From Candidatus Poribacteria bacterium (GTDB lineage: Bacteria; Poribacteria; WGA-4E; WGA-3G), in NCBI GenBank assembly GCA_964291315.2, contig OZ219753.1:3008001-3072000 (forward strand): a stretch of DNA of 64,000 nt, read 5' to 3'. The notes below the pieces were generated by a model, which was given only the letters and a program-made list of their open reading frames with translations, ran no database searches and was not told the origin of the DNA. The translations under genes and the position numbers were made by a program. Of this stretch, positions 1-64,000 are shown piece by piece. Within the stretch, counting starts at the first letter, position 1. Each line of letters starts with the position of its first letter.

Positions 1-2
1 TG

Positions 3-2546
3 TTGGCGCAGCGGGTATCGGGCACAGAAGATGTCGGCAGCTACCAAGGCCCCCTTGCAGAAGATACAGAGATTCCCCAACCTCCACATGCCGAAAATCG
101 TGAACCCATGGCTGACAGCCGTTTGGCATTGTGGGCAATAGGTATTTCTGGGTTCTGTGCTTTGGCTTACGAGGTGTTGTGGACGCGTATCATGGTCTTC
201 TTTCTGGGGAGCACGACGTATGCATTTGCAACGATGCTTGCAGCGTTCCTGTTCGGTATTGCACTTGGGAGTATGGTGCTCGCGCGTTGGGTAGACCGGA
301 TAAAGCAACCTGTTGCTGTTTTCGGTATTGTTCAGCTCGGCATCGGGCTCTTTTCGCTTATCCTGATGCCAGCGTTTGAGGAGCTGTACGGGGTGACTCG
401 CGCTCTGCAATCCACCTTCGGTAGCAGTAGATTCTGGGCGTTCTTTTCCTGTTTCCTTGTCATGTGTCTCCCGACCTTCTTGATGGGTGCGAGTTTTCCG
501 CTTGTGACGAAGATCTACACCGGCAGTGAACGTCAGCTCGGCAAAAGCATCGGCAACGTCTATGCAGTCAACACAGTTGGAAGCATCGTGGGGGCGTTCT
601 GTGCAGGATTTATCCTGATTCCGCTTCTCGGCATCCGGCCGAGTATCGTACTGATGGTAGCATTGAATACGGGGATCGGGTGTCTGCTTGTGCTAAAAAG
701 CGGGCAGCGCGCCTTCTCCGGTGGCTCATTGCTACAAGGAGTGAGCATCGGTATCCCGATTCTCAACGTTGGGTTGGCAGTCATTCTGCTGCTTACGTTG
801 AATCAACCGCTTTTTCTCAAGAGCGCGATTTTCAAGACACAACGCCCCGGGGATACGCTTGTGGATTACAACGAAGAGGTCGATGCGACAGTAACAACTT
901 TGAAAGACGACGAATCGGTTTATCGTCTCTACGTGGATACAAATCAGGCAGCAGATGCATCGCGTTGGGATTCGCCGTCGCATCGCGTCATTGCGCATCT
1001 GCCGCTGCTACTACATCCACGTCCGAAGCGGGCGCTCGTCGTTGGGTTCGGGATGGGACTAACCTCCTACTCGATAACACAGCATGGGGTGCGGGTTGAC
1101 GCGGTAGAACTGTCCAAGGGCGTAATTTCAGCTGCACAGAAACATTTCACACACGTCAACGGAAATGTATTTACAAGCCCGTTATTTGACTATAAAATCA
1201 ACGATGGCCGGAACCACATCTTAATGACGAGGGCGAAATACGATATGATTTCGACAGGTATCATCCATCCGCTGGTGAGTGCGGGGAGTTCGAACATCTA
1301 CACTGCTGACTTCTATCGTTTGTGCAGGCGTATTCTCAGCGAGGACGGGATCATGTGCCAGTGGGTGCCTTTACATCGCTTACCTGAAACCCACTATAAG
1401 ATGATAGTGCGCACCTTCATTGAGGTGTTCCCGCATACGACGCTCTGGTACAAATATACCCCCGACTTTGTGATTCTCATCGGCACACCAGAGCCGCTGC
1501 GGATTGATTACAGAAACTTCATCACACGTGCAAAGATAGCTAGTATTCGGGAAGGACTCGCCGCTGATGATTTAGACGGTTTGTCCCTGCTTGATTCTTT
1601 TATGATGGGTCCAGAGAAGGTACGCAAGTACGTAGGCCCTGGCCCTATCCACACAGACAATCGTCCGCGACTGGAATTCTTCCGTGGTGCTGATCTCACA
1701 GAAACAACAACGCAGAACGTCAAAGGCATGGCGGAGTATCGCGAACGGGTTTTACCGTACCTCACCAACTACGGTCCAACGCTCCCCGAAATGAAAACCG
1801 TCCGATTAAACCTCGACACCTATTTTAGAGCCACACAGAAATTAATTCTCGGACAGATCGCTTATGCCAGCGCGCAGTACCAGAATGCTGCAACGCTCAT
1901 GAACGAAGCGGTGGGGATTAATCCTCTTGATGACACGCTCCGCTATAATTTCGGAGTTGTCGCGGGCTTGATTCGTGAGGGTGAAAACGAGGAACTCCGA
2001 CAGATTGAACAACAGGTGCAGCAGACGATGGCACAAAACCCTGATGACATTCAGGGGCATCTACATTTGGCGACGTTGTATGAAATGCAAGGGGAACTCG
2101 GAAAAGCGAGCAGAGAACTTGAGGAATTCCTCAGACAGGATCCCAGCAGATCCGATATCTATCTGCTCTTAGGTCCCTTATACGAACGTCAAGAACGTTA
2201 TAGAGAGGCGCTCCGCACTTATGAACGGCTGGAACGGCAAGAGCGAACGTTATCACTGCCAGCCCCGATTTTCGCAGCCATGGCTCAACTTCACTTGCAG
2301 CTGGGAAATCTGGACGAAGCCGAAACCTATGCAGAGAAAGGTGTCGCTGTAGATCTCAATTCGTGGCGTTCCTATTATATTCTTGGAAACGTTTACGCAG
2401 CCACAAACCAACCTCAAAAACAGATTGAAAATTACGACAACGCTTTGAAAGCGCTCGATCGAATCATCCAAGGCTCCGCAGAGAGAGATGATTTAGAGAG
2501 CGCCAAAGAGCATCTTCAAAATGAACTCGACCAATTAAAAAAATAG
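3..2546 (+). CDS. Fused MFS-like membrane domain / spermidine synthase-like SAM-binding domain with C-terminal TPRs (5' end probably outside window)
   Basis: TM repeat 'SGFCALAYEVLWTR...GSTTYAF...FLMGASFP...VYAVNTVGSIVGAF'; 'ALVVGFGMGLT', 'DGRN', 'HTDNRPRLEF'; TPR-like helices at the C-terminus. Confidence 0.85.
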   Translation: MAQRVSGTEDVGSYQGPLAEDTEIPQPPHAENREPMADSRLALWAIGISGFCALAYEVLWTRIMVFFLGSTTYAFATMLAAFLFGIALGSMVLARWVDRIKQPVAVFGIVQLGIGLFSLILMPAFEELYGVTRALQSTFGSSRFWAFFSCFLVMCLPTFLMGASFPLVTKIYTGSERQLGKSIGNVYAVNTVGSIVGAFCAGFILIPLLGIRPSIVLMVALNTGIGCLLVLKSGQRAFSGGSLLQGVSIGIPILNVGLAVILLLTLNQPLFLKSAIFKTQRPGDTLVDYNEEVDATVTTLKDDESVYRLYVDTNQAADASRWDSPSHRVIAHLPLLLHPRPKRALVVGFGMGLTSYSITQHGVRVDAVELSKGVISAAQKHFTHVNGNVFTSPLFDYKINDGRNHILMTRAKYDMISTGIIHPLVSAGSSNIYTADFYRLCRRILSEDGIMCQWVPLHRLPETHYKMIVRTFIEVFPHTTLWYKYTPDFVILIGTPEPLRIDYRNFITRAKIASIREGLAADDLDGLSLLDSFMMGPEKVRKYVGPGPIHTDNRPRLEFFRGADLTETTTQNVKGMAEYRERVLPYLTNYGPTLPEMKTVRLNLDTYFRATQKLILGQIAYASAQYQNAATLMNEAVGINPLDDTLRYNFGVVAGLIREGENEELRQIEQQVQQTMAQNPDDIQGHLHLATLYEMQGELGKASRELEEFLRQDPSRSDIYLLLGPLYERQERYREALRTYERLERQERTLSLPAPIFAAMAQLHLQLGNLDEAETYAEKGVAVDLNSWRSYYILGNVYAATNQPQKQIENYDNALKALDRIIQGSAERDDLESAKEHLQNELDQLKK

Positions 2547-2811
2547 GTATGGACTGTCGGTTATCAGTTATTGTTAGGCGTGTAACAAGTTGCCCTTTTT
2601 CGTACGCCACAAACGTCTCTTGATCAACACTGGTAACTAAAGACCCTTAAGATAGGAGGAATAGGTATCGGTTACAGGTTTTCAGATGTTTATTGTCGGT
2701 GAAGAGATGCTTTGAAAAATGCTATCCAAACTTTGGATATACAGAAAAGCGGTAAATTTTTAAAAAAGCACCTTTTTATTTAACTGAGAATCATAGCCCT
2801 ATAGACACATC

Positions 2812-4821
2812 ATGACCCAAGAACTTTCTTTAAAACGAACCCACTATTGCGGTGACCTACGTCTAGCAGACGCGGGCACTCAGGCGAGTCTTAACGGTTG
2901 GGTGAAGCGTCGTCGCGACCACGGTGGGATCATCTTCGTTGATCTACGCGACAGAACGGGTATCACGCAAGTCGTCTTTGACCCGCAAATTGACGAGGAA
3001 GCACACACTATCGCGGAGGCTGTCAGAAGCGAATATGTCTTGCATGTCAGCGGCACCGTCCGTGAACGGGAACCGGGTGAACTCCTTTTTCATGCAGATG
3101 CGGCTTACCAAGGAGAGCTGAGTAGTGGTAATCTGTCTCCGGCGTTCTGTGCGTTGTTCTCCGATGTTGCCCCGAAATATGCTCTTTCCGGTGCCATTGA
3201 AATCGCAACGCGAGTGCCTAGTGAGCGTTGGCTACTCATGGACAGAGAAAATAATCGGACGTATCACATCGAAAAGGGAGAAAGCGGGCTCAGTATCTAC
3301 CAAGGCACTGTTAACCCTGAGCTCAACACTGGTGAGATTGAGCTCGCCGTGGGGGTGCTGAACATCTTGAACAGTGCGAAAACACCGCCGTTTCCAGTTG
3401 AAGACGACATCGACGTAGCGGAGGATATTCGGATGCGCCATCGTTTCATCGATTTACGTCGTCCTGAGATGCAGAAGACTTTGGCGATACGTCATAAGGC
3501 AGCACTCGCTGCGCGCAACTACATGAACGAACAGGGATTTTTGGAAATAGAGACTCCTATCTTGATGAACAGTACACCCGAGGGTGCGCGCGATGTGCTT
3601 GTTCCGAGTCGCCATTATCCTGGGAAGTTTTATGCCCTGCCGCAATCTCCGCAGCAATTCAAGCAAATTCTCATGATGAGCGGGGTCGATCGCTATTTTC
3701 AGATCGCGCGATGCTTCCGGGATGAGGATACGCGCTCCGATAGACAGCTGGAATTCACACAACTTGACATTGAGATGTCATTCGCGGGTGCGGACGATGT
3801 ACTTCAAGTAACCGAAGGTCTGATGAAGCGCATCTTTGAGGAAGCAGGGAACATCCGTCTCCAACCCCCGTTCATGAGACTTTCTTACTCGGAGTCGGTG
3901 GCACGTTTTGGAAACGATAAACCCGATACACGATTCGGCATGGAGCTAACGGAGCTGTCGGATGTGATGAGAGACTGCGATTTTCAGGTATTCAACCGGA
4001 CTTTGGAGACCGGTGGACAGGTCAAAGCCATCGCCGCCCCGGGCGGTGCAGACTTCTCCCGCAAAGAGATCGAGGATTTAACGAAGTTCGTGGCTATCTA
4101 CCGAGCAAAGGGTTTGGCATGGGTTAAAGTTACGGCAGACGGGTTTTCTTCCGGTATCGTCAAGTTTTTCACAAGAGAACAACTTGAAACCGCCAGAGCG
4201 CGGACGGGGGCGAAGCCGGGCGATATCCTCTTTTTTGTCGCTGACAAGCCGAGTATCGTCGCCGATGCCCTCGGTAATCTGCGTCTCCATCTCGGAAAAC
4301 AGCTTAACCTTATTGATGAAGCCCAATACAATTTCTTGTGGATTGTTGACTATCCGCTCTTTGAATGGAACGCGGAAGAGAATCGCTATGAACCGTTCCA
4401 CCACCTATTTACGGGATGCACGGAAGAGACTTTACCGCTGCTAGACACCGATCCGGGGGGTGTCCAAAGCCAACACTACGATCTCGTCTGCAACGGTTAT
4501 GAAATCTGTAGCGGGAGTGTCAGGATCCATCAGTGGGATGTCCAACAGAAAGTTTTCGATATTTTGGGGATTACCCCCGAAGAGGTTAAAAACCGTTTTG
4601 GGTATTTCATAGATGCGCTGGCGTATGGTACCCCGCCGCATGCGGGGATCGCCCCGGGCTTGGACCGCATTGTCATGCTCATACGCAACGAGGAAAACAT
4701 CCGGGAAGTCATCGCGTTTCCGAAATCACAACAAGGACTTTGCCCGCTGACACAGGCCCCCTCGGTTGTAACAGATGCACAATTAGAGGAATTGTCCATT
4801 CGTGTTGATGCCCAATTCTAA
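2812..4821 (+). CDS. aspS: Aspartate--tRNA ligase with a 76-aa in-frame insertion in the anticodon-binding OB fold
   Basis: RTHYCG, RRRDHGGIIFVDLRD, TPEGARD, ALPQSPQQFKQILM, RYFQIARCFRDED, YGTPPHAGIAPGLDR, IREVIAFPK. Confidence 0.97.
   Translation: MTQELSLKRTHYCGDLRLADAGTQASLNGWVKRRRDHGGIIFVDLRDRTGITQVVFDPQIDEEAHTIAEAVRSEYVLHVSGTVREREPGELLFHADAAYQGELSSGNLSPAFCALFSDVAPKYALSGAIEIATRVPSERWLLMDRENNRTYHIEKGESGLSIYQGTVNPELNTGEIELAVGVLNILNSAKTPPFPVEDDIDVAEDIRMRHRFIDLRRPEMQKTLAIRHKAALAARNYMNEQGFLEIETPILMNSTPEGARDVLVPSRHYPGKFYALPQSPQQFKQILMMSGVDRYFQIARCFRDEDTRSDRQLEFTQLDIEMSFAGADDVLQVTEGLMKRIFEEAGNIRLQPPFMRLSYSESVARFGNDKPDTRFGMELTELSDVMRDCDFQVFNRTLETGGQVKAIAAPGGADFSRKEIEDLTKFVAIYRAKGLAWVKVTADGFSSGIVKFFTREQLETARARTGAKPGDILFFVADKPSIVADALGNLRLHLGKQLNLIDEAQYNFLWIVDYPLFEWNAEENRYEPFHHLFTGCTEETLPLLDTDPGGVQSQHYDLVCNGYEICSGSVRIHQWDVQQKVFDILGITPEEVKNRFGYFIDALAYGTPPHAGIAPGLDRIVMLIRNEENIREVIAFPKSQQGLCPLTQAPSVVTDAQLEELSIRVDAQF
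3079..3306 (+). other. Inserted ~76-aa module, copy 1 (in aspS)
   Basis: Splits the canonical 'REREPG|TVNPELNTGEIE'; insert ELLFHADAAYQGELSSG...RWLLMDRENNRTYHIEKGESGLSIYQG. Confidence 0.85.
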
Positions 4822-4927
4822 GGCAAGCCGCTTGTGATTGTCGGAAACCATCGTCTGAACTTGAACGCTTAGACGTTAAGATATCTTTTATTAATTATTA
4901 GACACCAACCTCATAAAAAGGTAAAAT

Positions 4928-7201
4928 TTGATGCAACGTACAAAAAAACGACATATTTTCATTGGTAGTGCTCTGCTTTTCTTGATAGCACTGAACACAC
5001 CTGCACAGACCGTCAACATTCCTGACGCTAATCTACGTAAAGCGATTAACGAGGAGCTTGGGAAGCCCGCAGATGCCCAGCTTACACAGGCCGAGATGGC
5101 AAGGTTAACCAGTCTCAATGCGAATGCTAAAGAGGTCAAGAATTTAAGAGGGCTTGAAGCTGCAATAAGACTGGAAGTTTTATATCTTAACCGCAACCAA
5201 ATAACTAACCTATCGCCTATTGCAGGATTGGTTAGATTAAATCGGATAGAATTAGGCCATAACACTATATCGGATATATCCCCCCTTGAAGCCCTTATCA
5301 GCTTGGAGAACCTACGCATTGACAATAATTCGGTATCGGATATATCCCCCCTTGAAGCCCTTATTAGTCTACGGAGCATAAATATTGGGCATAACGTTGT
5401 GTCCGATTGGTCTCCCCTTGCGGGTTTAATGAAACTCGATTACATAGCGATAAGTCACAACCCTGTTGCAGATCTGTCGCCTCTTACAGGACTCAGGAAC
5501 CTAAGAACCTTTCACTCTTGGGGTACACGTATATTAGACATTGCGCCGTTGTCTAAATCTCCGAAGATTCAGGAGATAAGTATTTGCGGAGGAGACATAT
5601 CGGACATCTCGTCCTTGGAAGGGGTAACAAGTTTGAGAGACCTCTATCTTCCAAACAACGATGTCACTGACATTTCCGCTTTGGCGAGTTTAACAGGCCT
5701 GACACGCCTAGGTCTTAAAGACAATGAAGTGTCGAATATATCAGTCCTTAAAAAGTTAAGAGGTCTGACCTGGGTGGACCTGAGAGCTAACGCAATTTCA
5801 GATGTTACTCCACTTTCAGAGCTATCTAATTTGAGCTGGTTAGATATTAGTCTAAATAGTATAACGGACGTATCCGCTCTCACCTTTTTACCTAACCTAA
5901 GATGGTTGGGGCTTAACAAAAATCCGATAGCGGATCTATCCACTTTAGAAAGGTTTTCCACGAAGACGGCTATCTCACATTCGGATTTCGCTCCCACTCC
6001 TTTCCCAGAAGCCGGCCCGAAAATAGAGGATCACTGGTTATGGGTGATTGTGCCAGGGACAGCGATTGGCAAGGCCGATCTACTCGCGCGAGCAAGCGGT
6101 GGGGCCGCAACAGAGGTAAAGGTCGCTACGTTTGGCGCGAAAGAAGACAAGGCAGTCGGCAGCAGCGTCTGGACAGCTCATCGGCTCCCGGCCACGGGCG
6201 GAGATAACCTCAATGAAATGACGGATGCCCTCGGTTGGGGATCCGGTTCGGAGATATATGACCATGTGGTCTACGGATCTGTCTCGTTAGAGTCGCCCCG
6301 TCAACAGAAAACGACGATGCTCGTCGGCAGCGATGACGAGGTAAAGGTCTGGCTTAACGGCGAAGTGGTCCATTACAACCCCGTGCTTCGCGGCGCTGGA
6401 GATTATCAAGATGCATTCCCGGTCAAGCTGAAGAAAGGAACAAATGTGCTATTAGTCGCGGTTAGCAACCGCGGACATGGCGCATTCAGTGGTTTCTTCG
6501 GTTTCGCGAAGGACACAGACTACACGCTAAACGCCCCAAGCACCCCGATTAAAATAGAGGTTGCTACATGGGACGTGAACAGAGACGGACTGGTGAACAT
6601 TTTAGACCTGATTCTGGTGGCTCGGGACTTAGGAAAGACCGCCCGGGAGGCTCTCTCAAGAACGGACGTAAACGGTGACGGAAAGCGAAACATCTTAGAC
6701 CTGAGGCTTGTGGCTCAACATTTAAACGAGGCATCGGGTGCTGCTGCCCCGGCCGCGGCGACCTCGGACGAATTTACAAGCACAGACCCAATTTCGGCAG
6801 AAAGGGTCAGAGCCTGGATAGCACAGGCTCAAGCGCAAAGCGACGGTTCCCTCGTCTTCCGGCAAGGTATTGCGAATCTCAAACGTCTCCTCGCCTCTCT
6901 GGTCCCTGACAGAACCGCAGTGCTGCCCAATTACCCCAACCCGTTCAATCCAGAGACGTGGATACCGTATCAACTCGCTGAAGCAACCGAGGTCACAGTG
7001 CATATTTACGCAGCTAACGGAGCCCTGGTTCGGACGTTGGATCTCGGACATCAGCCGGCAGGACGCTATCAGGAACCGAGCCGCGCAGCATATTGGAACG
7101 GCGAAAATGAGATCGGTGAACCTGTCGCAAGCGGGGTGTATTTTTATACACTCACCGCAGCAGACTTCACCGCTACGAGAAAAATGGTGATACTGAAGTA
7201 A
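4928..7201 (+). CDS. Secreted internalin-like LRR protein with PA14-like, dockerin-like and FlgD-Ig/T9SS-like C-terminal domains
   Basis: Signal peptide; cap 'IPDANLRKAI'; 22-aa LRRs 'N.ISDISPL..L..L..L.L'; 'GSDDEVKVWLNG...LKKGTN'; 'WDVNRDGLVNILDL'; 'NYPNPFNPETWIPYQL...VASGVYFY'. Confidence 0.88.
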   Translation: MMQRTKKRHIFIGSALLFLIALNTPAQTVNIPDANLRKAINEELGKPADAQLTQAEMARLTSLNANAKEVKNLRGLEAAIRLEVLYLNRNQITNLSPIAGLVRLNRIELGHNTISDISPLEALISLENLRIDNNSVSDISPLEALISLRSINIGHNVVSDWSPLAGLMKLDYIAISHNPVADLSPLTGLRNLRTFHSWGTRILDIAPLSKSPKIQEISICGGDISDISSLEGVTSLRDLYLPNNDVTDISALASLTGLTRLGLKDNEVSNISVLKKLRGLTWVDLRANAISDVTPLSELSNLSWLDISLNSITDVSALTFLPNLRWLGLNKNPIADLSTLERFSTKTAISHSDFAPTPFPEAGPKIEDHWLWVIVPGTAIGKADLLARASGGAATEVKVATFGAKEDKAVGSSVWTAHRLPATGGDNLNEMTDALGWGSGSEIYDHVVYGSVSLESPRQQKTTMLVGSDDEVKVWLNGEVVHYNPVLRGAGDYQDAFPVKLKKGTNVLLVAVSNRGHGAFSGFFGFAKDTDYTLNAPSTPIKIEVATWDVNRDGLVNILDLILVARDLGKTAREALSRTDVNGDGKRNILDLRLVAQHLNEASGAAAPAAATSDEFTSTDPISAERVRAWIAQAQAQSDGSLVFRQGIANLKRLLASLVPDRTAVLPNYPNPFNPETWIPYQLAEATEVTVHIYAANGALVRTLDLGHQPAGRYQEPSRAAYWNGENEIGEPVASGVYFYTLTAADFTATRKMVILK
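5268..5364 (+). repeat. Recent tandem duplication of one LRR unit (31 identical nt, 66-nt period)
   Basis: tatcggatatatccccccttgaagcccttat at 5268-5298 and 5334-5364. Confidence 0.9.
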
Positions 7202-7288
7202 GATGAAAATAGCTATCAGCAGTTCGCGAAATATCTTCTACACTGCCTGAGAACCTACAATCAATAGCGACCGCAGAGGAGAAACTGT

Positions 7289-10200
7289 ATGAAACACGTC
7301 ATCACAATTAGTTGCCTTCTCCTACTTATCGTAGGATATCAGACCGTTGAGGCACAAGGGAAGTTCCCACCACAGGTACAGGCTATTTTTGAACGGAATT
7401 GCCTTAACTGCCATGGCCCACATGGTGCTTTTACAGAGCAGATTGTTATTGAATCTCGGGACAGGTTGATTAGCTCGGGGTCTGTTGTGCCCGGGCGCCC
7501 TTCGCAATCCGAACTCTATACACGGCTGCTGGAGGAGGATTCGGCAAAACGGATGCCGCTGGGGCAACCTCCGCTCACGCCGGCTGCGATTAACACCATC
7601 CGACAGTGGATTGACGCAGGCGCGCGAAGTGTGAACAATGGTCATCCAAGAGACTTCATTCCGAACGATGCGATGCTTGCTGCTATGCAGCGCCATCTGG
7701 CGACGCTTGATGGGTTTGATCGTCCTTACGCGCGTTATTTCACAACAACGCACCTCTACAACGCCGGTGAGGCCGCTGGTGCCCTGAGTGCGTATCAGGT
7801 CGCCCTCTCAAAACTGGTCAACAGCCTCTCCTGGGGGTTCGAAATACACAACCCAGAGCCTATTGGCGCGAAGAACACGATCTTCTACATTGATCTGCGT
7901 GACTACGAATGGGACAGAGTCGATGCCTGGACAGAGATAGAAAACGCCTATCCGTATGCTATCGAGTACAATGAAGTGACCCAATCCGAGGAGCTTGCAA
8001 AGCTGACCGACCTGCAAACACAGATGAAATGCGAAGTGCCCTTTGTTCATGTGGATTGGTTCTTGGCAAACGCCGCCTTACCGCCGCTATATCACGACAT
8101 TCTGGATTTGCCAAAGACAGATCGGGAGTTGGAACGCAAGCTGGACGTAGATGTTCAACGTAACCTCCAGACTGCGCCGGGCGTGCGCGTCTGGCGTGCG
8201 GGCTTCAACGACTCGGGGGTTTCAAACAACAATCGTGTTGTGGAACGGCACACCTCTCGCTATGGTGCGTATTGGAAGAGCTATGACTTCGCAGGTAGCA
8301 CGGGAACACAGAACGTTTTCACGCATCCGTTGTCTTTCAAAGCGGATGGGGGTGAGATCATCTTCAATCTGCCGAACGGTCTGCAGGCGTACTATATCCT
8401 AGACGCGTCAGGGAATCGTTTAAACTCGGCCCCCCCGGAGATTGTTATTGATCCGTCGGCGCGTGATCCTATTGTCCACAATGGTTTGTCGTGTATCGGC
8501 TGCCACACGGAAGGGACCAAGAGGTTTGAGGACGAGGTGCGTGGGGTCATAAACCGGACGGTGAATCCGGGTTTTGACAAGGCGCAAGCATTGCGTCTAT
8601 ACGTAGAGCGGGCGACGATAGAGGGTCTTCTTGCACAGGATAGCGAACGTTATAGGGTTGCCTTGGAGGCGACAGGCGGCGTTTTTGGCGGTATTGAGCC
8701 CGTGCATCGGTTTCATGAGGCATTTCGGGGGCCTGTTGAAGCCCCGGAGGCTGCTGCGGCTGTAGATATGAAGACGGAGGCGTTCCTTGCAGAGATTCGA
8801 AACAAACCAAGCCTACAGCGTTTAGGGTTGACTCCCTTGTTAAGCGGTGGGACTGTGAAGCGGGACGTTTGGACGGAACGGTTCAAGGACGTGGTTTTAG
8901 AGATCTTTTCACCAAATGGGCCTGTGGACTGCCATGAAACAGATACGTGTGATCCACCTCCCCCCGACACACTAGACCCGAACCTCCGAGCAGCGATTGT
9001 GGAAGCCCTCAGGCTAGCACCAAGCGAGTTAATTACTGAGGAAACTATGAAACGTTTGACGCGTTTGGTCGCCGATCGTAAAGGCATCCGTCACCTAACA
9101 AGGCTGGATGAGGCAATAAACCTGGAGCGGATAGAGCTCCGCTACAATGCCATCTCCGACCTCACGCCCCTGAAAGATTTGAGACGATTGAACGATATCA
9201 AGTTACGCGGGAACAGAATAACCGATGTATCGCCGCTGGCCGGGTTGATTAATGTAGGTTGGCTCGGGCTCGAAGATAACGAAATTACGGATGTATCGCC
9301 GCTGCGGGAGCTGGTCAAATTGAACGGGATAGGGATCAGCGGGAATCCGGTATCGGATATCTCCGCTCTGGCGAGTCTGATCAGCTTGGAAGGCATCGCG
9401 GCGTGGAACACGTCTATTTCAGACTTCTCGGCTTTAGCCAGATTGCCGAGACTCCGATGGATAGAATTTGGCAACGATAAGTCAATAACAAGATTGCCAT
9501 CTCTGAAGGAGTTAGGTGGGCTCAGGCGGTTGGAAATTAACAACTGCAGCATCTCGGATATCTCCGCCCTGGCTGCATTAACACAGTTAACCACATTAAA
9601 ATTAAACGGCAATTTTATATCGGATCTATCGCCGCTCACACAGTTGAAAAACTTAACCGATCTGCATCTTACCCGAAATATCATATCGGACGTGTCACCG
9701 CTGCGAGGGTTAACCGGATTGCGAGAGCTGTATCTTGATGAAAACATTATATCGGAGGTATCGCCCCTTGCAAGGTTAACTAACTTGAATACCTTACAGC
9801 TTAAAGGGAACGCGATATCCGACTTCTCACCTTTGAAAGGCTTGCCCGCCGACACTTATGTCGGGATGGAGAGAAACCCTGCGTTCCCAACGGGCGGCCC
9901 CAAAATAGCCGGACCTTGGCTATGGGCAATCGTTCCCAGTGCAGGTTTTTTAGAGGGTAAAGATTTGCTTGCTCAAGCAACCAACGGAGCAGTGACAGAA
10001 GAGAAGGTCTCTACCAATGGCGCGACGGCGGGCAAGGCTGTCGGCGACAGCCTCTGGATTTCCAGTACTATCAAGACAGGATATGGGAACAATCTTAACG
10101 AAGTGCTAGATCTCTTCGACCTTGAAATAAGTGAAGGCGATAAATGGGAATGGGTCATGTATGGCGTTGTGATCTTGGATTCACCACGGGAACAAAAGGT

Positions 10201-11458
10201 AACGATGTTTGCCGGGAGTGATAACAATCACAAGGCTTGGCTCAATGGAAAGTTAGTTAACGAAAATTATCATTGGCATAACGGCTACCAAGAGGTTTTC
10301 CCTGTCACGTTGAAACAGGGGAAAAATGTTCTCCTAACGGCTGTTCACACTTGGGGTGGCGGTTGGAGCGGTCATTTTGGATTTGCTCCTGACACAGAAT
10401 ATAATGTTATTTCGCCTGTAGGGGCTCGATTCGCTTGGTCCACAGCAACAAAGAAAGTTGGTGTTGGCGACACATTCACCCTTCATTTCACGGCAGAAGA
10501 TGCGGCTGATTTAGCAGGATGGCAGACTGATATTATATTTGATCCGGCGGTCATAAGGGCGAAAAAGGTGAACGAGGGAGGCTTTCTGAAGCAGGGCAAC
10601 CAGCAAACCTTCTTTAAGGCAGGCGAGATAAAAAATGCTCTTGGCAAAATCGTCGGAGTGCAAGCTGCACGAATAGCTGAAAACGGAGGCAGTGGAGAAG
10701 GTGCGCTGTTTTCAGTCAGATTCACCGCCAAGGCACCTGGAAAGAGTCGTGTGTTGCTACGCAACTTCTCTGCTGGTTCCAGTACTGGTAAAGGGATAGC
10801 TGGGGATCTGTTCGATATTGTTGTAGAGGTCGCCGCACCGCCGTGGGATGTCAATCAGGATGGTGTGACCGATGCCGCTGATGTAACATTGGTTAGAAAG
10901 GCCCGCGGACAATCCCCACCCAGAAACCCGCGTACCGATGTCAACAAGGACGGGGTTGTTAACGAAAAGGATGTCGCTGTTGTTACAGCGCACCTTGGGG
11001 AGGGCGCAGATCGGGCAGCACCGCCGCACGTTAAATTCCCGCTCGGTTTTACCCGTGAAATGGTTGAACAGACGCTCGACATCCTGCGGAGAACAGATGA
11101 TGGTTCCGTTGTGTTCCAACGCGGTATAACAAACCTTAAACATCTCTTAGCAGCTTTTATACCAGAAGAAACCGTCCTATTTCACAACTATCCGAACCCG
11201 TTCAATCCAGAGACGTGGATACCGTATCAACTCGCTGAATCTGCAAATGTAACGTTTCATATCTACAGCGCTAATGGGTTCTTGGTGCGAAGGTTGGAGC
11301 TGGGGCATCAAACCGCTGGTATCTATCAACATCGGAGTCGGGCAGCGCATTGGGATGGCAGGAATGAGGCTGGTGAACCTGTCGCAAGCGGGGTGTATTT
11401 CTACAGGCTCACGGCAGGCAACTTCACTGATACAAGAAAAATGCTAATAATGAAATAG
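7289..11458 (+). CDS. Secreted multidomain protein: planctomycete-type cytochrome c + second CxxCH domain + LRR + PA14-like + cohesin + dockerin-like + FlgD-Ig/T9SS-like CTD
   Basis: RBS gaggag; signal peptide; CLNCH...VVPGRPSQSEL...RMP...IRQWIDAGA; CIGCH; LRRs; 'DLAGWQTDIIFDP...VNEGGFL'; 'WDVNQDG'; 'NYPNPFNPETWIPY'. Confidence 0.88.
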   Translation: MKHVITISCLLLLIVGYQTVEAQGKFPPQVQAIFERNCLNCHGPHGAFTEQIVIESRDRLISSGSVVPGRPSQSELYTRLLEEDSAKRMPLGQPPLTPAAINTIRQWIDAGARSVNNGHPRDFIPNDAMLAAMQRHLATLDGFDRPYARYFTTTHLYNAGEAAGALSAYQVALSKLVNSLSWGFEIHNPEPIGAKNTIFYIDLRDYEWDRVDAWTEIENAYPYAIEYNEVTQSEELAKLTDLQTQMKCEVPFVHVDWFLANAALPPLYHDILDLPKTDRELERKLDVDVQRNLQTAPGVRVWRAGFNDSGVSNNNRVVERHTSRYGAYWKSYDFAGSTGTQNVFTHPLSFKADGGEIIFNLPNGLQAYYILDASGNRLNSAPPEIVIDPSARDPIVHNGLSCIGCHTEGTKRFEDEVRGVINRTVNPGFDKAQALRLYVERATIEGLLAQDSERYRVALEATGGVFGGIEPVHRFHEAFRGPVEAPEAAAAVDMKTEAFLAEIRNKPSLQRLGLTPLLSGGTVKRDVWTERFKDVVLEIFSPNGPVDCHETDTCDPPPPDTLDPNLRAAIVEALRLAPSELITEETMKRLTRLVADRKGIRHLTRLDEAINLERIELRYNAISDLTPLKDLRRLNDIKLRGNRITDVSPLAGLINVGWLGLEDNEITDVSPLRELVKLNGIGISGNPVSDISALASLISLEGIAAWNTSISDFSALARLPRLRWIEFGNDKSITRLPSLKELGGLRRLEINNCSISDISALAALTQLTTLKLNGNFISDLSPLTQLKNLTDLHLTRNIISDVSPLRGLTGLRELYLDENIISEVSPLARLTNLNTLQLKGNAISDFSPLKGLPADTYVGMERNPAFPTGGPKIAGPWLWAIVPSAGFLEGKDLLAQATNGAVTEEKVSTNGATAGKAVGDSLWISSTIKTGYGNNLNEVLDLFDLEISEGDKWEWVMYGVVILDSPREQKVTMFAGSDNNHKAWLNGKLVNENYHWHNGYQEVFPVTLKQGKNVLLTAVHTWGGGWSGHFGFAPDTEYNVISPVGARFAWSTATKKVGVGDTFTLHFTAEDAADLAGWQTDIIFDPAVIRAKKVNEGGFLKQGNQQTFFKAGEIKNALGKIVGVQAARIAENGGSGEGALFSVRFTAKAPGKSRVLLRNFSAGSSTGKGIAGDLFDIVVEVAAPPWDVNQDGVTDAADVTLVRKARGQSPPRNPRTDVNKDGVVNEKDVAVVTAHLGEGADRAAPPHVKFPLGFTREMVEQTLDILRRTDDGSVVFQRGITNLKHLLAAFIPEETVLFHNYPNPFNPETWIPYQLAESANVTFHIYSANGFLVRRLELGHQTAGIYQHRSRAAHWDGRNEAGEPVASGVYFYRLTAGNFTDTRKMLIMK

Positions 11459-11473
11459 TGATAGTTAGCGCCC

Positions 11474-11530
11474 AGTAGTTAAAGGGAGCATTGCCCGTTC
11501 GCGGCGCGCGATGAATTGCGGCACTACAAA
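11474..11530. repeat. Degenerate REP-like palindromic element
   Basis: agtagt...gcattgcccg ttcg cggcgcgcgatgaattgcggcactac, an imperfect inverted repeat with gtagt/actac ends just after a stop codon. Confidence 0.4.
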
Positions 11531-11578
11531 CGGGATTTCAATTCAGAAAATCAGTAATAAAAAGGAGTCAAATACGCT

Positions 11579-13162
11579 ATGAATGAGGAAAAAAGCAAGC
11601 CAAAGGTCAGTCTCGGTCTACTTTACGGGATTGTCATTGCAATTGTGGCTGGTGCCTTTATCGGTGGATTTGTGCCAGACTTCGCTGTCCACACAACTAT
11701 ACTCGGTGAGATATTCTTGAACCTATTGAAGATGATAGTCGTGCCACTTGTTGTCTTGTCGATGGTAGTCGGTATAACAAATTTAGGCGATATTCGTAAC
11801 ATCGGTTCCATCGGTGGGCGAACGGTTGTGTACTACATGGCGACGACTGGGCTTGCTGTTATCACCGGTATGATTCTCGTCAACATCATTGCGCCGGGTA
11901 AAGGGCTTTCACAAGGTGAACAACGTCCTGATCTCAACTACACCCTCTCTGGTGTTGAGAAACTCACCCTTCAGATGGATAGACAATTTGTTCGGACCTA
12001 TAACGATAAATATATTATCACGCTCACGGATCAGAACGTGCGTGGCGAGGTGGAGTCAATTTCGGGGAGAACCGTCACAGTAAAATCGTGGCAGCTTTTG
12101 TCTGAAGAGGCGCAATACGTCACAACGGACAGCGGTGACCGTCTATTGTTCATTGAAGGGAGTCCGACTCGGATAGAACTGCAGAACAGTGGCTCTGGCA
12201 TTAACATCGATCTGCCGATTGCTACAAGTATGTCCGATAAGACGGAACGGACGATGGGCGGCACTCTCAAAGAGGTATTTCTCGGCAACGCGGAGACCGG
12301 TAAGGAGGGCATGATCCCCTCGAACGTTTTCAAGGCGATGGTGAGAACTGATATTCTACCGTTAATCTTTTTCTCTCTGCTCATCGGTGCTGCGTTGTCT
12401 ACACTCGGTGAGCTGGGGAAGCCCGTTGTTGCGGTGATTTCGGGATTAAATGAAGCCGTGATGAAACTGGTTCACTGGATAATGTATGTTGCCCCGTTCG
12501 GTATTTTCGGCTTGGTGGCGGGTAGAATTGGTGAGGCAAAAGGGTTTGCAGGCTTTTGGCCCGAGCTTGTCGCGGTGGGCAAGTACAGTGCTACAGTGCT
12601 GTTAGGTCTCGGCTTGCACGGTATCGTTGTTTTACCGCTGCTCCTGTTATTCCTCGGCCGTAAAAATCCGCTCACCTATTTTAAGGGGATGGCGACCGCT
12701 ATACTCAACGCTTTTTCAACTGCGAGTTCAAGTGCAACGTTACCGTTAACAATGGAGGGTGTAGAGAATCAGAATGGCGTTTCGAGGCGCACCGCCACTT
12801 TCGTTCTGCCTCTGGGAGCAACCATCAACATGGATGGCACTGCCCTCTATGAGGCGATTGCGGTTATGTTTATCGCACAAGTCTATGCGATTTCCATGGA
12901 TCCGGCGCAACAAATCGTTGTCGTGCTTACGGCGACTTTAGCGGCTATTGGTGCGGCGGGAATCCCCGAAGCAGGCCTTGTCACAATGGTTATTGTCCTC
13001 CGAGCCGTCGATCTCCCGGTTGAAGGCATAACGCTTATACTTTCTATTGATTGGCTTCTCGACCGATTCCGGACTGCAATTAACGTCTGGGGCGACAGCA
13101 TCGGAGCGGGCGTAATTGAAAGATATGAATCTAGAAACTCATCTGAAGCAACTGTAACATAA
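11579..13162 (+). CDS. Dicarboxylate/amino acid:cation symporter (DAACS/GltP family) with enlarged extracytoplasmic loop
   Basis: 'FLNLLKMIVVPLV', 'AFSTASSSATLP', 'LPLGATINMDGTALY', 'DWLLDRFRTAINVWGD'. Confidence 0.93.
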   Translation: MNEEKSKPKVSLGLLYGIVIAIVAGAFIGGFVPDFAVHTTILGEIFLNLLKMIVVPLVVLSMVVGITNLGDIRNIGSIGGRTVVYYMATTGLAVITGMILVNIIAPGKGLSQGEQRPDLNYTLSGVEKLTLQMDRQFVRTYNDKYIITLTDQNVRGEVESISGRTVTVKSWQLLSEEAQYVTTDSGDRLLFIEGSPTRIELQNSGSGINIDLPIATSMSDKTERTMGGTLKEVFLGNAETGKEGMIPSNVFKAMVRTDILPLIFFSLLIGAALSTLGELGKPVVAVISGLNEAVMKLVHWIMYVAPFGIFGLVAGRIGEAKGFAGFWPELVAVGKYSATVLLGLGLHGIVVLPLLLLFLGRKNPLTYFKGMATAILNAFSTASSSATLPLTMEGVENQNGVSRRTATFVLPLGATINMDGTALYEAIAVMFIAQVYAISMDPAQQIVVVLTATLAAIGAAGIPEAGLVTMVIVLRAVDLPVEGITLILSIDWLLDRFRTAINVWGDSIGAGVIERYESRNSSEATVT

Positions 13163-13184
13163 CAGTCATAACTGATAGGTATTT

Positions 13185-15422
13185 ATGAAATCCCAAAACG
13201 ATATAGCCTCACAACAACCAGCACTGACTGGTGCAACTATCCTTGCAATCATCGGTGTCGTGTTTGCTGCAGGGTGGATAGCGTTCGCCTACTACAAAGG
13301 TAATACTGACCACAGTGATCGCATACTGTTATTACACCCGGTAGTGCCGATATTGCTGATTCTGCTTCTCGCGCGAATTTACCGCTGGATCGAAATAAAG
13401 AGTATCATCATTTTGGAAATCCTAATGATAGGCGTGTGGCTTTTCATCCGCCTATTGGGGGCCTTAACCCCTTTCATCCTAGGATTCTGTTTCGCCTATA
13501 TCTTCAGATTTCTCTGGAACACCCTCCCGTTCAAAAAGGAGCATCAGCGCGCTATCACTACTGTGCTGATTCTCGTGGTTTGTGGAGTCGCTTTTTTCTA
13601 CACCGGAAGACAAGTGAGTAGGCAAGCGAGACAAATGGGCAGTGGATTGATGAAGTTTTATCACGAAACCGTTCTACCTTATGTCAATGGGGAGGTCTTT
13701 AAGGCTATCACCGTGGGTTTTGATTCGCTCGCTGGCAAAGACGAAGAGGCAAATGCGGTTAACGGAGAAAAACGACAAACAGAGATTCTCTATGTTGCTA
13801 CGAACCACGGTGTCTACAGAATTCAACAGGGTGCGAGAGATGCCCTCGTCCGCGTCGGTATCACAAACGGCGCGATCCTCGGTAAGCAGATACAGGCACT
13901 TGCCATGGGCGAAAATGTCATCTATGCTGGGACACAAAAAGGGTTGTACAGATACTTTGAGGTTCTGCCTGCGGAGCCCGTTGAGGTCGTTCGTGCTAAT
14001 GGAAACGTTCAGAAAATCCAGCCGCAAATCTGGCACAAGGTGGAAGGGACCCCTTTTGATGCTAAGTCTGTTCAAGCCATCGATACGCCAGATTGGGATA
14101 GGACTCAACTCTACGTCGGAACTCAAGAAGGACTTTATGCGAGCAAAGACTTAGGGCAAACATGGCATGAAGTCGCGCCTACTCTTTATGAAGATAAATC
14201 GATCGTCAGCATCACTTCTATTGAGGATACCAGTGCCAATAGAATAACTTACGTTGCTAGTACAACGCAGACTGATCCAGAAGCCCCGCAGCAACCTATA
14301 GAAACGGCGATACATTGGCATCTTGAAGGAACCGCTCTGGATTGGGAGCCACTGCCGCCGATAACGCAAATTGTCTACGCACTTGCAGGCGAAGAAACAG
14401 CAGACCGAAATGTCGGTAGCAACGCTCAAGTTGAGCTATACGCTGGCACGCCGGATGGGCTCCATACATGGAACAGTCTCGATGGTTGGCAGAAAGTAGG
14501 GGGCGCAAGCGGAATTACGTTTCTAGCGTCCGCACCTTCAGGGTTATACGCCGGGGATTCCATGGTTATCCGACATCGTATTGAATCGACCGCGGGGTGG
14601 AAACCTTTTACTATAAATAAGAAAGGTATTACTGATACTTATAAGAACGAACCGATTGTTCAGCAGGGACGCGCCTATCTTACGGAAAGGATCCCCACAA
14701 TTGCTCAAACCGGTGGCGAAGTCGTCAAATGGGTTTCCGGATTCGTCAGATCAATTGCTTTTGGATTCGGTGGCTTTCTAGCAACCCTATTGCTTGCATT
14801 CGTCGTCTTTGTCTACGCGAATCAGTCTTTTGATACCTATTTCCGGTCCCTCGTTTCGCTGCTCCCTGAATCCCGTCGTGATACTGTCAAGTGTTATCTA
14901 CGTGAGATTGATAAAAATCTCCAACAATTCTTGAAAGGGCAGGTCACTGTCATCGCGATTATTTCAGCGATCTCTTGCATTGCCTACAGCGTCATCGGTG
15001 TTCCGTTCGCGCTGGTTGTAGGTTTGCTTGCTGGTATCTGTAACGCTATCCCGACCTTTGGCCCCTTTATAGGTGGTGGTTTCGCCTTGCTAGCGATGTT
15101 GATGGGGCTCGCAGCCGGCGATTTCAGTGTTATTGAATTTCTAGTCCGTTCCACAGTGGTGGTCGTTGTTGCCCTGGGAGTCCAAACCATCGACAACTCG
15201 CTGGTTTCCCCGAAAGTCATGAGCGACGCTGTCGATGTAGACCCCTTACTTATCATGTTTGCTGTCATCGTTGGGGCGACTATGCTCGGTTTTTGGGGGG
15301 TGCTGCTTGCAATTCCTATTGTTGTTGTGATAAAATCGGTTATCGCTGTTTCGCGCACTTTAGCAACGGACCAAGGCTTGACGAGCACATCAGCCAAAAC
15401 GAATGCGCTGGAGGGAAAATGA
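13185..15422 (+). CDS. AI-2E (PerM/UPF0118) family transporter with inserted beta-propeller-like domain
   Basis: 'LTPFILGFCFAYI'; C-terminal 'FLKGQV...NAIPTFGPFIG...QTIDNSLVSPKVM...GFWGVLLAIP'; internal YAGT.GLY repeats and Asp-box 'SKDLGQTW'. Confidence 0.85.
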   Translation: MKSQNDIASQQPALTGATILAIIGVVFAAGWIAFAYYKGNTDHSDRILLLHPVVPILLILLLARIYRWIEIKSIIILEILMIGVWLFIRLLGALTPFILGFCFAYIFRFLWNTLPFKKEHQRAITTVLILVVCGVAFFYTGRQVSRQARQMGSGLMKFYHETVLPYVNGEVFKAITVGFDSLAGKDEEANAVNGEKRQTEILYVATNHGVYRIQQGARDALVRVGITNGAILGKQIQALAMGENVIYAGTQKGLYRYFEVLPAEPVEVVRANGNVQKIQPQIWHKVEGTPFDAKSVQAIDTPDWDRTQLYVGTQEGLYASKDLGQTWHEVAPTLYEDKSIVSITSIEDTSANRITYVASTTQTDPEAPQQPIETAIHWHLEGTALDWEPLPPITQIVYALAGEETADRNVGSNAQVELYAGTPDGLHTWNSLDGWQKVGGASGITFLASAPSGLYAGDSMVIRHRIESTAGWKPFTINKKGITDTYKNEPIVQQGRAYLTERIPTIAQTGGEVVKWVSGFVRSIAFGFGGFLATLLLAFVVFVYANQSFDTYFRSLVSLLPESRRDTVKCYLREIDKNLQQFLKGQVTVIAIISAISCIAYSVIGVPFALVVGLLAGICNAIPTFGPFIGGGFALLAMLMGLAAGDFSVIEFLVRSTVVVVVALGVQTIDNSLVSPKVMSDAVDVDPLLIMFAVIVGATMLGFWGVLLAIPIVVVIKSVIAVSRTLATDQGLTSTSAKTNALEGK

Positions 15423-16843
15423 TGGAAACCACACGTCCGATTATTGCGATTGTTGGCAGGCCAAATGTCGGAAAGTCATCGCTCTTCAATCGGATTACCG
15501 CATCTGCCTGGGTACGTCCACAACAGACAAACCTCGAGTTTGCAGACACCGATGAGGCGATCCCGCGCAACAAAACGCGGAACGTCAGGAAATCGCGCGT
15601 TTCGCGTAAGATGGCTGTCGTCCATGATCTCCCTGGCGTAACGCGCGATAGGAATTACGCGGATGTTCAATGGAAGGACCGGTCTTTTACTGTTGTTGAT
15701 ACGGGCGGCTTGGATGTGGACCCCGAGGATCGTCTGATAGATAACGTGCAATTGCAGGTAGATGCCGCCCTAGCTGAAGCGAGTCTCGTTTTGTTAGTTG
15801 TCGATGCGCGCACTGGTGTTATGCCACACGACTTAATTGTTGCCAATAAACTCAGAGCCGCTGGCAAACCTATCTTCCTCGTTGTCAACAAGGTAGATAG
15901 CGAGCGGTTCCGTAATGAAGCGGCGGAGTTCTATGCACTCGGATTCCCTGAACCGATCTGGACATCGTGTGTCCAAAACGAAGGGATCCAAGAACTGCTC
16001 GACCACGTCGTGGATGCGCTACCGCATACTGATGCAACAGTGGATAATACCGATGCCGCGATCAAAATCGCGATTGTCGGCAGGCCGAATGTCGGGAAAT
16101 CATCACTTATTAATAACTTGTTAGGCGCGGAACGAATGATTGTCGACGATCGGCCCGGCACAACACGCGACGCTGTAAATATACGACTTGTTCACGACAA
16201 TGTGCCTTTTGAGGTAGTTGACACTGCCGGGATGCGCCGGAAATCCGCTATTAACGATGAACTCGAATCGGTAACCGTCCAGCGGGCTATCTACAGCATT
16301 CGGCACAGCGATGTCGCTGTCCTTGTGCTTGACGTAACGCAGGAAATCGCGCAGCAAGATAAGACAATCGCTAGTTTTATTGAACGGCATGGAAAAGCCT
16401 CTGTTTTGGTTTTGAATAAGTGGGATCTTATCAAAAAGGATAACACAACACATCGGGTATTTATGGACAAGCTAGACGTTCAACTCCGGCAACTCTATTA
16501 TGTTCCCCGTGTTTTTGTTTCTGCTATTACTGGTCAGCGGGTTACCCATATATTGGAAATTGCGCTTGAGGTGTATCGCGAGTATTGCACTCGTATCCCG
16601 ACTCCAGATCTTAACCAGTTACTCTTAGAGTTGCGAAACGTGCATCCGCCACCACGAGTCAAGGGCGTACGGCCGGCTCTTAAATATATCACACAGGTAG
16701 AGACAAAACCGCCTACCTTTCTCATCTTCGGACGAAATCTGCATCGGATACGTCCACCTTACGAGGCCTACCTTGTCAATAACATTCGGGAGGAATTCGG
16801 ATTCAACGGCACACCGATACGCATTTTTTATCGCCGATCATAA
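15422..16843 (+). CDS. der: Ribosome biogenesis GTPase Der (EngA); start revised to ATG at 15419/15422
   Basis: Two G domains (GRPNVGKSS twice; DTGG/DTAG; NKVD/NKWD), 'GVTRDR', 'GTTRD', KH-like C-terminus 'FGFNGTPIRI'; RBS ggaggg. Confidence 0.96.
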   Translation: METTRPIIAIVGRPNVGKSSLFNRITASAWVRPQQTNLEFADTDEAIPRNKTRNVRKSRVSRKMAVVHDLPGVTRDRNYADVQWKDRSFTVVDTGGLDVDPEDRLIDNVQLQVDAALAEASLVLLVVDARTGVMPHDLIVANKLRAAGKPIFLVVNKVDSERFRNEAAEFYALGFPEPIWTSCVQNEGIQELLDHVVDALPHTDATVDNTDAAIKIAIVGRPNVGKSSLINNLLGAERMIVDDRPGTTRDAVNIRLVHDNVPFEVVDTAGMRRKSAINDELESVTVQRAIYSIRHSDVAVLVLDVTQEIAQQDKTIASFIERHGKASVLVLNKWDLIKKDNTTHRVFMDKLDVQLRQLYYVPRVFVSAITGQRVTHILEIALEVYREYCTRIPTPDLNQLLLELRNVHPPPRVKGVRPALKYITQVETKPPTFLIFGRNLHRIRPPYEAYLVNNIREEFGFNGTPIRIFYRRS

Positions 16844-16854
16844 AGGAGGAATTC

Positions 16855-17829
16855 TTGGCACAACAGAGAGTTTTTATCACACGTCCTGTTCGAGAAGAAA
16901 TCCTAGCTAAGATTGCTGAGGCGTGTGAAGTTGAGATGTGGCATACAAGCGCGATCCTACCGCCTATCGCTGAAAAAATTCCGCAGCTCGATGGACTCAT
17001 GACATACGGACATGAACTGGTATCCCCGGAGATGATCGCTTCCGCGCGCAATCTCAAAGTTATTTCTGTTGTTGGTGTCGGCTATGATCACATCCACGTC
17101 GGAGCGTGCAAGGAAAGAGGGATTGCTGTCGGGCATACGCCAGGTGTCCTCAGCGATACAACCGCCGACATGACAATGGCACTGCTCCTCGCCGCCTCGC
17201 GGCAGATTGTTCCTGCCCATGATCACGTCCAAGCCAAGAGGTGGCTATACTTCGATCCCAACATCCTCTGGGGGTATGATGTACATCACGCGACGCTTGG
17301 CATTGTCGGCATGGGACGCATCGGTTACGCTGTCGCAAAACGCGCTTTGGGCTTTGATATGCGGGTCCTCTATTACAAACGCGAGCGCAGACATGACTGG
17401 GAGGAAGAACTCGGTGTCGAATACGCTGACATGGAGCGGCTCCTTCAATCTTCCGACTTCGTCACACTACACGTTCCGCTGACAGAAGAAACAATTTGTA
17501 TGATTGGAAAGGCGGAGCTTGAACTGATGAAAAATACGGCAATCTTGGTGAACATCGCTAGAGGTCCTGTTATTGATCACTACGCCTTGTACGACGCGCT
17601 CACAACCGGTCAAATTGCCGGCGCTGCTCTTGACGTAACCGAACCTGAACCGCTTAATATCGACCATCCGCTCCTTGGTTTAGATAACGTTATTATCGCC
17701 CCGCATCTGGGCAGTGCTACTATCCAAACGCGAACGAAAATGATGACGATGGCGATGGAGAACCTGCTCGCTGGATTGAAGAAGGAACCGCTGCCCTATG
17801 GTATTCCTCAGCCCGATGTATCCGAATAG
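16855..17829 (+). CDS. D-glycerate dehydrogenase / glyoxylate reductase (D-2-hydroxyacid dehydrogenase)
   Basis: GVGYDHI, TPGVL, GIVGMGRIG, LVNIARG, ALDVTEPEP, PHLGSAT. Confidence 0.9.
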   Translation: MAQQRVFITRPVREEILAKIAEACEVEMWHTSAILPPIAEKIPQLDGLMTYGHELVSPEMIASARNLKVISVVGVGYDHIHVGACKERGIAVGHTPGVLSDTTADMTMALLLAASRQIVPAHDHVQAKRWLYFDPNILWGYDVHHATLGIVGMGRIGYAVAKRALGFDMRVLYYKRERRHDWEEELGVEYADMERLLQSSDFVTLHVPLTEETICMIGKAELELMKNTAILVNIARGPVIDHYALYDALTTGQIAGAALDVTEPEPLNIDHPLLGLDNVIIAPHLGSATIQTRTKMMTMAMENLLAGLKKEPLPYGIPQPDVSE

Positions 17830-17877
17830 CAGATGTGCTGCCTCAATTTTATAAATCCTATATTGTAAGGAGCCTAA

Positions 17878-19203
17878 ATGCTACTTGAAAGATTGTTTCA
17901 GTTGAAAGAAAGCGGCACCACGGTGAAACGTGAGCTGATTGCGGGGCTCACAAATTTTATGGCGATTTCATACATAATCTTTGTGCAACCTTCGCTGTTT
18001 TCACAAGTAGGCATGGATCCTGGGGCTGTCATGGTTGCAACCTGTGTATCGAGCGCGATTGCTTCGTTTTTCATGGCGTTTCTGACCAATTATCCTGTTG
18101 TGTTAGCCCCTGGGATGGGGCTCAACGCCTACTTTGTTTTTGAAGTTTGCCAGGGCTTAAACTTACCGTGGCAGGAAGCGTTAGGCATCGTTTTTATAGC
18201 AGGCATGTTGTTCTTCATTCTCTCATTTGTTGGGATCCGTGAGGCGGTGATGAATGCTCTCCCTCCTTCACTTCAGAATGCTATCGCTATCGGGATTGGA
18301 CTGTTTATCGCGCTCATCGGTCTACAGATGAGTGGGATAATTACAAGGCATCCCGCCACGTTTGTAACTCGGAGCGATCTTTTATCGACGCCTGTGTTGC
18401 TTTCTCTTTTCGGTATTGCTGTGACGCTCGCGCTCTTGGCGCGTAAAGTGCGAGGTGCTATTCTCATCGGAATCCTTGTGGCCACTGTCCCGAACCTCAT
18501 ATTTGGGCTTGCCCAGTACGAGGGGGTCGCCGCACCGCCACCTCCCCTTGAACCGACGTTTTTCAAGCTGCGATTTCCGAATGTTTTTGCCAAACTAGAA
18601 CTGATCTCCGTAATTTTTGTTTTCTTTGCTATAGACATGTTTGATAGTATCGGCACGCTCACGGCTATCGGTTACAGAGCGGAATTGCTTGAGGAAGGGA
18701 AACTTGCAAAAGCGAAGCGTGCTCTTTTAACAGACGCAGGTAGTACGGTTGGAGGTGCTTTACTCGGCACCTCAACTGTCACATGTTATATTGAGAGCAC
18801 CACGGGTATTACTGTGGGCGGACGGACAGGGCTCACTGCTGTCTTTACAGGGATTTTTATGCTGCTCTCCATTACGTTCTATCCGCTCGTTAAGATCGTA
18901 GGCGGAGCATACATTGTAGAAGGTATCCAACTCCATCCGATTATCGCCCCTGCGCTCATTATCGTTGGCGGACTGATGCTCAGAAATGTTAACCAGATCG
19001 ATTGGGATGACATCACAGAATCGATCCCGGCGTTCCTTACGATACTGATGATGCCCCTCTCGTTTAGCATTACAGATGGTATCGGTTTTGGACTCATCTC
19101 TTTGGCGTTCCTCAAGTTGGTCACGGGGCGTGGAAAAGAGGTGAATCCTATTATCTATTACTTCGCACTCTTCTTCATTGCCTGTTACATCGGAGATCTA
19201 TAG
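17878..19203 (+). CDS. NCS2/AzgA-type purine permease
   Basis: 'ELIAGLTNFMAISYI', 'APGMGLNAYF', 'DMFDSIGT', 'YIESTTGITVGGRTGL', 'PAFLTILMMPLSFSI'. Confidence 0.93.
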   Translation: MLLERLFQLKESGTTVKRELIAGLTNFMAISYIIFVQPSLFSQVGMDPGAVMVATCVSSAIASFFMAFLTNYPVVLAPGMGLNAYFVFEVCQGLNLPWQEALGIVFIAGMLFFILSFVGIREAVMNALPPSLQNAIAIGIGLFIALIGLQMSGIITRHPATFVTRSDLLSTPVLLSLFGIAVTLALLARKVRGAILIGILVATVPNLIFGLAQYEGVAAPPPPLEPTFFKLRFPNVFAKLELISVIFVFFAIDMFDSIGTLTAIGYRAELLEEGKLAKAKRALLTDAGSTVGGALLGTSTVTCYIESTTGITVGGRTGLTAVFTGIFMLLSITFYPLVKIVGGAYIVEGIQLHPIIAPALIIVGGLMLRNVNQIDWDDITESIPAFLTILMMPLSFSITDGIGFGLISLAFLKLVTGRGKEVNPIIYYFALFFIACYIGDL

Positions 19204-19323
19204 GCGGGAGCTCCTCCTAAATCAGACAGCTGTGGCTGCAGTCGGTGTTGAAAAAACACGTCCACAAAAAGATACCGTGAGTGCAGCACTTTCAAAACAC
19301 GCGCACAAAGGAATAATATTATA

Positions 19324-22300
19324 ATGCCCCGTATTTTTGATAACATTGATCACCACTTATTACCTGCCCTGCAACAGGCACTTAAAACTGCCACCCATGC
19401 TGACTTCTGTGTCGGTTATTTCAACCTTCGCGGCTGGAAAGGACTCGCTGCTCATATTGAAAATTGGAAGGGCGGTGACGGGGAATGCTGCCGTTTGCTC
19501 GTTGGGATGCAACGGCTGCCCGAGGAGGAGCTCCGAAAAGTCAAGCGACTCGGTCAGCAAAATGTTGGAATAGACAACCAAACCGCCCTCCGTATCAGAC
19601 AGAGATTAGCGGAGGAGTTTCGAGAACAGTTGACTGTCGGTGTACCAACAGGCACAGACGAAATCGGCTTACGTCAATTGGCAAAACAGTTGCGTGCCGA
19701 AAAAGTAAAGGTAAAGCTTTTTCTGGAACATCCTCTTCATGCAAAACTCTATCTCATCTACCGCCATGACCTGATCGCGCCGACCGTGGGTTATCTTGGC
19801 AGCAGTAACCTAACGCTGGCGGGTCTTTCGCGGCAGGGTGAGCTGAACGTTGACATCGTTGACGCGGATGCTTGCGAAAAATTAAAGGGATGGTTTGAAG
19901 ACCGATGGAACGCCCGATGGTGCATCGATATTTCTAAGGAATTGGTCGAAATTATTGAGCAGAGTTGGGCGCGTGAAGAGCGGGTCTCGCCATATCACAT
20001 CTATGTCAAAATGGCGTACCATTTGTCGCAAGAGGCGCGTGCTGGGTTAACTGAATTTCAGATTCCCCGCGAATTTCAGGATAAATTGTTTGAGTTCCAA
20101 ACGGCGGCGGTCAAAATCGCAGCACATCATCTCAACAAACGCGGAGGGGTTCTCATCGGGGATGTCGTCGGACTCGGCAAAACACTTATGGGAACGGCAC
20201 TTGCACGTATACAAGAAGACGATTATGATCTTGAAACGTTAATTATTTGCCCCAAAAACCTCGTCAACATGTGGGAGAGCTATCGAGAAGAGTACCGTCT
20301 ACGCGGAAGAGTGCTTTCGATGAGCCGCGTTATCAATGAGTTACCAGACCTTCGCCGCTACCGCCTTGTTATGATTGATGAGAGTCACAACCTCAGAAAC
20401 CGGGAAGGTAAACGCTACCGCGCTATTCAGGAATATATCCATGAAAATGAAAGTAAGGTTATCCTCCTCTCCGCAACCCCTTACAACAAAACCTATCTCG
20501 ATCTTTCCAATCAACTCCGTCTATTTCTAGAGGAAACCGAAGACCTCGGTATTAGACCGGAGCAATATATCAAGAGTCTAGGCGGCGAAACGGAGTTCAT
20601 TCGGAAACATCAAAGCGGGGTGCGTACGCTTTCAGCGTTTGAACAGAGCGAATATATCGACGATTGGCGCGAACTCATGCGCCGCTACCTTGTACGCCGA
20701 ACGCGTGGTTTTATCATGCAAAACTATGCAGAAACGGACCCACAGACAGCACAGAAATTTCTTTTGTTTAGCGATGGTAAACGTTCCTATTTCCCGACAC
20801 GTCTGCCTAGAACAGTAAAGTTCGCCATTGATGAGCAAAACTGTGATGACACCTACGCGCAGCTATACTCGTCTTCTGTCGTGAATGTCATTGGCAGCCT
20901 TAAGCTTGCACGGTATGGTCTCGCGAATTACATTGTCGATACAGACACACAAACGCTCACTTCAAATGAGGTAACCAGCCTACAAAATCTCTCTCGTGCC
21001 GGACAGCGGTTAATGGGGTTTTGTCGGACGAACCTTTTTAAACGGCTTGAAAGTAGTGGGCAGGCGTTCATCCAATCCGTTGACCGGCATATCCTCCGAA
21101 ACTATGTTTTTCTTCACGCCATTGAAAACCAAAAACCGCTACCGATTGGATCGCAAAATGCGGATATGCTGGATTCTCGGTTTGAAGATAGAGATGCTGA
21201 TGATGCCACGCTCATATTAGATGCTGGTGATGACGATGACATACAGATAGATAGCACAAATTCACAGACGAACTCATACACAACCTCTGATTATCAGCAA
21301 CGCGCCGCGGCTATCTATCAACTCTACACGACGAAGTATAAAAATCGGTTTAAATGGCTGCGCCCCAGTCTCTTTCATGCCGTGCTTCAGGAAGAGCTGA
21401 CCGGGGATGCAGTCGCACTCATCCAGGTATTGCAACAATACGGTACATGGGACCCCGAAAAGGACGCGAAGCTCAACGCCCTTCAGGCGCTCTTAACCGA
21501 AATACATCCAGGGGATAAGGTTCTAATTTTCACGCAATTTGCGGATACGGTGCAGTATCTGACAGATGCCCTTTCAGCGCGCGGGTTGGCGAAAATCGCC
21601 CCTGCAACCGGCAATTCAGCAGATCCCACGGTTTTAGCATACCGTTTTAGTCCTGTCAGCAACGGCAAACGGAGTACGGTTAAGTCGGAAGACGAATTGC
21701 GGGTGCTTATTAGCACCGATGTGCTGAGTGAAGGGCAGAATTTACAGGATTGTTCAATCGTTGTCAACTATGACTTGCCGTGGGCGATTATACGTTTGGT
21801 CCAACGCGCCGGCAGGGTTGATAGAATTGGGCAAACTGCGGAAAAGATCTTGTGTTATTCATTTCTACCTGCGGATGGGGTCGAGCGCATTATTAACTTG
21901 CGGGACCGCGTCCGCACGCGCCTCCAACAGAATAAGGAAGTTGTCGGCACAGACGAAGCTTTCTTTGAGGACGATGCGGAAGAGGGCAGCCAAACGATCG
22001 TTAATCTCTACAACGAAAAGGCGGGGCTGCTTGATGATGAGCGAGATACCGATGTAGATCTCGCCTCTCACGCGTACCAGATATGGAAAAACGCTATTAC
22101 GCAAGAGCCACATTTAGAAAAGATTGTCTCTGACCTTCCATCTGTTGTTTATTCAACGCAGCCGCATACACCCACCGATAGCGAACCTGAAGGTGCACTC
22201 GTCTATATCCGTACAGGCCAAGAAAACGACGCACTCGCTTGGATAGATAGAGACGGCTCGAACGTAACGGAATCCCAGTTTGCTATTCTGCAAGCGGCAG

Positions 22301-22719
22301 CGTGTGGACCCGATACTGAGGCACTCCACCCCCTTGAAGAGCATCATCGCCTCGTCGAGGAAGCGGCAAAGATGATTGTCTCTGAAGAACGATCTGTTGG
22401 CGGACAGCTCGGACGCCCCTCGGGGGCCCGGTTCCGCACCTATGAACGCTTGAAGGACTACGTTTCATCGGTTGAAGGTACACTCTTTGCAACACCGCAG
22501 CTCAAAAAGGTTATCGAGAATATTTACCGGCACCCGCTGCGACAAAGAGCGACCGATACCCTCAACCGTCAACTCCGCAGCGGTATCTCTAATGAAGACC
22601 TTGTAGCACTGGTGATCGATTTATGGGAAACGGATCGACTCTGTATTATTGATACGGAACAGCAAACGCGAGAACCACAAATTGTGTGTTCATTAGGGCT
22701 CCGCACAAAGGATGCATAA
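19324..22719 (+). CDS. Phospholipase D-family nuclease fused to SF2 (SNF2-like) helicase; restriction/defence subunit
   Basis: 'VGYF', 'HAKLY...GSSNLT'; helicase motifs [40 protein letters not shown]. Confidence 0.9.
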
Positions 22720-22745
22720 ACCTACGCGCCCTCCGAAAAACAGTG

Positions 22746-22774
22746 TTGAAAGCCATCTCGTTATCGTGTATAAT
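22746..22774 (+). promoter_or_regulatory. sigma70-type promoter for the methyltransferase
   Basis: TTGAAA-17 nt-TATAAT. Confidence 0.7.
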
Positions 22775-22804
22775 GTGTGAAAACGAATGAATAGGAGAAC
22801 GTCT

Positions 22805-25800
22805 ATGCTTCATCGAGAACAAATTCTTGAATATCTTAGAGCGACTAACTTTAGCGCTCTCTTCACCCAAGCACTCGGTTGGGATCACTACACACAGGCG
22901 CTAAATATCAGCGTAGACACCACCGAGTGGTACCTCTCCGCAGTCGCAGAGAAACGCGGCATGATCGTCTTTGAATGCCACGCAACAGACGCAGATGGAC
23001 AACTCCCCAAGTATGCGCTGCGCCGGAAGATCCAGCAGCAAGTTGCTCGCTCCGCCTATGAGCATATTATCATCTACACCGATGCAAGCAAAACAACGCA
23101 CCTCTGGCAGTGGGTCAGACGAGAGCCGGGCAAGCCGGATGCGTGCCGAGAACACCGGTATCACACGGCACAATCGGGGGAGTCGCTGATACAAAAGTTA
23201 GAGCCGATCGCCTTCAGTCTTGACGAAGAGGCCGAACTGACGCTCTCTGACGTGACAGGGCGCGTCGGGAGCGCGTTCTATGCGGAGCGGGTGACCAAGA
23301 AGTTTTACGATCGCTTCAAGCGAGAGCAGACGGCGTTCTTATCGTTCCTCACGGGCATCCCGGATGCCGAGGTGCAGCGCGCATATGTCTCTATCCTGCT
23401 GAATCGGCTGATGTTCATCTACTTCATTCAGAAGAAGGGGTTTCTCAACAGTGACCCAGACTATCTGCGGCACACGTTGACGGAGACGCAAAAGAGTGGC
23501 AGCGACCGGTACTATAGAGCGTTTCTCTGTCCGCTGTTCTTTGAAGGGTTTGCAAAGCCGGAGGCGGAACGGGGCAGAGCTGTGGTTGGGCTCCTCGGGG
23601 ATGTGCCGTATCTCAACGGCGGCATCTTTGAGCAGCACGCCATAGAGACGCATCACGGGGAGCGTATTGAGATCCCGGATGCGGCGTTTGAGCAGCTCTT
23701 CGGCTTCTTTGATGAGTATCAGTGGCATTTGGACGATCGCCCGTTGAAAAACGACACGGAGATCAACCCGGATGTGCTGGGATATATCTTTGAGAAATAC
23801 ATCAACCAGAAGCAGATGGGTGCCTACTACACGAAGGAAGACATCACCGAGTATATCAGCAAGAACACGATTATTCCGTTTCTCTTTGATGCGGCGCGTC
23901 GGTCGTGTGAGATAGCGTTTGCGGCGGATGGTACGGTGTGGCAGCTGCTGCGAGATGCCCCGGAGCGCTATATCTACCCGGCTGTGAGCAAAGGTGCTGT
24001 GTTAGAGTTGCCGCCCCATATCGCTGCGGGGGTTGCGGATGTCTCTAAGCGCACAGATTGGAACACTGTTGCGCCTTCCGAGTATGCCTTGCCGACCGAG
24101 ATATGGCGGGAAGTCGTTGCGAGACGACAACGCTACGAGATGCTGCGTGCGAAGCTGGTCAACGGAGACATCGGGAGCATCAACGATCTGATTACCTACA
24201 ATCTAGATGTCCGTCAGTTCGCACAAGACGTAATCGCAGGCTGTGAGGGTCCTGAGCTGCTGCGTGCGTTTTGGCAGGCGATCAGACACATCAGCATCCT
24301 GGATCCGACGTGTGGCTCGGGGGCGTTCCTCTTCGCCGCTGTGAATATCCTCGTGCCGCTCTATGAGGCGTGTCTCGACCGAATGCAAGCCTTTCTCAAC
24401 GACGACTCGGGTGCCGGCCGGCGCTATGCTGACTTCCGAGAGACGCTCGGGCGTATAGAGCAGCATCCGAACAGAGCCTATTTTATTCTCAAGTCTATTG
24501 TGATAAATAACCTCTACGGTGTGGACATCATGGCGGAGGCGGTTGAAATCTGTAAGCTCCGGCTCTTCCTGAAGATGGTCTCACAGATTGAAGATGTGCG
24601 GCAGATAGAACCGTTGCCAGACATCGACTTCAACATCCAGTCGGGGAATAGTCTCGTCGGGTTCTCGACGTATGATGCGGTAGAGCGAGCGGTGACGGGC
24701 AAGCTGGACTTTGACAACACGATGCGGCGGCTTCGGGAGAAGGCAGAGGATGTGGATGCGTTGTTCCAAGCGTTTCGCAGGCAACAGACGGCGTTAGGCG
24801 GGGTCGTGACGCGTGCGGATAAGCAGGCATTGCGAGAGAGACTGGGTGTCTTAGAAGATGAGTTGAACATCTATCTTGCGGGTGAGTATGGCGTGAACAC
24901 TTCACATAATATAAGCGGGGGGGGGTAATCACAGATTACCACAAATGGCTTGACACGCATAAGCCCTTCCACTGGTTTATCGCTTTCTACGGCATCCTTA
25001 AAGACGGCGGATTTGATGTCATTATCGGAAACCCGCCCTACATAGAATATAGCAAAGTCAAAAAGGATTACACAGTAAAAGGATACGAAACCGAAACGTG
25101 CGGCAATTTATACGCCTTTGTGTTTGAAAGAAGTTTTCGGCTGCTTCAAAAGAATGGGTGGAAATCAATGATAATCCCGCATTCCGCATACTGCACCGAT
25201 AGAATGGCACCCCTCCAACTTTTATTCCAGCACCATAAATACGCTGCGTGGATGCAAACATATGCTATGAGTCCGTCGAAGCTATTTATCGGAGCAGATC
25301 AACGGTTGGCAATTTATATTCTTCAACAGAGTTCAAAGGCATCCAATCTGTTGTATACATCCGGCTATAACAGATGGAACGAGATATTTCGCGAATATCT
25401 CTTCAGTGTCGCAGAATACGCAGAGGTTACGCATATCTCATTTCAGAATTCTGTGCCGAAAGTCCATAGTGAGCTCGAGCAAAACGTATGGAAGAAACTA
25501 TCTCAGTTCTTAGCTTTAGGCAAACACCTTGACACGAAGCGGGCTCCTTACACAGCATATTACCATAACGCAGCTCGCTATTGGATTCGAGCAATGAACT
25601 TTGTTCCCTACTTTTGGAACGAGCGAGATGGTGAGAAAATCTCAACTCATATTAAACCGTTGTACTTCAGAACCGAGTTAGAGGCATCTGTCGCCACAGC
25701 AACTTTGAACAGCTCGCTTTTTTATTGGTGGTTTGTTCTTCTTTCTAATTGTCGTGACTTAACCTTGCGTGAGGTTAGAAGTTTTCCGATGGGAATAGCT

Positions 25801-26061
25801 CAAATGGAGCAGCAAACCAAGCAGAGCCTTTCCCAGCTGTGCAAGGACTTGATGGTAGATCTAAAGCATCACGCAAAACGCAAGAAAGCGTCCTATAAGA
25901 CCACTGGACAGGTCATCTACGATGAGTTTTATCCGCGGCATTCCAAGCACATTATAGACGAAATAGACCGCGTGCTTGCCAAACATTACGGCTTCAGCGA
26001 TGAGGAATTAGACTTCATCATCAACTATGACATCAAATATCGGGTGGGTTTGAGAGATTGA
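22805..26061 (+). pseudogene. Eco57I/Type IIG-like amino (N6A/N4C) DNA methyltransferase, frameshifted at a G9 tract (ORFs 22805-24928 and 24925-26061)
   Basis: 'LGYIFEKYINQKQMGAYYT' and motif I 'LDPTCGSGAF' in frame 1; 'PFHW...GGFDVIIGNPPY' and TRD-like C-terminus in the -1 frame; RBS aggag before ATG 22805. Confidence 0.85.
24917..24925 (+). repeat. G9 homopolymer at the MTase frameshift
   Basis: ata agc ggg ggg ggg taa; G10 would read ...ggg gta atc aca gat tac and join both ORFs. Confidence 0.9.
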
Positions 26062-26138
26062 TGGAGCCGACCCTAATGCCTTTCAGCTTATCTATTGAGA
26101 GTTCGTTTAGCTGACAGCCACTATGCATTAAAATGCCG

Positions 26139-26167
26139 TTGACAGAAACGGAGTGAGATGCTATAAT
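26139..26167 (+). promoter_or_regulatory. Consensus sigma70 promoter upstream of serA
   Basis: TTGACA-17 nt-TATAAT with extended -10 TG. Confidence 0.85.
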
Positions 26168-26222
26168 TTGAGGGTAGTTCGCAAGCAGTGTGCTGCTATG
26201 ATACGGTGGAGGAACCTGTAGT

Positions 26223-27809
26223 ATGAATAAGGTGCTGGTCAGCGACCTGCTGTCACAGCGAGGTTTGGACGTTCTAAAAGAGAGCGGTGAGTTTGAGGTG
26301 GACGTTATCCTCAATCTCTCGAAGGAGAAGTTGCTGGACCGAATCGCTGACTACGATGCTCTGCTTATCAGAAGTGCAACGAAGGTAACGAAGGACATCA
26401 TTGATGCAGCAACGCGGTTGAAAGTCATCGGACGTGCTGGGGTTGGTGTCGATAACATTGATGTACAGGCAGCGACTCAAAAAGGTATTTTGGTTGTTAA
26501 CACGCCAACCGGAAATACGATCGCCGCAGCGGAACACACAATCGCCATGCTATTGGCGTTGGCGCGGAATATAGTGCCAGCAGGAATTTCGCTGAAAAAC
26601 AGGAATTGGCAGCGGAATAATTTCATTGGTGTCGAGTTGTACGGAAAGGTGTTTGGGACTGTTGGACTCGGCAGGATTGGACGGGAAGTAGCGTACCGCG
26701 CCCAGGCCTTTGAGATGCACGTCATCGCTTATGATCCGTACATTTCAGCGGGTGCAGCGGAAAGAATGGGTATTCGGCTGGTGGACCGGGAAACGCTGTT
26801 TCGGGAGGCTGACTATATCTCTGTCCATACCCACTTGAACACCGAGACTTACCACACTATCGGTGCGTTAGAGTTTGATCTGATGAAACCGAGCTGCCGG
26901 CTAGTTAACTGTGCGCGCGGTGGTATTATTGATGAAGAGGCACTTTATCATGCTCTGAAGACAGGTCAACTTGCTGGTGCTGCGCTGGATGTCTTTGAGA
27001 ACGAACCGGCAACCGATACACCGCTATTAGATTTAGAGAATTTTCTCGCCGTTCCCCACCTCGGAGCATCAACATCTGAGGCACAAGAGCATGTCGCCGT
27101 CGAAGTCGCACAACAGGCGATGAATGCCCTCCGCGGCCAACCTGTCGCTAATGCTGTGAATCAGCCCAAGATTGATCCAAGAATCCTTGATATTTTAGGG
27201 CCTTATCTGGAACTCGCCGAAAAGATTGGCAGCTTTCATACGCAGATTGTTGAGGGACAAATATCAGCGATTAAAATCCACTATCGGGGCACCCTCTTCC
27301 AGCAGGAGGATGTGACCCTGGTGACTGTCGCTTTGCAGAAGGGGCTTTTGGCACCCGTGCTTCGGGACGTAAACTATGTAAATGCGCCCTTCCTAGTAAA
27401 GCAACGCGGAATTGCTGTTACAGAAACAAAGAGCGAAACAGAAACCAACTATGTAAACTCCATTGCAATTACAGTTACAACCGATGAACGAGAGTCAATA
27501 ATTGAAGGTACCGCTTTCGGCAGCAAGGACATCCGCATTGTCAAAATAGATCAACTTCATATAAATGTGAGACCCACGGGATACATTCTTCTCATCTATA
27601 ACCGTGACCAACCCGGTATGATAGGGCTCATGGGCACGATCTTAGGCGAGCACGATATCAACATTGCTGACATGGCGGTCGGACGTTCACAGCTCGGGGA
27701 ACAGGCCGTGACGCTTATTAACGTGGACAGTCATGTGCCTCGACACGTCTTGCAAACAATCGCGGCACAAAACAAGATAGATTTTGTTAAACAGGTCTTT
27801 CTACAGTAG
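26223..27809 (+). CDS. serA: D-3-phosphoglycerate dehydrogenase (ASB + ACT form)
   Basis: IRSATKVT, GRAGVGVDNID, NTIAAAEH, NCARGGIIDE, PHLGASTSEAQ, VNYVNA, ACT 'NRDQPGMIG...INIADM'. Confidence 0.96.
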   Translation: MNKVLVSDLLSQRGLDVLKESGEFEVDVILNLSKEKLLDRIADYDALLIRSATKVTKDIIDAATRLKVIGRAGVGVDNIDVQAATQKGILVVNTPTGNTIAAAEHTIAMLLALARNIVPAGISLKNRNWQRNNFIGVELYGKVFGTVGLGRIGREVAYRAQAFEMHVIAYDPYISAGAAERMGIRLVDRETLFREADYISVHTHLNTETYHTIGALEFDLMKPSCRLVNCARGGIIDEEALYHALKTGQLAGAALDVFENEPATDTPLLDLENFLAVPHLGASTSEAQEHVAVEVAQQAMNALRGQPVANAVNQPKIDPRILDILGPYLELAEKIGSFHTQIVEGQISAIKIHYRGTLFQQEDVTLVTVALQKGLLAPVLRDVNYVNAPFLVKQRGIAVTETKSETETNYVNSIAITVTTDERESIIEGTAFGSKDIRIVKIDQLHINVRPTGYILLIYNRDQPGMIGLMGTILGEHDINIADMAVGRSQLGEQAVTLINVDSHVPRHVLQTIAAQNKIDFVKQVFLQ

Positions 27810-27868
27810 CGTAGATTTTGTGTCTTTACCGGAATAGTGTATAGACCCATGAAAAAAGGACAGAACAC

Positions 27869-29272
27869 TTGGATGCCAAACAGAAATGCCTATTTATTAA
27901 TAACGAAATTCCGAAGGCAAAATTATTCGAAAGCGAAAAACGGGAGGTACACCGAGACTGCAATACGTCATGGCGTATCTCGCCAGAACCATTTTGGATC
28001 ACTGATACCGACTTAAAATGGTTTGAAGAGCTCGGTCCCCATCTTTTAAGTTTCTATCGAGCATGCAATCTACTCTATTCACAGAGCGTTCGCGGGATTC
28101 AACCTGCCTGGGTGGCTGAATACTTAGAACTCGGGAAACCGGAGATGGTCGTTCAATATGGACGGATGAACCGTTTTAAGAGTCAATTACCTGGGGTACT
28201 ACGTCCCGACATCCTTCCAACTGCTGACGGCATGACGATTACAGAACTAGATTCAATTCCGGGTTTCATTGGGGCGACGGGGTGCCTCGGACGTTTATAT
28301 GCACAACTCGGCTATTCTATTATTGGCGGCAGCGATGGAATGGTGGACGGATACGCCGAGATGATCCGGACTTTGACAAACATAGATGAGCCTACGCTTG
28401 CAATTGTGGTCTCGGATGAATCACAAGATTATTGGGCAGAGATGGTGTGGTTGGCTGCAGCACTTTCTCAAGCGGGAATACAAACCTTCACTGTCAAGCC
28501 ACAAGAGATAATTTTCACTGAAAATGGATTGTTTGTTGAAAGCACATCACGGAAGATAGCAATTGACGTAGTTTACCGATTCTATGAGTTATTTGACTTG
28601 TTGAACATTCCGAAAGTGGAATTAATGTTTTATAGCGCGAAGAAACGGACGGTCGTGATGACCCCGCCCCCCAAAGCGTATTTAGAAGAGAAATTGTGTC
28701 TCGCGCTTTTCCATCATCCTGCACTCCAAACATTTTGGAAACGTCAACTCGGCAGAAAAACTTATCCGTTCTTACAAACAGCGATCCCGGCAACATGGAT
28801 TATGGATGCGCGGCCTCTGCCGCCGCATGCAGTGATTCCGAACTTAGAAGTGAATGGAGAGTCCGTAGCGGATTGGCGGCAGTTAGGTGCTCTAACACAG
28901 CGACAACGGAAAATGGTTATCAAACCCTCGGGTTTTTCCGAATTGGCGTGGGGCAGCCGCGGTGTGGCGATTGGACACGACATCCCAACAGAGGAGTGGG
29001 TAGACATCATTCAGAAAAGCCTTGAGAATTTTGAGAAAAGCCCGCACATCCTCCAGAAGTTCCACACTGCTGAAAGGGTGCGGATGCAGTATTACGATTT
29101 CGAGAGTGGAGATATGCAAGAGATGGCATGCCGCCCGCTACTCCGCCCATACTATTTCGTGGTCGAAAATACGGTGAAACTCGGCGGTATGCAAGCTGCT
29201 GTCTGTCCTGCGGATAAGAAAATCTTACACGGGATGGTGGACTCTATTATCGTGCCGTGTGCACATAAGTAA
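27869..29272 (+). CDS. Uncharacterised ATP-grasp-like protein (glutathionylspermidine synthase-like fold)
   Basis: 'LRPDI...ITELDSIPG', 'DVVYRFYELFD', 'VIKPSGFSELAWGSRGV', 'ILQKF'; TTG start with RBS. Confidence 0.6.
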   Translation: MDAKQKCLFINNEIPKAKLFESEKREVHRDCNTSWRISPEPFWITDTDLKWFEELGPHLLSFYRACNLLYSQSVRGIQPAWVAEYLELGKPEMVVQYGRMNRFKSQLPGVLRPDILPTADGMTITELDSIPGFIGATGCLGRLYAQLGYSIIGGSDGMVDGYAEMIRTLTNIDEPTLAIVVSDESQDYWAEMVWLAAALSQAGIQTFTVKPQEIIFTENGLFVESTSRKIAIDVVYRFYELFDLLNIPKVELMFYSAKKRTVVMTPPPKAYLEEKLCLALFHHPALQTFWKRQLGRKTYPFLQTAIPATWIMDARPLPPHAVIPNLEVNGESVADWRQLGALTQRQRKMVIKPSGFSELAWGSRGVAIGHDIPTEEWVDIIQKSLENFEKSPHILQKFHTAERVRMQYYDFESGDMQEMACRPLLRPYYFVVENTVKLGGMQAAVCPADKKILHGMVDSIIVPCAHK

Positions 29273-29291
29273 CAAGAAAGGTAATTTCAGT

Positions 29292-30116
29292 ATGAAGCTC
29301 AGTGAGCAGCAATTAGCACAGTTCCGCAATGCCGGTTATCTTGCAATTGAGGGGTTTTTTAACGCCACTGAGGCGAAAGCTCTCCGATTGGAATTGGAAC
29401 GGATTTACGATACAGAGCTCAAAAATAGAACAGGTATTAACTGCGCGGTGCAAGCAGACGGTACTAAACGCGACAACGAAGGGGAACGACAGAACCTACA
29501 AGTCATCCCACTCAACAGCCGTAGCGACTTGCACAAAGCCTTGCCATTTCACCCAAAGGTCATCTGCGCCGTTGAGCAGCTCATTGGAGATGAATTTATG
29601 TTAGAGCTAGATCAGGCGTTCTGGAAACCCGCAAAGGTTGGTATCGGCACAAGTTGGCATCAAGATAACGCCTATTTCAAGATCGCGGATCCGTTGCGCG
29701 GCACGGCGATGTGGATCGCTATCCACGACGCGAATGTCGAGAACGGGTGCATGCACGTTATTCCGAGCAGCCATAGAGTGACCTATGAACACTACCGTGA
29801 CCCGTTGAGTGATCACCACATTCGGTGTGATCCGCCTGAAGAGTGTGCAGTGCCGATTGAATTGAAAGCGGGGGGTGTGCTTTTCTTCTGCTACGGTGTG
29901 GCACACTGCACGAAGTCTAACCGCTCTGATACGGAACGCGCAGGAGTCGCGCTTCATTTCCTCCACAACGATTTTGGGGGACGTGAACTCTGGGAAGACA
30001 ACAATACAACCAAACCGATGCTTCGCGGACCCCTTGCAACAGGGGGCGAAACCGAGTTCGGTGAGAAGTTTGAAGGCAGATGGGAAGAGTTGATGAACGC
30101 GGTGCTTCGGAGCTGA
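29292..30116 (+). CDS. Phytanoyl-CoA dioxygenase (PhyH) family 2OG-Fe(II) oxygenase
   Basis: WHQDNAY, WIAIHDA...NGCMHVIPSSH, distal H in 'AHCTKSN'. Confidence 0.9.
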   Translation: MKLSEQQLAQFRNAGYLAIEGFFNATEAKALRLELERIYDTELKNRTGINCAVQADGTKRDNEGERQNLQVIPLNSRSDLHKALPFHPKVICAVEQLIGDEFMLELDQAFWKPAKVGIGTSWHQDNAYFKIADPLRGTAMWIAIHDANVENGCMHVIPSSHRVTYEHYRDPLSDHHIRCDPPEECAVPIELKAGGVLFFCYGVAHCTKSNRSDTERAGVALHFLHNDFGGRELWEDNNTTKPMLRGPLATGGETEFGEKFEGRWEELMNAVLRS

Positions 30117-30314
30117 CTTTTCCGTATGAGACTTCGCAATTGGCCCCTGTATTTTTTTAACAAACTGACGAGCTACAGACCGATAGCGGAACTCCGCCGA
30201 GAATGGCGGTTAGATTGATATATTTCGCTGCACCACTTCTCTTTCTGAAACCCGCGCGTCCGAGATAATAAAGGCATCGGGTCTGCCGCTGTCCATATCA
30301 GTAAAAAAAATAGG

Positions 30315-30342
30315 TTGCATTCCCCTGTCTTCGTGGTATGCT
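30315..30342 (+). promoter_or_regulatory. Probable sigma70-type promoter
   Basis: TTGCAT-16 nt-TATGCT with extended TG. Confidence 0.45.
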
Positions 30343-30402
30343 CTAACCACTTTCGAACAAGTTCGTATCTTTGATAGAAAAAACCATAGGAGAAGCTGTA
30401 AA

Positions 30403-31194
30403 ATGAAACAGTTATTTGGTTACATCACCCTACTTTGCGCGTTTCTATTTATAACGGTCGGATACATTCAGGCGGATCTAGTGGAAGATCTCATTGTCTA
30501 CTTCACATTTGAAAATGTCAGTGGGAAGAGGATTGTTGATGATTCGGGCAACGGACTTGATGCGGACATCATCGCGAACGCTAAAGTCGTAGACGGGAAA
30601 TATGGGAAGGCAATTTTCATCGAAAAAGAAGGAGCAGACTGTGTGAATGTCCCTGCCTCTGATGAATTGAAAATCACCGGTGAGATCACAATGGCGGCGT
30701 GGATCTATCAGGAAGCTTGGAACAACAATTCCCAATGGTTCGATAAAAACTGCCATAACGGAGGCGAGCACTCTTCTTACGGTATCGGAGCCTTCGAGGA
30801 CGGCGCGAGTTTTAATATGTTTTTAGGAAGCGGCAATTCCAGACCTACCCTGAACAAACCACACAACCTGGACGCAAAGACGTGGCATCACGTCGTCGGC
30901 ACCTACGACGGTGCAACCATGAAGGTCTATGTCGATGGTGAAGTCGCAGCTGAGCAAGACCAAAAGTTTGAATTCAAAGGCACCAATGATCAGGATTTGC
31001 GGATCGGATGCTCCAAGGATAGGCCGCAGTACACTTTCGAGAACGGTTCTATTGACGAAGCCGCTATATGGCGGCGGGCGCTCAGCGAAGATGAAATCAA
31101 GCAAATAATGAACGAAGGTTTCCTTGCAGTTTCGCCGCTTGACAAAACCGCAACCACGTGGGCCAGTATTAAACGCACGATAGGCACACCCTAA
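30403..31194 (+). CDS. Secreted LamG (ConA-like) domain protein with C-terminal 'AVSPLDKTATTWASIK' tag
   Basis: Signal peptide; 'DDSGNG', 'ITMAAWI', 'WHHVVGTYDG...YVDG', 'IDEAAIWRRALSEDEI'. Confidence 0.9.
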   Translation: MKQLFGYITLLCAFLFITVGYIQADLVEDLIVYFTFENVSGKRIVDDSGNGLDADIIANAKVVDGKYGKAIFIEKEGADCVNVPASDELKITGEITMAAWIYQEAWNNNSQWFDKNCHNGGEHSSYGIGAFEDGASFNMFLGSGNSRPTLNKPHNLDAKTWHHVVGTYDGATMKVYVDGEVAAEQDQKFEFKGTNDQDLRIGCSKDRPQYTFENGSIDEAAIWRRALSEDEIKQIMNEGFLAVSPLDKTATTWASIKRTIGTP

Positions 31195-31281
31195 ACACGA
31201 ACCTTCGTAAACATAAAACGGCATAGGTGTTAACCTTAAAAATGGGAAGCACCTGTGTCCTTTCTATAGGGACAGAAAAAA

Positions 31282-32361
31282 ATGGTAAAGATTGGAATTG
31301 TGGGCATCGGATTTATGGGGATGATTCACTACTACGGAATTCAGCGCGCAGCCGGTGCCGAAGTGGTCGCTATTTGCACACGGGATCCGAAAAAACTGTC
31401 GGGCGATTGGACAGGCATTCAGGGCAATTTTGGACCCCGCGGAGGTATAGAGGACATCTCAAACATCCGAAAATATAGTGAGGTTAACGAACTCCTTGCT
31501 GACGAAGAAATAGACCTCGTTGATATCTGTCTGCCGACACACCTCCACAAACAGGTCACTATGGCATCTCTTGAGGCAGGGAAACATACGCTTGTTGAGA
31601 AACCGATCTCGATCTCTATTGACGACGCGAATGAACTGGTTCAACTTGCAGAAAAAATAGAAGCGACGCGAAAAGCTGTCCTTCAGAACCCATGTTTTCT
31701 AATGGTGGCACACGTCCTACCTTTCTTTGCTGAATACGCTTATGCAAAGCGGGTGGTGGAAGAGGGGAAATATGGAAAACTGCTCGGCGCACATTTCAAA
31801 CGAATTATCTCAAAACCGAGCTGGTCAAGAGATGTCGCCGATATCGAAAAGAGTGGAGGCCCCGGTATTGACTTGCATATTCACGATACCCATTTTATTC
31901 AACTCCTCTGTGGTGTCCCCGATGCTGTGTTCTCGCAAGGCAAAATCGCCAAAGGTAACTTTGTTGACTATCTGACGACACAATACATCTACAACGATAA
32001 GGCTCTCTCCATCAGCTGTTCATCTGGCGCAGTGTCACAGCGCGGACGCGCTTTCTCACACGGTTTTGAAATTTATCTCGAAAAAGCTACGCTACTTTAC
32101 GACTTTTCAACATTAGCAGGTGAGGCCTCTACCGCAGTACCCTTAACACTTCTGAACGATGAAGGTGAGGTCGAACAAGTAGATCTAGGGGATATTGATC
32201 CGGTTGATGCCTTTACCGATGAACTCCAATATGCGGTTGACGCAATTGATTCGGGAAACCAACCGACCGCCCTGTCGGGTTCGGGTGCCAGAGATGCACT
32301 GCTGCTCTGCTACAAAGAGGCAGAATCGGTTAAGACCGGTAAGATTGTTCCGGTGCGGTAA
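31282..32361 (+). CDS. Gfo/Idh/MocA family oxidoreductase
   Basis: GIVGIGFMG, DICLPTHLH, AGKHTLVEKP, DLHIHD. Confidence 0.92.
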   Translation: MVKIGIVGIGFMGMIHYYGIQRAAGAEVVAICTRDPKKLSGDWTGIQGNFGPRGGIEDISNIRKYSEVNELLADEEIDLVDICLPTHLHKQVTMASLEAGKHTLVEKPISISIDDANELVQLAEKIEATRKAVLQNPCFLMVAHVLPFFAEYAYAKRVVEEGKYGKLLGAHFKRIISKPSWSRDVADIEKSGGPGIDLHIHDTHFIQLLCGVPDAVFSQGKIAKGNFVDYLTTQYIYNDKALSISCSSGAVSQRGRAFSHGFEIYLEKATLLYDFSTLAGEASTAVPLTLLNDEGEVEQVDLGDIDPVDAFTDELQYAVDAIDSGNQPTALSGSGARDALLLCYKEAESVKTGKIVPVR

Positions 32362-32504
32362 GTGCTTTGTCTGCAACCATCACTTCTCCGAGAAATTGGA
32401 AAAACGGCAGCTGCGGAGATAGCTGGGTAAATGTATTCACCCAATCACGCGACACCGAACAAACAGAGAATTGTTGTGTTGGCTAAACCAGAATACCGAA
32501 ACTT

Positions 32505-33641
32505 ATGAGCCTGGGTCCTTATTATACCGTTAGCAACATCGGTGAACTCTATATCCCCGTTCAGTGTCGAGACGCTGTTTTCGCGCGGGCTCGCGTCAAG
32601 TTGTTCGCTCATCGTGACTTAAGACATCTCAATCGGATCTTCACACATATTCGGCATGGCGGTGTCGCAATCGTGGAAGGACGGTGGGAACAAATTACGC
32701 AGGTCATGGACTATGTCCAACGTCACAAACAAGAGTTAGTGCAACAATGGAAGCATGAAACCACATCGCGCCACCGGAAGGATTCGCGTAGGAGATCCAC
32801 AAGTCGTGCCTTGAAAGAAACCTTAGCAAGATTGATGTGCTGGGCGGATGCAGATGGAAACTTACAAGTTGAACCTGCCCCCGCTCTGCCCTACCTGTTA
32901 GAGCTTGCAGGTGAACCGCCGGGCGCGAATGAGGAGAGACCTTTTCTGCTACCTCTCACAACTATCCAACAGATTCAAACCGCGCTAGCGGATATCTATC
33001 CTATCCACGCGCTGAATGCATCGCTGCTGGCTTCCACAAATGTGCTTGCCCCGCTTTCACAAGAAACAGTTGAATGTTTTCAAGAAGCGCTACAACATAT
33101 TCGAGAACACAATCCAACCACAATCATCGCTGATGTTGGATGCGGAAGTGGATGTCTCACGTTATTGGCACAACAAGAATTAGGGGCGCAGACTCAGATA
33201 TATGCTTCTGATCTACTTCCAGAAGCAGTCGCTACAACGAAGTTGAACCTTCAGCGCCTTCTCACAGTTTCAAATGCAGTACAGGTCCTGCCGCCTGGTG
33301 ACTTGTTCGCTCCATTTCTCTCACATCAGTTTGACGCTATTCTCTTCAATGCGCCTTGGGTTGTCGCACCTGCCCGCAATCGTGCTGAGTTGACCATTCA
33401 CGATGAGAGACAGGAAACGGTGAAGCGGTTTTTCCAACAAGCCCCGAATTTCTTGAAGCCTGAGGGCAGAATTCTATTGGGCTATGCTGACGCTTCAGGC
33501 CCTAAGGCGATTAATAGCCTCGAAACGATAACTACAGCAGCCGGTTTCAAGGTGGACGCTCTCTTTAAAAGAAGAGTGGCGACGCACAGATCGAAACGGA
33601 AGTGGGAGCAAATTAGAGTATATCTGTTGCGTCGTGTCTAG
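32505..33641 (+). CDS. Class I SAM-dependent methyltransferase (PrmC/MTS-like)
   Basis: DVGCGSGCL, 'GDLF', 'FNAPW' (NPPY/W-like), 'LKPEG'. Confidence 0.8.
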   Translation: MSLGPYYTVSNIGELYIPVQCRDAVFARARVKLFAHRDLRHLNRIFTHIRHGGVAIVEGRWEQITQVMDYVQRHKQELVQQWKHETTSRHRKDSRRRSTSRALKETLARLMCWADADGNLQVEPAPALPYLLELAGEPPGANEERPFLLPLTTIQQIQTALADIYPIHALNASLLASTNVLAPLSQETVECFQEALQHIREHNPTTIIADVGCGSGCLTLLAQQELGAQTQIYASDLLPEAVATTKLNLQRLLTVSNAVQVLPPGDLFAPFLSHQFDAILFNAPWVVAPARNRAELTIHDERQETVKRFFQQAPNFLKPEGRILLGYADASGPKAINSLETITTAAGFKVDALFKRRVATHRSKRKWEQIRVYLLRRV

Positions 33642-33705
33642 CAGCCCAGATTCAGAAATCCGACCGCCTCGAAAATCTGAATGCCGAACACACCGATAAT
33701 TAGAG

Positions 33706-33734
33706 TTGCTAAATTTTCATATATATGAGATACT
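33706..33734 (+). promoter_or_regulatory. Probable promoter ~210 nt upstream of the HEPN gene
   Basis: TTGCTA-17 nt-GATACT with extended TG. Confidence 0.45.
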
Positions 33735-33949
33735 CTTAACTGTGGGGGCGTGACACTGTTACGAGTACTTAATCTTTTCCAATATCCCCATCGCTTTCGG
33801 GTCTTCACACCCTTAAGGCCGAAAAATATCAGATATTCTCATTAAAATCAGTGTAAAACTGAATAGCTCTACACACGACTTGAGGTCTGGTTAACACAGT
33901 ACCGAAAGAACGATGTGCGCGGAGCAATATATACATGGAGGTTGTAGCC

Positions 33950-35608
33950 TTGAGTACCCCAAACTATCCGAACCGAAATGCTCTTCGTGAGGCGAACGAT
34001 ATATACTTAGATTACATGCGCCCTTTTATTATTGACCATCTAAAGAAGGTGCCGGGAGAAAAAGTCGAAGATTTGATTGCAGACGGATTGACAGATGAAC
34101 AAGAAAACGAATTTTGGCAAATATTAGGGCAAAACGATGATGATATTGAATCCGCAATTGACTTTAATTATTTTCCTTTAATTGTCCAACGTAATTGGTC
34201 TATTATTCGGTCTTACCGGGAATGTGGTTTTGCGCAGTGGTTCGCAGGAGATATGTCTGTCCAGAATAGACTATGGTTAATAAAGGAGGGGCGAAACGCG
34301 TGCGAACATCGAGGAACAAAAGATTTAGATTCTGAATTGGTGCGGACACTTTTGTTTCTCGTTGCTGAGGTACTTGGCAAAATCAATAGACCCGACGAGC
34401 AGGATAAAGTTGAGGCTATCCGGGACGAGCTCTTTGCAGATGATACGTCAGAACGCCTTGCTGAAGCTGAGCAACGATTAAAGGTTGTAGAAACGGAAAA
34501 TGCTGAATACAGAAAACATATCGAAAAAACCGAAGAATGTTTAGCAGCTGCAGAGGCAGAGAAAAGGGCATACCAAAAAGACAACGCAACGTTGTTAAAA
34601 CAGGCGCAGGCAAAAGAAAATTGCCTTACGGAATTGTCAGAACGGCTGAAACTAGCGAAAACGGAAACGGAAGCAGAGCGCCGCACGTTCGAAGAACGTC
34701 TTGACACTTTATCAAACCAACTCGCTGCTGCACAAGCAGAAAAGAGAGAGATTGTAGAACGTCTCACAGCTATGCAAGATCTATTCACAACAGCAACGCT
34801 TGAGAAACCAAAAACGCAAGCTATATTTCCTGAATTTGACACTTACGCTTCTGTCCGATTACTTGACCGCCGAGGCACAGAAGATAAGCGCAACTATCTT
34901 TTAGAATTGCTGAAACGGAAGCGCCCAGCTATAATTTATGTGCAAAACGAAGATGAGGTTAATCGGTTATTCGAACTTGTCGGCTCAAAGAAAGGATGCC
35001 TTATCGGAAAACATGATGAACAGACCCCTCATGCAGAAGAGACACAAATTTTGGAGAAGCTTGAAAGCGGTAAATTAATTGCTGTCGTTTCAAATGCCAT
35101 ATTTTCCAGACTCACATCTTTGCATTGCATTGAGCACTTTGTTTTCTGCCACCTTGTGCCGGATTTAAACGCTTTTTTCAAGCGATGCGGACAGGCTTTT
35201 ACATCGGCAAAAAACAGTTATCTGCATCTCATCTACAATAGGCAACAAGATGTCAAAAGGGTGAAACAGTGGTTAGCTCACAAGCATCCAGATAGAAAAA
35301 TGTTGGGGCACATCTACAGAAATTCGATCGAGAAAACAAACGGTAGTTTTATCAACCAAGAAGATATCTATAACAGATTGAATATGGCAAGTCCTGGGAT
35401 TGAAACAGCTCTCGCTATTTTTGAGGAACTCCAATTGATTGAAAAAAATGAACACGGGATAACATTCTTACCGGGTGTTGGGAAAAAATTAGAGGAATCG
35501 AAAATTTATAATAGCGGTGAGAAACTGAAACATGAAATAGAAAAGGTGTGCACATTTCAACTCGATCAGCCCATTGAAAAAATTTGGGATGCAATAAGTC
35601 CAAACTAA
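33950..35608 (+). CDS. Swt1-like HEPN domain + coiled coil + degenerate helicase-C / RecJ C-terminal winged-helix protein; start probably TTG 33950
   Basis: RBS GGAGGT; HEPN R-x4-H 'GRNACEH'; heptad coiled coil; 'ALAIFEELQLIE...KKLEESKIY'. Confidence 0.65.
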   Translation: MSTPNYPNRNALREANDIYLDYMRPFIIDHLKKVPGEKVEDLIADGLTDEQENEFWQILGQNDDDIESAIDFNYFPLIVQRNWSIIRSYRECGFAQWFAGDMSVQNRLWLIKEGRNACEHRGTKDLDSELVRTLLFLVAEVLGKINRPDEQDKVEAIRDELFADDTSERLAEAEQRLKVVETENAEYRKHIEKTEECLAAAEAEKRAYQKDNATLLKQAQAKENCLTELSERLKLAKTETEAERRTFEERLDTLSNQLAAAQAEKREIVERLTAMQDLFTTATLEKPKTQAIFPEFDTYASVRLLDRRGTEDKRNYLLELLKRKRPAIIYVQNEDEVNRLFELVGSKKGCLIGKHDEQTPHAEETQILEKLESGKLIAVVSNAIFSRLTSLHCIEHFVFCHLVPDLNAFFKRCGQAFTSAKNSYLHLIYNRQQDVKRVKQWLAHKHPDRKMLGHIYRNSIEKTNGSFINQEDIYNRLNMASPGIETALAIFEELQLIEKNEHGITFLPGVGKKLEESKIYNSGEKLKHEIEKVCTFQLDQPIEKIWDAISPN

Positions 35609-35636
35609 CCCTCCGTGGGCAAACGCTGTTGCTTTT

Positions 35637-37214
35637 TTATTCGCGGGCAATAGACACGGGCGTTCCTTCCTTTAACCGTTGCTGTTCGCTAATAATCACT
35701 TGTGTTGCCTTAGCGAGGCGCGAAGTCACCTCAATTTCGCCGCCGTGGATCGCCCCAACAGTAACGATTTCCTGGTGTGCTGCGTTCCCTTTGACAGTAA
35801 AAATGTTTCCCTTTCCGTTCTGAATATTTAAAACTGCCTGCAAAGGGAGCAATTGTACATTTTTCCGTTCACCCGTTTTGATGGACACCGTGATTCTACT
35901 CCCCGGTCTTAGATCCCTATTATCAGAGAGGGAATCAGCAGCATTTAACACGGTTGCATGAACAATCACTGTGTCGTTTTCACGGTTAACTGTTGGGCTA
36001 ATAAAGTCAATCGTGCCGACAATATTTCGAATGCCGGCATTTATAGAAATCAAGGCGAGATCGCCTTTGTTAATCCGGTGCGCCTCAGAAACAGGCATGC
36101 TCCAAACCGCTGTAAGAACATCAACGCTGATTATCGTAAATATGGGGTGCCCTGCAGGTGATGCAGCAGGTAACGCCTGATCTCCAACCTGTAAGGAGCG
36201 CGTTGCGATAATCCCATTGATTGGGGATTTAATGGTTGCATCACTCAATTGTTCCTGCGCGATCTTAAGTTGTTCCTCAGCTTGATTTACCGCTGATCTT
36301 GCGATTTCGATATCGTGTTCCCACGATTTTGCTTCCACAAGTTTTTGTGCTGTCCTAAAATTGGCTTGCGCTTGTGTAACCTTTGACTCTGCTAAAGCGA
36401 TCTCACGCTCCCAGCCGCGGATTTCCACGAGTTTCTCTGCGATGTCTAATTCCGCTTTGGCTTTTTCCACAGAAGGGTGTCTCGCCCCGTCCTTAAATTG
36501 TTGTGCAGTAACGATGGCTTCCTCATAACGAGTTTGCGCGATTTTCAAGCGGTTTTCTGCTGATTCAAAATCGCTGTCACTGACATGCTGCTTTTCATGA
36601 AGCGACTTTGTCCGTTCAAAGTCCAACTGCGTTTTATCAAGTTCCACTTTCGCCCGTTTCAAGGCCTGCTCTGCATTCGTTTCCGATTTTTCGATGGTTT
36701 CCTTAGCTGCTTGGTACGCAGCTTCTGCCTGTCCAAGTTGGTTACGAATACGTATTTCAGCGAGTGACTTGGTTTCTGTCAGCTTCGACTGCACCGTCAT
36801 TAGCGTTTCCTGTGCGACAGCCATCTGAGATTCAACGCGAGTTTGGGCATCCGCTTGAGTTGATGTGAATCGGGATTGTGCGCTGTTTAACACTGACTCC
36901 GCGCGTATCACAGCAAGTGTACTGACGCTCGAATAAGTCTCGGCAAGTGTGTCGCCTTCCGCTGCGCTTTGTCCAACCGTAGCATTCAAGGCAACAATTT
37001 TCCCTTGAACATTAGCAAATACCTTTACCTCTGCCCCTGGTTGTAAGTGCCCGGTATACTCCTTCGTGGAAATAATAGTACCGCGTCTCGCTGTCGTAAC
37101 GGATACGGCTACCGGTGATGTGGTTTCTTGGGCAATTACAATGCCAACCCTAAAACAACAGATAACGGTAAGAAGTTTTATCAGATATATTTTCGCGGTG
37201 TGGCTATTGGTCAT
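35637..37214 (-). CDS. Efflux RND/ABC periplasmic adaptor (membrane fusion protein) with long coiled coil
   Basis: 'VKVFANVQGKIVAL...VGQ', 'DATIKSPINGII', 'GTIDFISP', 'LRPGS', 'LKEGTPV'. Confidence 0.85.
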   Translation of the reverse strand: MTNSHTAKIYLIKLLTVICCFRVGIVIAQETTSPVAVSVTTARRGTIISTKEYTGHLQPGAEVKVFANVQGKIVALNATVGQSAAEGDTLAETYSSVSTLAVIRAESVLNSAQSRFTSTQADAQTRVESQMAVAQETLMTVQSKLTETKSLAEIRIRNQLGQAEAAYQAAKETIEKSETNAEQALKRAKVELDKTQLDFERTKSLHEKQHVSDSDFESAENRLKIAQTRYEEAIVTAQQFKDGARHPSVEKAKAELDIAEKLVEIRGWEREIALAESKVTQAQANFRTAQKLVEAKSWEHDIEIARSAVNQAEEQLKIAQEQLSDATIKSPINGIIATRSLQVGDQALPAASPAGHPIFTIISVDVLTAVWSMPVSEAHRINKGDLALISINAGIRNIVGTIDFISPTVNRENDTVIVHATVLNAADSLSDNRDLRPGSRITVSIKTGERKNVQLLPLQAVLNIQNGKGNIFTVKGNAAHQEIVTVGAIHGGEIEVTSRLAKATQVIISEQQRLKEGTPVSIARE

Positions 37215-37746
37215 TTTTAAGTTTATCCTTAAAACCCTTTGTGAATTTTCGAATCTTCGGATGAATCACGAGTTGACAGTACGGCTGACTCGGATTCAAT
37301 TCAAAATAATTTTGGTGATAATTTTCAGCAGGATAAAAGGTATCGATAGGTGTAATTTCCGTAACGATGGGGGCTTCCCACATATCGGAGGCATTCATTG
37401 CAGCTTTAGATTTTTCGGCGAGGCATTGTTGCTTTTCCGTGTGGTAAAAGATCACGGAACGGTACTGGGTGCCGACATCAGCCCCTTGGCGATTCAGTGT
37501 CGTAGCGTCGTGTGTATGCCACAAAACTTCCAACAGTTCTTCATAGGAAATAACGCGCGGATCAAACTGAATCTGAACCACCTCGGCGTGGCCGGTCATC
37601 CCCATGCATACTGCTTGATAAGTCGGGTTGACAGTTGTCCCACCTGTGTATCCTGAAACGACCTTATGAACCCCTTTTAATTTCAGAAAAACTGCTTCAA
37701 CACACCAAAAACAGCCTGCCCCAAATGTCGCTGTCTCTAATTGCAT
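37204..37746 (-). CDS. msrA: Peptide methionine sulfoxide reductase A
   Basis: GCFWC, SGYTGG, TGHAEVV, RQGADVGTQYRS, AENYHQNY. Confidence 0.97.
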   Translation of the reverse strand: MQLETATFGAGCFWCVEAVFLKLKGVHKVVSGYTGGTTVNPTYQAVCMGMTGHAEVVQIQFDPRVISYEELLEVLWHTHDATTLNRQGADVGTQYRSVIFYHTEKQQCLAEKSKAAMNASDMWEAPIVTEITPIDTFYPAENYHQNYFELNPSQPYCQLVIHPKIRKFTKGFKDKLKNDQ

Positions 37747-37806
37747 TTTTCATGGCAGCTTTCACCGCAGCGAAGCCGCGCTCTCCCTTTTAATATTTAA
37801 TAGTTG

Positions 37807-37975
37807 TCCGCTATCGATTGAAGAACTACAACGCCCTTCATGAATTGACAAGTCCATACGGATCTGAGTTTGTCCGCAGGAGGCTCATGTCTAGAAATGG
37901 CTTAAACCTGTGGCTTAGTCAACTTCCTTACCATTACTACATCGGTGACCTAAAGGAACGCTGTTTTGTAGCGGA
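37807..37975 (+). ncRNA. Candidate structured non-coding RNA or miniature element
   Basis: Nested inverted repeats, with G-U pairs favouring the + strand (see findings). Confidence 0.3.
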
Positions 37976-38010
37976 AGCTTTGATAAGACTTCAAGACATA
38001 GCTGTTGAAC

Positions 38011-38039
38011 TTGCAAAAATCGGAGGACTGTGCTATATT
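38011..38039 (+). promoter_or_regulatory. sigma70-type promoter directly before the HEAT-repeat gene
   Basis: TTGCAA-17 nt-TATATT with extended TG; ATG 10 nt downstream. Confidence 0.6.
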
Positions 38040-38048
38040 TGTAAATCT

Positions 38049-38723
38049 ATGAAATACGTTCTCTTACTTTCTATACTACTACTCTTCCCTACGGCATGTC
38101 AATCAAATAAGGAACATGCGAAAATACTTGTCAGCCAACTTGGTGACACGGAGGTGTCTCGGCGTACGAGAGCCGCCGATAGCTTAGTCAAAATGGGGGC
38201 TGAAGCAATAGAGGCGCTGATCGAAGGGTTATCGGATGAGAATCCCCGGATTCGCGAAATCTCTGTCTGGACACTCGGCGAGATTAAAACGCCAGTGACT
38301 CGGGTCGTGCCTGCAATTATCTCCTCCTTCACCGATCCCGATGAAACTATCCGGGTTGTTGGTTCAGTTGCCCTTCAGCATTTGGGTGAGGTTGCTGTGC
38401 CGTTTCTGATTGATGCCTTAAGCGCCCCGTCGGCGGACATTCGACTGAATGCAGCCTACGTGTTAGGCGAAATCGGCACCCCGCTGGATACAATCATTCC
38501 AGCACTCATCCCCTCCCTCACCGATCCGGAATGGAACGTCCGTCGACTTGCTGTGCGTGCCTTAGTGAGGATAGGAAACCCGGCAGTCGGCGCGCTGATT
38601 CAAGCCCTGAATTCACCGAACCACGATCTCGCCCGTATGGCAGAACGGGCTTTGAAGGATATAGGAACCGCGCAAGCGCAAAGAGCAATTGCAGATGTAA
38701 AGCAACGTTCAATCGACCGTTGA
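38049..38723 (+). CDS. HEAT-repeat lipoprotein (start revised to ATG 38049)
   Basis: MKYVLLLSILLLFPTA-C lipobox; PBS-lyase HEAT repeats 'LIDALS...IRLNAAYVLGEIG'. Confidence 0.85.
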   Translation: MKYVLLLSILLLFPTACQSNKEHAKILVSQLGDTEVSRRTRAADSLVKMGAEAIEALIEGLSDENPRIREISVWTLGEIKTPVTRVVPAIISSFTDPDETIRVVGSVALQHLGEVAVPFLIDALSAPSADIRLNAAYVLGEIGTPLDTIIPALIPSLTDPEWNVRRLAVRALVRIGNPAVGALIQALNSPNHDLARMAERALKDIGTAQAQRAIADVKQRSIDR

Positions 38724-38725
38724 AC

Positions 38726-39715
38726 CTATCCAGACGCGATTCTCTCTCCTTCCATACGGAGACAGTCATCCCAATAGGAGACAGCATACGTCTTCACTGC
38801 GTCGGGTTGAGATGTCTGTTCAAGATACTTCAAAATCCAATCCAAGAGTTGCTGCCGAAGTGACTCTCGGATTTCACGATCAACATAAGCGAGATCTCGG
38901 AAATCCTGCCGTGCATCCTCATCTAACTGAAAATCAATGCGGCGATACAACACAAGATTGACTATCAATCCAAGCGTGGCGTGTTCAATGGGATCCGGGA
39001 AGATGCTAAGCGGCGGATCCAGAGCAAATAGCTTATCTAATGGCAAGGCCTGGGCATAATTGCGCCGGTTCTCGATACACGCCAACTGCCGGTCGATCAT
39101 ATCAATCTCAGCCAATCGGACAAATGCTCTCGGAAAATCCGAATCTCTAATTGTCACTTGCAATGTCCGAATCGTGGTTCTGTATGTCAGCAAGGTCTTT
39201 AAGAATTCGAGCTCCGCGTGTGTATAAATTCGAATGCTTTCGATCTCCGTGTCGGTGTAGGTGGAACCGAGAAGACGATCTTCATCCGGGGTAAACGGTA
39301 GAATAGCCCCGTTTTCCAAAAGATGACGTGCCCTCTCTAACAGTTTTTCGGTGAGCGTATTGCCTACCTGAAAAAATTTGACGACTCGGTTTTTGAAGAG
39401 CAGGCGAACCGCTCTGTCAAGATCGCCTTTGCTGCCGTACTCGAGTCCGAGACTGGTAAGTGTGAAGGCGACTTGGATCTGTGTACGGAGCGCCGACTCA
39501 TCAGAGAGATCTCTCGTCTTCATGGTAATGAGCTTATGGGCAATAGCAGCAATACTCTGATAAACTGTATCTGTCTGTTCACGTGGAATGCCGCCGAGAG
39601 TGTCTGCATGCACCAATGCATGTGCAAGGAAGAGACGTTCGTCGAGGTTCGCATCGGCTACAAGAGAGAATCTATCTGTTTTCCTCATCGGACTTATCGT
39701 TTCCCTCATCCTCAT
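38726..39715 (-). CDS. Hypothetical protein resembling the C-terminal half of DUF6178 proteins (start uncertain)
   Basis: 'TSLGLEY...DLDRAVRLL...KFFQVG'; coupled to the upstream gene. Confidence 0.55.
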   Translation of the reverse strand: MRMRETISPMRKTDRFSLVADANLDERLFLAHALVHADTLGGIPREQTDTVYQSIAAIAHKLITMKTRDLSDESALRTQIQVAFTLTSLGLEYGSKGDLDRAVRLLFKNRVVKFFQVGNTLTEKLLERARHLLENGAILPFTPDEDRLLGSTYTDTEIESIRIYTHAELEFLKTLLTYRTTIRTLQVTIRDSDFPRAFVRLAEIDMIDRQLACIENRRNYAQALPLDKLFALDPPLSIFPDPIEHATLGLIVNLVLYRRIDFQLDEDARQDFRDLAYVDREIRESLRQQLLDWILKYLEQTSQPDAVKTYAVSYWDDCLRMEGERIASG

Positions 39716-40487
39716 CGAAGGTAAGCGACTTTAAATCGACCTGTTCTATGAGTTCGGTTTCAGTCACATCTATACCTGTTTCCTTATCCCGTGCTGCAAT
39801 CCGTTCGGCTCTCTCTGCTTTCGCTGTATCGAAAACAGCCGCGAGCTCGGCTTCAATATTGTCTGCTGAATCAATATCGAGGAGCTCGTTGATGAGTGCC
39901 CCGAAAATTTCATGGTCTGCTCCCCAGATAGCGTCGCAAATTGCCCGCGCGCGTTCATCGATATAGCTAATCGCAGGCGAACCTGGATCCATCAACTCAT
40001 TTTCGAGGAACATGCCAGCGTATTGACCTTTGATCTTGATACGCCCGTGGAGAAGGATTGCCAAAAGGCGAATATCCAATTCCTTGAGAAACCGCTGCAG
40101 GTCACCCGGATCACATTCGGAAAGTTCAAAAAACCAGAGGTCCAAGGACTCTTCATCAATTTGCCCTTCACGCCAAACAGCGATATCGAGCAATTCTTCA
40201 AATTGCTGATTTGAGAGACACGGCAATAAGACCGAGGCAAGCCCTGTGCCGAGCATGGTGTCTAAGATTTGTAGTACATCCTCAGTGGGGCTTTCTTGAA
40301 TAAGTGCTGTACAATCCGGTACAAGATAGTAAATCTGCTCTCGTGCTTTCGGGTTACGAGTTGCACCGAGAATCTCAAGCTGCAGCTCCTTTTCGTAGCT
40401 TTGAAAGAGTTGCTCTGCCTCGCGCGTCGGTAAAGACAGTAACTTCTTACCTTCGGAGCGTGGAACTATTGTTTTCGGACTATTCAT
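39672..40487 (-). CDS. Hypothetical protein resembling the N-terminal half of DUF6178 proteins
   Basis: RBS aaggag; 'ALIQESPTEDV...QQFEELLDIAVW...LDLWFFEL...LDIRLLAILL'. Confidence 0.6.
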   Translation of the reverse strand: MNSPKTIVPRSEGKKLLSLPTREAEQLFQSYEKELQLEILGATRNPKAREQIYYLVPDCTALIQESPTEDVLQILDTMLGTGLASVLLPCLSNQQFEELLDIAVWREGQIDEESLDLWFFELSECDPGDLQRFLKELDIRLLAILLHGRIKIKGQYAGMFLENELMDPGSPAISYIDERARAICDAIWGADHEIFGALINELLDIDSADNIEAELAAVFDTAKAERAERIAARDKETGIDVTETELIEQVDLKSLTFDEDEGNDKSDEENR

Positions 40488-40543
40488 GTCCAACTCTCCT
40501 TATGGAACGGATTCCGATAATAGGTGACACTGTCACTATTGCC

Positions 40544-41314
40544 TCAAAAGTTGCTCCTCACAAAATTGAGGTTTTTCGACGCGGATTCGACTGGATCCTC
40601 GTTGCTGGGTGTTTCCAAGACAAACCAATCGTCGTATCCGATAGCATGCACAGCGTCAAAAACGGCAGTAAAATCAACATCTCCTTCGCCTGCATGATTG
40701 CCACCTGTATCTTTGATATGAATCTGTGAGATGGCTCCGCCCAAACTCCGAATCTCCGAGGCTGAGTCGTAGCCGAAGCCAGTAGCATTACCCATATCGT
40801 AATAGACACCAACGGCTGACGAACCGACGTTATCAATAATCCTCTGATGCTGCGCTGCACTTAACGTTGACTCAACTGCAAGAGAAATACCATATTTTTC
40901 GGCGGTTTCGGCAGCAGCTTTTAACCCATCTATGAAACGCGGAGCGTCAATGTGATCCTCCTCAATCCTACCGTTGCCAAAAAACGGCACCAAAATCACC
41001 TTCGCGCCGAGTTTTGGAGCTGTCTCTGTAAGATATTGTAACTTCGCGATTCCTTCGCTTCGTACGCTATCGGTCGGGTGCATAAACGAATAAGCAGTGA
41101 AACCACCCGGGGACAGAGAGGGCACTTCAACACCCGCTGTTTCTGCTAAATCCTTCACCTTATCAATCCCGCCCTCCTGCCAGAGCAGATGCTCACGGTA
41201 GTTAACACCCATACACACCTCTATACCGTCAAACCCGATTTTTTTTGCTTTCTGAAATGATTCTTCAAAAGAAACGGGCAACATTCCATCCCGAATACCT
41301 ACTTTCATAGTCAT
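40544..41314 (-). CDS. Sugar phosphate isomerase/epimerase (xylose isomerase-like TIM barrel)
   Basis: GFDGIE, LAVES, YYDMGN, IHIKD, GEGDVDF, GYDDWFVLE. Confidence 0.9.
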   Translation of the reverse strand: MTMKVGIRDGMLPVSFEESFQKAKKIGFDGIEVCMGVNYREHLLWQEGGIDKVKDLAETAGVEVPSLSPGGFTAYSFMHPTDSVRSEGIAKLQYLTETAPKLGAKVILVPFFGNGRIEEDHIDAPRFIDGLKAAAETAEKYGISLAVESTLSAAQHQRIIDNVGSSAVGVYYDMGNATGFGYDSASEIRSLGGAISQIHIKDTGGNHAGEGDVDFTAVFDAVHAIGYDDWFVLETPSNEDPVESASKNLNFVRSNF

Positions 41315-41366
41315 CCTCCTACAAGCATATAACGTGCAATCCAGCTGCGTTTTAAATTAATTCTGA

Positions 41367-41396
41367 ATTTTAACATGGTTTTCACGCGAATTGCAA
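41367..41396 (-). promoter_or_regulatory. Probable sigma70 promoter (minus strand)
   Basis: TTGCAA-18 nt-TAAAAT with extended TG. Confidence 0.5.
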
Positions 41397-41883
41397 GAAG
41401 ATCCACAATTTTTTCATCGGTTTAGAATTTAAGCGAAATTCTTGAGCTTACTCGTGGAATCGGAGAATCGCAAGACTAGAAGATTGGAAGGAAAGAAACA
41501 TAGAGAAATTCGTTCTACACGTGAATGGTGGCTTTGTGTATAATCCACCCTTTAGTTAATTGCGAAGCTGTAGCAGGATCATTTAGTTTTCAGAAAAAGG
41601 GAACTTATGGGCAGGCCCCCTGGTCCCCGAATGCCCAGGTTTAGTAAAGTAATAAACAAAGCCCATTCTGTATATTACATGCCTATTCGGGTATCCTTGC
41701 AGAAATTGCAGGAAAACTGACTCGTCCTAAGAGTATAAAAAACAAATTGATTTTTTCCGATGGACATGTTAACATATTCTAAATTAATTCTTCGTACGGA
41801 CGTATCAAAGGTCATCTGAAAGAAAAAACTTCTTTAGAAACCAATAGATATTGTTCGGCACGAAAAAATAGAAAGGATATGTA

Positions 41884-42660
41884 ATGAAACAGATTACTTG
41901 CATAGTCGGAATACTGCTTCTGGGCACCTGTCTTATTCCTAGTGTTTTTGCCCAGGACTTGATGAGTGATGAATTCGATGGGACAGGCCAAGGCCTTCAG
42001 TCTTTCTGGCAAGTCAAGGACGGTGATAAGAGCCCATGGGAGCTGAAAGAGGGAATGCTTGTTGCTGAAGCAGGCTTCGATCAGAATGTATGGACAGACG
42101 ACACCTCCACACGTTTTTATCAGGTCACCGATCAGGATCAGTTTGACATCGAAACATCGATGGTCGTTGATTACGCTGACGCGTGTACAGTTGCGGGTAT
42201 TATTGTGTACTCTGCAACTACAAAGGATCATCAGGACCGTGATGGGCAGTGGGTGACACTGAAGTTGTGGGGCCGCGGGGCAGACCAAGACAACAACGCT
42301 GTGCTCCAATACCAACGGCGTCAGAATGATGACGCTGCTTTGGGGTACGTCGGCACACAACCTGATTACCAGCCAGATCAAGGTGTTATTCCGGTTGAAC
42401 TCCGCGTCAAGCGCGATGGAGACGAATACCAATCCTGGTTTAAACCGAATGCAGAAGGCGATTGGGTCTCGGTCGGCACAGTGACCAACGAGCTCCAAGA
42501 ACCTCTTGAAGTTGGTATTTACGTTGGCATCTGCGAAGGCGAAGGCGAAGGTAAGATGACTGTCTCGTTTGATTATTTTCGAGAGGCATCAAGCCAAGTA
42601 ACCCCTGTTGATCCACGCAACAGACTCGCTGTTACGTGGGCGGGACTGAAAGGGCAGTAG
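41884..42660 (+). CDS. Secreted ConA-like beta-sandwich protein (DUF1349/GH43-C-like), paralogue A, with C-terminal tag
   Basis: Signal peptide; 'FDIETSM...AGIIVYS...LRVKRDGD...PLEVGIY...FDYF'; ends PVDPRNRLAVTWAGLKGQ. Confidence 0.75.
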   Translation: MKQITCIVGILLLGTCLIPSVFAQDLMSDEFDGTGQGLQSFWQVKDGDKSPWELKEGMLVAEAGFDQNVWTDDTSTRFYQVTDQDQFDIETSMVVDYADACTVAGIIVYSATTKDHQDRDGQWVTLKLWGRGADQDNNAVLQYQRRQNDDAALGYVGTQPDYQPDQGVIPVELRVKRDGDEYQSWFKPNAEGDWVSVGTVTNELQEPLEVGIYVGICEGEGEGKMTVSFDYFREASSQVTPVDPRNRLAVTWAGLKGQ

Positions 42661-42691
42661 GCACAAAAGCTGCTCATAATTCGCTGAATTC

Positions 42692-42719
42692 CTGGCGGCT
42701 CTAATGCCGCCAGTTCTTT
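42692..42719 (+). terminator. Hairpin + U-rich tail between the paralogues
   Basis: ctggcggc-tctaat-gccgccag-ttcttt. Confidence 0.55.
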
Positions 42720-42734
42720 ATACGGAGATAAAAT

Positions 42735-43535
42735 GTGAAACACGCAGCTATTTTATTCTTTATCGGCTCAGCAATGTTTTACGGAATATCCGCTGAAGCA
42801 GTAAATTCTCTCGGAGATCCGTTTGACGGAAACGCTCTGAAAAACCCGAATTGGAAATGGAAAAGCTCCGATGAGCAAAATGTTGAACCAAAAGAGTGGG
42901 ATATGGGTAAAACAAAAGCAGGATGGCTTCACGTCACCGGTGAACTGAACCGTAATCTCTGGCCCTCGGACACGACAAATCGACTCTATCAGGAACATAC
43001 AGGGGATTTTGACATAGAGACGCATCTTTACATGGACTACGCGGATGCTTGCGTCGTCGCCGGTGTTGTTGCTTATTCACCGACAACGCAGGACCATCAA
43101 GGACGGGACGGTGAATGGGTGACTATCAAACTCTGGGGTCGTGGTCCCGCAGACGGTAACAATGCCGTCATTCAGTATCAGAAACGTCAGTTTGATAATG
43201 CTGAAGGACTTGTCGGGACTGTTCCCGGTTTCCAGGCCCCAGCAGGGAAAATGGACGTTTATATGCGACTCCGCCGTGAAAATGATACTTTTACAGCATG
43301 GTGGAAACGGAAAACCAACGACAAATGGATTGATATCGGCGAAACCGAACAGCAGTTCGATGAACCGCTTGAAGTAGGCATTTACGCCGGTATCTGCGCG
43401 GGTCAAGGCAAACAAATTGCGCAATTTGAGTACTTTGAAGACCTCCTGATGCCTTTCGATGTTTCCCCTCGTGCCAAACTACCGGTTGCTTGGGCGGACC
43501 TGAAACGCCAACACAGCACGTCGGGCGATCATTAG
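42735..43535 (+). CDS. Secreted ConA-like protein, paralogue B, with C-terminal tag
   Basis: Clear similarity to the upstream gene (DYADAC.VAG, DHQ.RDG.WVT.KLWGRG); ends DVSPRAKLPVAWADLKRQ... Confidence 0.75.
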   Translation: MKHAAILFFIGSAMFYGISAEAVNSLGDPFDGNALKNPNWKWKSSDEQNVEPKEWDMGKTKAGWLHVTGELNRNLWPSDTTNRLYQEHTGDFDIETHLYMDYADACVVAGVVAYSPTTQDHQGRDGEWVTIKLWGRGPADGNNAVIQYQKRQFDNAEGLVGTVPGFQAPAGKMDVYMRLRRENDTFTAWWKRKTNDKWIDIGETEQQFDEPLEVGIYAGICAGQGKQIAQFEYFEDLLMPFDVSPRAKLPVAWADLKRQHSTSGDH

Positions 43536-43569
43536 TTTTTGTCTAAACTGGGAGTCATGCCAAAGTTTC

Positions 43570-44460
43570 TTGCCGGAAATGAAACGTGCCTGTTTTGCTA
43601 TCCTCATATTTATCTTTGTAACTCATGGTGAGTTTGCTTTTGCCGAAGTTAGTAGTGAGGCTCAAAAAGTTCTCAATACAATAGAATGGGTCTCTATTCC
43701 AGCTGGCACGTTCCTGATGGGATCGACACCCGAGGAAGTAGAGGCAGCTTACGAGGACGCGAAGTTACGGAGCTCCATGCTTGAGCGGCACACTTTTGAT
43801 GCAGAATTGCCACAACACCAGGTTTATCTGAGCGCTTATGAAATCTCACGGTGCGAAATCACAAACGCGCAATACCGCGCTTTTATTGAAACAACCAATC
43901 GTCCGATGCCGTGCGGGCACAATGGAGAAGAAACTTGGGCAGATGAAACGCTGAACGCCGATACGCAACCTATAGTCGGCGTAACGTGGTTTGACGCGCA
44001 AGCGTTCGCGGAATGGATTGGTGGAAGCCTGCCGACTGAAGCGCAATGGGAACGTGCGGCACGCGGCACAGTAGCCCGCACATATCCGTGGGGAAACACC
44101 CGTCCCAAGGTGCGTCAACATGCTAACTTTGCGCGTCGCTATAATCGTCCAATGCCGGTCGGACAATTCCCAGAAGGTGAATCACCAGACGGCATCGCAG
44201 ACCTCGCTGGAAATGTATGGGAATGGTGTCTCGATGAATACAATTCAACAACCTATCAGCGTGGCAGTGTAGACGATCCCCGAAATCCGCTCAACCTTCG
44301 CTTCCGAGACGTGCTTCGGCCTAGAGTAATTCGTGGTGGTGCGTGGGATGTAGGTAGGGCGTTTCTCCGCTCAGGTTTGCGGTTCAAATTCTATCCTTTG
44401 GATTCAACGCATACGATCGGGTTTCGGATAGTCCGCCCACGCCCAAAAATAAAAGAATAA
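43570..44460 (+). CDS. Formylglycine-generating enzyme (FGE-sulfatase/SUMF1) family protein
   Basis: IPAGTFLMGS, EITNAQY, LPTEAQWERAARG, YPWG, DLAGNVWEW, RVIRGGAW, IGFR. Confidence 0.92.
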   Translation: MPEMKRACFAILIFIFVTHGEFAFAEVSSEAQKVLNTIEWVSIPAGTFLMGSTPEEVEAAYEDAKLRSSMLERHTFDAELPQHQVYLSAYEISRCEITNAQYRAFIETTNRPMPCGHNGEETWADETLNADTQPIVGVTWFDAQAFAEWIGGSLPTEAQWERAARGTVARTYPWGNTRPKVRQHANFARRYNRPMPVGQFPEGESPDGIADLAGNVWEWCLDEYNSTTYQRGSVDDPRNPLNLRFRDVLRPRVIRGGAWDVGRAFLRSGLRFKFYPLDSTHTIGFRIVRPRPKIKE

Positions 44461-44473
44461 ACTGCGTATCACC

Positions 44474-46141
44474 ATGTTCCAACGTAGGTACTGCCTCACC
44501 TGTTTGTTAGTATCCATACTAACAGGGAATTCTCTTTTCATATTTCCTCACTTCAGCAGCGCTGATCCTTTTTTCCGCGACGTAACCGACGCGATGAATC
44601 TCAATTTTCGGCATATCAACGGATTTTCGGCAGAGCGCCGACTCGTCGAGACAATGGGAAGCGGCGGCGCCCTCTTCGATTTCGATAACGACGATGATCT
44701 GGACCTCTATTTGGTTCAAGGCAACTCACTCTCTCCATCAGTAGAACCCCCTAAAAATCGACTTTACCGAAACGATGCTAGTATTTTTGTTGACATCACC
44801 GAAACGTCAAACGTTGGTCACACCGGCTACGGATTTGGTGCTGTCGCAGCAGACTACAACTCTGATGGGTATCCCGATCTGTATGTGACAAACTTGGAGG
44901 AAAATGTACTATACCGCAACAATGGGGATGGCACGTTTACCGATGTAACTGAGCGGGCACAAGTGGGGTGTTCCCTGTTGAGTACGAGTGCGGCGTTTGC
45001 TGACATCGACCGGGATGGTGACCTTGATCTCTATGTGTGTAACTACGTCGAGTACACTTTGGAAACTGACATCCCTTGCTATTACAAAGATGCCGTGCGT
45101 ATCTACTGCGGGCCCAACGAATATCACGGCATCGCCGATGTGCTATACCGCAACAACGGCGATGGCACGTTTACTGATATTACAAAATCAGCGGGCGTTT
45201 ATGAACCGACGACACGGGGGCTTGGCGTTGTTTTCACGGACGTGGACAAGGACGGTTGGGTGGACATCTACGTGGCAAATGATATGTCACCGAACACACT
45301 TTTTATTAACCAAGGTAATGGGAGCTTCCAAGAAGAAGGCGTGCTTCGGGGCGTAGCCTATAACGGCGATGGTTTGGCAAACGGATCAATGGGGGTAGAT
45401 GCCGGCGACTATGATAATGACGGCGACATTGACCTTTGGGTATCGAATTTCGCACTAGAGGCCAACTGCCTGATGCAAAACAACGGCATAGGTTATTTTG
45501 AGGACGTGACCTTTGACACAAACCTCGCCACCCCATCCTTCTACGCGCTCGGCTTCGGTACTCGTTTTATTGACTTTGATAATGACGGTTGGTTAGATCT
45601 CCTCGTAGGAAATGGACACATCTGGGATAACGTGAAACAGATTGACGCGAAACAGCGTTATGCACAGCCCGTGCAGCTGTTTCGCAATCAAATTGGTACT
45701 TCACAAAACCGGACCGGCTTCATTGAAATCACCGCTGAGGCCGGATTAAATCAGACACATTACGTCGTCCGTGGAATGCTTTTCGGGGATATAGATACAG
45801 ACGGCGATGTAGATGTTGTGCTTTGTCAATCGAACCGTCCAGCCGTCGTTCTTAAAAATGAGGTCGGCAATGCAAACGCATGGCTAACGGTAAAATTGGT
45901 AGGTGCAGATGGCAATACAGACGCAATCGGGGCACAAGTTCATGTAGAAACAGACAAAACGTCGCTCCTGCGGGAGGTTATTTGCGGCGCGAGCTACCTC
46001 TCAGGCAACGATCTCCGCCTTATCTTTGGTCTAGGAAGTGCTACACAGGTAAACAACATCCAAATTCGCTGGCACAACGGGCGCGTTCAGCACTTAGGGG
46101 AGACAGCAATTCGGCAATCTATAACACTCTTTCAAGATTGA
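44474..46141 (+). CDS. CRTAC1 family protein (FG-GAP repeats + ASPIC/UnbV)
   Basis: 'ETMGSGGALFDFDND', repeated D.D.DG..DL and LYRNNGDGTFTD, 'DAIGA...GASYLS...FGLG'. Confidence 0.92.
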   Translation: MFQRRYCLTCLLVSILTGNSLFIFPHFSSADPFFRDVTDAMNLNFRHINGFSAERRLVETMGSGGALFDFDNDDDLDLYLVQGNSLSPSVEPPKNRLYRNDASIFVDITETSNVGHTGYGFGAVAADYNSDGYPDLYVTNLEENVLYRNNGDGTFTDVTERAQVGCSLLSTSAAFADIDRDGDLDLYVCNYVEYTLETDIPCYYKDAVRIYCGPNEYHGIADVLYRNNGDGTFTDITKSAGVYEPTTRGLGVVFTDVDKDGWVDIYVANDMSPNTLFINQGNGSFQEEGVLRGVAYNGDGLANGSMGVDAGDYDNDGDIDLWVSNFALEANCLMQNNGIGYFEDVTFDTNLATPSFYALGFGTRFIDFDNDGWLDLLVGNGHIWDNVKQIDAKQRYAQPVQLFRNQIGTSQNRTGFIEITAEAGLNQTHYVVRGMLFGDIDTDGDVDVVLCQSNRPAVVLKNEVGNANAWLTVKLVGADGNTDAIGAQVHVETDKTSLLREVICGASYLSGNDLRLIFGLGSATQVNNIQIRWHNGRVQHLGETAIRQSITLFQD

Positions 46142-46213
46142 CACAATTGCGTGCTGGCGTTACAATTTGGATACGGTAGGTTCGGACTTTCCTAAAACTG
46201 AAAACCTAAAATT

Positions 46214-46266
46214 GAGGTTTTGTGAGAAGAGTTGAAGGGCACAGACTGACAGTGTATGCTACAAGT
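46214..46266. repeat. Dispersed ~54-bp palindrome-bearing repeat, copy 1
   Basis: gaggttttgtgagaagagttgaagggcacagactgacagtgtatgctacaagt; matches 59197-59250. Confidence 0.85.
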
Positions 46267-46407
46267 CCGTTGCAGAGGAAGGGAATAGGTTAATTGAGGT
46301 CTGTATAGATTCCTTTGGCTGGAGTGAAACCGCACCTCCATCTTCAATCTATCCCAACCTATTCAGTCAGGGACGGACACCAGATCCCAACACCGATGAC
46401 AGCGAAT

Positions 46408-46442
46408 AAAAAAACCCGTACCTTTGTTCAGATACGGGTTTT
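46408..46442 (-). terminator. Intrinsic terminator (probably bidirectional)
   Basis: aaaacccgta...tacgggtttt stem with an A7 run (U-tail on minus) just after the minus-strand stop. Confidence 0.75.
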
Positions 46443-46460
46443 CTGTTAACGGACAAAGAT

Positions 46461-47183
46461 TTACTGCCGCTTGAGGTCTGCCCATTGGGTTGCCAGTTTC
46501 CCTTGCGGTTCGACCGGTGTCAGGATATCTAAGAAGAGATTGTCCATCGTCGGAGCGATGAGAAGATCAGTGTCCGTGGTTTCAAAATGAAGGTTGACGT
46601 AATCGGAACCACCGGAGTCACCACATTTGAAGTGCAGAAAATTCTCGCCCTTCTTGAGTTGAATCTCGGTTGGCGTTGTGACTTCTTGAACGCCGCCGGT
46701 CCACGCTGAATTGTCGTAGACCTGCTCCCCGTTGATCCAGATTTGTGCATGGTCGTCATGTGCAGGGTGCATGACTGTTGTCCGTTCATCTGGTGAAATA
46801 ATGGCAATGATGCCGTGCCACGTGATGTTGTCTGCTGGTGGATAATCGTGGCTTGTAGACATATTTGATCCATCTTCGATGTTAATGTTAACGATCGACC
46901 AAGCAAGTGTACCGCCGTTATCTGGAAGGTTGACGATGGTGCTTGCGGTTTTCCCAGCCCCGTCCCGTGTGGAAACAGAAGCGTTTGAAATAAGGCCATC
47001 GCTACCTTCAGCGAGATAATCAATACCAGCAGAGGTGGCGAAACCTCCGGTATCTGTTACCAGATCAAGTCCCCACCATTTTGCAATCCAATTATCACCC
47101 GCCGGTTGCCAATTTTGTGCAACTGCCATGGGCGTAATCAGGACAACACAAGCAAGTGTGATAAAGATTGTGAATTTTTTCAT
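46461..47183 (-). CDS. Secreted PA14-like domain protein with C-terminal tag (start revised to ATG 47183)
   Basis: RBS aaggag; signal MKKFTIFITL; 'HDDHAQIWING...LKKGEN'; ends PVEPQGKLATQWADLKRQ. Confidence 0.8.
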   Translation of the reverse strand: MKKFTIFITLACVVLITPMAVAQNWQPAGDNWIAKWWGLDLVTDTGGFATSAGIDYLAEGSDGLISNASVSTRDGAGKTASTIVNLPDNGGTLAWSIVNINIEDGSNMSTSHDYPPADNITWHGIIAIISPDERTTVMHPAHDDHAQIWINGEQVYDNSAWTGGVQEVTTPTEIQLKKGENFLHFKCGDSGGSDYVNLHFETTDTDLLIAPTMDNLFLDILTPVEPQGKLATQWADLKRQ

Positions 47184-47421
47184 AGCTATGAAATCTCCTT
47201 CTTCAATAGAGATAAGGTTCAGAGCTTTTGAGCAAGAAGCGCGCTTCCCAAAACCCATCCCCTCGTCAAAATTTTACATTTAGTGATCGCAGTACTGCAT
47301 GCAAATCACGATTTTTTTGAGGTTGACGTTCCCCCGGTAAACCGATGTCGGTTAATTATTTTTTCATCTTTCGCAGAGTAGTATACGTCACCCCGGAAAA
47401 GCGATAGAATCACTATGGGAC

Positions 47422-47451
47422 ATTATAGCACTTTTTAAGGATGAATTGCAA
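47422..47451 (-). promoter_or_regulatory. sigma70 promoter implying a ~230-nt leader
   Basis: TTGCAA-18 nt-TATAAT with extended TG. Confidence 0.6.
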
Positions 47452-47751
47452 GAAAAAAGTGCATCAGTTGAAAATTTCCTAAAAGTGTAGTATTAAGCAG
47501 AGAACTTGTCAACTTTAATTTGATCTACTCCGTCTCCCTATGGTATAATAAATACCTAAATTCTGAAAAGAACCGATGCCCCTTTCTTCACATTTTCTTA
47601 AAACTTCATAGCAACAGCGGTCTTCGGACACAGTTGAAGCATCATCTTTCATGGAATATTGGGAGGGAATTGGTTTGATCCGATCTATACGTTGCTGGTA
47701 TCCGCGCAACCAGGACTCTTAACAATAAGACAGAGGGATGGAGAAAGTATC

Positions 47752-49962
47752 ATGGATCGTTCCCATAACAGACACCGTTCAGTGCGTGCATTGCTCTTTG
47801 CCGGTATTATCCATCTGAGTCTTGCTATCGTCTTTATGTTCTCTTTTTACGCGGACAGACAAATACGGAATGAAGACGCGCTAGCAGTGGAATTGATTAA
47901 TTCGAAATCTTTTCGAGAACAGCGTCGCACGCTCAAATTGCCGCCCCCCAAAGAAATTTTCGCCCCTCAGCGGCCCGATGACTCCACTGATGCACATCAA
48001 CGTCATTTAGATTTACACGCTGCTGCCGATTTAATAGATGAGACGATCCATCAATCAGAGGCAGAGCTTCTCCAGAGTGCGACTGCATCTATATCAAACA
48101 CCGAGACCACACCTCCGTACGTGACGACCTATGCAGCGCGGTTCAATAGCCGCGAAACACCGATCGCTGAATCGGTGGACGTTCCGTTCCAAATCTCCGC
48201 TGGGGCCGGTATAGAGAGCTTACGGCAACGCGTTAAAGGTGCCAGCGACGGATTTCGCAAACTGGAATCTACCGGGGCTTCTGAAATCGGAAAGATCGGT
48301 GTCGGTAATGGCGGCGACAAAGGCGATGGGAGTGGCGACGGAAAAGGTCGCAATCCATTCGCCAAAGCACTCAAACGTATCGCTGACCATATCGTTGGCA
48401 CACGCCAATTGGAGAAAGTAAACGTTGTATTTGTGCTCGACACGAGTGCCAGCATGCGTGATAATATCCAAGAAGTCGCCTCGAATCTGTATGCGATGAC
48501 CGATGAATTCGATCTCATCAACTTAGAATATCACCTCGGGATGTGCGAATTCAGTGTCCGGCGTGAAGGCCAGAAGCTTGAAATCCGCTCTCTGTTACCC
48601 GACGTTGGCATGCTGCGGAGACGAATGCAAAAAGCAACGCTCAGCGGCAACGAACACGCCCTTGATGCCCTTACGGATACACCAAATTATATCGACTTTC
48701 ACGCCGATGCAGATAAATATGTCGTCCTCGTAACCGATGAACCCGCATCTACACATCTGAGAAAAGCTGGGGCTTACACAATAATGCGACAAAAGGTGAT
48801 CCAACAATATCAACTTGAGGAGATTAGCGTTAACGTGCTTGGACATCCAGAGCTGTTTCAGCAAGAGTTAGCAGAAAAAACAGGCGGGCTTTGGCAGCTA
48901 ATTCCCGGAGACATCAAGAACGCAACCACACTTCCGAGCAACCGTGTTGCCAACGAAGGGTTTATGAAGGTGTTTCGGGATATCGTCACTGATCTGCGAC
49001 GCAACAGTGGCAAACTGCTATTCAGTATGGAACCACAGTTTGAAGTTCTCCTCGAAGACGCAGATGTGCCGATAAAGAAGATACAACGTGAATTCCGACA
49101 AAACGGGATCCGCTTAGCAAACATGGATAATCTGTTTGGAAGCGCTACGGTCTGGGAAAAACAGAAGGGTGCCTTATGGGTCGTTACAGACTACGCTAAC
49201 GGACGTATCTACACGATCCGCAAAGAGGACAACAAGTTAAATGTCTATTCCGGTATTTACCCTGAAAGTTGGAACGCCTCTACAAATCTTACTGCTATGA
49301 CGCAAAAACAGGGGCGGAGATGGCTCATAAACGATTCGAATCGACAACGTATGTTCACCGTCCGCAGTGAAGACAATCGATTGAATATCTACGATGGCGC
49401 AGCACTCAGTACATCCTCTGATAGGGAAGTGCGCGGATACGAACCAGCTGTGGATATCGTCATCATGCTAGATTACAGCCGGAGTATGGGTGGGAAATCT
49501 CAAGCTATCACGCTCGGTTTAAGCACCTTGTTCGGCAGGTTAGACATTCTACCGATTAACTACCGCATCGGGCTCATCCGGTTCGCAGAAGCGAAAGATG
49601 CAATTAAAGTCATTAACGGTGTTTCGGTCACACAGATGCCACTCAACAAAGCGATCTTAGAAAGCTACATGGAGGCCCCGTTCGGTGGCGATGAACATCT
49701 TATTGACGCAATCGTAGAAGGGATTCCGAAAGTAAAGTTCAGTCCTTACGCCAGCCGATTTTTGCTCATTCTGACAGACGAACCGACAACCGGAAAATAC
49801 CCACCTGAACGAGCTCTGAATCTCTGTCAATCGTTAGGTATCCGTGCTTATATTATCGGGCATCCGGGACCCGCAGATTTTCAAAAAACACTCGCTGAAG
49901 AGACTGGCGGTCGTTTCTTTACAATGCCGAAGCATTTGAGGCAGTCGTATCCAAATCAATAG
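47752..49962 (+). CDS. Membrane-anchored double vWA domain protein (start probably ATG 47752)
   Basis: N-terminal TM 'IIHLSLAIV'; MIDAS DTSASM and DYSRSM; two 'TDEP'. Confidence 0.85.
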   Translation: MDRSHNRHRSVRALLFAGIIHLSLAIVFMFSFYADRQIRNEDALAVELINSKSFREQRRTLKLPPPKEIFAPQRPDDSTDAHQRHLDLHAAADLIDETIHQSEAELLQSATASISNTETTPPYVTTYAARFNSRETPIAESVDVPFQISAGAGIESLRQRVKGASDGFRKLESTGASEIGKIGVGNGGDKGDGSGDGKGRNPFAKALKRIADHIVGTRQLEKVNVVFVLDTSASMRDNIQEVASNLYAMTDEFDLINLEYHLGMCEFSVRREGQKLEIRSLLPDVGMLRRRMQKATLSGNEHALDALTDTPNYIDFHADADKYVVLVTDEPASTHLRKAGAYTIMRQKVIQQYQLEEISVNVLGHPELFQQELAEKTGGLWQLIPGDIKNATTLPSNRVANEGFMKVFRDIVTDLRRNSGKLLFSMEPQFEVLLEDADVPIKKIQREFRQNGIRLANMDNLFGSATVWEKQKGALWVVTDYANGRIYTIRKEDNKLNVYSGIYPESWNASTNLTAMTQKQGRRWLINDSNRQRMFTVRSEDNRLNIYDGAALSTSSDREVRGYEPAVDIVIMLDYSRSMGGKSQAITLGLSTLFGRLDILPINYRIGLIRFAEAKDAIKVINGVSVTQMPLNKAILESYMEAPFGGDEHLIDAIVEGIPKVKFSPYASRFLLILTDEPTTGKYPPERALNLCQSLGIRAYIIGHPGPADFQKTLAEETGGRFFTMPKHLRQSYPNQ
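49012..49398 (+). other. Inserted module copy 2 (49012-49254) plus a second partial copy (~49285-49398) between the vWA domains
   Basis: KLLFSMEPQFEVLLED...LWVVTDYANGRIYTIRKEDNKLNVYSG; RWLINDSNRQRMFTVRSEDNRLNIYDG. Confidence 0.75.
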
Positions 49963-50089
49963 CTTATCAGCGATTAGCGTTTAAATGTGTATAGGTAAAT
50001 TGTGAGCGTTACGATACGGTTGTCCGGGGGCAGCACGATCTGATAGAACCAAAACGGATTCTAAAATTAATAACTGAAAGGAAACAAGT

Positions 50090-50611
50090 ATGGCGACAAC
50101 TTCTAGAAGTACACAACAACACAGAGAAATAGCAACTCAAGAGGGGCCTGTCGCGGTGGCGATTGTCACTGTGAGCGACACACGCACCCCGGAAACAGAT
50201 AAAAATGCGGCTTTTTTGCGCGAGCAACTCGCAGCAGAAGGGAATAGCGTCGCTGCTTATCAAATCATTAAAGACGAACCTGACCAAGTGGCATCAATAT
50301 TGGATAAAATGGCGGAGAGCGAGGCGCAGGTTATCCTATTCAACGGCGGTACCGGTATTGCACCCCGCGACACAACCTTTGACGTTCTCAAGCGTAAAAT
50401 GGAAAAGACTCTGCCGGGATTTGGAGAACTCTTTCGGATATTTAGTTATGATCAGGTCGGAGCCGCAGCGATCCTGTCGAGAGCAACGGCCGGCGTTTAT
50501 CGCGGAAAGGTCATTATCTCCACGCCGGGGTCAACCGCTGCAGTACAATTGGCGTGGGAGAAACTGATTGGACCCGAGTTGCAACATCTTGCGTGGGAAG
50601 TGGGACGCTAA
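50090..50611 (+). CDS. moaB: Molybdenum cofactor biosynthesis protein MoaB/MogA
   Basis: [38 protein letters not shown]. Confidence 0.9.
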
Positions 50612-50656
50612 TCCGTCTTAACGTATTCCTTATCAATCGCGGTCCGGATTAACCAA

Positions 50657-50686
50657 GATAGGCGAGGTTGGAAAACTTCGCCTATC
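50657..50686. repeat. REP-like hairpin / terminator between convergent genes
   Basis: gataggcgaggtt-ggaa-aacttcgcctatc. Confidence 0.65.
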
Positions 50687-50747
50687 TTTCCGAATAAAAC
50701 CTCCAAACCCAACATCCTATCACTAACCGCTACCCGTCAACAGCCCT

Positions 50748-51605
50748 CTACAATACTTCACGGGCAAACGTATAAACATCCCGCAACCATGACCTATAAT
50801 AGATACCGTTTGCATAACAGAAATAGAGCAATTTCAACCCGAGAATACCGATCAAACAGGCAAACAGAATCGTCAACAGACTGTAATCCCAGGCTCGCAT
50901 CTTTAGCGTCCGTAGGGAAGTACGGTCTGCTGTTGTCTCTGCTGAAAACCCTCGGCTTTCAACGGATTGACTGAGATGTGTCGCATGCCGTATATTTCCT
51001 GCTAAGATCGGACGCAAGCTATTCAGCACCGCACGACAGGTAGTGAATAAATTGAGACGAAAATAGCGGAAACCCCTTAATTGCTGCGAACGAAGGACAG
51101 TTGCGGTTTCATTCGCAATGACCGGAATGAAATGTAGGGCCGTTGTGACCATAAAAGCGAGTGCGCCTGGCACGCGCAATTGGGTCAGCGCGAGAAGGAG
51201 ATCACGCGGCTGCGTTGTCCAGACGATGAAACACCCAATGACCAATGTGGTGCTGAAACGTAGAGATTGGACAATCCCGTGAAATAAGCCCTCTTGATAG
51301 ACACGGATGCCGCCGGTCACTTTCCCGATGAGCGGCAGATCAGCAGGCACAAGCGTAAATAGCGGGGTACGTGGAAACTCGTTATAGAAGATTGCTTGAC
51401 TGTAGATCAAGCCCCATACCGTGAAAAAGAGGAAGGTAGAGAGGAGTCCAATCTGCCGCCATGTCGGTATAGACACGGCAATCAGCGTGAGGCTGCCCAC
51501 GAAACAGACCAGCAGTGCCGTCGGACTATCCAGCAGGATGACAAAACATCCGGCGAGGATCATCACCAGGATCTTTGTGCGGGGTTCAAGTATGGCGTTG
51601 TGCAT
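50748..51605 (-). CDS. ecfT: ECF transporter transmembrane component T (start revised to 51605)
   Basis: 'LEPRTKIL', 'TTQPRDLL.AL', 'ALHFIPVI', 'QQLRG', 'VESRGF'. Confidence 0.85.
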   Translation of the reverse strand: MHNAILEPRTKILVMILAGCFVILLDSPTALLVCFVGSLTLIAVSIPTWRQIGLLSTFLFFTVWGLIYSQAIFYNEFPRTPLFTLVPADLPLIGKVTGGIRVYQEGLFHGIVQSLRFSTTLVIGCFIVWTTQPRDLLLALTQLRVPGALAFMVTTALHFIPVIANETATVLRSQQLRGFRYFRLNLFTTCRAVLNSLRPILAGNIRHATHLSQSVESRGFSAETTADRTSLRTLKMRAWDYSLLTILFACLIGILGLKLLYFCYANGIYYRSWLRDVYTFAREVL

Positions 51606-51828
51606 TGTGCAGTTTTTCCGGAGAAACCTCCGAGATAAGTATAGCAGATTTGGTACAAGGCTTTCCAATTAATAATAGTCTTCCCGGATACACTTTAGGG
51701 GTAAACGCAGCCGTATTGTGTATGATAGGCTCCGCAAATCTCGCCTCTCCCTATAAAAGACAACGTGGTGATATAGAAAGACAACGTATAACAAGCGTGG
51801 GAAAAGACCGACAACTCATAACTAAAAC

Positions 51829-51857
51829 TTGACTGCTGCGCGGATATATGCTAATCT
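51829..51857 (+). promoter_or_regulatory. sigma70 promoter
   Basis: TTGACT-17 nt-TAATCT with extended TG. Confidence 0.6.
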
Positions 51858-51902
51858 ACTTTTTGGAACAAACATTTTATATCTTCTTGAAAGGGGTAGT
51901 TA

Positions 51903-52940
51903 ATGGAACAGTGGATTACAGATATTATTAGTGGGTTACCAAGTATAGCTCTTTTTTTGATAATTGCTGTGACGCTTTACACAATAGGGAAAGGGGCAGA
52001 TTGGCTTGTTGACGAAGCCGTAACTCTCTCAACCCGATGGGGTTTGGGGAAAGCAGTCATCGGTGCGACGATCGTGAGCATCGGCACAACAATGCCAGAG
52101 GCGGCGGTCTCTGTGCTATCGGCGATACAAGGGAAACCAGGACTTGCACTCGGCAATGCAGTCGGCTCAATTATTTGTGACACAGGGCTTATTTTGGGAT
52201 TGGCATCTTTAATCGCTCCGTTACCACTTAACCGCGAGTTGACTTCACGACTCTCAAATGTACAGGTAGGTGCCGGTATCCTTCTGGTCGTCGGCTGTTT
52301 TCCATGGGCAGCCCCAGCGAGAGTTTTCACGCAAGGTGGGACTCTGCCGCAACTTGTAGGGATCGTCTTCGTTATCCTTCTAGCGTTATATATCTGGCAA
52401 TCTATCCGATGGGCAAGTGCAGCGGGTGCGAACCCTGAGAATGGAGAAGGCGCAGAAGTGGAGGGGGCGGGTGGGTTTGGTACGCTTATTAAACTGATTC
52501 TATCAATCGGTATCATTGTTATCTCTGCTCAAATCCTAATCCCAGGTGTGAGTATCATGGCAGAGAGGATCGGCGTGCCGAAGCATATCATTTCAGCGAC
52601 GCTTGTTGCCTTCGGGACATCACTGCCTGAACTTGTAACGGCCATAACAGCCGTCAGGCGGGGACACGGTGAATTGGCAGTCGGAAACATTATTGGTGCG
52701 GATATCCTGAATGTGCTTTTTGTGGCCGGAGTTTCAACAGCTGCCACACAAGGCGGTCTGCAAGCAGATGGACAATTCTTCCAATTCCTGTTCCCCGCAA
52801 TGCTGTTCATCCTTATCGTCTTCCGGTGCGGGATATTTGTATCAGGGGACCAGTTAAAACGCCCGTTTGGCGTGGTGTTGGTTGCAGCCTGGTTTTTGGT
52901 GACAATCCTAAGTTACCTCCTTTCAATTAAGATGCATTAG
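51903..52940 (+). CDS. Sodium:calcium antiporter (CaCA, YrbG-like)
   Basis: alpha repeats 'GTTMPE...GNAVGS' and 'GTSLPE...GNIIGADILN'. Confidence 0.92.
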   Translation: MEQWITDIISGLPSIALFLIIAVTLYTIGKGADWLVDEAVTLSTRWGLGKAVIGATIVSIGTTMPEAAVSVLSAIQGKPGLALGNAVGSIICDTGLILGLASLIAPLPLNRELTSRLSNVQVGAGILLVVGCFPWAAPARVFTQGGTLPQLVGIVFVILLALYIWQSIRWASAAGANPENGEGAEVEGAGGFGTLIKLILSIGIIVISAQILIPGVSIMAERIGVPKHIISATLVAFGTSLPELVTAITAVRRGHGELAVGNIIGADILNVLFVAGVSTAATQGGLQADGQFFQFLFPAMLFILIVFRCGIFVSGDQLKRPFGVVLVAAWFLVTILSYLLSIKMH

Positions 52941-53063
52941 GCGTTATCGCGAGTTAATGCGTCTAATTTTTATATTGTAATTGTTGACAAATTTGTGAAG
53001 ATATGTGATAGTACAAATCCAAGTTTAGACCTAAATTACAGAAGGTTCAAAGGAGGCATGACA

Positions 53064-54236
53064 ATGAATAACAATCAAGCATCGACGGAGGTCTACCGTG
53101 CCTCGGCTTTTGCTGATTTTAAACCTGAACACTCGGCACCCGGACCGACACCTGAAAGGTTAGCACACTTGAGAGAGCACGGTTTCGTAATTATCAACGA
53201 TTTTGTCGACAACCCGTGGATTCCAACCCTACGAGAGGCGGGGCGTCGGGTTACGCAAGCGTGCGCCCCGGAGAACGTCTATGACGTAATTGACTGCTCA
53301 AAAGGATATGTACACCGCGCAGGTGAGAACGAACCTTGGGCGATCCGTGGGCTCATCCACCCCGCGTTCAAGGAACCATGTTTCGCTGAGTTTCACGGAT
53401 CCCCAGATTTCACAGGTTTCGTTGAATCGTGGACCGGTGCAAAGCCTGAAGACCTCGTGATGACGAACACGCTCCTCTGGTGCAACCCCCGAAAAAAAGA
53501 GAACAAACTCGGATGGCACAGAGACGTAACATGGTGGGGGACCGGGAAAAGCTACTTCTCACAAGAAGAAATTCGTGGAGATACCCCGCACGATTATTCG
53601 GAGGAGGTAGAACGGACGCGGTGGAAAGAGATCCAAGAAAACAGTGAGAAGTCCATCAGCCATCGAAACGGCGTGAGTATGTTCCTTGCACTGACAGACG
53701 ACGAATGTCATGAACTTATTCCCGGAAGCCATCGTCGATGGCGGACCCCGCTTGAACATGACGTACTGCTGCCAAAAGCTATGAAAGATCAAGGGGTCCC
53801 ATATACGCCCTGTTGGAACGGTACAGACCCACTGCCCGGACAGGTTGCAATTCGCCTTAAGCCGGGAGAAGCACTCATCCGTAACGGGGCAACAATACAT
53901 ACAGGACACTGTGTGCCTGAACGTGAACGCAATACCTTATCAATTGGATGGTCTAAGTGGGGTGGGCCCTCCGAGGAAGAACCTGCGGTCACTGATGCCC
54001 GTTTTGCGTGGATGCTTGATCCAGCTGTTCGGGACGCGCTGCCCCACGAATGGATGAAGATAGCATGGGACCGCTGGGCTGAAAAACATAAACTCGGTGA
54101 TACCCTTGAAGATCGCTATGCCGGTTTTGATATTCAGCAAATCAGATCAGGAAACGTTGCCGGATGGCGAACCGAATTGGAACGTCAAGCCGCTGCTGCG
54201 GGCAACAAGTGGGAACCGCACCAAAAGGTATCTTAA
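53064..54236 (+). CDS. PhyH-like dioxygenase (start revised to 53064)
   Basis: RBS aggagg; 'HGFVII', WHRD, 'IPGSH', 'LKPGE...IHTG'. Confidence 0.75.
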   Translation: MNNNQASTEVYRASAFADFKPEHSAPGPTPERLAHLREHGFVIINDFVDNPWIPTLREAGRRVTQACAPENVYDVIDCSKGYVHRAGENEPWAIRGLIHPAFKEPCFAEFHGSPDFTGFVESWTGAKPEDLVMTNTLLWCNPRKKENKLGWHRDVTWWGTGKSYFSQEEIRGDTPHDYSEEVERTRWKEIQENSEKSISHRNGVSMFLALTDDECHELIPGSHRRWRTPLEHDVLLPKAMKDQGVPYTPCWNGTDPLPGQVAIRLKPGEALIRNGATIHTGHCVPERERNTLSIGWSKWGGPSEEEPAVTDARFAWMLDPAVRDALPHEWMKIAWDRWAEKHKLGDTLEDRYAGFDIQQIRSGNVAGWRTELERQAAAAGNKWEPHQKVS

Positions 54237-54263
54237 GACGAGCAGCTGTCAGCTATCCGTTGC

Positions 54264-54302
54264 TAGCGCGTAGGGAAGAAACACTGAACGCCCTACGCGC
54301 TA
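54264..54302. terminator. 12-bp perfect stem between convergent genes
   Basis: tagcgcgtaggg...ccctacgcgcta. Confidence 0.65.
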
Positions 54303-54323
54303 AACGTTGAATGTTGACAGCTA

Positions 54324-55310
54324 TCAGGCAGGGGGCGCGATCAGACGTACGAAGGAACGAGAAACCTTATCTAACTCTTCGCGAACGGCTGCATCCAATT
54401 CCCAACCGACACCCCCAATCGTATCGTCAAGTTGTTCAATTGTGTCGCTCCCACTAATGGCGATAGTGACCTCTGGATGTGAGAGCACCCACGCCACTGC
54501 AAGTTGTGCAGGCGTTTTACCTAACTCGGCTGCGAGTCGCTTGAGCGTTGAAATGACTTGTCCAGTGGCACCGCTCATCCGCTGCGAAAATTCATGACGT
54601 AATCGTGTTGCCCATAACGTACCAGCGGGTGGCGGTTCATCAGGAGCATAGACACCGCTCAACAAGCCGACAGCCAGTGGGCTGTAACACATGACTCCCA
54701 ACCCTTCCTCGCGGACTAGACCGAACATCTCAGTCTCTAAGTCGCGATTCAGGAGGTTATACATATTCTGAACACAGATATAAGACGTTGCGTTGATCCT
54801 ATCAGCGATCCAGAGCCCCTTACACACCTGCCATGCCTGATGATTACAGCAACCGATATATCGTACCTTGCCTGAACGCACCAGATCGTCCAAGGCGCGA
54901 ATCGTTTCTTCTTGTGGTGTGGTCTCATCATACGCATGCATGAGATAGACATCAATACGGTCGGTGTTGATTCTCTTCAAGGAGCGTTCCACCTCACGCA
55001 TGATATGGTAGCGTGACAACCCGGCATCGTTTGGACCTGGCCCCATCCGACTGGAAACCTTTGATGTAATTACGACATCATCGCGTTTGCTGCGAATCGC
55101 CCTCCCCAGAACTTCCTCAGACTGCCCAATATTGGCACGATCATCCATAAACCCATAGATATTGGCACAATCGATGAGATTAATACCCGCATCGATAGCG
55201 TATTCAATCAGTCTTTGAGCGGCATCGGCATCACCTTGTCCTCTGAGTCCCAAGCCTAAGGCAAGTGGACTCACTTTAACGCCTGTTTTTCCAAAATTGA
55301 CATACTCCAT
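54324..55310 (-). CDS. Aldo/keto reductase
   Basis: GINLIDCANIY, SEEVLG, SLKRINTDRIDVY, GKVRYIG, YSPLAVGLL, PAQLAVAW. Confidence 0.93.
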   Translation of the reverse strand: MEYVNFGKTGVKVSPLALGLGLRGQGDADAAQRLIEYAIDAGINLIDCANIYGFMDDRANIGQSEEVLGRAIRSKRDDVVITSKVSSRMGPGPNDAGLSRYHIMREVERSLKRINTDRIDVYLMHAYDETTPQEETIRALDDLVRSGKVRYIGCCNHQAWQVCKGLWIADRINATSYICVQNMYNLLNRDLETEMFGLVREEGLGVMCYSPLAVGLLSGVYAPDEPPPAGTLWATRLRHEFSQRMSGATGQVISTLKRLAAELGKTPAQLAVAWVLSHPEVTIAISGSDTIEQLDDTIGGVGWELDAAVREELDKVSRSFVRLIAPPA

Positions 55311-55338
55311 AGATAGATTCCTCAGCGGTTGTCGGTTT

Positions 55339-56316
55339 TTAGTCAGTGTTTCGAAACCTTCGTAATGTGTCTACGACCCGTTGCATATCTTTGGGCATCG
55401 GGGCTGAAAAAGTTAAGTTCTTGCCTGTAACCGGATGCACAAATCCGAGAAGCCGGGCATGCAACGCCTGCCGGTTAAGACTGACGAAGGCCTGCCTCAG
55501 TTCAACCGTGTGTGCATCGTTTAAGGCGCGTTGCTCGCCGCCATAAATCGCATCACCAGCGACTGGATGCCCGATGTGTTGTAGATGCACGCGAATTTGA
55601 TGTGACCGTCCGGTCTCCAAGGTGAGTTGAACGAGGGCGAATTTAGAATAGGTTTCCAAGACTTCATAGTGCGTGACGGCATGTCTGCCGCGGGCTTCAA
55701 CCGTTGTCATCCGTCGTCGGTCCCGCCGACTTCGGGCAATGCGGGCAGCTATCGTGCCAACGCTCCGAGCTGGTGTCCCGCATACGACAGCGACATACTG
55801 TCGGGTAATACTATGACGTTCAAATTGAACAGATAGCCCGCGATGTACGCTATCTGTCTTCGCAACAACCAGAGTCCCTGAAGTATCCTTGTCCAATCTA
55901 TGGACAATCCCTGGCCTCTCCAATCCACCGATACCGGACAAGTCTGGGCAGTGAGCGAGTAAGGCATTGACAAGCGTTCCGAGATTCACGCCGTTTGCAG
56001 GATGAACAAGCATCCCTGCTGGCTTATTCAGGACAATCAAGTGGCTATCCTCGTAAAGGACATCGAGAGATATATTTTCAGGTGGTACAGTATCCAAAGG
56101 ACGCGGTGCGGGAACCGTCATACAGACGCTGTCACCGCGTTTAAGTTGATAACTCGGTTGCTTAGCGACTTCGTTGTTGACGGTGACCTCACCATCGCGA
56201 ATGAGCTTCTGGAGATAGTTCCGAGATATACCTTCGGTTGCACTGATTAGGAACTTATCCAAACGGGTGCCGTGCTGCTCTTCTTGGATGTGATAACTGT
56301 GTGTTTGACCCATCAA
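55339..56316 (-). CDS. rluD: RluA-family 23S rRNA pseudouridine synthase with S4 domain
   Basis: RLDKF, NKPAGMLVHP, GIVHRLDKDTSG, LETGRSHQIRVH, RQALHA. Confidence 0.93.
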   Translation of the reverse strand: MMGQTHSYHIQEEQHGTRLDKFLISATEGISRNYLQKLIRDGEVTVNNEVAKQPSYQLKRGDSVCMTVPAPRPLDTVPPENISLDVLYEDSHLIVLNKPAGMLVHPANGVNLGTLVNALLAHCPDLSGIGGLERPGIVHRLDKDTSGTLVVAKTDSVHRGLSVQFERHSITRQYVAVVCGTPARSVGTIAARIARSRRDRRRMTTVEARGRHAVTHYEVLETYSKFALVQLTLETGRSHQIRVHLQHIGHPVAGDAIYGGEQRALNDAHTVELRQAFVSLNRQALHARLLGFVHPVTGKNLTFSAPMPKDMQRVVDTLRRFRNTD

Positions 56317-56355
56317 TTTCGTCTACGCCTCACGCCACCGCCGCCGGAACCTCCG

Positions 56356-57150
56356 TTACATCAAATACTCACGCTCCCGGAAAATTCTGATAGCGAGGTA
56401 CAGCAGCACACTTGTTAGCAAACCGATGACCAGAAGTGAGGCCCAGGCGGGTGGTGGTGAAAGCCCCAAGAGTACATTAAGTTCACTCCGGGGTAGCTTG
56501 TAACTTGGAAATAAGGTGAAAAGGTAATGTGACACAGATAATCGCTTAATTGTTGTTGTCATTAGTGAGCTTGTGGTAACGTTTTCCCAACCCATCACAA
56601 ATAGTAGCCCCCATAAGACAGGGTTCTTAAACCTCGCTGCCAAAAGTACCGCGAGCGCGCCGTAAGCTAACAGTGCCAACGCCATTGATGCTGTGTAATG
56701 CAAACTCATTCCAAATTGAAAGAATACGCCTTTCCCCAATTTGGGGTGTGTCACCATGATGCCGGTTAGAATTAGGTGTGAGGCAGCAATGAAAGCAACT
56801 GTTCCGGAAAGATAGGCTGCGAACTTGGTCAGAAGAATTAACGATTTACGGAGCGGCCGCATCTGGAGATACATCAACCCTTTGCTCTCAATCTCATCGG
56901 AAATGACTGCAGCCCCATAAAAAATTGCACATAACTTTACCCAGAGCCCGTATAGAATCAGTGTCATCAGCGGAATGAACCGGTTTACCATTCCGCTGCT
57001 CCGTGCAACAAAACGAAACACAAGGGCAATCACAATCGGTAGGAGGCACCCAAGCAGTATTAACAAGGTTCGGCGGCTCCAGAACATCTGCCGGAATGTT
57101 ACCTTAAAGAGAGCGAAATAGGCGGGAAACGACTTAGCGTTGATAGCCAT
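56356..57150 (-). CDS. ABC-2-type transporter permease
   Basis: Six TMs; 'ISDEIESKGLMYLQMRPL...LLTKF'. Confidence 0.8.
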   Translation of the reverse strand: MAINAKSFPAYFALFKVTFRQMFWSRRTLLILLGCLLPIVIALVFRFVARSSGMVNRFIPLMTLILYGLWVKLCAIFYGAAVISDEIESKGLMYLQMRPLRKSLILLTKFAAYLSGTVAFIAASHLILTGIMVTHPKLGKGVFFQFGMSLHYTASMALALLAYGALAVLLAARFKNPVLWGLLFVMGWENVTTSSLMTTTIKRLSVSHYLFTLFPSYKLPRSELNVLLGLSPPPAWASLLVIGLLTSVLLYLAIRIFREREYLM

Positions 57151-57417
57151 TTAAAACCTTTCAGCAGAGAAAATATAGGAGCATAGTAGCATTAATTTTC
57201 AGACTCCGCAAGCTTTTTCCGGCCCATTGGTCGTCAACAGACACCAACCGGCAGGAATCGGGACTCAGCGTTTCCGTTCTACAAGAAGAACGGATTGTAA
57301 AATTAAGCGCAGATATGGTATGATACCCTATCAATATCCAGATTTTCTGCGATTCAGGAAACAAGAGGCGATAGGTTCTTTTTCTGTTTCTTGCTGCATT
57401 ACTTGGAGGATGTAGAA

Positions 57418-58269
57418 ATGAATCAGCACGATTTCACTGTTACGGATTCAGAAATTGATTTTTTTCAGATGTTCGGTTACCTCAGTTTTCCACAACTGAT
57501 GGCAGATCGGATCACGGCGATCCAGAACGCTTTTGAAACGGTCTGGTGTGAGAGGGGCGGTGGTCATAACGGTAAGCCACACGAAGGCACCGCCCGTTCA
57601 TGTATCGTTCCATTTATTGATCAGCATGAAGAGCTCTGCTCACTCCTTGAGGATCCGAGGATCCTTGCAATTGCGAAGGCGTTGCTCGGTGACGATTTCA
57701 ACTATATGGGCAGCGACGGTAACTTCTACGTCGGCAATACCGGCTGGCACTCGGACGGGGGACATAAGCTGGAAGACCCGATGCACATAAAGGTTGCATT
57801 CTATCTAGATCCGCTGACGCGCGACACCGGGGCACTTCGCGTCATTCCAGGGAGTCATCTGTTCGGCGACAACTACGCAGATGGACTCACGAAACGGGTC
57901 GGGAAGAGCCAAGAAATATGGAAAATACATGGACAAGACGTTCCAGCAGTGGTTTTTGAGACAACCCCGGGCGATCTAGTGTTGTTTAATCACAACACCA
58001 AACACGCCGCTTTCGGTGGTGGAACACGCCGACGTATGTTCACTATCAACTTGTGTCAACGATACCCTGAGGACAAGTTGGACGCGTTGCAAGCTTATAT
58101 CAGCGGCTCTGCCCGGTTCTGGCTCGATCGAAAGTATGGCGAAAAAATGGTGCAGACGGCAACCCCAGAACGGCGGATACACCTCGAACAAGTCAGGGCA
58201 AACGATGGACACTTGGCTGAACTCTCCCGGCAGGCACGGAAACGGATGCATGAACCGTCACGCGGATGA
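57418..58269 (+). CDS. PhyH family dioxygenase (start revised to 57418)
   Basis: RBS ggagg; 'FGYL', WHSD, 'YLDPL...GALRVIPGSH', 'PGDLVLFNHNTKHA'. Confidence 0.88.
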   Translation: MNQHDFTVTDSEIDFFQMFGYLSFPQLMADRITAIQNAFETVWCERGGGHNGKPHEGTARSCIVPFIDQHEELCSLLEDPRILAIAKALLGDDFNYMGSDGNFYVGNTGWHSDGGHKLEDPMHIKVAFYLDPLTRDTGALRVIPGSHLFGDNYADGLTKRVGKSQEIWKIHGQDVPAVVFETTPGDLVLFNHNTKHAAFGGGTRRRMFTINLCQRYPEDKLDALQAYISGSARFWLDRKYGEKMVQTATPERRIHLEQVRANDGHLAELSRQARKRMHEPSRG

Positions 58270-59088
58270 CACCTGTTGCCAAGTTTCTCGAACATAACCG
58301 ATTGCGTGTTCAAAACCGACTTCCCCTGAACGACTGGCCTCTTCGATGCTAAGCCAGCCATCATAACCGGCCTGTTGCATACGAGAAAAGACCGCTGGAA
58401 TCGGTGAGGCGCCGGTGCCAATACGAACCGCTTCGAACGCTCCTACTTCGCGTATATCGAAGATATGAAGCACAACGATGCGTTCAATAACTTTTTCCAA
58501 AAGAGCCAGCACATCTTCGCCGAGGACGAGTGGATTTGCTGTATCGAAACAGACACCGAGAGGCGTATCCGAAAGGACAGATAGAATTTCCAAGAAAATT
58601 TCTGCAGGTTGTGAGAAGTCCCAATAATCCCACGGGGCACCTTTAGTGTGGTTCTCGTAAGCGAGGGTTATACCGCAGCTTTCAGCCTCGTCAAGTGCGC
58701 GGCGAAATCCTTCTGTTACCCAGCTGATTCCTGCCGCGCGCTCGACCCCCGGACGGTTTTGCCCTGCGGTGATACGGACGAATGTTGCACCTAACGTTTT
58801 TGCTAAGGCGATGTCTGCCTTTAGATCGATTAACGCTTGTTGCCGCCGGGCCGCCTCGGGATGCGTGAAGTCGGAGTAACAGGCGAGCATGCACAGCTGG
58901 ACATCGAATTTTTCAAGGACAGCAACCGTGTGATCCAACGTTGTTATATCGCGTTCCGGGAAAAATTTGATGCTAAAATCGACGGCATCTAACCTTAATT
59001 CTGCCCCGAATTGAATCCAATCCGCAACACTGCTTTTTCCGGAAAAGATGTCGTCGTAAAGAGAAACGGGGAGACAACTGAGCTTCAT
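58258..59088 (-). CDS. Sugar phosphate isomerase/epimerase (TIM barrel)
   Basis: LAYENH, FDTAN, LHIFD, IGTG, GYDGWLSIE. Confidence 0.88.
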   Translation of the reverse strand: MKLSCLPVSLYDDIFSGKSSVADWIQFGAELRLDAVDFSIKFFPERDITTLDHTVAVLEKFDVQLCMLACYSDFTHPEAARRQQALIDLKADIALAKTLGATFVRITAGQNRPGVERAAGISWVTEGFRRALDEAESCGITLAYENHTKGAPWDYWDFSQPAEIFLEILSVLSDTPLGVCFDTANPLVLGEDVLALLEKVIERIVVLHIFDIREVGAFEAVRIGTGASPIPAVFSRMQQAGYDGWLSIEEASRSGEVGFEHAIGYVRETWQQVSSA

Positions 59089-59196
59089 GATCTGTTTTCC
59101 TTCTTTTTTTTATGCGGTGTAGTTATCTTAGTCGTAACGCGAGCTTGCTAATTATTTGGCTCCTCTTTGGATACAGAGAGCCCTGGTAGAACCGAA

Positions 59197-59250
59197 GAGG
59201 TTTTGTGAGAAGAGCTGAAGCAGCACAGACTCACAGTCTATGCTACAAGT
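59197..59250. repeat. Dispersed ~54-bp repeat, copy 2
   Basis: gaggttttgtgagaagagctgaagcagcacagactcacagtctatgctacaagt. Confidence 0.85.
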
Positions 59251-59263
59251 TAAGCGAATATCT

Positions 59264-61186
59264 TTAGAACATAAACCGGTACATCGGACGTTCCAAACCG
59301 ATGCCGATTAATGTCCAAATCGCCCCGACGGTGAATTCTCCTATAACCAATCCGATAAAGAACGGCATTGCCCGGCGATAGGTACGCAGACCGCCTGCCT
59401 GAAAGAGGATCGCTTTTATCCCCCACGATAAAAAGATTGAAAACCAATACCAACTTGTGTTCCAAAAACTGAGCGACAGTGCGTAGCCTGCGGGGTGGAA
59501 GGGCCACCAAATAAAACGCCGGCGCAGCATCATCAGGAGCGTCGTCAAGGTGATAGCCCCGCTCGAAGCGGAGACAGCGCCGATATCTACGGATTGCGGG
59601 TTAATGAGCCACTGCTTCAGCTGCTCATAAGTCCAGCGGCATTGCGCCTGCTCCCCATAGACCGCACCACCATAACGGTAACCTTGCGCGTAATACGCCC
59701 ACGCTGACGAAATAGTAGCGACAACGGTTACTAAGATAATAGCAACAATAAATCGATTATCTGCAAACCCACGGACCTGCGCTACTTTGAAACCCTCCAG
59801 CATAATCGGCATCGGATGCGAACGGTAGGATCGGTTAAAGCCGTGAAACATACTGAACGTCGTCAACCCCTCTGCCCCGATACGGCGCGTTCCGAAAAAG
59901 GAGACCAGCACTTTGTCGGGGCGCCAAGGCACGTCGTGTGCGGGCGGGCCAACTTCCGCGCGAACCCGGGTAATCGCAACTGCCAATGCGAAAAAGAGGA
60001 GAAAATAACCGAAGATGCTGAAGATAGGTGTCCCGGTGCTTTTGAAAAAGTAGAGCACAAAGAGACTACCGGCTATCAAGCCGAGTATTGCGTATCGCGT
60101 GTGTGTTGCGTGTGTACGGATAGTGTCGTCCTGTGCCTTGCCGCTCCGGAAGGCATTTTTCACCTGTTCTGTGATGAACTTTCGAGTGAGCCATATAGCG
60201 GAGATGCCTAAGCAGAACCACGCCCCAAACGACTGGGCATCCAGAAACGGAAATCCCGGCAGATGCCCGATGCCAGCCATCGTCCCCCATACGCGTGTTA
60301 GCTTGTGGAAGAGGTAAAAAAACCAGATAGAGAATGAAAGATCTAAGGGTATGAAGAAGCTCATCCCGATCGCAAAGGGATAGACAGCGATGGGCAGCGT
60401 TCCGATGGCGCTCAGCGGTTTTGTCTGGAAGTACTGACCCAAGTTGTAAAGCTTCCCACCTAATCCTGGCACAACTGGAAACAGAAAGTGGAGTCCGTTA
60501 AAGAGATTCATACCACCGGCAAGCACAGCAGCGAATAGGAATAAACGGTTTCTCAGGAGTGTACGTCCACCTTTTTCTGTTAGATGTAACGGAATCTGAA
60601 TAGTTGGATAACTCAACTTCTCATGGCTCACCCATTGGTGTCGGACTAGGACAGTGATGCAGAGCATCATACAGACTAGCACGATGATGAGAGCTGACCA
60701 CCAGAGAATTGGGCTCATCCAGAGCTGTAAGTGTTGCGCGGTGTGAAGAGATGAATCTCCGTGATAAAAAGTCGCCAACATACCCCGCTCTTTGATAGTG
60801 AGCCAATCTGGCATGTGCTGGCGGAACAGCTCGCCCCACTCATTCTCTGGACTTGCAAACCAGATCGGATAGGCAATTAGGGGCCACAAGATTTGAAGTG
60901 TATCATGTCCCGCGATAGAGGAGGCAATGGATACAAGTAGATAGATCACCATCAATTCAGCATCAGTGAAGCTGGCGTTCTTGCGGATTGCCCGGAGTAA
61001 CGGGTTTATCGCCATCAGGATCAGTATCACAAAGATGACATTGAAATAGAGGGTTGTGACGGTGGGGAAACTCTGACCGGTGCTATATCCACTGGGTCCC
61101 CAGTTAATCATGAGCCAGTAAGAGTTTGGAATAGTAATAAGGAGCGCGAGCAGCACAGCACGGAAACTAACATCTCTGTTCAGCAT
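59264..61186 (-). CDS. DUF6785/DUF6784-type polytopic membrane protein (peptide-transporter-like)
   Basis: 'SFRAVLL', 'ELMVIY', 'QWVSHEKLSYP', 'RVRAEVG', 'WWPFHPAGY', 'PFFIGLVIGE'. Confidence 0.75.
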   Translation of the reverse strand: MLNRDVSFRAVLLALLITIPNSYWLMINWGPSGYSTGQSFPTVTTLYFNVIFVILILMAINPLLRAIRKNASFTDAELMVIYLLVSIASSIAGHDTLQILWPLIAYPIWFASPENEWGELFRQHMPDWLTIKERGMLATFYHGDSSLHTAQHLQLWMSPILWWSALIIVLVCMMLCITVLVRHQWVSHEKLSYPTIQIPLHLTEKGGRTLLRNRLFLFAAVLAGGMNLFNGLHFLFPVVPGLGGKLYNLGQYFQTKPLSAIGTLPIAVYPFAIGMSFFIPLDLSFSIWFFYLFHKLTRVWGTMAGIGHLPGFPFLDAQSFGAWFCLGISAIWLTRKFITEQVKNAFRSGKAQDDTIRTHATHTRYAILGLIAGSLFVLYFFKSTGTPIFSIFGYFLLFFALAVAITRVRAEVGPPAHDVPWRPDKVLVSFFGTRRIGAEGLTTFSMFHGFNRSYRSHPMPIMLEGFKVAQVRGFADNRFIVAIILVTVVATISSAWAYYAQGYRYGGAVYGEQAQCRWTYEQLKQWLINPQSVDIGAVSASSGAITLTTLLMMLRRRFIWWPFHPAGYALSLSFWNTSWYWFSIFLSWGIKAILFQAGGLRTYRRAMPFFIGLVIGEFTVGAIWTLIGIGLERPMYRFMF

Positions 61187-61193
61187 CGTTTAT

Positions 61194-62099
61194 CTACCAA
61201 TTTGGATCGTAGTCCCATTGCACGCGCTGTCGCCCATAGGTTTTTCCGTCAATCTCGGTTTGGTGGCAGACGAGGCATCTATGGGAGTCGGTAACGCCGT
61301 GCAATTCGTGTGCTAAACGAATCTCCTCGGTATCGTGTTCGTGGCAGGTGGCACAGGTATAACTTTGATAGAAATTACCGGCGTAGATGGCGATTTTATC
61401 TTCAATTTTTCGTGCATGATAGGTGTGGTTGCTTTCAGTGTTTTTAATTGTCCACACGCTTCCCGCTTCTTTGATAGCAACGGGAGAAGTTTCGGGCACA
61501 CGACGATCATTCTGCAAGAGCCACCAGTGGAGGTCGTCCGGAACAGTGTCCGACGTATCCAATTCTTGCTGGAGCGCCACATCGACATGGAAGAGCAGCG
61601 GTTCAGAAGTATGGCATCTGGCACAAGGCACCTCATGAACACCGGTCAGCGGGAAGAAGTCATCGTGCTCAAGCTTTTTCTGACCGTGGAACACGATCCC
61701 AACAAGCAAGACAGGTGCAAGGATAAGATGGCACCGGAGGAGAATTCGGCGCGTACGACGCGCGGTTAAACTCACGGCGATACCGGTGCCTAAATTCAAT
61801 AACGCGAGCAGGAAGGTAACCCAAGAGTGCCATGCGATGGGCTGAAACGCCGAGTGCAGCAGCACAAGGCACAAGCCTAAGGAGGCAAGACGTTGATGAT
61901 ATTTTAGCCACGTCTGTCGGGACCCCCAACGCACCCAACGACTTCGAAGAATGTAGAGACCGGCGATGAAGATAGCGAGGGCGCCGATGATGCTGAGCAG
62001 GTGCCTCGCTTCGCCGAAGCTACCCGCCCGCCAAATACACAGAAATGAGATAACAGCGGCACCGATAAACCCATGTCCGATCTGAATAAATACTTGCAT
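61194..62099 (-). CDS. Membrane cytochrome b-like domain fused to a tri-heme cytochrome c domain containing an inserted module
   Basis: TM His pairs 'KYHQ...LLHS' and 'RCHL...VFHG'; CARCH, CATCH, CLVCH; 'FPLTGVH'. Confidence 0.75.
   Translation of the reverse strand: MQVFIQIGHGFIGAAVISFLCIWRAGSFGEARHLLSIIGALAIFIAGLYILRSRWVRWGSRQTWLKYHQRLASLGLCLVLLHSAFQPIAWHSWVTFLLALLNLGTGIAVSLTARRTRRILLRCHLILAPVLLVGIVFHGQKKLEHDDFFPLTGVHEVPCARCHTSEPLLFHVDVALQQELDTSDTVPDDLHWWLLQNDRRVPETSPVAIKEAGSVWTIKNTESNHTYHARKIEDKIAIYAGNFYQSYTCATCHEHDTEEIRLAHELHGVTDSHRCLVCHQTEIDGKTYGRQRVQWDYDPNW
61377..61604 (-). other. Inserted ~76-aa module, copy 3 (between heme motifs 1 and 2)
   Basis: EPLLFHVDVALQQELDTS...VWTIKNTESNHTYHARKIEDKIAIYAG. 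Confidence 0.8.
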
Positions 62100-62190
62100 G
62101 CCATCAGTTTAGCATACATGTAAAAACAGGACAAGGATTTAAATAACGTTCTGACACCTTTCACTGTTTTGACGACAGAAACGGAGGACG

Positions 62191-63999
62191 CTAAAAGGAG
62201 CGGACAACCTTTGCCACCAGCCGTTGTTTGAACTCTATCGCGTTCGGATCGCCCAGTATGATGAAAAAGTCCGTGCCAGCGTAACCCGAGCGTCGTAGCG
62301 CCAAGTAGATGTTAACGCCTTCTACTTGCCAGATTAACCGACTACCAAGGCTCAGGGCGTTACTGAAGTCGTAGGTGAGGGTTAGAATCTGTTGATAGCG
62401 CCTCTCAAAGTGCCATTGGACTTGCGATGTGATCCCTGCAGTGAAGCCGTATGCACGTAGATTCAATCCCCCGCCGAGGCTATGAATCTCCTCCCCCGCC
62501 CGTTCGCCCCCCTGGTAGATGACATTGACAGTGTTGAAGCGGTCTGAGGCACGGGCACCCAAAATTATGCTAAACAAATGATCTCTGAATTCTTTAAATC
62601 GTCCCCCTTTCCATGCGATCAGGAACGAGTAGTCGCTGTGTGTCAAAAGTTGCGAGGAGAGATTGAAGAGACGCTGGAAAAGCTCCCCATCGTAAGTGTT
62701 CGCGTTCTCCAGCTGGGCAAAGAGTTGCAGCCTGCGCACAAACCCCTCTTGCCATTCGTTCTGTAGCGTCACACCTAAGTTTGCCCCGCGGTACCCTGTG
62801 AACGGATAGTAACCCAGCGGATTGACGAAATCCGGGTCCACCGCGAATGCAATCAAGTACGAGCGGACGAGAGAGCTGTTGTACCCAAACCTTACCAACC
62901 CGAACCTCTTATCTGATTCTCCCGCCCAACTTTGAGTCAGCTCACCGCCCACAAAAAAATTACCGCGGCGCGCAAAACCTGACAGGTACCCAGCATTTTG
63001 GGCACCTGTGTCGGATTTATGGGACGACAGGAATGCAGCGTCTAAACTGGTGGTCGCAGTGATCGACTGTGAAGCCCGGATCAGAAAGTTCTGGTTGTTT
63101 TTGTGATATGTGCCTAAAGAACCGACAGTTGTGTTTTTGCCAATCTTCCCAAACAGGTTCAGACCGCCATCCATATCTACTATCCGCCGTGAATGAAAAA
63201 AACCACCTAGATTGTAGATATTGCCACCCTCCGAAAAGAAGGGGCGCCGATCCGGCACGTAGCGTTCGCCGTAGGAGAAATCGATGCCCTCCACAGCTTG
63301 TTCAACATTATCAAAATCGGGATTCGCTGTCCCGATCAGGCGCAATTGTGGTGTAACTTCATAGCGGATATCCGCACCTCCGCGCGCAGTGTATTCCCTC
63401 TCGTCGGTATCCGTTTCGCTAATACCACCAATCAGATACGGCAATAACTTGATTTCCCGCCTACGAGGCGGCGGCAGCACATCCATCCAATGACCATCGT
63501 TCTCTTGAGAGTCATTCACGCCTAAGTTACACCACCACGAACGTTCCCCGGTGCGTTGTTGGAATCTGTCAATGTTGATCCCCATTTGAACAGATTGAGT
63601 CGTGTCAGGATAATCCAGCATCTGCCACGGGATTTCCATCTCTACAATCCATCCGTCTTCTACAATGCGCGCTGCAGCTTTCCACAGCCCGATCCATTCG
63701 CTTTTCTCCGCACGGCCCGTCGCGAGGTGTGCGTATTTTGTGCCAAGCGGATTTACAACAAAATAATTTCTGTCAAGTCCCTGGTGTGTATGGAATGGAT
63801 CAAGACTGAAAGAAACCGAATCTTCGTCTCTGATTCGCGCCTGGTCTTTGGTTTGGCGTGCTACAATTTTATCAGGCATATCATCGTAGAGATGAAGCCC
63901 TACGTAGATGGCTGTGTCCGTATAAACGAGGCGACCGATGGATTGATTTTTCGCTGGCTTTTCAGTGCGCTGATCGGTGAAACCTGTCGCTTGCGGCGC
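62191..63999 (-). CDS. CBM9-like + DUF5916 outer-membrane beta-barrel protein (5' end outside window)
   Basis: Frame open to the window edge; 'FVVNPLG', 'GWIVEMEIPW', 'TANPDFDNVE', 'RRPFFSEG', 'FFHSRRI'; ends in F. Confidence 0.8.
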   Translation of the reverse strand, partial: APQATGFTDQRTEKPAKNQSIGRLVYTDTAIYVGLHLYDDMPDKIVARQTKDQARIRDEDSVSFSLDPFHTHQGLDRNYFVVNPLGTKYAHLATGRAEKSEWIGLWKAAARIVEDGWIVEMEIPWQMLDYPDTTQSVQMGINIDRFQQRTGERSWWCNLGVNDSQENDGHWMDVLPPPRRREIKLLPYLIGGISETDTDEREYTARGGADIRYEVTPQLRLIGTANPDFDNVEQAVEGIDFSYGERYVPDRRPFFSEGGNIYNLGGFFHSRRIVDMDGGLNLFGKIGKNTTVGSLGTYHKNNQNFLIRASQSITATTSLDAAFLSSHKSDTGAQNAGYLSGFARRGNFFVGGELTQSWAGESDKRFGLVRFGYNSSLVRSYLIAFAVDPDFVNPLGYYPFTGYRGANLGVTLQNEWQEGFVRRLQLFAQLENANTYDGELFQRLFNLSSQLLTHSDYSFLIAWKGGRFKEFRDHLFSIILGARASDRFNTVNVIYQGGERAGEEIHSLGGGLNLRAYGFTAGITSQVQWHFERRYQQILTLTYDFSNALSLGSRLIWQVEGVNIYLALRRSGYAGTDFFIILGDPNAIEFKQRLVAKVVRSF

Positions 64000-64000
64000 G

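Follow-up and report, generated by a model that had tools for sequence, protein, structure and literature searches.

The window, a 64,000-nucleotide stretch of a Candidatus Poribacteria genome, contains three genes (aspS and those for a two-vWA protein and a membrane tri-haem cytochrome) whose products carry copies of the same protein module, about 72–76 aa in length. The host genes and module copies are arranged as follows:

2812..4821, plus strand: host gene aspS, encoding AspRS (669 aa; ORF with Pfam matches to tRNA_anti-codon, tRNA-synt_2 and GAD)
3079..3306, plus strand: module copy in the OB-fold anticodon-binding domain of AspRS, between ...REREPG and TVNPELNTGE (translation)
47659..49962, plus strand: host gene for a membrane-anchored protein with two vWA domains (767 aa; ORF, Pfam)
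49012..49254, plus strand: full module copy of the vWA protein, 81 aa (translation; HMM E 5.5e-18)
49255..49398, plus strand: partial module copy of the vWA protein, directly after the full copy (HMM E 3.9e-8, model positions 35–75)
61194..62099, minus strand: host gene for a cytochrome c (301 aa; ORF with a weak Pfam match to Cytochrome_C7, E 0.002)
61377..61604, minus strand: module copy between the first and second CxxCH haem motifs of the cytochrome (translation; HMM E 1e-18)

The coordinates and frames given for these copies in the original prediction were correct, and the translations were as written there. The Pfam tRNA_anti-codon match in AspRS ends at residue 91. In the vWA protein, the module copy lies between VWA_2 (residues 256–360) and VWA (residues 599–756) and is therefore an inter-domain module that does not interrupt a loop. 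The partial copy consists of only the four C-terminal strands, lacking β1 and the helices, and the same pairing of full and partial copies is found in relatives from the genus. The cytochrome is hydrophobic near its N terminus and contains three CxxCH motifs (CARCH, CATCH and CLVCH), and its orthologues are found in 161 of 176 poribacterial genomes. The pattern said to be shared by the three unrelated ORFs was confirmed by pairwise BLASTP (aspS/cytochrome, E 4e-11; aspS/vWA, E 3e-6; cytochrome/vWA, E 3e-7), and the spacings W-x10-[YF] and [YF]-x8-[LI] are the same in all four copies, the half copy included. By both BLASTP and HMM, the similarity is far above chance. The proposed search with an HMM built from these four segments alone recovered further copies among 82,063 six-frame ORFs of the source genome (E 4e-17, 9e-6 and 3e-3), and an iterated, broader HMM gave 13 domain matches in 10 ORFs. 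Further hosts do exist, as had been expected, although with 10 host genes the "many more" envisaged holds to a modest degree. Because the whole genome has only these 10, the occurrence of three of them within 64 kb is a local coincidence.

The module has the consensus LLFsvd..Fq.dLD.g.is.dLrqeFe.ngi.LS.n.tv....g.rWlItD.....Y.vrKe...LniY. The AlphaFold2 model of the module alone, based on a 49-sequence alignment, reached a pLDDT of 91.8 and a pTM of 0.80, with the predicted element order β1-α1-α2-β2-β3-β4-β5 (β-α-α-β4). The 49 module sequences had no consistent match in Pfam-A, where the most-matched family was hit by 2 of the 49, and no family match in NCBIfam, where every family was hit by only 1 of the 49. 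A sequence search of the PDB gave nothing below E 0.19, Foldseek of the model against the PDB gave nothing at E ≤ 1e-3 (all E ≥ 0.34), and a search of the ESM Atlas gave no usable match. The VIA structure comparison reached a best Z of 4.7, with several KA1 domains among the top rows (Z 3.5–4.3). KA1 and profilin-like structures (5iri_B, 5wi2_B and 5zza_P) resemble the module in having one four-to-five-strand sheet packed on helices but differ in element order; at Z 3.5–4.7 and 5–12% identity, the similarity is below a meaningful level and no membership is claimed. These structural relatives give no functional lead. Prediction of a homodimer returned a score of 0.00, which gives no answer either way. 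Literature searches found no paper joining Poribacteria and domain insertion, and those on novel domains or repeat proteins in Poribacteria found nothing about the module. The terms "insertion", "synthetase" and "pentapeptide" are absent from the passages searched in Kamke et al. 2014 (PMC3909097). Collectively, these searches leave the module without annotation, as a domain of about 72 aa that is predicted to fold autonomously.

The sites occupied by the module were compared with orthologues that lack it. AspRS from other poribacterial families and from three other phyla reads uninterrupted through the site (...RERGE-G.(T/V)NPN...), and the module-free proteins of Thermomicrobium, Planktothrix, a spirochaete, poribacterial family f4 and most of f3 are colinear there. 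The cytochrome of families f4 and f8 also lacks the module (C..CHTS-S.Y..YTC..CH). Presence and absence at one site in orthologues identified RpoB, SecA and RseP as clean insertions, and HSP coordinates did the same for UPF0182, CtaA and a DUF255 protein. After removal of the module, AspRS, the cytochrome, RpoB, SecA and RseP are each colinear with their insertion-free orthologues, in agreement with the earlier claim that its removal restores the host sequence in aspS and the cytochrome; both copies are shown by these alignments to be clean insertions. The RpoB copy in genome G032 occupies residues 346–420. Ordinary illegitimate recombination would predict donor flanks or partial modules, yet the ends are module-exact in at least six insertions that are independent of one another.

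The opposite history, in which the module is ancestral in its host families, was lost elsewhere, and nothing was inserted, would be in keeping with its presence in sigma-54 of genomes G000, G026 and G032, and in the vWA, Wzy_C, DUF4861 and YibE_F proteins of all poribacterial families examined. It is nevertheless very improbable, given the colinear module-free AspRS proteins listed above, the host-family Pfam models that span the sites without the module, and the occurrence of one module in more than 25 unrelated folds. Insertion-free orthologues, both inside and outside the phylum, contradict ancestral presence in AspRS, the cytochrome, RpoB, SecA and RseP.

Insertion in frame into conserved genes is also a property of inteins, and an intein- or intron-like element removed after transcription or translation would account for it. 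However, the module starts with E-L-L-F, E-P-L-L-F or K-L-L-F, with no Cys, Ser or Ala at the first position, and ends with Y-Q-G, Y-A-G or Y-S-G, with no His-Asn and with T, N or I as the +1 residue. Mini-inteins are about 130 aa in size, and the 76-aa module falls far below this. Its predicted β-α-α-β4 fold has no match to a Hint family in Pfam, and some copies form tandem arrays or sit at the ends of proteins. The original prediction had set inteins aside on the basis of the termini, and the size and the Pfam result lead to the same conclusion. Contigs from RNA libraries (two runs of one study) bridge both aspS junctions or hold a diverged segment of the same length, and no joint excising 3079–3306 was found in them; these contigs come from relatives less than 90% identical, runs X1 and X2 themselves contained only 0.05 of the sampled words, so that uncovered parts of the window carry no weight as evidence, and the libraries may contain DNA. 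The module is retained in the RNA-library contigs, and removal by splicing of either kind is extremely improbable.

In a collection of 1.84 billion proteins, a profile of the module matched 2006 cluster representatives with E-values of 1e-3 or less, 566 of them at E ≤ 1e-10; the best 150 of the 2006 contain 386 domain matches, many of them in tandem. Pentapeptide-repeat proteins are also among the hosts. The module was found in 167 of 176 poribacterial genomes, with 5–32 matches each, in 129 of the 133 of high quality and in all 41 relatives; a search with the AspRS protein located related poribacterial loci that are 78–88% identical in AspRS. Genuine copies were also present in 7 of 301 sampled cyanobacterial genomes, where they are sporadic and single and lie in some cases in Baseplate_J-like proteins; none was found in 251 genomes of Chloroflexota or in five assorted others. 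The module is strongly, even hugely, expanded in Poribacteria, a statement that rests on the sampled genomes because most of the 2006 representatives carry no taxonomy. The description "lineage-specific" is not supported as it was worded, given the cyanobacterial copies. Pfam searches of three poribacterial genomes gave the following hosts:

G000 (source genome): AspRS, vWA, cytochrome, DUF4861, Wzy_C and YibE_F; also a histidine kinase, BamA, sigma-54 and one module-only protein
G026: UPF0182, HEAT, TPR, sigma-54, CtaA, M23, RseP, TamB and others
G032: ABC transporter, AI-2E, SecA, RpoB and others

Host sets therefore differ between poribacterial families, and they extend to genes that rank among the most conserved in the cell. 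As had been anticipated, the hosts are cytoplasmic (AspRS, RpoB, SecA and sigma-54) as well as periplasmic or membrane-bound (cytochrome c, BamA, TamB and a sensor kinase).

The original prediction described the module as roaming or mobile and likened it to Rickettsia palindromic elements (RPEs), and DNA-level searches did not bear this out for the present day. Alignment of the three window module DNAs with MAFFT showed no conserved DNA blocks, and a blastn search of the whole genome with 12 module DNAs returned a single 35-nt chance match. No terminal inverted repeats or palindromic ends were found at the window copies. No target-site duplication was seen there either; the sole flanking direct repeat (61342–61355 and 61612–61625) encodes two CxxCH motifs. 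All 13 matches in the source genome are in frame in the 10 long ORFs, and the six-frame search found no out-of-frame or intergenic copies among ORFs of at least 30 aa, a limit at which remnants decayed past recognition would escape. The module was not found in plasmid and phage collections using tblastn with one 113-aa single-module query, a search of limited sensitivity. The RPE analogy consequently fails at the DNA level, with no DNA consensus, palindromic ends or non-coding copies, and the module does not appear to be a currently active DNA repeat.

Inheritance of the copies is in line with this. The aspS insertion occupies one common site in families f1 and f2 and genus g3, that of the cytochrome is shared by families f1, f2 and f3, and the host set is unchanged in five further genomes of the genus, save for weaker or extra matches. 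Module paralogues in different hosts were at most 44% identical in three genomes. An AspRS tree computed without the module placed g3 with f2 at 94% support, with deep nodes at 25–30%, and the aspS insertion may have arisen once or more than once. Within aspS, dN/dS was 0.124 for the module (0.146 at dS < 1) vs. 0.035 (0.040) for the rest of the gene, values drawn from 71 usable pairs of 150 random ones, 19 of them with dS < 1, and affected by saturation of dS in many pairs; the corresponding amino-acid identities were 0.66 and 0.90. The aspS module peptide is kept by purifying selection, and the present-day insertions are old and vertically inherited.

Some module copies are nested in the α1-α2 loop of another copy, giving the order N-only part, full module, C-only part in the L001 family, P0137, P0109 and P0155, and nesting reaches three levels in P0013 of the L001 family. 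Nested copies split at one identical loop, and 5 of 9 nested cases have an N-like segment upstream, compared with 2 of 260 controls. Six of the nine cases belong to one protein family, and the P0155 case comes from one contig, whose units are suspiciously alike. AlphaFold of the nested L001 region (167 aa, 10-row alignment) gave a pLDDT of 48, too poor to judge pairing of the outer N- and C-parts. Nesting is among the observations that would be explained if the module were the coding trace of a selfish mobile DNA element that inserts in frame, similar to RPEs but encoding a stable fold. Such an element would have moved while the Poribacteria diversified, and may still be moving somewhere, as a discrete unit that prefers tolerant loops, its own α1-α2 loop included, and it would survive through a domain that folds independently of its host. 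The module-exact boundaries at independent sites in AspRS, the cytochrome, RpoB and RseP would follow, as would the patchy, family-specific host sets and the sporadic single copies in Cyanobacteria, and an adaptive gain is hard to imagine in essential conserved genes such as those for RpoB, SecA, sigma-54, AspRS and BamA. Against this stand the lack of DNA similarity, of terminal inverted repeats or target duplications, of out-of-frame remnants, of copies more than 44% identical in different hosts and of any identified mobilising gene, together with the stable host set within the genus, the negative plasmid and phage search and the concentration of nested cases in one family; we regard a selfish origin as unlikely. 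In a bolder form, the module would be a new kind of selfish element with a self-folding "harmless" domain as its sole cargo, copying itself in frame into the loops of any gene, even an essential one, and recursively into its own α1-α2 loop; the fold would shield the host protein, making the element a protein-fold-based analogue of inteins and RPEs. This form is quite unlikely.

The explanation we favor, with a probability of roughly 70%, is that repeated in-frame insertions, made long ago, spread the module as a promiscuous "plug-in" domain. The sequence comparisons show that, during diversification of the phylum, it was copied repeatedly and placed in frame within surface loops and inter-domain linkers of unrelated proteins, with the loops of other module copies apparently among the targets. 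The route of spread would be duplicative insertion of exactly the module-coding DNA. Unless the ends were trimmed by selection, module-exact ends and nesting at one loop are better explained by a discrete mobilised unit than by random shuffling. The AlphaFold model and the insertion-free orthologues agree with the earlier view of a discrete, tolerated module with a fold of its own. Because it works in both compartments and most of its conserved residues lie in the hydrophobic core, the module is probably a non-catalytic structural or binding module and not an enzyme.

The parent proteins are colinear and complete without the insert, which is continuous and predicted to fold independently, and the insertions represent "domain insertion" of the classical kind, unusual in its scale. 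The GAD domain of bacterial AspRS (PF02938, also present in the window AspRS) is likewise a continuous, independently folding domain in a parent loop, with a parent sequence that is colinear after its removal. Known insertion domains usually keep to a single parent family or a small number of them, whereas the module occupies more than 25 unrelated parents in one phylum, in both compartments and inside itself. RPEs are reportedly DNA repeats with palindromic structure that also occur in non-coding DNA; the module resembles them as a short, tolerated in-frame insertion in many unrelated genes of one lineage, essential ones included, but it has no DNA similarity, palindrome or non-coding copy and has a confidently predicted, conserved fold that is under purifying selection. 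It shares with inteins its in-frame position at conserved sites of essential genes, but it lacks splicing residues and a Hint fold, is too small, is kept in RNA-library contigs and also occurs in tandem. The RNA polymerase β and β' subunits are said to carry lineage-specific insertions of SBHM or BBM2 modules, which to our knowledge are confined to RNA polymerase. The module is comparable as a small β-rich insertion in RpoB of one lineage (G032), but it is shared with SecA, AspRS, BamA and others.

A single uncultivated phylum of sponge symbionts thus carries one small domain in RpoB, SecA, sigma-54, AspRS, BamA, TamB, RseP and dozens more proteins, a natural experiment on the tolerance of essential proteins to domain insertion and one that raises the question of how domain-sized coding DNA is copied so precisely. 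Its presence or absence at fixed sites provides a sharp phylogenetic marker inside Poribacteria. If the module is inert, it would offer protein engineering a ready-made, compartment-independent insertable scaffold; if it binds a common partner, it would define a network, so far hidden, that connects transcription, translation and secretion with envelope biogenesis in these symbionts.

Three unrelated ORFs of the window carry an in-frame segment of one kind (the module, about 72-76 residues), with coordinates, translations and residue spacing all as first described:

2812-4821, + strand, AspRS gene (aspS), by ORF and Pfam
3079-3306, + strand, module copy in aspS, by translation
47659-49962, + strand, two-vWA-domain protein of 767 aa, by ORF and Pfam
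49012-49254, + strand, module copy in the vWA protein, by translation
to 49398, + strand, partial module copy behind the full vWA copy, by translation
61194-62099, - strand, 301-aa protein with a hydrophobic N-terminus and three CxxCH motifs (the cytochrome host), by ORF and Pfam
61377-61604, - strand, module copy in the cytochrome, by translation

The W-x10-[YF]-x8-[LI] spacing is the same across all window segments, and the predicted mutual similarity was borne out by pairwise BLASTP of the three full copies (E 4e-11, 3e-6, and 3e-7). Their DNA showed no alignment beyond that imposed by the shared residues; the resemblance is thus one of protein sequence. The vWA and cytochrome hosts are 12 kb apart in the window and about 18-24 kb apart in the relatives G016, G158, and G017, where aspS is distant from both, so the cluster of three in 64 kb reflects partly conserved linkage plus chance. 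Adjoining aspS, the translation of a 757-aa ORF (4928-7201, + strand) shows many leucine-rich-repeat-like units in succession (N.ISDISPL...) and a sorting-like tail at the C-terminus.

The genome (G000) comprises 4 contigs and 4.40 Mb, with the window at C4:3008001-3072000. The profile search proposed in the original prediction was performed on its six-frame translation (82,063 ORFs of at least 30 aa), using an iterated HMM built from the four window copies and later a broader 49-sequence model, and recovered further copies, for 13 domain matches in 10 ORFs. Beyond the three window genes, hosts identified with Pfam are a DUF4861 protein, BamA (POTRA/Omp85), a Wzy_C O-antigen-ligase-like protein, a double YibE/F membrane protein, and a HAMP/HisKA histidine kinase whose two hydrophobic segments flank the module; a sigma-54 factor carries a diverged copy (E 5.5e-4), and a 370-aa membrane-anchored protein consists almost only of modules. 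Every match is in frame within a long ORF, and the six-frame ORFs of at least 30 aa contained no short or out-of-frame remnants.

The module failed every intein criterion tested, as had been anticipated. It also failed every DNA-level criterion tested for a Rickettsia palindromic element or MITE-like repeat. A blastn search of the genome with 12 module DNAs returned a single 35-nt chance match, and no terminal inverted repeats or target duplications were found beside the window copies, where conserved DNA ends had been proposed as a check. The 14-nt direct repeat on either side of the cytochrome copy (61342-61355 and 61612-61625) is not a target-site duplication, since its coding strand encodes the CATCH and CARCH haem motifs. 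The suggested analogy to Rickettsia palindromic elements fails at the DNA level on these grounds: no DNA similarity, inverted repeats, target duplications, or out-of-frame remnants.

Insertion sites were compared with module-free orthologues. In AspRS, the module occupies an identical site in the Poribacteria families f1 and f2 and in genus g3 (RER.EG / [DE]LL...VY[QL]G / T[VI]N). In five other f3 genera, three f4 genera, Thermomicrobium, Planktothrix, and a spirochaete, the AspRS sequence continues across that site without interruption (RERGE-G..NPN). The cytochrome module is present in f1, f2, and f3, and the two halves of the host are contiguous in f4 and f8. SecA, RseP, and RpoB of G000 lack a module where the complete genomes G032 or G026 carry one, with colinear flanks; UPF0182, CtaA, and the DUF255 protein follow this pattern by HSP coordinates. 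The contiguity of module-free orthologues at the AspRS and cytochrome sites upheld the original claim, and from these alignments the module in such hosts is read as inserted, not as an ancestral part. The RpoB ORF of G000 (C4:898839-904172, outside the window) encodes 1778 aa versus 1400 aa in G032, with ~176 extra residues at the module region of G032 and ~330 more further on (subject 1149-1482); neither stretch matched the module HMM.

All module-bearing ORFs were then collected from these two genomes of other families. In G026 (f3, genus g3), the hosts are UPF0182 (two copies), a HEAT-repeat protein (two), a TPR protein, DUF4861, sigma-54, CtaA/COX15, an M23 peptidase, a DUF255/DsbD_N protein, Wzy_C, RseP, an ECF-sigma-WD40 protein, TamB, AspRS, the vWA protein, the cytochrome, and several unnamed ORFs. 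In G032 (f3, genus g6), they are an ABC exporter (two copies), a HEAT/PDZ protein, an AI-2E transporter, sigma-54, CtaA, a DUF5916/CBM9 protein, vWA, SecA, YibE/F, an S1/P1-like protein, DUF5683, Wzy_C, the cytochrome, and RpoB. The host sets of families overlap only partly; gains, or precise losses, continued while the phylum diversified. In a phylogeny of AspRS with the module removed, g3 grouped with f2 (ultrafast bootstrap 94); deeper nodes had values of 25-30, so one gain in aspS and several are indistinguishable. The g3 AspRS (L095, in G026; compare L096 in G037), from a genus assigned to f3 by GTDB, thus groups with f2 and has the module, unlike other f3 genera, possibly through transfer of the aspS allele with its module, precise loss in the other genera, or a problem of classification. 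At another G026 locus (L111, C1:3352465-3352680), a TAG inside the module splits the ORF into 470 and 103 aa, which could reflect a pseudogene, sequencing error, or recoding.

A profile search of 1.84 billion proteins gave 2006 cluster representatives at E<=1e-3, of which 566 reached <=1e-10 and 36 reached <=1e-30, and the best 150 of these held 386 domain matches, often 2-7 per protein in tandem. A Pfam scan covered 51 of the best 150, with a family at E<=1e-5 in 30/51. Pentapeptide repeats occurred in 10/51, and other hosts included SpoIIE/dCache, HAMP/cNMP, caspase, Baseplate_J (3), cohesin/dockerin, MotB/OmpA, CHASE2, POTRA, UPF0182, Wzy_C+TPR, and metallophosphatase proteins; a word-index search added SecA (P0155) and sigma-54 (P0162). 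Records of loci with 78-88% AspRS identity to the window carry the title 'Candidatus Poribacteria bacterium'. The module was found in 41/41 relatives (GTDB species genomes) and in 167 of 176 Poribacteria genomes (129/133 high-quality ones), with 5 to 32 matches per genome within the window's order and 1 to 14 in more distant families having it; family f5 had none (0/3) and f8 had 2/8. Outside the phylum, it was absent from five assorted genomes and 251 sampled Chloroflexota and present in 7/301 sampled Cyanobacteria, four below 1e-10. The cyanobacterial copies were judged genuine by eye; their hosts are a DUF6519 protein, a Baseplate_J/Reg_prop protein, and a reverse-transcriptase-domain ORF with a partial match. 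The last (L105, G220 C52:101123-104260) combines RVT_1 (E 1e-7) with a module-like match to positions 13-58 (E 4.6e-9). Two giant proteins, P0006 (5820 aa) and P0050 (2069 aa), contain 31-36 short stretches whose match is confined to the Trp and Tyr strands (model positions 32-64), and no full module in a local scan; these are probably a different β-hairpin repeat.

The module alone matched nothing in Pfam or NCBIfam, its best match among PDB sequences was at E 0.19, and the ESM Atlas gave no usable match. The AlphaFold2 model of the aspS copy (49-row alignment) was confident (pLDDT 91.8, pTM 0.80), predicting strand-helix-helix followed by four strands, and Foldseek found no PDB relative at E<=1e-3. 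An exhaustive VIA structure search peaked at Z 4.7, not meaningful by the tool's own calibration, and its rows for profilin, AFT2, and several KA1 domains (Z 3.5-4.3) were also below the meaningful level. Hydrophobic residues (L, F, F, W, Y, L) occupy most of the conserved positions, along with one Asp after the Trp strand, a pattern that resembles the signature of a fold more than a catalytic site.

Within three genomes, identity between copies in different hosts peaks at 44%, and two tandem copies within one protein share 54%. Five more genomes of the genus have the same hosts, judged by ORF size, and extra weak matches in ORFs of ~1130-1160 aa that the smaller G000 lacks or holds below threshold. 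From 65 aspS sequences of the family, 150 random pairs were drawn (71 usable); median dN/dS was 0.124 for the module versus 0.035 for the rest (0.146 versus 0.040 in 19 pairs with dS<1), and amino-acid identity was 0.66 versus 0.90. The low dN/dS of the module therefore indicates that the encoded peptide is constrained, about 3.5 times less than AspRS. Contigs from two metatranscriptomic runs of one study, derived from relatives mostly at <90% identity and from libraries that may hold DNA, bridge the 5' or 3' aspS junction or carry a diverged segment of the same length across the module. They contained no joint removing 3079-3306, rare spliced forms being beyond their reach, in agreement with retention in RNA. 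Of the mobile domain originally proposed, the discrete, in-frame inserted module stands; present-day mobility was not supported, given at most 44% identity between hosts and constant hosts within the genus.

In several proteins, an N-part (strand 1, helix 1) precedes a complete module, and a C-part (helix 2 to strand 5) follows it. In the 370-aa protein, VYRFSLDPQYISNLNNHKLA precedes a full copy and DLKEAF...NVYQQ follows it; in its relative P0013, the inner copy itself encloses another complete module, P0137 and P0109 show the same pattern as the 370-aa protein, and SecA P0155 has eight N-parts, then eight C-parts. Full copies directly before a C-only part had an N-like segment (>=5 bits) in the 32 residues upstream in 5/9 cases, and other full copies in 2/260. 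Six of the nine come from one protein family, and P0155 is a single Logan contig whose C-units 1/7 and 2/8 are suspiciously alike, so independent cases number about four. The split always falls in the α1-α2 loop, and this arrangement may be read as a module inserted in that loop of another; an AlphaFold model of the nested region had pLDDT 48. Inserts that end exactly at the module boundaries at independent sites, and copies placed recursively in a single loop of the module, keep a bolder reading in play: the module may once have been, or elsewhere still be, a mobile selfish element with a harmless fold as cargo.

The best-supported reading remains a new, unnamed, robustly folding domain that has colonised loops and linkers of many poribacterial proteins. 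Repeated, ancient, in-frame insertion at such places would have spread it, and selection would keep it there. Haem c attachment is periplasmic, and AspRS, RpoB, and sigma-54 are cytoplasmic, so the module must fold in either compartment; with no catalytic signature, a structural or binding role is likeliest. Module insertion in these bacteria would thus be domain insertion on an unusual scale.
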